24,314 nucleotides of DNA, from the IMG/VR virus record IMGVR_UViG_3300025652_000534, positions 1-24,314 of that record; one strand, 5' to 3'. A model generated the notes under the pieces. That model saw nothing but the letters and a program-made list of their open reading frames with translations, was not told the origin of the DNA and made no database searches. Each line of letters opens with the position of its first letter. The first letter of the stretch is position 1. The position numbers and the translations under genes are program-made. This DNA is from a virus. Taxonomy: Duplodnaviria; Caudoviricetes. Shown in pieces: positions 1 to 24,314 of the stretch.

Positions 1-114
1 CTCTGGCGTGGTGTCATCAAACAACAAATGAGGCACCGCGTTTTCATAGTTTAAGCCCGCCGGTGCTGTGGCGTCATAGCCAGAAGGCGGGACAGGTAAA
101 AGAATCTCACTCAC
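1..114 (-). CDS. Hypothetical virion-associated protein, N-terminal 38 aa (runs off window)
   Basis: GTG at 114-112 overlaps the TGA of ORF 111-470 (GTGA coupling). Open to the window edge: MSEILLPVPPSGYDATAPAGLNYENAVPHLLFDDTTPE. Not in the ORF track. Confidence 0.6.
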   Translation of the reverse strand, partial: MSEILLPVPPSGYDATAPAGLNYENAVPHLLFDDTTPE

Positions 115-470
115 AGTTTATTCCTCAAGGCAGTTTTAAGTTGGGCAGCAGTCCGATTCCCTAGTCCAGCAGCACTTCTTAAAATATTGATTTCATCAAG
201 CATGATCAGTGCAAATGCTTTATCAAACCCAGACACACTCAGCCGGTCTGCTATGCTGTCGTTTTCCGCTTCTAGCTCAGCCGCATCTACAGCATCCCTA
301 TCCACTTGAGACATCAGAGAAACAACGTCACCGGTTAGTTCCCAGTACTTAGATTCGTACCCAACAACTGCGGCCATATCGGGATCAATAATCCAGTCAA
401 CTACGTCATAATCTGGCGTGTTGACCGATGTTTTGTATAGCTTAGTTGCTCTGTTTAATACGTTCGCCAT
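111..470 (-). CDS. Hypothetical protein, possibly tail-fibre-associated
   Basis: 119 aa. AAGGA RBS upstream, follows the ejection-protein block, helical acidic C-half. Confidence 0.6.
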   Translation of the reverse strand: MANVLNRATKLYKTSVNTPDYDVVDWIIDPDMAAVVGYESKYWELTGDVVSLMSQVDRDAVDAAELEAENDSIADRLSVSGFDKAFALIMLDEINILRSAAGLGNRTAAQLKTALRNKL

Positions 471-481
471 TATAAACGTCC

Positions 482-859
482 TTAATTAATTGTTGGGTCT
501 TGAGGAGCAACCGTCATGCCAGTGATAAAGCCGCGAGTGTTACGCTGCACATTAAACTGGTAATTAGGTCTTTCCACCGGTGGTGGTGTCTTCATCGCTG
601 TGACCAGTTTCTCTAACGGTCTCATGTCAACGGTGCCGCCCTTGAAGTTCGCAAGCGCTTCTGTGAGCTGGTTCAACGCTGTCGCTATCGCAACGCTTTG
701 ATCCTGGACAGACTGTTGCTGTGCCTCAGTGATCGCTCTCAGCTGATTCAGTACGTCCTCAAGACCCTCAATCATCAGAGGCTGATCATCAGGTGCCTCA
801 ATAGATGCGCCGCCATCCAGCAGCTTCGTTAGTTCTTTTATCGATAGTTTACGTGGCAC
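482..859 (-). CDS. Hypothetical coiled-coil protein of the virion module
   Basis: 125 aa. GAGGTG RBS, abuts the upstream stop, heptad-like central helix, C-terminal beta-hairpin-like FNVQRNTRGFITGM. Confidence 0.6.
   Translation of the reverse strand: MPRKLSIKELTKLLDGGASIEAPDDQPLMIEGLEDVLNQLRAITEAQQQSVQDQSVAIATALNQLTEALANFKGGTVDMRPLEKLVTAMKTPPPVERPNYQFNVQRNTRGFITGMTVAPQDPTIN
506..522 (-). promoter_or_regulatory. Sigma54 (RpoN) -24/-12 promoter box
   Basis: Minus strand CTGGCATGACGGTTGCT (GG-N10-GC), about 36 bp upstream of the ATG at 470. Confidence 0.7.
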
Positions 860-3064
860 TTATAAACACCTCACTAATTGTTCAACGACATTCCGTCGCT
901 GCATGGTCGCATCGAACACCTTTTGAGCAGGCTGGGTAATGGTAACAGTTCCTTGAGTACCTTCCACCTCAACCTCTTCACTGATCGTTGCGTCGCCAAA
1001 ATCTTGCTTGGCACTGAGTGCAGGCGTTTGACTCAGCGTCTCTTCACTCAGTCGAGCCATCTCACCGGTTTGTGGGCCTTCCACTGTAAAGCCGAACCGG
1101 TCAAATGCCTCTTGAACACCAATGTTTTGTTCTTTTGCAAACACCACCATGCGAGCAGCAACGAAGTCTGACATAACCTTCGCGTGCTGCGGGAGCACTT
1201 CACCGGAATCAATCAGCTGTCCTTTCACGGTGTCAACAATTTGCTGCGCTTCGACATACTGGCTGACGTTCTCATTGGCCACGTTAGCCGCGTAAGCCAT
1301 GTGATCAGCGAATGCTCTCTCAGCGTTCTCTTGCTGGAAGGGGCTGTTAACTTCTTCACTCAGGCTCATGCCTTCACGCAGTGCATCAAAGTGCTCTGTG
1401 CCGGTCATGTCAGCCGCGACATCTGCGATCGGTATCACGATGTCAGTTTTCAGTGCCTCAGACTCACCCAACTTCTCACTCAGCAGGGTCAGTGCTGGAT
1501 CCGCATTGATCTCCTCGTCTGTCTTACCCTGAAGGTAGAGCGTGGTGAGATCCGCATCGATAAACAAATGGGTATTTTTATCTTTGTCTGCTTTTTGAAC
1601 AAAGTCACGGAAGGTGTCCACACTGTGTTCTTTCAGTTTTGCGTCAGCGGTTGATTCGTTAATCGCGTTTATTTGAGCCTGCTCGTTCTGGGCAAGCTGT
1701 GCTTTCGCTTGCTTGTTTTGATAAACCTGGATCAAAGTACCCGGCGCACCAAATGCTACCGCTGCCTGTGTTCCTTTCTCAAAAGACTCAGCGACTCGAT
1801 CCCACATTTGTTCATCGAATAAAAGGTCTACTAAGTCCCCTGGTGAGGCATCGTCAAACGAGCTCTCATCCATTATTTTCGCAATTTCACCGGTAAAGAT
1901 GGTGACAAATTCCTGTGCGCCCTCGGTGAATCCTTCCGCAGCTACTGCTGCCGCATAACCAGCCGCTATCCGACCGAAAACTGCTCGACCGGATTCTGTC
2001 AATAATGCGTTCTTAACCCGGCTGCGAATAGCAAACCGGACAGCAGGGCTGACGGTGCGACCAAAGCCGAATAACAGCGACGCTGACTCAAGTCCCGCGT
2101 TGACTATGCCAACAGCAAGCGCCCCCTGGTTGGCCAGTTGCTCATCGAGCACATTTCCCTGGTCATCAGTCATTCCAATAAATTCAGAACGAGCAAGGCC
2201 ACCCTCCAAAGTGAACGCCTTGAGTGCTACGCCAAACTGAGCACCCATTTTAGCGCCGGGTACGCCTGTTGCGACATAAGTGGCAAGAGCACCAGCAGGG
2301 CCAGTAGTGAATAGTGCTGCTGCCGTAGGAACACCGCCCGTGACAACTGAGCCTACAGCGGCCCCTTGAAGCGCCCCGCCGCCTATTTCAAACAGGATGG
2401 GAAGCTGCTCCGCAGCGGTTAATGGGATTTCAGTAAGATAGTTTAAGTCCGTGCTGAGGAGTTCTTTGCTTTGAGTCTCGGTTAACTCGGTCAGACGAGC
2501 AAGGTCTTCAGGTGACGCTGGCTCTGAGCCAAACAATCCCGCCATCATCTGCTTCGTATGAATATCAGCTATCTCAACATTAGCAGCACCGCGATGGTAA
2601 GAAGTGCCAATGTCCGTGAGATAATCATTACCGCTGTCGATGTCTTCATCAAGACGGTTTTTAAAATCTTTGTTTAAGTTATCAAAAGCACTTTCAATTT
2701 TCTGAAGGGTAGGGATATCGTCGTGCGCTATGGCCGCATTTTCATACTGGCTCAAGTGCTCGTATGTCACCGGGTTCTTCTGGGACATGTTGTAGAAATC
2801 AATACTGTCTAACTGTTGAGTGCGCTCGACCGCTTCAGGGTCCGCTTCAACAGCGGCAGGGGGCATCCCTGATTGCTCTGACAAGAGCTTTGTCTTAACA
2901 AACTGCTCAGGGTTCACCTTCATCGCTTCGTTGAGCGTAGGGCGTAGTTGCTGAGACTGTTCGACTTGTGCGAGGTTTAGCTCACCGACGGTTTCATCGT
3001 CAACAGCAGGAGCACCGGTTGCAGTGACTGCATCCCAGTTAACATTATCAATATTAAAGGCCAC
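860..3064 (-). CDS. Internal virion (DNA ejection) protein, large type
   Basis: 734 aa. Third gene after the GNAT gene in podovirus order, Gly/Ala-rich hydrophobic segments, AEGFTEGAQE motif typical of ejection proteins. Confidence 0.7.
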   Translation of the reverse strand: MAFNIDNVNWDAVTATGAPAVDDETVGELNLAQVEQSQQLRPTLNEAMKVNPEQFVKTKLLSEQSGMPPAAVEADPEAVERTQQLDSIDFYNMSQKNPVTYEHLSQYENAAIAHDDIPTLQKIESAFDNLNKDFKNRLDEDIDSGNDYLTDIGTSYHRGAANVEIADIHTKQMMAGLFGSEPASPEDLARLTELTETQSKELLSTDLNYLTEIPLTAAEQLPILFEIGGGALQGAAVGSVVTGGVPTAAALFTTGPAGALATYVATGVPGAKMGAQFGVALKAFTLEGGLARSEFIGMTDDQGNVLDEQLANQGALAVGIVNAGLESASLLFGFGRTVSPAVRFAIRSRVKNALLTESGRAVFGRIAAGYAAAVAAEGFTEGAQEFVTIFTGEIAKIMDESSFDDASPGDLVDLLFDEQMWDRVAESFEKGTQAAVAFGAPGTLIQVYQNKQAKAQLAQNEQAQINAINESTADAKLKEHSVDTFRDFVQKADKDKNTHLFIDADLTTLYLQGKTDEEINADPALTLLSEKLGESEALKTDIVIPIADVAADMTGTEHFDALREGMSLSEEVNSPFQQENAERAFADHMAYAANVANENVSQYVEAQQIVDTVKGQLIDSGEVLPQHAKVMSDFVAARMVVFAKEQNIGVQEAFDRFGFTVEGPQTGEMARLSEETLSQTPALSAKQDFGDATISEEVEVEGTQGTVTITQPAQKVFDATMQRRNVVEQLVRCL

Positions 3065-4685
3065 TGTTATACGCCCTCAAGATGGTCTCAGCCGTTATCG
3101 GTATGTCGTGCTCGATCAGTCCCTTACGAATAGTAGCGATCTGCTTCTTAACCGCACTGCTTCCACCGAGTGTAGTCGCCACAGTGTTCATCGCCATGAG
3201 CTCAGCGACGGGAGTGTTTCTGGCGGTGAGTGTTTTATCAAACATCAAGAAGTTATTCTCGAGAACAAACTTGCTCGTGGTGGAGTTAACCAGGGTGGCC
3301 AGCTCTGACTGAGTTAGCTTCGCTTTCTTAGACTCTTCTGCGGCAAAAACAGCATCCTGCATGGCTTCATAAAACTCATCGACCTTCTTGCCTTCCTTCT
3401 TGCCAAACAGTGTTTCAGCAGCTCGCTGCATAGTCTGGTGCTTACTGCGCAGGAACGTGTTGTGCTTGCCTGATTTCGCGCCATCAATCGTCGTGCGAAC
3501 TTTACCGAGGTCGGCAGGCGAGAGGTCATTAGTGTACTTGGTCCAATCCAGCGACGCTTGATCAGAGGGTGACATTGCTAAAATACGATTGAACACCGCT
3601 TGATTCGTAACAGTCTTTTTACCTGCTCGCAACTTGTCCTTCTGGGTTCTCGTTAAGTCGTCCCATTGCTCAGGGGCGACAGAGATGAATGCTTCCACTG
3701 AGACATTATCGTCGAAGACAGTCTGTTGAGCACTCTCCCAGGCGTCAGCCTTACGTTCTTTCTCAGCCTTAGCCTCCTGGTTGTACAGGCGAGTTATCTC
3801 CTGACGGGTAGACTTACGCAGCTCAGGATCAGCAATCTCCTCAGCGGCATCGAGCGCCTCTTGACGAGTAGCGTTTGCTCGCTTGATCGAGCTTGCGTTG
3901 TTGATGGCAGTAGTCGCATCACTCTGAGTTTTCTCAGCCTTTTGCTTTTTCACAAGTTCTGCCTGCAACTTCAAACGGTCTGGACCTTCCAGTCGGTTGT
4001 CCAGTTTGTCGAGTAATTCTTCCCCCGCAGCAGCGTTATTTGCTGTCGCAGCTGAAATAGCAGCAGAGGCAAAAGATGATCGGTAGGTCTCGAGACTTTC
4101 GTTCAATGCCTCACCGTCGAGCCCCTGCTTAGCACCGATATCGAGGATAGTCTGTTCACCGATGGATTCCTGCTCACGCAGGCCATCAGGATCGTTCCAG
4201 CTCACCACGGCGTTTTCAATGGTGTTTTCCACCGACGCCTTCATTGTGGCGACTTCCCAGGCATCGAGCCCTTTGGTGGCGTGTTGGCTAATGCTGGCAT
4301 TCCCACGGGTAACATGCTGCTCTGCAACACGGTCAAACAACCGCTTGGAGTGCTGATTGGTCAGCCCTTCACTGAACTGCTTCTTCAGCTCACCCAGTGA
4401 ATTGGTGGCATCCTCAGCACTGTCATAAGCAGTACGACCCTGAGTCTTGAAATAACCGGTGTCAGGATTGAAAAACATGTCATTTTTAGCACGTTCAAAC
4501 TGCACCGCTGCTTCTTCAGCCTCAGTGGTAGCAATGCGCTCCTGCATTATGCCGACGCCCTTGCCTAGTGCAGACACCCCTTCACCGAGCTGACCTAAGT
4601 TACTGGCAGGGAGAGACTGAGCACGTGCGCCTTTTGTGATGTTAGTCTCAATTTTTTGGAGACCGTACTGCTCTACCTTCGGCAT
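3054..4685 (-). CDS. Internal virion (ejection) protein, T7 gp15-position equivalent
   Basis: 543 aa, helical and Ala/Glu/Lys-rich, MPKVEQYG-type N-terminus, coupled to its neighbours. Confidence 0.7.
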   Translation of the reverse strand: MPKVEQYGLQKIETNITKGARAQSLPASNLGQLGEGVSALGKGVGIMQERIATTEAEEAAVQFERAKNDMFFNPDTGYFKTQGRTAYDSAEDATNSLGELKKQFSEGLTNQHSKRLFDRVAEQHVTRGNASISQHATKGLDAWEVATMKASVENTIENAVVSWNDPDGLREQESIGEQTILDIGAKQGLDGEALNESLETYRSSFASAAISAATANNAAAGEELLDKLDNRLEGPDRLKLQAELVKKQKAEKTQSDATTAINNASSIKRANATRQEALDAAEEIADPELRKSTRQEITRLYNQEAKAEKERKADAWESAQQTVFDDNVSVEAFISVAPEQWDDLTRTQKDKLRAGKKTVTNQAVFNRILAMSPSDQASLDWTKYTNDLSPADLGKVRTTIDGAKSGKHNTFLRSKHQTMQRAAETLFGKKEGKKVDEFYEAMQDAVFAAEESKKAKLTQSELATLVNSTTSKFVLENNFLMFDKTLTARNTPVAELMAMNTVATTLGGSSAVKKQIATIRKGLIEHDIPITAETILRAYNSGL

Positions 4686-5263
4686 TACGCAAACCCTCTG
4701 AAGTCGTCAGCAGCTTTGAGCCCCTGAGTACCATTGAAGTTGCTCAAGGGTGACACTGACAGCTCAGTGATCGCAGCACTGTCTGCGGCAAACCACTTGT
4801 CAGCCACACCGGATCCTGCAAAAGTGCCAGCTGCTTTGAATAGCGAGCTCGTGAACGCGGCCTTGCCTGCGGACTTAGCAGCTTTACCCTGGTCTCGAGT
4901 GAGTTCAGCTTGTTGATCCAGCACGTTAGCTGCGTCCTGGAAGTTGCCGCGTATTCTGAGTGCATCAGCATTACCGACGATCTCGGTGTCTGTCTGAAGC
5001 AGCAGTGCGGACCCGCTGTTTACATCCACACCGTTCGCAGCAGCTTGAGTGCGTTGACGAGAGATCATGTGACGCACTTCATTGCGATGTCTAATCTCTT
5101 CCTCAGTGCCCTTGTTTCGAGTACGAATTGCTTCGTTCTCTGTCTGACGGGCGTTGTACTTCGCTACGCCGTTGTCGTAGTCACCCTGCTGTTTAGCAGC
5201 ATAACCCTGCATAACAGTACCCATTGCCATAGCAGTGGCGGCGATCGTGGCTGGTTCACACAT
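4685..5263 (-). CDS. Internal virion protein, T7 gp14-like
   Basis: 192 aa. MCEP start with a hydrophobic Ala-rich N-terminus and AANGVDVNSGSA motif; lies after the GNAT gene. Confidence 0.8.
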   Translation of the reverse strand: MCEPATIAATAMAMGTVMQGYAAKQQGDYDNGVAKYNARQTENEAIRTRNKGTEEEIRHRNEVRHMISRQRTQAAANGVDVNSGSALLLQTDTEIVGNADALRIRGNFQDAANVLDQQAELTRDQGKAAKSAGKAAFTSSLFKAAGTFAGSGVADKWFAADSAAITELSVSPLSNFNGTQGLKAADDFRGFA

Positions 5264-5736
5264 TACTTCTTCCTCAAGTAAAACGGGTGGAACAATTCTT
5301 CATTAATTCCGTATTCTACAGGACTTTCTATGGTGAAGCCTAAACCCTTCAACCACCGTATGCTTGCGTGGTTTTTAACGTGGACATAATTCGACAACAA
5401 GTTGCACTCGTGCAGCATGTCTTCGATCACGACAGGGGAGGACTTCACAAAAATCTTGCGGTGTTTGGTGATGTTATCGGTGCCGAGCATCCAGGGTGAG
5501 CCGACACGGGTAATCGTAGACTTGCCTGCGGTTAGACCGACAACGCAGGATGGTTCGTCGTATATCTCAACAACAGAAACAAGCTGAGACGCTCTAATGC
5601 TAAACGTCAGCGCCTCGTGAGCGGTATGCCCGTGAGATGCCATGACTTCATCCACGTCAGCCTGTCGCATGTTATCTGCGATGTGCTGCACCGCACTGGG
5701 GGTGACGTGAACAAATTTAACCGCCGAGCGAGACAT
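5263..5736 (-). CDS. GNAT-fold acetyltransferase-like protein (T7 gp13/DUF2833-like)
   Basis: 157 aa with NMRQADVDE, PWMLGT and NYVHVKNHASIRWLKGLGF motifs; directly after the nozzle gene. Confidence 0.8.
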   Translation of the reverse strand: MSRSAVKFVHVTPSAVQHIADNMRQADVDEVMASHGHTAHEALTFSIRASQLVSVVEIYDEPSCVVGLTAGKSTITRVGSPWMLGTDNITKHRKIFVKSSPVVIEDMLHECNLLSNYVHVKNHASIRWLKGLGFTIESPVEYGINEELFHPFYLRKK

Positions 5737-8542
5737 CAGGGATCACCGAGAGAATCGCCATGGGGAGGGGAGCTCGCTGCTCAACGCGAACAGCACCACT
5801 CTTATCCCACATGGGATCAATGAAGACATCCTGCTTGAAAGACCGCAGTGAGATCGTGTCGTACCCGTCAGCATCGATACGTGGTTTTATTTCGTACATT
5901 CTACCCGTCGCACCGAAGTCATCAACCGGACCGACCCAACCACCACGTGATCGATCAACCTCAACAGTAACTTTACCGACTGAAATCTCACGAGGCTTCA
6001 GTGCCTCAGAAGGGATGTCGATATCCAGCATTTCAATGGCAGAAACGTAAGATAATCCGATATGCACACGTGATGCAGCAAGAGGCAGTGTGATAGAACC
6101 ACCGACTACATTCAGATCCTCAATCTCATTACCGTCAGCTAATACTCCAATGGCCTCGCCTTCCAGATGCTCGAGACCTGCGATGCTAGTAACCGCCAGT
6201 CGTACAACACCGCCACTAATATAATTACTAAAAGTAGACCCATCGATATTAGCTCCCGTAAGGTAATCCGTTAATTCAAAAGTGTCTGTTGTCTTATTTG
6301 ATACTTTGTACCGTTGACCGTTGACCTCAGTCATTCCAATCACATCATCGATGTCGATAAGGTCATCGTTAGAAAGTCCGTGCGCGATAACCTCTACGGC
6401 AACAGGGTCTGCACCACCGATGCTGGTTATAGCCAGTGGTGTATCCAGTGATAAGCCAGAATCCACAAAGAACGAGTCCTTCACGTTCGCCGTGTTTCGA
6501 GGCTCCATGCGCTCAATATATCGAACCGTATTGTTGCCGATGATCCGCTTAACAGTCAAGTACACGGCATCACGCCCGTCTTCACTAACGGTGGCCACAG
6601 ATTCAACAACACCACCAAAGTCGTGTTGATGCCAGCCCCATACTTGGTGCTCACGTTGATAAGTTAATCCCAACACCTTGCCGTCGTCTCGAACACACCA
6701 CAGCACCCCGAAAGGCTCAGCAGCAAACGTCATCTCTTCAATCGTATGACCTTCAAACAGGTGCTCAGACATCAGCGACAAGTCGTTACCGGTGTACTTG
6801 TCCGAACTAAACTCATACCCCAAGTCGCGAATACGAGTGCCCTTCTCCTGAAGGTATAACGCTGTGCTGTTGATCACCACGGGTGGTACCCAGGATGAAC
6901 CATTGTATGACTGTGGTTTGAATCCAACCGTAGCCGGTGTCATCACTTTGTCCGTGCCTTCCGTCATGATCCACTCACCGCCGGAGGTCAGCAGGATCAA
7001 CGAGTCAAGTGGCACCAAGTGACGTATTTCATTCACCTGTCGAGCAAACAATACCTGCGTGATCGAGTCATCATCCTTCGCGGGGGTGGACAGTCGATGT
7101 GAAAGCCGGTTAGCCGTCTGCGTAGCAAACAGTGTTTGTGGCTCGTTGTTAGTGTTAGCAAATACTTGTCGCTGCTGGTAGTAACTGTTTACCGCGGGCT
7201 TGTCGTCTACTGCCGTGAACGGCTGACGATCAGAGGGAGGAGCATCACTGGTAAGCGGTGCCTTGTTGAAATCCCTAAAGCTAGACTCATTACTGTCGCC
7301 AATCCACCCATAGACACCAGTGTCGTTCGACGGATCTTTATAGATACGGTAATGATCGGCACCAGTAACATCGCCCCAGTTCAACCTAACACCGAACGTG
7401 GTAGATAATGAAGGGCATCTAATGCTAGATTCTGCTGACGGCAGTGATTCAACACCGTCGGCATCAACAGCAGTTACAACGTATCGATATACTTTACGAT
7501 AGGTTCCACCACCGCTGCCTTCATTGCTAACACCGCCGCCGCCCATCGTAACAGTACCGCCGCTGACATACGCCGTGAACGCGGTAGCGTCAACGCCCGT
7601 TAACTCGAACGTCTCTGTACCGGCGGTCTGGTCATACGCAGTGACAGCACCTACTTCGAACACCTCATCATTTATTTCAGTGGTGCCTACGACATCTGAG
7701 ATAATTATCTCGTTGTTAGCGTTCACAGGTCTAGCAACAGGTAGCCAGATAAAACCGAGAACAGTGGGGGTGAATGAGATCGACACCGTGCAGGGGTTGC
7801 CCAGGGTGACACCAGTAATCGTGTAAGAGGCTGTGCCCGAGAAGAGAGGGAACGGAACACTTGGTGCGTAGTCGATCGCCGTGAGAGTCCACACATCGTG
7901 ATCAGTTCGAGTCAGATCGTAAGGGTCATGACTGGGGTGAGTAATTGTCATCACGTCCGCTGACTGAGCGTATATGAGCCTCGGCAGCTGTTCAGTCGTG
8001 TAGGGAGTAGTCAGCTCAAACACGCGAGCCGAAGTACCGCCAGAAGTGTATGCGGTGTACGCTGTGCCGTCGATGCCGTCAAGGGTGTACGTGTCAGTGC
8101 CGGTGACGGTAAGCTGGTAATACTTGCCGTTGAGCTCAGTCATCCCACCGATGGCACCCAGGTTCGTGGTGTCGCCCGTGGTGTAACCGTGACCGACTGC
8201 TGTTATCTCAACAGGGTTAGCCTGAGTTGCGCCGGTGATGGCTACGGTGTCTTCTACCACCAGCCCACCGTCCTTGATCACGCGCATCTTCAGATCCTCG
8301 AAGACAAGCATGTAGGTTTGTTCAGTGTTAAAGCTAAAAGGGATTAGTCGAGCGCGGTCGCTATGGCTCATCTGCTCAGCGATATAGCGTGTGCCTGGAC
8401 GGTTATAAACACCACCTTGAGGTCGCACGATGAAGTTCTCGCAAAGAGCAAGACCAGTAGCGTACTTAACTAGGTCGGCACGAGAGCGAAGTGCAGGTGC
8501 AATCTCACCTGACGTAAAACTGCGTTGAGTGATCTCGGGCAC
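5717..8542 (-). CDS. Tail nozzle / tail tubular protein B with three FCCH-like inserted domains
   Basis: 941 aa. QRSFTSGEIAP N-terminus, AQSADVMTITHP, YYQQRQVFA, DLSLMSEHLF, QVWGWHQH and PLPMAILSV C-terminus are typical of podoviral nozzles. Confidence 0.88.
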   Translation of the reverse strand: MPEITQRSFTSGEIAPALRSRADLVKYATGLALCENFIVRPQGGVYNRPGTRYIAEQMSHSDRARLIPFSFNTEQTYMLVFEDLKMRVIKDGGLVVEDTVAITGATQANPVEITAVGHGYTTGDTTNLGAIGGMTELNGKYYQLTVTGTDTYTLDGIDGTAYTAYTSGGTSARVFELTTPYTTEQLPRLIYAQSADVMTITHPSHDPYDLTRTDHDVWTLTAIDYAPSVPFPLFSGTASYTITGVTLGNPCTVSISFTPTVLGFIWLPVARPVNANNEIIISDVVGTTEINDEVFEVGAVTAYDQTAGTETFELTGVDATAFTAYVSGGTVTMGGGGVSNEGSGGGTYRKVYRYVVTAVDADGVESLPSAESSIRCPSLSTTFGVRLNWGDVTGADHYRIYKDPSNDTGVYGWIGDSNESSFRDFNKAPLTSDAPPSDRQPFTAVDDKPAVNSYYQQRQVFANTNNEPQTLFATQTANRLSHRLSTPAKDDDSITQVLFARQVNEIRHLVPLDSLILLTSGGEWIMTEGTDKVMTPATVGFKPQSYNGSSWVPPVVINSTALYLQEKGTRIRDLGYEFSSDKYTGNDLSLMSEHLFEGHTIEEMTFAAEPFGVLWCVRDDGKVLGLTYQREHQVWGWHQHDFGGVVESVATVSEDGRDAVYLTVKRIIGNNTVRYIERMEPRNTANVKDSFFVDSGLSLDTPLAITSIGGADPVAVEVIAHGLSNDDLIDIDDVIGMTEVNGQRYKVSNKTTDTFELTDYLTGANIDGSTFSNYISGGVVRLAVTSIAGLEHLEGEAIGVLADGNEIEDLNVVGGSITLPLAASRVHIGLSYVSAIEMLDIDIPSEALKPREISVGKVTVEVDRSRGGWVGPVDDFGATGRMYEIKPRIDADGYDTISLRSFKQDVFIDPMWDKSGAVRVEQRAPLPMAILSVIPDVSLGG

Positions 8543-8545
8543 GGT

Positions 8546-9196
8546 CTAACTCCTTACTGTAATAAAATCACTCTGTGGTTGTTCTGAATACTGCTCGTTA
8601 GCGTCTTCAACTTCAGCAGTAGTAACGTGCTGTTGATACATGGCAATCGCCGCACTTCGTAACCCAGAGCTCTTGTCACCGCCGATGATAGGCTCAGCCA
8701 GCTCAGCCGCTAAGTACCACGAGAAAGCCATGACGAAAATAGGATCAAACAGGCTGGTGTCTTCCACACGAGCTCGATAATCAACGCGAAGGGCTGCTTC
8801 GTTCGCCAAGATCACCTTGACGCCATCAACGACAGCCACCTCGTACTTGATCTGACGATCCAGATCAGGACCGTACATGTCTTCAATGCGACGAGGCCTG
8901 TAGTTAGAGTCTGTCTGAGTGAACATCTCAACGTTAGGGATCAGTCTATTGATTCCCAGGCAGTCAGTCGGATACTGATACGTGTAAGACCAGTTGAACA
9001 CATCACTCGTCAGCAGTGCCAGGGGCTCAATGTAGTGAGCAAACTGCCAGTTGTGAGCACGCAGCAAGAAGTCCCTGATTACAGGATACTTCAACGAGCA
9101 CTGCTGTGCCTGAAGACTTGATTCAGTCAGTGAGTTGATACTACCTGCACGGATGTTAGACAGTGCAAGGTTGCATATATCAACGACGGAAGTCAC
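8546..9196 (-). CDS. Head-tail adaptor / tail tubular protein A
   Basis: 216 aa with SVVDICNLALSNI, HNWQFA, YQYPTDCL and FDPIFVMAFSWYLAAELA motifs. Confidence 0.88.
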   Translation of the reverse strand: MTSVVDICNLALSNIRAGSINSLTESSLQAQQCSLKYPVIRDFLLRAHNWQFAHYIEPLALLTSDVFNWSYTYQYPTDCLGINRLIPNVEMFTQTDSNYRPRRIEDMYGPDLDRQIKYEVAVVDGVKVILANEAALRVDYRARVEDTSLFDPIFVMAFSWYLAAELAEPIIGGDKSSGLRSAAIAMYQQHVTTAEVEDANEQYSEQPQSDFITVRS

Positions 9197-9490
9197 TTAA
9201 AGTGTCTCAACGTTGGTCTTTGGTGGCTCGACAAAAGTTACAGCATCTATTTCTTTTTTGTCAAAAACTTGTTTATTAGCCACGGCTTCAACCGTGTCCA
9301 TATCTTGCGCCATGCGAGCTTGTTCTTCAGAAAGTGTTTCATCTTTCATTCTCTTTAGTGCTGAGGGAACCTGTTCCTTCTTCTTCACCGAAGGGAAAGG
9401 CGTGTCACGGTATAACATGGGGCGCTTGCCTTCAGGATCATACAATTTACCACCCTGAAAACATGGGCTTAATACTTTATAAACGGGCAT
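9197..9490 (-). CDS. Hypothetical virion-module protein
   Basis: 97 aa. AGGAGA RBS, between the cement protein and the adaptor. Confidence 0.7.
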   Translation of the reverse strand: MPVYKVLSPCFQGGKLYDPEGKRPMLYRDTPFPSVKKKEQVPSALKRMKDETLSEEQARMAQDMDTVEAVANKQVFDKKEIDAVTFVEPPKTNVETL

Positions 9491-9502
9491 TTGTGTCTCC
9501 TA

Positions 9503-9539
9503 AATAAAGAAAAGAGGGTGACCGAAGCCACCCCCTCTC
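9503..9539 (-). terminator. Rho-independent terminator after the capsid genes
   Basis: Minus strand GAGAGGGGGTGGC-TTCG-GTCACCCTCT followed by TTTCTTTATT. Confidence 0.8.
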
Positions 9540-9541
9540 AC

Positions 9542-9973
9542 TTAAGCGCCTGTAACGTTAGACTGGTTACCCATAGTAATACCGGCAGTGATCTTGCCCG
9601 TACTAGGGGCAGTGCCTGCTACGACATACTCGATGCCGAGATAACGTCCGGTAATATCTTCAGGAAGACAGTCAATGCTGATCTGCTTACCAGCCACCAA
9701 GTCTGCTAACAAAATAGTTTGTGTAACAATCTTAGTACCCAGGGCAGTCGTTGCACCGGTAGAGATGCTGATCGCCAATGACGTCAGGTTATTAAAGTCC
9801 GCAGTAACTTGGACCAGGACAGGAACCTTAGCGCCTTTACCTACGTCACGAGTGAACGCAGCTGCACCACCGTAAGGTGTTCCCGCTGCGCCTAAGTCAA
9901 TGACATTGGTAGAGTCGGCTGTGGCAGTAATTGCCTGATCGTCCGAAAACAATGCTTGTGCTGAAAAAATCAT
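9542..9973 (-). CDS. Bbp16-like capsid cement/decoration protein
   Basis: 143 aa. FSDDQAITATADSTNVIDLG N-terminus and RYLGIEYVVAG...GKITAGI C-terminus; directly after the major capsid gene. Confidence 0.85.
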   Translation of the reverse strand: MIFSAQALFSDDQAITATADSTNVIDLGAAGTPYGGAAAFTRDVGKGAKVPVLVQVTADFNNLTSLAISISTGATTALGTKIVTQTILLADLVAGKQISIDCLPEDITGRYLGIEYVVAGTAPSTGKITAGITMGNQSNVTGA

Positions 9974-9996
9974 AATTAAATCCTCTAAAAGTCAAA

Positions 9997-10030
9997 CAGC
10001 TGGGTGGCCTGAACTAGCACCACCCAGTTG
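9997..10030 (-). terminator. Stem-loop after major capsid gene (weak terminator or mRNA stabiliser)
   Basis: Inverted repeat CAGCTGGGTGG / CCACCCAGTTG with a 12-nt loop, followed by TTTGACTTTT on the minus strand. Confidence 0.55.
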
Positions 10031-10032
10031 AA

Positions 10033-11031
10033 TTAAACTACACGCTCTTCGCTGTTAAGCAGTGAGTCAGTTTCACGAATAGGAATACCGCGATAAGTCA
10101 TTACTTCCTTACCTTCGATTTCCATAGGCTTCAGACGAACAAAGCTGTCAGAGGCTCCGGCATTAGTTGCCAGTGCGTCTAGTGCTTCGAGCACGTCACG
10201 GTTACAGTAGATCGCCATATTGCCACCGGCAACACGACGCGTTTGCAACTTGTAGTAAGCCTTACGCAAGAAGTCATACAGAGCAACACTACCAGCTTGC
10301 ATGAGACTCACGTCAACGTTCGCAACGCGAGAGACATAGCGCCAGTCTTTAACCGCTAAACCAACATGCCAAGTGAATTTCTCCTCTTTGGCGTAGTAAG
10401 GGTTGTTGCTGCCATCGAGCACACGTTGACGACCCATGTCTTCGCGTTGAACGCCTGCCATCGTACCTTTTGGATACAACAGCTGACATTGATTATCGCC
10501 CCAGGTTACGAACCAGATCGACGTATTGTCGGATCCAGTACCACCGGCATCGATGATCTGATTGCCGTTTGGTGCGCTCAAGTCATTAAAGCGTGGAGTC
10601 AGACCCATGAACTCTTCAGGATCAGAAGCCGTGTTACCGTAGAACAGTTTGGTCGAAACTTCCTGGTTCATTGCTTCCAGGTAGCTCATCGCTTCACTCA
10701 GGCGTACTGCGCCTTCATTAGTCGAAAGACCCAACAGACGCTCATCAATAGTGCTTAAGCCTTCAACGAAACCAGTGGTGTCTTCAACTTGAGCCTTGCC
10801 AGATTTACTCTGAGCAATACCCTGGTACAGACGACCCCAGGCAACAGATGGTAGACCTGTGCGAACGGTGTGCAGGTGAGTTGTGCCCTTGTTACATTCG
10901 ACAGCAATAGCGTCGTCAAGAACAGGGTTCATTTCAGCAAGCATTTCGATAACTTCAATAAATTGACCGTTACCGTCTTGCAATTTGTATACGTCGATTA
11001 GATCGACAAAAGTGGCACCGAGAGTAGCCAT
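10033..11031 (-). CDS. Major capsid protein (BPP-1 Bbp17-like, HK97 fold)
   Basis: 332 aa with HLHTVRTGLPSVAW, LFYGNTASDPEEFMGL, GTGSDNTSIW, GLAVKDWRYVSRVANVD and RGIPIRETD motifs. Confidence 0.93.
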   Translation of the reverse strand: MATLGATFVDLIDVYKLQDGNGQFIEVIEMLAEMNPVLDDAIAVECNKGTTHLHTVRTGLPSVAWGRLYQGIAQSKSGKAQVEDTTGFVEGLSTIDERLLGLSTNEGAVRLSEAMSYLEAMNQEVSTKLFYGNTASDPEEFMGLTPRFNDLSAPNGNQIIDAGGTGSDNTSIWFVTWGDNQCQLLYPKGTMAGVQREDMGRQRVLDGSNNPYYAKEEKFTWHVGLAVKDWRYVSRVANVDVSLMQAGSVALYDFLRKAYYKLQTRRVAGGNMAIYCNRDVLEALDALATNAGASDSFVRLKPMEIEGKEVMTYRGIPIRETDSLLNSEERVV

Positions 11032-11046
11032 AATAGTATTACCTCA

Positions 11047-11688
11047 TTAAACGGGTGGGTATAAAACAGACAGTCGATCCTTTGGTGTTGTAGGAGGGGT
11101 TCCCCCACCGGGGTTGTCCTCTTTCATCAAAGCGCCGACGTTACGCATAGCGCGAATCATCTCAGGATGATTACCTATACCTGTCTCTTGTAGTAGTGCG
11201 TTGAGTGCTGGCGTTCCAATTTTCTCTAACGCTGATTGCGCAAGTGCGACAGTTTCGTCGAACTTCTCACCACCCATTTCTGGGTCAGCCTTAGATTGGT
11301 CGTGCCAGTCTTGCTTGAGCTGTTCGTATGCACCCGCTTGCTCCTCAAGTGTTTGCTGCACTAACCCAGCCGCGATATCAACGTACTTCTGCGCTTGTTC
11401 TTGGTTAAGGCCATCGGCTTTAAAAAGCTCGGTAGCACTCGCCATAGACTCCGCTTGAAGTTCCATCTCTTCCGGTAGGGTGAAATCAGCAAACGACCCA
11501 GGGGCAATGTCGCCTTCGGAACCGCTTTCTTCTGCCGGGGACTCCTCACCCGCAGCAGTAGAACTGTCATCAGCAGGCGTATCACCCGCTGGTGGTGTGT
11601 TTGTATCAGCAGGCGTATCAGCCGCTGGTGTTGCAGCAGGGGCGTCGCCCGTTGCTGGTGTTGCTACTACTTCTTCTTCAGGTGGCAT
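11047..11688 (-). CDS. Capsid scaffolding protein
   Basis: 213 aa. Acidic Pro/Ala-rich N-terminus, FKADGLNQEQAQ, TGIGNHPEMIR, C-terminal VLYP; directly upstream of the capsid gene. Confidence 0.85.
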   Translation of the reverse strand: MPPEEEVVATPATGDAPAATPAADTPADTNTPPAGDTPADDSSTAAGEESPAEESGSEGDIAPGSFADFTLPEEMELQAESMASATELFKADGLNQEQAQKYVDIAAGLVQQTLEEQAGAYEQLKQDWHDQSKADPEMGGEKFDETVALAQSALEKIGTPALNALLQETGIGNHPEMIRAMRNVGALMKEDNPGGGTPPTTPKDRLSVLYPPV

Positions 11689-11959
11689 TTGTCCAGTTCT
11701 CCGTTATCATTAGCGCAAATTTATCAGGTGCTGCTTCTTTCAATTTATCAACGAGCTCCACGGCATAACCGCGTCTCCCGCTGAAGTAAGCATTCAAATG
11801 GTCGTCTCGATCAAAAACTTCATTGAAATAGCCCATGTCATTTATCATGCCAAATATCATTCGGCGAGCATTCGCGTTCGATAATACCTCAGTGATCTCG
11901 GCTATTTCAATGTTTTCTGCATTTTCCGTGCCAACTTTGCCTTCATCACCGGGGATCAT
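11678..11959 (-). CDS. Bbp19-like protein
   Basis: 93 aa between portal and scaffold, with VLSNANARRMI...AYFSGRRGYA pattern. Confidence 0.7.
   Translation of the reverse strand: MIPGDEGKVGTENAENIEIAEITEVLSNANARRMIFGMINDMGYFNEVFDRDDHLNAYFSGRRGYAVELVDKLKEAAPDKFALMITENWTNAT
11918..11934 (-). promoter_or_regulatory. Sigma54 promoter box upstream of scaffold/capsid genes
   Basis: Minus strand TTGGCACGGAAAATGCA (GG-N10-GC, one mismatch at the -12 element). Confidence 0.65.
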
Positions 11960-13617
11960 GCTGCACCCGCGCCTTGCATCAAGGTGTCGATAGTGCCGCC
12001 TTCTGTCATGTCCACATCAGATACGGTTCTGGCAGTGTCGGCCATCTGTTGACCCTGCTCCATCGCCGCTTGTTGTGCTGCTGCCTGCTGCTCTGCTGCA
12101 ATGATCTGTTCAACTTCGTCATCGCTACGCACTACAGAAGGGTTCACACCCAATGCTTCAGCGTACTCATCGATCGCCTGAGCTTCATTAATCTTGTGGC
12201 GAGCGTTCGGCCATACTGCGGCCATGTTGCCAGCAAACGCGGTCAGCTGATCGATAGCACCGACAGCAACCATACGTTGCGCTTGTGCCAATACAGACAC
12301 GTACTCCACCTTGAGCTCACTGTTTTGCAGTGCTTCTGGGGGTGCAGGCAATACGCCGTTCGCTTGTAGGATGTCGAAGGTGCGGTCAATCAATGGATCC
12401 AGCAACTCGGTGTGAAGTCGTTCAAGCACCGGTCCCAGCATCAATAGTTTCTCTTCGTGCTTCTCAGCCACCTCGCGAGCGGTGATCTGCTTGCGGTCGC
12501 TGTTGGCCAGCATCAGGAACAGATCCTCATAGAATGCGCGCGATATACGCTGCTCTACTCGGTTGTTGATGCCTTCGATCGAGTTAAGGTCTGGGCGATC
12601 ATCATAAATCGACCGTAGTCCTGTCTGATCAGTCGTGGCAATCTTGTCACCAGCTCGAAGGTTCTTGGCTTTGCGGATTAGCGCGGCTGGGCCTTGTAGG
12701 GGTGGATCAACAACACGATCCAACGCCTGATACAGTCGGCGCTCACCGAGCTGTAATGTCTTAGTGTCACCCAGGCCTGTCATGCCTGGACAGTCTGTTG
12801 CGTAGATATCTTCACCGGTAACTTCCCAGCGAGGAGCCAGGATTGGAAAGGTATCAAAGCCGGACTGACGCAAAAATTGGTTGCTCTTCAGCGTGCTCGA
12901 GCCCACTTCATAGTAGACAGAGCGGTATTTCTTGTCCTTCGCCATAGGACTAATGTGGTCACGGTCGTCATTCGGTTCGATCAAGTGGACAATCTTCACA
13001 GCAGCTTCAGTGTTGCCCTTGTTCCATTGATCTTCCACGTGAGTACTACAGTTTTCAATACCGAACTCTTTCACGGTCTGACCGACGGTGTACTCATACT
13101 CGCGGTAGAACGTGTCCACCACGCTCATACCATTCATGCCGAGCATGTAGCTGCCCACCGTATAAGGGCGGCAACGGATCACACTGTCGAAGTCTTCAAA
13201 TACACCCATCGGAGCAGTGCCGAACACGCCCAATTCAGAATACACAGTGTGCAGCACGTTATACGTATTTGACTGCGCAAACACCTCATACATAATTTGC
13301 TGTACGCGGTGCAAGTATTGTGCAACATCGGCTTGCTCTTTCAGCCCAGGGTCAGACGTGCCCAGGCGAAACCATGGTCTAGCAGGCGAAGTGATACCCG
13401 CCATCATGCCTGACGCTAGTGTCCTGGAAGCAAGACGGCTTGCATTGTTAATTTGTTTGGTGTCGCGTCGATGGCCTTTGTTGTTATCTTCAACCAGGAA
13501 ACGCCCCCGGTGAGACAGATGGTAATCACTCAGGTCTCGATACAACGGAATGAAGGAAGACCGTTCTGAGCTCAGCATCTTTAATCGTTTGTTGAACGTC
13601 TGGACAGTCGGCTTCAT
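11956..13617 (-). CDS. Portal protein (head-tail connector, Bbp21-like)
   Basis: 553 aa with LASGMMAGITSPARPWF, FGTAPM, ITAREVAEKHEEKLLMLGPVLERL and VEYVSVLAQAQR motifs. Confidence 0.95.
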   Translation of the reverse strand: MKPTVQTFNKRLKMLSSERSSFIPLYRDLSDYHLSHRGRFLVEDNNKGHRRDTKQINNASRLASRTLASGMMAGITSPARPWFRLGTSDPGLKEQADVAQYLHRVQQIMYEVFAQSNTYNVLHTVYSELGVFGTAPMGVFEDFDSVIRCRPYTVGSYMLGMNGMSVVDTFYREYEYTVGQTVKEFGIENCSTHVEDQWNKGNTEAAVKIVHLIEPNDDRDHISPMAKDKKYRSVYYEVGSSTLKSNQFLRQSGFDTFPILAPRWEVTGEDIYATDCPGMTGLGDTKTLQLGERRLYQALDRVVDPPLQGPAALIRKAKNLRAGDKIATTDQTGLRSIYDDRPDLNSIEGINNRVEQRISRAFYEDLFLMLANSDRKQITAREVAEKHEEKLLMLGPVLERLHTELLDPLIDRTFDILQANGVLPAPPEALQNSELKVEYVSVLAQAQRMVAVGAIDQLTAFAGNMAAVWPNARHKINEAQAIDEYAEALGVNPSVVRSDDEVEQIIAAEQQAAAQQAAMEQGQQMADTARTVSDVDMTEGGTIDTLMQGAGAA

Positions 13618-13827
13618 CTAGGCACCCAATAGGACTTTGGTAGGAGCATTTGCAGCAGTAGTCGTGCCACGGGTGGAGGTCAAGATAGTACTGTTTCCTG
13701 ACTTGCCTTGACTCGCTCTGCGGCGACGCTTGTCTGTGTCACCGGCTGAAACGGGTTGTCCGTCAGGGGCTGTGGGCGCTTCAGGGAGTTGAGGTAGAAC
13801 TTTTGGTTTTGATTTACTGCCGCACAT
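13618..13827 (-). CDS. Small conserved pre-portal protein
   Basis: Likely ATG at 13827 (AGGTG RBS): MCGSKSKPK...STILTS...KVLLGA, the usual small gene between terL and portal. Confidence 0.75.
   Translation of the reverse strand: MCGSKSKPKVLPQLPEAPTAPDGQPVSAGDTDKRRRRASQGKSGNSTILTSTRGTTTAANAPTKVLLGA
13654..13670 (-). promoter_or_regulatory. Possible sigma54 promoter box upstream of portal
   Basis: Minus strand GTGGCACGACTACTGCT (GG-N10-GC), about 37 bp upstream of the portal ATG; lies inside a coding region. Confidence 0.45.
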
Positions 13828-13853
13828 ATTAGGCACCTGTAGAAGTGTGGGTA

Positions 13854-13870
13854 AGCAATAGTTGTGCCAA
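13854..13870 (-). promoter_or_regulatory. Sigma54 promoter heading the virion structural operon
   Basis: Minus strand TTGGCACAACTATTGCT in the intergenic gap after terL. Confidence 0.8.
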
Positions 13871-13890
13871 GTTTACCGCTGTGCTTGCAG

Positions 13891-15420
13891 TTAGTCTAGT
13901 GGGTTGTAATCGTGGTGGTCCTGCGTGCGCACACCCAGTGCCGCATCATCCATGCCGCGAGCTTCCTCACGCGGTGGTACTTCATAGGCAAACGTCAGTG
14001 CTAGAGCATCACCCCAGTCGGGCGACTTCAGTCCACGCTTCTTCATGGCGTCCTTCATCTCGAGCACGAGCTGATCCTTCCGGTTGTGGCTGTACTCTCG
14101 CCCAGTCAGGTCGCTTTCAAGCTCAGGGTCATCAGGTATGGACCCGCCTTTCATCAGCCATTCACGCATACGTGCCCACATCTCAGCAGCTTTGTTCACG
14201 TTGTACTTTGGTTGGTCAGCAGTAGAACCGAAGTTCACACCGATACAGTGATATCCCAGCTGGACCATACGGTCACAGATAGGTCCACCCAGGCCTGTTT
14301 CATCGATGAACATCACATCAGGACGGTGACGCTCGTATAATGTGGTTAACAGTGACACCACGCGCATAGAGTCGCGAGACTTCTCGCCAGGGATCCTATA
14401 CACCTTCTCACTCATGGCATCGCGACCGCGACGGAATTGAATCATACAGTTATCATCACCCCCGCGTGCTAGATCAACACCAGCGATGAGTGGATCATTG
14501 CCGACATACTGCCCAGCCCCTGCCTTCATTGCATTGAATACAACGTCAGCCGGTATAAACTGCATATCACTACCACGTGGGAACACACCACGCACACGCA
14601 CCCTGAAGAAGTCAGAGTCTTCACCCCAGTCATCTTCCCACTGTTTGATCAGTGTCTTGTTCGTCATCTTCGCCTTGCGGCTGTCGATCTGGCGTGTATT
14701 CCACCGGTGGGATGATCGACCGAAGCACTCACGGAAGCGCCCACTGTTACGCGTCGGGTTCCCGAACACGAAGAACATAGGCTCCCCATCAGTCAGTCCG
14801 CCTTCTGCTACTTCCCAAATCTTATTGGGTACAGCTGACGCTTCGTCAAAGATGTAAAAGGGGGTGGAGGATGCACTGTGTAAGCCTGCAAATGCTTCAC
14901 TGTTCTCTTCGCGACAGGTCTGAGCATCCACACGCCATGACTCAGCGTGATCACGGTGATACAGGGACATGGAGCCGCGACCGTTGTTGTACTCGAACCA
15001 GTGGCCAACAATACAGCGTGAACGCCATTTGCCTAACTCGCCCCAGGTCTTCGTTCGCAGCTGGTCAGAGGTGTTAGCCGTCACAATGCCTTTAGCGTGC
15101 GGTCGTGTGGCCATGATCCACAGTATCAACCACGCCGTTAACGCAGACTTGCCAATACCGTGGCCAGATGATGTCGCCTCTCTGATAGGCTCAACAGGTG
15201 CTACACCGTTGAACCCACGCCTGCGTACTTCCTCACCGATCTCGTTTAAGGTGTCGCGCTGCCATTCATCAGGACCATCAAAGCCTTCAAGCTCACCAAC
15301 GCCCCAGTCAAAGGCCCACATGACGAACCCAAGCGGATCAGCGTAGAACTGAGCCACATCGTCAGCCAGCAGCAATTCAATGCTACCTTCACCGGCAATC
15401 ATGGTTTGTTCGATACTCAA
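13891..15420 (-). CDS. terL: Terminase large subunit
   Basis: 509 aa. Walker A SGHGIGKS, Walker B YIFDEAS, motif III GNPTR, RNase H-like AGVDLARGGDD and SPDWGDALAL. Confidence 0.96.
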   Translation of the reverse strand: MSIEQTMIAGEGSIELLLADDVAQFYADPLGFVMWAFDWGVGELEGFDGPDEWQRDTLNEIGEEVRRRGFNGVAPVEPIREATSSGHGIGKSALTAWLILWIMATRPHAKGIVTANTSDQLRTKTWGELGKWRSRCIVGHWFEYNNGRGSMSLYHRDHAESWRVDAQTCREENSEAFAGLHSASSTPFYIFDEASAVPNKIWEVAEGGLTDGEPMFFVFGNPTRNSGRFRECFGRSSHRWNTRQIDSRKAKMTNKTLIKQWEDDWGEDSDFFRVRVRGVFPRGSDMQFIPADVVFNAMKAGAGQYVGNDPLIAGVDLARGGDDNCMIQFRRGRDAMSEKVYRIPGEKSRDSMRVVSLLTTLYERHRPDVMFIDETGLGGPICDRMVQLGYHCIGVNFGSTADQPKYNVNKAAEMWARMREWLMKGGSIPDDPELESDLTGREYSHNRKDQLVLEMKDAMKKRGLKSPDWGDALALTFAYEVPPREEARGMDDAALGVRTQDHHDYNPLD

Positions 15421-15887
15421 AAGAAGGTTTCTTGATCAGGATCAGCAGCAGCAGCGTTTCGCTCCCTGCCACGCTTCAGGCGCTCCAACAGTTCAGCATT
15501 GGTGTTCACTTCCACCTTCAACTCTTTCGCGACGAAGGCGTCAACCATCTTATGCTTGCCGATGTTGACCAGGGCAGCAGTAGAAGCGGGAATGTTGCCT
15601 TGCTGCCGTGATAACGCGTGATTGTCCACAAACTCATAGAGCAGCCACTCAGCATTGATTAGAGACAGGTCTGTGCGTTGTGAAAGGATATAGGCGACAG
15701 CTTGTTGAACGTGAGGCTTCTCGATCAACTGGGTGCCATAGTCAGGCGAATAGCCAGATGCCTCCGCCGCTCGACGCGGTGAGCAGTCTTTCATGTACTC
15801 ACTGACAAATAGTGCTTCCTTGAAGCTCAACTGAACATCAGGAACACTACCGTCAACGAGCTGGTGAGCTGATATGCGTTTCTTCAT
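15417..15887 (-). CDS. terS: Terminase small subunit
   Basis: 156 aa with the N-terminal HTH LSFKEALFVSEYMKDCSPRRAAEASGYS; ATGA-coupled to terL. Confidence 0.88.
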   Translation of the reverse strand: MKKRISAHQLVDGSVPDVQLSFKEALFVSEYMKDCSPRRAAEASGYSPDYGTQLIEKPHVQQAVAYILSQRTDLSLINAEWLLYEFVDNHALSRQQGNIPASTAALVNIGKHKMVDAFVAKELKVEVNTNAELLERLKRGRERNAAAADPDQETFF

Positions 15888-15905
15888 GTGCCGCAGTTTA
15901 ACCCT

Positions 15906-15922
15906 TTGGCACGGTCTTTGCT
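15906..15922 (+). promoter_or_regulatory. Sigma54 promoter box, antisense to the HNH-like gene
   Basis: TTGGCACGGTCTTTGCT, a full consensus match, in the terS/HNH gap. Confidence 0.75.
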
Positions 15923-16277
15923 AGAAGAATGAAACAGGTTTCCCGGTGTACAGGTTAGCCCACCGCAGATCACGATGGTCTCCATTGCGAAACTTCACAC
16001 GCCCTTCAGGGAACTCGCCTGTCATCTTCACCCATAACAGCTTGTTTAACGGGAACACCTTCCCCCTGACCTGTATACACCGCAACACATAAGACTCGTC
16101 CCAGGTGCCAGGGTAATACCTTATGGCCTCATGTCCAGCAGGCTGACCGGCAAACCGACGATTCCAACCCTTGCCAAAACGCTCATGCTTGAACTCCGAC
16201 AGGAGACGTTCTCGCCACGTCACCGAGCCGGTGATAGAGTCATAATTTATTAGCTTTGCAGCTTCGATATACTTCAT
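15921..16277 (-). CDS. HNH endonuclease-like protein, catalytically degenerate
   Basis: 118 aa. YDSITGSVTW...AG...LLWVKMTGEFPEGRVKFRNGDHRDLRWANL follows the phage HNH_3 pattern but lacks DH and DN. TAGGAGA RBS. Confidence 0.75.
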   Translation of the reverse strand: MKYIEAAKLINYDSITGSVTWRERLLSEFKHERFGKGWNRRFAGQPAGHEAIRYYPGTWDESYVLRCIQVRGKVFPLNKLLWVKMTGEFPEGRVKFRNGDHRDLRWANLYTGKPVSFF

Positions 16278-16318
16278 ACTTTTCTCCTATTTTCATTAAC
16301 TCTCTGAGGGAGTATCTA

Positions 16319-16699
16319 TGGGATACCTTTGAGACTATTTTCAGCCCTCCACCGGATAAATTTGCAACGTCGCGTTTTCTCTACCCTGTGACCCTGAAAA
16401 TGATATCAAAGGTATCCCACGATCGCTGTAGACCACTGATACTCTAACTCTTAACCATTATACCTTTGTGTTTCAAAGTATCCCAGAAAAAAAATAAAAG
16501 TAATAAGATCAACAAGTTAACTAGGTATACCTTTGCAATTCAAAGTATTCCAAGAGAATCAATGTATACCTAGTCAAACCCGCGCCCTGTCTACTTATTC
16601 CAAAACATGCCCTTGAACGCCCTTTCCTTATAACCAAAAACTCATGACACTCTGCTTTAAGTAACAACGCTAACCGATACCCTATAAAATCAAAGGTAT
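16319..16699. repeat. Array of inverted ATACCTTTG / CAAAGGTAT repeats (origin- or operator-like)
   Basis: TGGGATACCTTTGA at 16319-16332 and its exact inverse at 16406-16419, with variants at about 16459, 16473, 16525, 16540, 16677 and 16690. AT-rich and non-coding. Confidence 0.8.
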
Positions 16700-16702
16700 G
16701 AC

Positions 16703-16742
16703 AAAATAAATCCTTGACCCCCCCTCCATCACGTATTACAGT
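16703..16742 (+). promoter_or_regulatory. Sigma70-type early promoter
   Basis: A-rich UP element, TTGACC (16714-16719), 17-bp spacer, TACAGT (16737-16742), then AGGAGA RBS and ATG at 16768. Confidence 0.75.
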
Positions 16743-16767
16743 GTCTGACAAATCACAGGAGAACGCC

Positions 16768-16920
16768 ATGAAATACGCTCACTACTTCAAAACAAACAAG
16801 CAGCATTCAGTCACCATCAGCGACACCCCCAGACCGGTCGGCGTCGTTATCAAGGTGGCTAGTAAAACGGAAGCACGGGCAGTCGCTAAACAACACAACG
16901 CAAAAGCATGGAACTTTTAA
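16768..16920 (+). CDS. Hypothetical early protein (50 aa)
   Basis: TCACAGGAGAACGCC-ATG; first gene after the promoter. Confidence 0.8.
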   Translation: MKYAHYFKTNKQHSVTISDTPRPVGVVIKVASKTEARAVAKQHNAKAWNF

Positions 16921-16922
16921 TC

Positions 16923-17120
16923 ATGAGACGCCTAAGCAAATCAAAACTGTTAGCCCATGATCTCACCCTGGTAGCCACTCTGCTCGGTGCTAAGTTTTAC
17001 GTGCACCCGTGTCGGCTCACCCTGGTTATCGTCAAGGGACCGCGTGCAGGCATGACGGACCTTGTTGACCCACCCACCCGTGAAGAAGCAGAGTACTGGA
17101 TTCAGGAGTTAGAAGCGTGA
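16923..17120 (+). CDS. Hypothetical early protein
   Basis: ATG 2 bp after the previous stop; GTGA-coupled to the next gene. Confidence 0.65.
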   Translation: MRRLSKSKLLAHDLTLVATLLGAKFYVHPCRLTLVIVKGPRAGMTDLVDPPTREEAEYWIQELEA

Positions 17121-17407
17121 GTAAACTAAAAGCACTATCCAACAAGAACACCGTCACCCTGGTCTTCGGTGAATGGTTCGATAAGACTTACGGCAACACC
17201 TACTATGACGTCCTGGTGCTCATCGATGACCTTGAGTTCACCATTGCTTCACAGTACGGCTATAACGCAGGCGACAGGCAGAGCATCGACAACGCCCTGG
17301 CCGAGTGTGGTTATCGTGTACGAGTAAACAACGAGAACAAGTGGAGACCTTACGACCAACTCAACATCAGACATTCACAGAAGCTAAAACGGGAGCTATA
17401 CAAATGA
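17117..17407 (+). CDS. Hypothetical early protein
   Basis: 96 aa. AGGAG RBS; the WFDKTYGNTYY...QYGY motif recurs in small phage early proteins. Confidence 0.75.
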   Translation: MSKLKALSNKNTVTLVFGEWFDKTYGNTYYDVLVLIDDLEFTIASQYGYNAGDRQSIDNALAECGYRVRVNNENKWRPYDQLNIRHSQKLKRELYK

Positions 17408-17703
17408 GAGTTCAACAATTTATGTCCGAGTACAACAACCCAATTCCTAACCAGTTCATGATTGGAGGCACTGAGTGGATCGATGGTCAAGAGCACCACG
17501 GTGTGACGTTCCAGTCCTACGACGCTAAGATCGCCTTCAGGGACAACGACGGCAAGGTGTGGCTCGACGAGAAGTACTGGACCTACAGCCGCACCACTAG
17601 CAAGTGGCGCAACCGGTTTCTTAATAGCACGACCAAAGATACCCTGGCGAAGATCAAGAGTGGTGAGTACACACTGGCTAACCTGAATGGAGGTGCACGA
17701 TGA
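17404..17703 (+). CDS. Conserved phage early protein of unknown function
   Basis: ATGA overlap at 17404 with GGGAG RBS; PNQF, FQSYDAKIA, YSRTTSKWRNRFL and KIKSGEY motifs. Confidence 0.78.
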   Translation: MRVQQFMSEYNNPIPNQFMIGGTEWIDGQEHHGVTFQSYDAKIAFRDNDGKVWLDEKYWTYSRTTSKWRNRFLNSTTKDTLAKIKSGEYTLANLNGGAR

Positions 17704-18014
17704 GCACGCACACTATCGAGAAGCTGAAAGCTGCGCAGCTGAGCCTTAAGAAGCTAGAACGTGAGGCGAGTAAGACCCTCGACCAGCTAGTCGTTGCTAT
17801 TGCCATCAAGCAGATATGGCCGGAGGCATTCCAGGCTGGTAGCTGTAACCTACGCCGAGTAGGGTCCGGTGATGTTGGCCGCGAGGGTAGGCCCATTATC
17901 AAGAAGGCTTACCTCAGCCGTGCAGACGGTGAAACGCGTGATCTGACGAGCGAGGAGCTGTTACTCCTTGAGCCTGACACACTAATCAGTAGGAACTATG
18001 GGGTGAAGAGATGA
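17700..18014 (+). CDS. Hypothetical early protein
   Basis: 104 aa, GGAGGT RBS, ATGA coupling on both sides. Confidence 0.75.
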   Translation: MSTHTIEKLKAAQLSLKKLEREASKTLDQLVVAIAIKQIWPEAFQAGSCNLRRVGSGDVGREGRPIIKKAYLSRADGETRDLTSEELLLLEPDTLISRNYGVKR

Positions 18015-18442
18015 GCACTACTTATGGTATACGTTCGAACGGAGGATACTATGACATGTCCAAAACTGAGCGCGGTGCTAAGAGCTACGCAAAGCGCCAC
18101 GGCTTTGACGAGGTGTATGCACGACCTAACAATGGGTATGACCTGGACCTAGTAGCGGTTCGCATCAATGGCGAGTGGTGCCCACCAGAACACGTGTGGT
18201 ACATCTACATTACCGATCTGTTTGGGGGTGAGCTGAACTACACCTACAAGCGCCGATTCGTTGTACGTGCAGCTACCGAGCGTGGTGCCGTGTGCAAGGT
18301 GTCCAAGTACACCGGACTTCGTTTCAGAAATGAGTACGATGAGGTGTATCACTCCCGTAAGAAGCTGGTCGGGTTGGTGATTGAGTCTGCCGGGTATGAT
18401 GGTATATTGCACGACGAGTACTTTAACGCAGAGATCACATAG
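18011..18442 (+). CDS. Hypothetical early protein, apparently two fused modules
   Basis: 143 aa. TERGA motif occurs twice; TDLFGGELNY motif in the second half. Confidence 0.75.
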   Translation: MSTTYGIRSNGGYYDMSKTERGAKSYAKRHGFDEVYARPNNGYDLDLVAVRINGEWCPPEHVWYIYITDLFGGELNYTYKRRFVVRAATERGAVCKVSKYTGLRFRNEYDEVYHSRKKLVGLVIESAGYDGILHDEYFNAEIT

Positions 18443-18443
18443 T

Positions 18444-18483
18444 GTTTATCAGGTGATCTTCTCACGAGGGTCACCGAGTAAAC
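18444..18483 (+). other. Intergenic RNA stem-loop (processing site or terminator-like)
   Basis: GTTTATCAGGTGATCTTC-TCAC-GAGGGTCACCGAGTAAAC, with no U tract, just before the next RBS. Confidence 0.55.
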
Positions 18484-18499
18484 TCACAGGAGAAAGACC

Positions 18500-18862
18500 A
18501 TGTTAAAACGAGAACTAGAAGCACGAGTAAAACTGCTAGAGGAGTCCATCGCTGTACGTCGCCTGGACTTCGACGAAGTTGAAGACCAACGCAACGATGC
18601 ACTTGATAAGGTCGAAGCCTTAGAGGAGCAAATTGAAGTACAGCGCATTAATAACCGGGGGTTGCTCGAAGACATCGACCAGCTTCAGGCATTGAAGGGC
18701 ACGTTCAAGGATGCCACGTTAGAGATCAACCGGATCCGTCGCGACACTAACGACGCTCGCATCATGATCTATACGATCAGAGAGACCTTCCAGGACAACA
18801 ACGCGGTGTATAACGCGATGGTATGCCTGCAACAGTGTCTGAGTGGTGACCTCAGTGAGTGA
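18500..18862 (+). CDS. Hypothetical coiled-coil protein
   Basis: 120 aa, CTCACAGGAGAAAGACC-ATG, long heptad pattern. Confidence 0.8.
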   Translation: MLKRELEARVKLLEESIAVRRLDFDEVEDQRNDALDKVEALEEQIEVQRINNRGLLEDIDQLQALKGTFKDATLEINRIRRDTNDARIMIYTIRETFQDNNAVYNAMVCLQQCLSGDLSE

Positions 18863-19295
18863 TCCCATCGAGAACTTGCTGAAAGCCACGGCTGAGAACA
18901 GCATCATTGTCACCACCAAAGAAACGGACATGCCAACCGATGAGCGCTCGATCGCCTTCATGATAGCTATCCGGGCTTTGATCCTCGTCGCCGACACACA
19001 CAATAACGAGACCTCGTTCAAGTTTCAGGACTCAGACCAGGGACCAATGATTTCCGTTGACGGGCCAATGGCCGATTCGCTGCGCATCCTAACGGGTTTG
19101 TACGTTGCCACCCTGGTGGATGTGGCGAAGATGATGGATGTTAAAACAGGCCTGAGCCATAATAACTACGAAGCCGGCTTGGACACGCTGAAGTGTCTCC
19201 TTGAGCCGGTGGCCATTAACGCCAGCATGTCACGTGAAGACATCAAGTACTTGGTGACTATCTATTTGGAAGCACTCGAGGAGACGCTAGTATGA
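18855..19295 (+). CDS. Hypothetical protein
   Basis: About 146 aa. Start uncertain (GTG 18843 or 18855); ATGA-coupled to the next gene. Confidence 0.7.
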   Translation: MSDPIENLLKATAENSIIVTTKETDMPTDERSIAFMIAIRALILVADTHNNETSFKFQDSDQGPMISVDGPMADSLRILTGLYVATLVDVAKMMDVKTGLSHNNYEAGLDTLKCLLEPVAINASMSREDIKYLVTIYLEALEETLV

Positions 19296-19513
19296 TCTCG
19301 CTGAACAGAGGGAAGTACGACGAGCGCGAGGAGCTCAAGCGTAAGACAGATGAGTTCCTGGCCAACGGTGGCGAGATCCAGGTGTTGGGGATCACTGAGT
19401 CCAAACAGTACTCGGGGGTGAATGAAACTGTCCAGTCCGCAGCACTCGGTAAGGCTCGTGAGAAGCGCGGCCCAGGCATCACCATCACACCAGGGAGTCG
19501 TAACCGTGGATAG
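19292..19513 (+). CDS. SutA-like RNA-polymerase-binding domain protein
   Basis: 73 aa. KYDEREELKRKTDEFLANGGEIQVL resembles the SutA core (helix + EFLxxGGxIQ). GAGGAG RBS. Confidence 0.6.
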   Translation: MISLNRGKYDEREELKRKTDEFLANGGEIQVLGITESKQYSGVNETVQSAALGKAREKRGPGITITPGSRNRG

Positions 19514-19715
19514 TCTCGAGGTAATGCACAAGGCCGGTAGGGTGTCGGCAACAGCTCACACACCTGAGCAGATCGCCATCGCTGATCAATACCGCCATTT
19601 GGCTGTTAAGTGGTGCGCGAAGAGAACGCGGTATGATTTAGAGGCACTGCGTCAAGTCGGGATTGTATACGATCAGGGACGGAAAGGCCTATCCCTAGAC
19701 AGGAGTAAACTTTGA
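19506..19715 (+). CDS. Hypothetical protein
   Basis: Probable GTG at 19506 with GGGAG RBS, overlapping the upstream stop; 69 aa. Confidence 0.6.
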   Translation: MDSLEVMHKAGRVSATAHTPEQIAIADQYRHLAVKWCAKRTRYDLEALRQVGIVYDQGRKGLSLDRSKL

Positions 19716-19783
19716 CCGATGTTTTACTCGGCTTCACCGCTTGGGGGTTCGTCTTCCTCGCGGTGTGGCTTGGTACACAATGA
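19712..19783 (+). CDS. Putative 23-aa membrane peptide
   Basis: AGGAG RBS at 19701, TTGA overlap; MTDVLLGFTAWGFVFLAVWLGTQ. Confidence 0.45.
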   Translation: MTDVLLGFTAWGFVFLAVWLGTQ

Positions 19784-19861
19784 GTCCTTCCGCATCCATG
19801 CGACCACCTCGTCATAGTAGATTACCGCTATAACAAAGATCCAGAACCCGAACACTTCCAT
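19724..19861 (-). CDS. Putative 45-aa membrane peptide
   Basis: TGATG overlap with the primase stop; MEVFGFWIFVIAVIYYDEVVAWMRKDSLCTKPHREEDEPPSGEAE. Confidence 0.4.
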   Translation of the reverse strand: MEVFGFWIFVIAVIYYDEVVAWMRKDSLCTKPHREEDEPPSGEAE

Positions 19862-22407
19862 CACACCACCCTCATTGTCGGCTGACCATCAACCACTTTC
19901 TTCTGTTGAAGGTAGGCATCATACCGCTCACGTGCTGTCATTGTCTTATAGTACTCCGCATTCCTGAACGCCCATAACGTCACCTTCTCATAACCAGTGT
20001 GCGCCGCCAGTTTGGAGCAGAAGGTGATAGCGGATAGAACATGCCCTAGTCGGGATGGTGTCATCGCTCGCAGGTCGGTGTATTCATACTCGGAATCCTG
20101 TAGGACGCAGCTTTTCATCGCCAGGATCACATCGTTCACCGTCAGTAGATCAGACGCAAACATACCCTGCTTACGCTTAACAAACGACTCAACGCATAGC
20201 TGTATTGGTGTCTTAGATGCCTCACTGATGTCACGCAGGAAGTCAGTTACCGGTGGTGCTGTTGACGGGTTAAAGCGACTGACGTCTACGCAGTTGCGCA
20301 GGTACCAGATGCACGCGTCATCACCCCCATTGTCCATCCAGGTCCAATGATCAGCCCAGTACGCTTTCCATTCGGGCGTCATGTTGTCTTGCCCATCTCG
20401 CACGTTCAAGTCAGACCACACGCAGAAGAACCGGCGAGTGGGACCGTTCAGTCGCAAAGGGAGCTGGCTGTTAGTGGTCATGGTGCCGTTGACGATGTTG
20501 CGTACCTGGATCCGTTTGATCCCTTTCTGATTGATTGATAGTTTCTTTGGTGGTGCTGTTGCGATGGGTTTCAGCTTGTTACTGACCTCAAGCGCCTCTT
20601 TACGATCGCCCAGCTCAGCCTCGTTGATGTGCAGGTACTTGGTCCGCAATAGGTATTCTTGGAAGTCACTCAGCAGCTCGTCACCGCTGATCGTTGTAGC
20701 ATTCTCACCGAGCGCCTTCATCAGTGGCGCAAGTAAAAAATCTTTGCCTGCCCCTTCGGGCGATCCGAGTAGCATCATGTGATTGATTTTGTTTTCAGGG
20801 TGTTGAACGGTGTAGGCCATCCACTCGAGCATGTGCTGCCGGTGCTCACTCCACCCCATCAGGGTCCAGTGGTTAAGCCATCTTTCTACATCACCAGCCG
20901 TACCACTCACCTCGCTGACCTCAGACCACGCGTTACCGTACACAATACCCTTCTCCTCGAAGATGCGTGGCTTCTTAGGCGCATAGTCCAGCTTATCCAC
21001 CTTCTGCACTCTACCCATCTGTAAGGCGCTCTTGCGAGCTTCCTCGTCTTCATGGGCGAAGCTGTTTTGAAAGCCCTCGGGTGTATAGAAAATACCCGTG
21101 TTGTGGTCGTACAGCTGATTTTGTTCTTTGATAAAGATGACGTCGTTGAAGAACTCGTTGATCGCATCGTCACCGCTGTACCATTCAGCACGTAGCCCAG
21201 TCAGGATCGTCTTCGTGTCCTGCTTGCTCCACCCCATTAGCTGTCGCAGTTCTTCGTGATTGCTCTGTCGCTCCATCACCCCCATGTCTTCCATTACACG
21301 AAGGGCCACTGCTGCGATGTCACGCGCTTCTGAGCTCGCGGGATTGATCCGCTTTAACTCATCCATCGCCTCCTTTAACGGGTCACCGATCGTCTCAACG
21401 ACGCTGGTGGGTGCGGCATCCATGAAGCTGACGGGCGCAGGTGCAGGAGCTGCGGCCGGAAGGTCTTCGAACATTTTACTGTTCTTCCAGGTCGTCAGCG
21501 TTTTTTTGAAGTCTGGGTCTTGCTCATCAACCCAATGTAAAAGGTCTCTAGCGGTACGCTCTTGACATGCCCCGTGGTGACACTTAAAACCAATAGACCG
21601 GTCTTCATTGGTGAAGATCGCTGCGCCAGAATCGTCTCCACCGGTGTGCTCTGCAACCCACGGGCAGATAATATCGAATCGACCATTACTTCGCTCCTCT
21701 TTGATATGGATCAAGTCGGGGATATTAATTAGGGGGTGATCAGGTATGGCCGCAGCACCATCGACTCGAGCCTCACGACGTGGTGCATCAAGGTTAACCT
21801 GGAAGGGCGCAGCTAGTTGTTCCAGTGTGACGGTGTTGAAGGGGTTCCACAACAACATGGCGCACTTGAACGGCTGACCATTCACAAGTTTAGACGCTTT
21901 GTTGTTGTACCCTTCAGGTAATCGGACGTACCGCGTTACCCCTTTCATGCCGGGATCTTTGCCAGCGGGAGCCAAACCATTAGCCACCAGACCATCAAGC
22001 AAGTTTTCCACTCGGCCTCGGTCGGTGCAGGGTGTATCGAGAATGTACCCCCACTGCTCTGACCCTGGTGACGTCTCGAGGATCCACGACGGTGATGGCA
22101 GCTTTTCAACTTCCACCATGTCTAGCTTTTCCTTCACGTCATCGAGCACAATCACCCGAGTATGACGAAAGAGAACCTTACGACGGCGAGCAATCCCCTG
22201 GGCATCACCGTAGAAATGGCTGATCGTGAAGTACTGGTTGCTCACCGGTTTGAATTGACAGCGACTAAAGTAGTCACCCTTCCAGGCAGCTAAGTGGAGC
22301 CCTTTCGGGATGTTGCTCGGGTCTTCTGTAAAATCTGTGACGTGAGTAAATGGTGTGTCGTCGGCGAATATCGCCCTCAAAAAGTTCTCATTAGAGACTG
22401 TTGGCAT
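19861..22407 (-). CDS. Primase-helicase: RepB'-type AEP primase + Zn-binding domain + SF3 (DUF5906-like) helicase
   Basis: 848 aa. IVLDDV and PSWILETSPGSEQWGY (RepB'-like primase), CPWVAEH...FKCHHGAC (Zn), Walker A GSPEGAGKD, Walker B LHINE, motif C MTTN, RRFF. Confidence 0.9.
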   Translation of the reverse strand: MPTVSNENFLRAIFADDTPFTHVTDFTEDPSNIPKGLHLAAWKGDYFSRCQFKPVSNQYFTISHFYGDAQGIARRRKVLFRHTRVIVLDDVKEKLDMVEVEKLPSPSWILETSPGSEQWGYILDTPCTDRGRVENLLDGLVANGLAPAGKDPGMKGVTRYVRLPEGYNNKASKLVNGQPFKCAMLLWNPFNTVTLEQLAAPFQVNLDAPRREARVDGAAAIPDHPLINIPDLIHIKEERSNGRFDIICPWVAEHTGGDDSGAAIFTNEDRSIGFKCHHGACQERTARDLLHWVDEQDPDFKKTLTTWKNSKMFEDLPAAAPAPAPVSFMDAAPTSVVETIGDPLKEAMDELKRINPASSEARDIAAVALRVMEDMGVMERQSNHEELRQLMGWSKQDTKTILTGLRAEWYSGDDAINEFFNDVIFIKEQNQLYDHNTGIFYTPEGFQNSFAHEDEEARKSALQMGRVQKVDKLDYAPKKPRIFEEKGIVYGNAWSEVSEVSGTAGDVERWLNHWTLMGWSEHRQHMLEWMAYTVQHPENKINHMMLLGSPEGAGKDFLLAPLMKALGENATTISGDELLSDFQEYLLRTKYLHINEAELGDRKEALEVSNKLKPIATAPPKKLSINQKGIKRIQVRNIVNGTMTTNSQLPLRLNGPTRRFFCVWSDLNVRDGQDNMTPEWKAYWADHWTWMDNGGDDACIWYLRNCVDVSRFNPSTAPPVTDFLRDISEASKTPIQLCVESFVKRKQGMFASDLLTVNDVILAMKSCVLQDSEYEYTDLRAMTPSRLGHVLSAITFCSKLAAHTGYEKVTLWAFRNAEYYKTMTARERYDAYLQQKKVVDGQPTMRVV

Positions 22408-22417
22408 GATTATTGCT
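22401..22417 (+). promoter_or_regulatory. Sigma54 promoter box overlapping the primase start codon, antisense orientation
   Basis: TTGGCATGATTATTGCT; its CAT (22405-22407) is the primase ATG on the other strand. Confidence 0.72.
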
Positions 22418-22428
22418 CTTTCTTTTGC

Positions 22429-22515
22429 GTTTCGTTACACTATGCCAGTCAGTAGCTCTGTTGCTGGCTTTCTCCTAGCGTGAGTACAGCCGTCACCTTT
22501 CGGGGTGGCGGTCTC
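22429..22515 (+). ncRNA. Candidate small RNA with two hairpins and an anti-SD linker
   Basis: Hairpins at 22444-22468 and 22490-22511 (UUCG loop) use G.U pairs available only on the + strand; linker CUUUCUCCUAGCGUGAGU. Confidence 0.4.
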
Positions 22516-22764
22516 TCAGTCTATCATATTTGGTTTTTGTTCCAACGTTGACCTCCATTCCTCACACGGTTGCGGATCGTCTTGTGGATAGTGCATCTCA
22601 AGCAAGCTGCCATTCTTATCGTCCCATTCCTCCAGCACGTTATTGCAACGGGGTTCATCCTGGTACCAGTACCACAACCCATCAGGGTCACACGCGAGCC
22701 AGTTGGCCCACTCAGGAGCGTCTTCCCACTCCGGTTTAGTGTTGTCATCTAGGAATTCAGTCAC
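22516..22764 (-). CDS. Conserved Trp-rich phage hypothetical protein
   Basis: WEDAPEWANWLACDPDGLWYWY...WRSTLEQKP motif; likely GTG start at 22764 with TAGGAGA RBS. Confidence 0.8.
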   Translation of the reverse strand: MTEFLDDNTKPEWEDAPEWANWLACDPDGLWYWYQDEPRCNNVLEEWDDKNGSLLEMHYPQDDPQPCEEWRSTLEQKPNMID

Positions 22765-22975
22765 TGCTTCTTCTCCTATGGGAGTACACATTATAGTCAT
22801 CACCGTACCGCTTTAAAGCATCTATTGCAGTAAGGTCAGGGACCACGGTGCTGCTATGTTTACCGGTGGTCGAGTGAACGAGCACCCGGACACCGCAAAA
22901 ATAAACTAGTTTCTTTGGCAGCTTTCTAACAAGCCAGTGCCAAAATTCTTCTTTAATCACTACATATCTTCTCAT
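22757..22975 (-). CDS. Hypothetical protein
   Basis: 72 aa, AAGGGA RBS, overlaps the next start. Confidence 0.7.
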   Translation of the reverse strand: MRRYVVIKEEFWHWLVRKLPKKLVYFCGVRVLVHSTTGKHSSTVVPDLTAIDALKRYGDDYNVYSHRRRSSD

Positions 22976-22999
22976 TTGTCAATCCCTTCAGTGGTAAAG

Positions 23000-23050
23000 T
23001 TAGCCGAATTCGGTTAAGTATTAGCTGAATCAGCTAAGTTCGGTTAAGTA
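23000..23050. repeat. Tandem palindromes with a 12-bp direct repeat
   Basis: TTAGCCGAATTCGGTTAA (23000-23017), TTAGCTGAATCAGCTAA (23021-23037), and TTCGGTTAAGTA at 23009 and 23039. Confidence 0.75.
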
Positions 23051-23265
23051 CTTTTCAAATAAAGAGTAAGTACTAAAGTTAAAAGATCGTTTACCGCAGC
23101 TTCCAGCGAATGATCCGTGCATGAGAGGGCACCGCTTGACACCTGATAACCCTCCCTGACTTTACTTATTCCAACAGAAGGGGTCACGTTAGCTCTCAAA
23201 TCACAAAGCATTATCATTTGTGCTTGTAGGCTTCTGGGATTTTGTGGCTTTGCTTTCTTCATCAT
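23044..23265 (-). CDS. Hypothetical protein (repeat-initiated)
   Basis: 73 aa; starts in a copy of the GGTAACGAATGATG motif. Confidence 0.65.
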   Translation of the reverse strand: MMKKAKPQNPRSLQAQMIMLCDLRANVTPSVGISKVREGYQVSSGALSCTDHSLEAAVNDLLTLVLTLYLKST

Positions 23266-23428
23266 TCGTTACCTGCTCTAATAATTCACCAAGGGGGAAC
23301 ACCAGCTCATTGGCGATGTACACAGCCTGATCAAGGCTACCCGTCGCATTGCCGACGATCTTCATCAGCTCGTCATCGATGAGGACTTCGAGCGTGTGAC
23401 CATCTATCTCAACCTGCACTATCATCAT
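23201..23428 (-). CDS. Hypothetical protein (repeat-initiated)
   Basis: 75 aa; starts at TTAACCCAGAGGTAAAGAATGATG. Confidence 0.65.
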   Translation of the reverse strand: MMIVQVEIDGHTLEVLIDDELMKIVGNATGSLDQAVYIANELVFPLGELLEQVTNDEESKATKSQKPTSTNDNAL

Positions 23429-23442
23429 TCTTTACCTCTGGG

Positions 23443-23592
23443 TTAATACTTCTCACTACCCTTTATATAGTAGTAATTCTTCTTGCTTACCTTCTTACAA
23501 CAGGGGCAGCTTACTCTGCCTGATATATAATAAGCCGACCACTGGTGGTCACAACAAAGTTGCTTAACCCACACCCATAAGACTTTCATCAT
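23443..23592 (-). CDS. 49-aa Cys/His-rich (Zn-ribbon-like) protein
   Basis: MMKVLWVWVKQLCCDHQWSAYYISGRVSCPCCKKVSKKNYYYIKGSEKY; starts in one repeat and stops at the TAA of the next. Not in the ORF track. Confidence 0.7.
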   Translation of the reverse strand: MMKVLWVWVKQLCCDHQWSAYYISGRVSCPCCKKVSKKNYYYIKGSEKY

Positions 23593-23614
23593 TCGTTACC
23601 TCTGGGTTAAAAGC

Positions 23615-23803
23615 CTATCTAAACCAGCCCGTGAAAGGGAAAAGTCGCCCTCTGAACTCGTAGGAAAACAGCCCTAAATGGTCTATGGATTTGTAGCCAC
23701 TTTTATCTACATGATAAGACTGCAACCATATAACAGCTCTTGAGCGATGTATTGGTCGCCAAGTCGTAACAATCATCGGTCTCCATGCGTACTTACTCAT
23801 CAC
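23615..23803 (-). CDS. Hypothetical protein (repeat-initiated)
   Basis: 62 aa; GTG-ATG start within a repeat copy. Confidence 0.65.
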   Translation of the reverse strand: MMSKYAWRPMIVTTWRPIHRSRAVIWLQSYHVDKSGYKSIDHLGLFSYEFRGRLFPFTGWFR

Positions 23804-23969
23804 TCGTTACCCCTGGGTTGTGGTTTGCATTCACGCCACCAGTCTGCTCATCTGGTGAGCATTTGTTTATTTTGATTAGCTCTTGGCATTTCTCAGCATA
23901 ACCGCTTGCTTGATCAAAGTGCATATCACATTTAAGGCAATCATGCTCATCGTGCATTCTGCATTTCAT
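23793..23969 (-). CDS. 58-aa Cys/His-rich protein
   Basis: ATGA overlap with the upstream stop; MKCRMHDEHDCLKCDMHF...NPGVTSDE, reading through the repeat. Not in the ORF track. Confidence 0.6.
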   Translation of the reverse strand: MKCRMHDEHDCLKCDMHFDQASGYAEKCQELIKINKCSPDEQTGGVNANHNPGVTSDE

Positions 23970-24184
23970 TTCTCATCTTCCGGATTAAGCCCTTGGCAGC
24001 AGTCAACGTAACTGCAAGTGTAGTTATTTTGGTCAAGCGGTGCGTAGGCACCACACTGGCTACAGGTGGCGGGGAATTGACTTGCCTGCTGTATTCCAAG
24101 AATACTGGCGTCGATTATTCTTTCAAGTCGAAAGACTCTGGTTTCAATAGAAGCTAGGTATTGTTTTGTCTGGTTATCCATCAT
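23966..24184 (-). CDS. 72-aa protein with C-terminal Zn ribbon
   Basis: CSQC...CSYVDC; starts in a repeat copy. Confidence 0.7.
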   Translation of the reverse strand: MMDNQTKQYLASIETRVFRLERIIDASILGIQQASQFPATCSQCGAYAPLDQNNYTCSYVDCCQGLNPEDEK

Positions 24185-24197
24185 TCGTTACCTCTGG

Positions 24198-24314
24198 TTA
24201 TACTTTTGGAAGTGGTATCCACCCATCTAATTTGTTTTCCCTTCTTACTGGAATTTCAAAGCTCTTACCATCGTCAAGCATCCAGCCATTAGCTTCTTCA
24301 TCCCAACATACAAC
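24198..24314 (-). CDS. C-terminal end of a DUF551-like protein (partial)
   Basis: Open from the window edge: VVCWDEEANGWMLDDG...LDGWIPLPKV*, with the TAA inside a repeat copy. Confidence 0.55.
   Translation of the reverse strand, partial: VVCWDEEANGWMLDDGKSFEIPVRRENKLDGWIPLPKV

Follow-up and report, generated by a model that had tools for sequence, protein, structure and literature searches.

Background

To our knowledge, no bacterial sigma family other than sigma-54 can stay stably bound to a promoter and not fire. The RpoN consensus used here is TGGCAYR-N4-TTGCW, with an invariant GG-N10-GC spacing. According to PMC4551910 and PMC4591121, the sigma-54 holoenzyme is inactive at the majority of the sites it occupies, and where such a site overlaps a sigma-70 promoter, competition for the DNA can repress that promoter. 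PMC4551910 describes such repression for the overlapping sigma-70 promoters of argT, chaC, mdfA and patA in E. coli; by its account, the bacterial promoters known to be repressed by sigma-54 are few.

Among phages, the only precedent found in open-access full text is Pseudomonas phage YuA, whose annotated sites match the consensus poorly, and no case of sigma-54 repressing phage promoters was found in the same literature. The late promoters of YuA, treated by Ceyssens in 2008, are reportedly sigma-54-dependent. YuA is a siphovirus, and the phage described below is a podovirus.

The window analysed here is the whole of a stretch of 24,314 nucleotides from a virus of the Caudoviricetes. Its initial annotation had interpreted six -24/-12 boxes as a regulon through which host sigma-54 runs late transcription. 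Our present results suggest that host sigma-54 is likely a brake on packaging, head and replication genes, and not simply a reader of promoters.

Results

Genomes, scoring and boxes

The window is 99.2% identical to the complete record G001 (46,960 bp). Its source is an uncultured podovirus (short-tailed phage) with a BPP-1/epsilon15-like head module; a host search across genome contigs gave two distant and uninformative matches of 35-40% identity. The genes concerned are:

10033..11688, minus strand: putative scaffold/protease (11047-11688) and major capsid protein (10033-11031); phrog_458, phrog_212, PF20911
11956..13617, minus strand: portal (head-tail connector); PF12236, phrog_332
13891..15420, minus strand: terminase large subunit (TerL); phrog_2
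15417..15887, minus strand: terminase small subunit (TerS); phrog_51, PF03592
19861..22407, minus strand: primase-helicase (RepB-type primase and DUF5906); phrog_1156, PF19263, PF16793

All six annotated 17-mers are present in the sequence at their positions and on their strands, each with GG-N10-GC spacing:

506..522, minus strand: sigma-54-type box near the end of ORF 482-859 (3' side); the ATG of ORF 111-470 follows after 35 nt
11918..11934, minus strand: sigma-54-type box in codons 9-14 of a Bbp19-like gene, lying 7 nt upstream of a sigma-70-like -35
13654..13670, minus strand: weaker sigma-54-type box, in codons R-G-T-T-T-A at the 3' end of ORF 13618-13836; the portal ATG follows after 36 nt
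13854..13870, minus strand: sigma-54-type box between TerL and the head operon
15906..15922, plus strand: sigma-54-type box directed away from TerS, 18 nt upstream of the TerS ATG
22401..22417, plus strand: sigma-54-type box over the ATG and RBS spacer of primase-helicase, directed away from the gene

Sigma-54 and sigma-70 matrices were both set by hand from consensus frequencies. Boxes of at least 14 bits are called strong, and boxes at homologous junctions were accepted from 13 bits. The six window boxes score 15.8-19.9 bits, the least supported being 13654 (15.8 bits); additional one-mismatch sites at 13310 and 18920 reach 10.5 and 12.9 bits. Three of the six (506, 11918, 13654) lie within coding sequence, another spans the primase ATG, and a further one shares letters with an HNH stop codon. 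In several boxes some letters are supplied by the protein sequence: the TTGGCAT half of box 22401 is the complement of the primase Met-Pro codons, and Asp/Asn-Ala codons or E-A-S-A-V-P in TerL contribute elsewhere.

The claim that four full consensus matches would be rare by chance was borne out, as the window holds four, where 100 dinucleotide shuffles average 0.04 and never exceed 2; with one mismatch allowed there are eight sites against 1.15 (largest 4). G001 carries six perfect and five one-mismatch boxes, compared with one match of a reversed-pattern control. Its ten strong sites contrast with 1.09 in 200 dinucleotide shuffles and, in the codon-shuffled comparison that the annotation had proposed, with 1.25 (maximum 5) in 300 codon-preserving shuffles, where perfect boxes never exceeded one. 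Codon-preserving shuffles of other genomes gave the same picture (G051, 12 versus 0.86; G052, 5 versus 0.51; G053, 7 versus 0.56), G051 and G052 being non-independent records. The boxes had also been placed at or near gene boundaries, and indeed six of the ten strong G001 sites fall into gene-start windows covering 9.4% of the genome (p=1e-4). None of the 201 differences between window and G001 lies inside a box, versus 12 in the flanks, which is not significant (p=0.14). As a set, the RpoN-type boxes are genuine and beyond chance.

Candidate readers of the boxes

In seven box-rich records TGGCA-N6-TTGC occurs 22 times against 1.8 expected, a count that is partly circular because the records were chosen with the same matrix. 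In these records neither the spacing variants of -1 and +1 (0 and 2 versus about 2) nor four symmetric variants (0, 3, 0 and 17 versus 0.4, 2.9, 3.1 and 19.4) are enriched. The outer positions fit the polar RpoN pattern (Y 38/40, R 31/40, W 35/40). With a polar motif, exact spacing and unenriched symmetric variants, the reader is most likely host RpoN, as had been assumed.

The absence of an encoded activator, noted earlier for the window, extends to the complete genome. Sigma-54 activator (PF00158) and RpoN (PF04552) domains had no match in G001, G051, G052, G053 and G013, two of which are complete, and six-frame translations of six records contained no GAFTGA-like or RpoN-box motif. Pfam, PHROG and NCBIfam scans of 36 window, 23 further G001 and 26 G051 ORFs revealed no activator or RpoN-mimic family. 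No protein was found that is common to the complete box-rich genomes, G001 and G051, yet absent from box-poor ones. Three candidates for a box-specific reader were rejected: a ribbon-helix-helix-like protein is clade-wide and present in box-poor genomes too, a small zinc-finger ORF occurs in G051 and G013 and not in G001, and a SutA-like ORF in G001 and G013 and not in G051. In a low-power search for a shared enhancer, the 200 nt upstream of seven G001 junction boxes showed no common dyad or 7-mer beyond random. One-mismatch IHF sites accompany only two of the ten G001 boxes, with a background of 7%.

Position and direction in relatives

The positional conservation that the initial annotation proposed to test holds for some relatives only: boxes recur at homologous positions, and 84 of 123 sequence clusters have none, so that box carriers are a minority of the clade. 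In a quick tree search the six box-rich rows among 54 require four changes; a single origin is also possible. The recurring sites are four homologous junctions, namely the primase start, the region upstream of TerS, the TerL end and the 5' end of Bbp19, with boxes of at least 13 bits in 3/12, 3/57, 7/83 and 6/49 clusters (self included) and none at any junction with a reversed-matrix control. Junction boxes co-occur within the same phages (p=0.003 and 0.007, self left out).

The primase box keeps its place and direction in G051, G053, G013 and L111. At the other three junctions direction differs between relatives. The TerS box is antisense also in the closest relatives, L361/L362 (portal 80% identical; the comparison there covers boxes 11918, 13654, 13854 and 15906), and sense in L168, G052 and L005. 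The TerL-end box is sense in six of seven clusters (L361/L362, L168, L171, L005 and L022 among them) and antisense in L102. The Bbp19 box has an identical copy in L361/L362, is sense in L005, and keeps its register in L168, L171 and L022, where it is antisense. Non-coding boxes are preserved in diverged relatives; box 13654 is not retained in the closest ones, where the homologous site scores 7.5 bits.

Four of the six window boxes point toward the transcribed gene, yet direction flips at three of the four junctions, as that of a promoter for the downstream gene could not. The proposed rule, sense on virion genes and antisense on non-structural ones, fails: box 15906 is antisense upstream of TerS, a packaging gene, and G001 has a sense box within DNA polymerase and an antisense one in a tail-region gene. 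Among 41 boxes classified in six box-rich records, 21 lie deep in genes, 16 of them antisense, and 11 of the 19 start-proximal boxes are sense.

Predicted sigma-70-type promoters

Four boxes overlap or adjoin the footprint of a predicted sigma-70-type promoter, namely 11918, 13854, 15906 (weakly, for TerS) and 22401:

11881..11910, minus strand: predicted sigma-70-type promoter TTGAAA-18-TATTAT, facing the scaffold and major capsid genes
13870..13898, minus strand: TAGACT-17-TAAACT, a sigma-70-type promoter predicted at the end of TerL, with homologues throughout the clade
15895..15923, minus strand: TAGCAA-17-TAAACT, a weak sigma-70-type promoter predicted 7 nt ahead of the TerS ATG
22413..22441, plus strand: TTGCTC-17-TACACT, a predicted sigma-70-type promoter that uses the -12 half of box 22401 as its -35

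The first T of box 13854 is the last T of the predicted -10, and the box covers the predicted sigma-70 start site. In L361/L362 the -35, -10 and box of this junction are retained despite a diverged spacer. The gene-sense element at the TerL end reaches p<=0.1 in 32 of 58 box-free rows, and the seven box-bearing rows combine to p=0.005. At the Bbp19 junction such an element beats flank shuffles (p<=0.02) in all six box-bearing rows, and at the primase junction G051, G053 and G013 have stronger sigma-70-like homologues (11.8-12.9 bits) that overlap the box.

The TerS promoter, whose -35 and spacer are spanned by box 15906, would yield a leaderless mRNA. Alone it is weak (p=0.26 against flank shuffles), and three box-bearing rows combined give p=0.052; its homologues read TTGCAC-17-TAAACT in G051 and, by eye, TTGACA-18-CAAACT in L361. 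Box 15906 is unlikely to serve as a promoter for the early genes of the plus strand, because these have their own TTGACC-17-TACAGT at 16714. Across IMG/VR, TAAACT directly precedes a box in 56 matches, compared with 13 for a reversed-hexamer control. As a general -10 it was rejected: no -35 signal at 17 nt was present in 37 clusters, so TAAACT alone is no evidence of a -10.

Discussion

A proposed brake made of host sigma-54

We judge the chance to be even that host sigma-54 holoenzyme binds the boxes as an inactive closed complex, occluding the predicted sigma-70-type promoters beneath them. Sigma-54 RNA polymerase would dock on the boxes and park there, blocking the promoters at the small-terminase, head-operon, scaffold/capsid and primase junctions. 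Repression might lift once replicating phage DNA outnumbers the host sigma-54 pool, and the roughly ten boxes per genome, intragenic ones included, would add to this titration. Release by titration would make late expression dependent on genome copy number and on the availability of host sigma-54. Against a brake speak the weak sigma-70-like elements at TerS and the lack of a convincing overlapping one, in the promoter scan, at 506 (where an element at 496-469 is weak only) and 13654. In E. coli, moreover, intragenic sigma-54 is reported in PMC4591121 to form no roadblock, and half of the phage boxes lie deep in genes.

A brake at the primase junction is unfit for a simple early/late timer because replication must come first. 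We are doubtful of a further version, a genome-copy counter, in which the host sigma-54 pool would clamp packaging and capsid promoters on a single genome and replication would free them. The phage-shock, motility and nitrogen genes of the host would likewise lose sigma-54 to these sites, and the phage would do without a late regulator of its own at this stage.

If sigma-54 does act as a brake, the phage would have a repressor, and perhaps a timer linked to replication, at no cost in protein-coding sequence, and the sigma-54 state of the host would bear on its development. Relatives with flipped boxes and relatives without boxes are natural controls for the short junctions.

Alternative explanations

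The sense boxes may instead be true sigma-54 late promoters, switched on by an enhancer-binding protein of the host, either free in solution or bound to an enhancer that escaped recognition, with antisense boxes making interfering transcripts. We regard this as unlikely, despite a geometry compatible with true promoters in all four sense boxes of the window. The predicted +1 of boxes 506, 13654 and 13854 leaves leaders of 17-26 nt with RBS-like words, the RBS of ORF 111-470 staying intact behind box 506, and the predicted +1 of the G001 tail-fibre box is the A of the ATG. The prevailing sense direction at the TerL end and the small sense majority near gene starts agree with promoters, as do the description of YuA as relying on sigma-70 as well as on sigma-54 (PMC10914365) and the ability of truncated DctD to activate diverse sigma-54 promoters in Salmonella (PMC3844500). 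Against the same reading, and with it the earlier claim that host sigma-54 runs late transcription, speak the flips at TerS, the TerL end and Bbp19, the mostly antisense deep intragenic boxes, and the few or no boxes of most clusters. Neither a phage activator nor a shared upstream dyad or 7-mer was found in the searches above, IHF-like sites are few, and activator-free sigma-54 transcription is described in PMC4551910 as rare in vivo. Box-free relatives also retain gene-sense sigma-70-like elements at the TerS, TerL-end and Bbp19 junctions.

Replicating phage DNA could also act mainly as a decoy that soaks up sigma-54 holoenzyme and damps sigma-54 regulons of the host, for instance those for phage shock, flagella, pili or nitrogen, promoter placement being secondary. 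The many deep boxes suit such a role, which PMC4591121 proposes for intragenic sigma-54 sites in E. coli, and at the synonymous codons of E-A-S-A-V-P in TerL four box-rich phages score highest, among the top five of 71 clusters. A pure decoy could lie anywhere, whereas the boxes return at the four homologous promoter junctions and gather around the starts of genes; the TerL-internal box is absent from the window's own phage (6.0 bits). We consider this explanation improbable.

A different reader, a dimeric regulator of phage or host using the dyad core GCA-N7-TGC in either direction as operator or activator site, is very improbable. The Bbp19 core is invariant and in one register in five of five aligned phages regardless of box direction, and the clade encodes the ribbon-helix-helix-like protein. 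The shared register is, however, also explained by Asp/Asn-Ala codons fixing one half, and unenriched symmetric versions, RpoN-like outer positions and the lack of a protein confined to G001 and G051 argue against such a reader. Chance or a by-product of coding, which the letters lent by conserved codons and the loss of box 13654 in the closest relatives might suggest, is hardly credible and already disfavoured for the whole set by the codon-preserving shuffles and the retention of non-coding boxes in diverged relatives.

Comparison with known systems

In core sequence and spacing the boxes resemble canonical enhancer-dependent sigma-54 promoters of the glnAp2 and pspA type. They differ in that the searches turned up neither an enhancer or IHF pattern nor a gene for an activator, and that their direction is untied to the downstream gene.

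As with YuA (PMC10914365), a phage that has no RNA polymerase of its own is connected to host sigma-54 through its virion region. On our hand-set matrix, the three annotated -24/-12 fragments of YuA (NC_010116) score 6.5, 0.5 and 3.5 bits, two of them containing good sigma-70-like elements, and no site in its genome reaches 14 bits. The window boxes, in contrast, are near-consensus, bidirectional and present on a replication gene as well. YuA-type late transcription would call for sites that are sense only and precede virion and lysis genes, whereas here antisense boxes occur at TerS and primase and a sense one within the DNA polymerase gene.

A further parallel comes from enterobacteria, whose silent and intragenic RpoN sites are portrayed in PMC4591121, PMC3844500 and PMC7657599: many of these are intragenic, on one strand or the other, with binding in an inactive state, and ChIP-supported Yersinia sites resemble the window boxes. 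By these accounts sense intragenic sites are over-represented in E. coli, unlike the mostly antisense deep sites of box-rich phages.

The E. coli argT, chaC, mdfA and patA sites, as described in PMC4551910, were tested in vivo and in vitro at scattered host genes; the phage case is a prediction. In both, the footprint of sigma-70 polymerase, predicted for the phage, is overlapped by a -24/-12 site, no activator would be required, and C is kept at -12, in the window in six of six boxes. Unlike the E. coli sites of that report, the phage boxes belong to a phage genome, point either way, and recur across lineages at four homologous junctions.

Phage genome and relatives

The window represents one half of a podovirus genome whose virion module resembles those of BPP-1 and epsilon15; it matches bases 22564-46876 of G001, a complete record of 46,960 bp that has terminal repeats, at 99.2% identity. 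Gene content is as follows.

Window, minus strand: virion module with TerS, TerL, portal, scaffold, GP7-type capsid, tail tubes, internal proteins
Rest of window: HNH gene, small plus-strand gene block, primase-helicase
G001 half outside the window: RHH-like protein, DUF2800 exonuclease, SSB, dUTPase, DNA polymerase, SNF2 helicase, lysis and tail genes

The ORFs scanned in the window and the rest of G001 gave no match to an RNA polymerase or a sigma factor. The nearest cultured relatives are Vibrio phages (capsid 82-84%, TerL 63-65%). A relative, Vibrio phage 1.185.O (L084, MG592551.1), carries four annotated CRISPR spacers at 28101-28318. The HNH gene (15921-16277, minus strand) has 83% protein identity in L360, a near-identical genome, versus 99-100% for neighbouring genes. 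The largest internal virion protein is divided between two genes, one of 734 aa and one of 2232 aa, that flank six others (window 860-3064 and G001:C1:12448-19146); its counterpart in the relative G051 is a single fused 2794-aa gene.

Strong sigma-54 boxes and their conservation

All six -24/-12-type (RpoN) boxes proposed in the initial annotation were located, at 506-522, 11918-11934, 13654-13670 and 13854-13870 (minus strand) and at 15906-15922 and 22401-22417 (plus strand). The window holds 4 perfect consensus matches (0.04 expected) and 8 when one mismatch is allowed (1.15 expected). The weight matrix was hand-set from the consensus, with 14 bits or more defining a strong site. The scan of the complete genome against codon-preserving shuffles, a check suggested at the outset, found 10 strong sites in G001 versus 1.25; dinucleotide shuffles gave 1.09 at this threshold. 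Further strong boxes in G001 are:

inside the DNA polymerase gene, sense
inside the large internal protein gene, sense
upstream of the tail-fibre gene, sense
within a 618-aa tail-region gene lacking annotation, antisense

Gene-start windows make up 9.4% of G001, yet hold six of its ten strong boxes. The box set is real and selected. Strong boxes were also found on 56 IMG/VR viral stretches (L289-L344, 37 clusters), nearly all outside this clade and some with a second box nearby (L296, L334, L340); such boxes appear to be common among uncultured phages.

Portal, TerL, capsid and primase searches provided 222 loci of relatives, grouped in 123 clusters. Strong boxes were absent from 84 clusters, single in 25 and numbered three or more in seven, the phage itself included. 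Fourteen near-complete box-poor genomes had 0-2 sites apiece, and four cultured Vibrio phages had 0, 0, 0 and 1 strong boxes. The box-rich relatives contain:

G051 (complete): 12 sites
G053: 7 sites
G052: 5 sites
G013: 4 sites
G002: 3 sites in 8 kb

Positional conservation, the other comparison initially suggested, is present in a minority of clusters: boxes of at least 13 bits occupy four homologous junctions, namely the primase start (3/12 clusters), TerS upstream (3/57), the TerL end (7/83) and the 5' region of the Bbp19-like gene spanning box 11918 (6/49), and the reversed-matrix control gave 0 at each. Junction boxes tend to occur in the same phages; one of the TerL-end hits (L041) and two of the Bbp19 hits (L225, L227) sit at other offsets. 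In L361 and L362, which are the closest relatives (portal 80%), the TerS, TerL-end and Bbp19 boxes are retained, oriented as in the window, and box 13654 is not. A quick portal tree (54 rows, six box-rich) needs four changes and is also compatible with a single origin. Within TerL, synonymous codons of E-A-S-A-V-P form an antisense box in G051, G052, G053, G013 and L115, which is absent from the window's own phage.

Orientation of the boxes

The proposed rule of sense boxes on virion genes and antisense boxes on non-structural genes fails, even inside G001, because direction varies at homologous junctions and counts by position are mixed. At TerS, the window and L361/L362 have an antisense box, and G051, G052 and G002 a sense box; at the TerL end six clusters have a sense box and G053 an antisense one; the Bbp19 box, in the same register throughout, points in the sense direction in the window, L361/L362 and G002 and in the antisense direction in G051, G052 and G013. 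Only the primase box, half of which is the complement of Met-Pro codons, has constant direction. The 41 boxes classified in six records comprise 19 close to gene starts (11 sense, 8 antisense), 21 well inside genes (5 sense and 16 antisense, of which two are Bbp19 boxes placed there by automatic start calls) and one left unclassed.

Reader of the boxes

Judged from sequence, the boxes are most likely read by host RpoN. In seven box-rich records the polar pattern occurs 22 times versus 1.8 expected (a partly circular figure, as the records were chosen with the matrix), spacing variants and four symmetric variants stay at chance level, and positions left free in the pattern search conform to the RpoN pattern; this favours RpoN rather than a homodimeric reader, even though GCA-N7-TGC, the core, does not vary at Bbp19. 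The initial annotation had noticed no activator in the window, and the wider search agrees: sigma-54 activator domains, RpoN DNA-binding domains, GAFTGA-like motifs and RpoN-box motifs were not found in any of five box-rich records, of which two are complete. No protein is common to G001 and G051 yet missing from box-poor genomes, and no enhancer-like motif is shared upstream of seven G001 boxes, a comparison of low power.

A 73-aa ORF (19292-19513, plus strand) is similar to the domain by which Pseudomonas SutA binds RNA polymerase (PF20661, E 2e-6, just below the cut-off). It is a candidate modulator of host polymerase and may hint at a gammaproteobacterial host; of 26 related records, the two that have it (G001, G013) are box-rich, but the complete box-rich G051 lacks it. 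The RHH-like protein (G001:C1:341-535; 17 homologues) is clade-wide, the first gene of the exonuclease-SSB-polymerase operon and usually close to the primase start; it is a likely autoregulator.

Overlap with predicted sigma-70-type promoters

Four window boxes overlap or adjoin -35/-10 pairs predicted with a sigma-70 matrix set by hand from consensus frequencies:

TTGAAA-18-TATTAT, placed 7 nt beyond box 11918
TAGACT-17-TAAACT, whose last T is the first T of box 13854
TAGCAA-17-TAAACT, enclosing box 15906
TTGCTC-17-TACACT, which begins within box 22401

Boxes 506 and 13654 lack a convincing partner of this type. Support was assessed against shuffles of the same regions. At the TerL end, gene-sense elements reach p<=0.1 in 32 of 58 box-free rows (antisense 10), these rows being mutually related, and have a combined p=0.005 in the 7 box-bearing rows; in L361/L362 the spacer has diverged while -35, -10 and box are all retained. 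Gene-sense elements are supported at Bbp19 in 6/6 box-bearing and 9/40 box-free rows, and at TerS in 13/47 box-free rows, with three box-bearing rows marginal (p=0.052). Strong divergent elements (11.8-12.9 bits) overlap the primase-start box in G051, G053 and G013, that of G051 facing the RHH-exonuclease-polymerase operon. Since such elements are supported at these junctions, box-free relatives included, the boxes look like an overlay on promoters already present in the clade.

TAAACT precedes a box in 56 IMG/VR matches versus 13 in the control; the hexamer alone proves nothing, because a -35 at 17 nt gave no signal in the 37 clusters. The TerS start codon lies 5-7 nt past the predicted -10 with no RBS (window 15887-15900; homologues in G051 and G052), which suggests a leaderless mRNA.

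Possible function

Selection on sigma-54 binding, not firing, would be the simplest reading compatible with the orientation flips. Closed sigma-54 complexes may clamp packaging, head and primase-junction promoters, a proposal to which we give an even chance. The sigma-54 content of an E. coli cell is of the order of 100 molecules; at about ten boxes for each genome, some tens of copies might exhaust the pool and release the clamp. Sigma-54 occupies most of its E. coli sites as inactive holoenzyme and was no roadblock within genes (PMC4591121); it represses overlapping sigma-70 promoters there through DNA competition (PMC4551910), and its intergenic sites in Yersinia had effects of both signs, positive and negative (PMC7657599).

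That sense boxes are true sigma-54 promoters is unlikely, though their predicted starts give RBS-bearing leaders. A decoy role would fit boxes deep in genes and may coexist with clamping; we consider it quite improbable. A simple timer fits poorly with a clamp at the primase junction.

Comparison with known phage systems

Sigma-70 and sigma-54 use has been described for phage YuA (PMC10914365). Its three GenBank-annotated -24/-12 fragments score 6.5, 0.5 and 3.5 bits on our hand-set matrix and its genome has no strong box on that matrix, so YuA is a loose precedent only. In two of these fragments (NC_010116.1, L286, 38392-38570 and 47152-47312) the sigma-70-like elements are good and the matrix detects no consensus sigma-54 box; it may be worth re-examining the published assignment. 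The phage AAA+ protein Htm is proposed, in a 2026 preprint (10.64898/2026.10.06.757011), to act on E. coli sigma-54 polymerase; our family-level search gave no AAA+ activator-family match. No publication on near-consensus sigma-54 boxes over phage sigma-70 promoters was found in phage-directed searches of open-access full text. Of the sigma-54 late regulon first proposed, host RpoN as the most likely reader stands; given the direction flips and the overlap with sigma-70-type elements, the boxes are best filed not as such a regulon but as a putative phage-borne variant of sigma-54 promoter occlusion.
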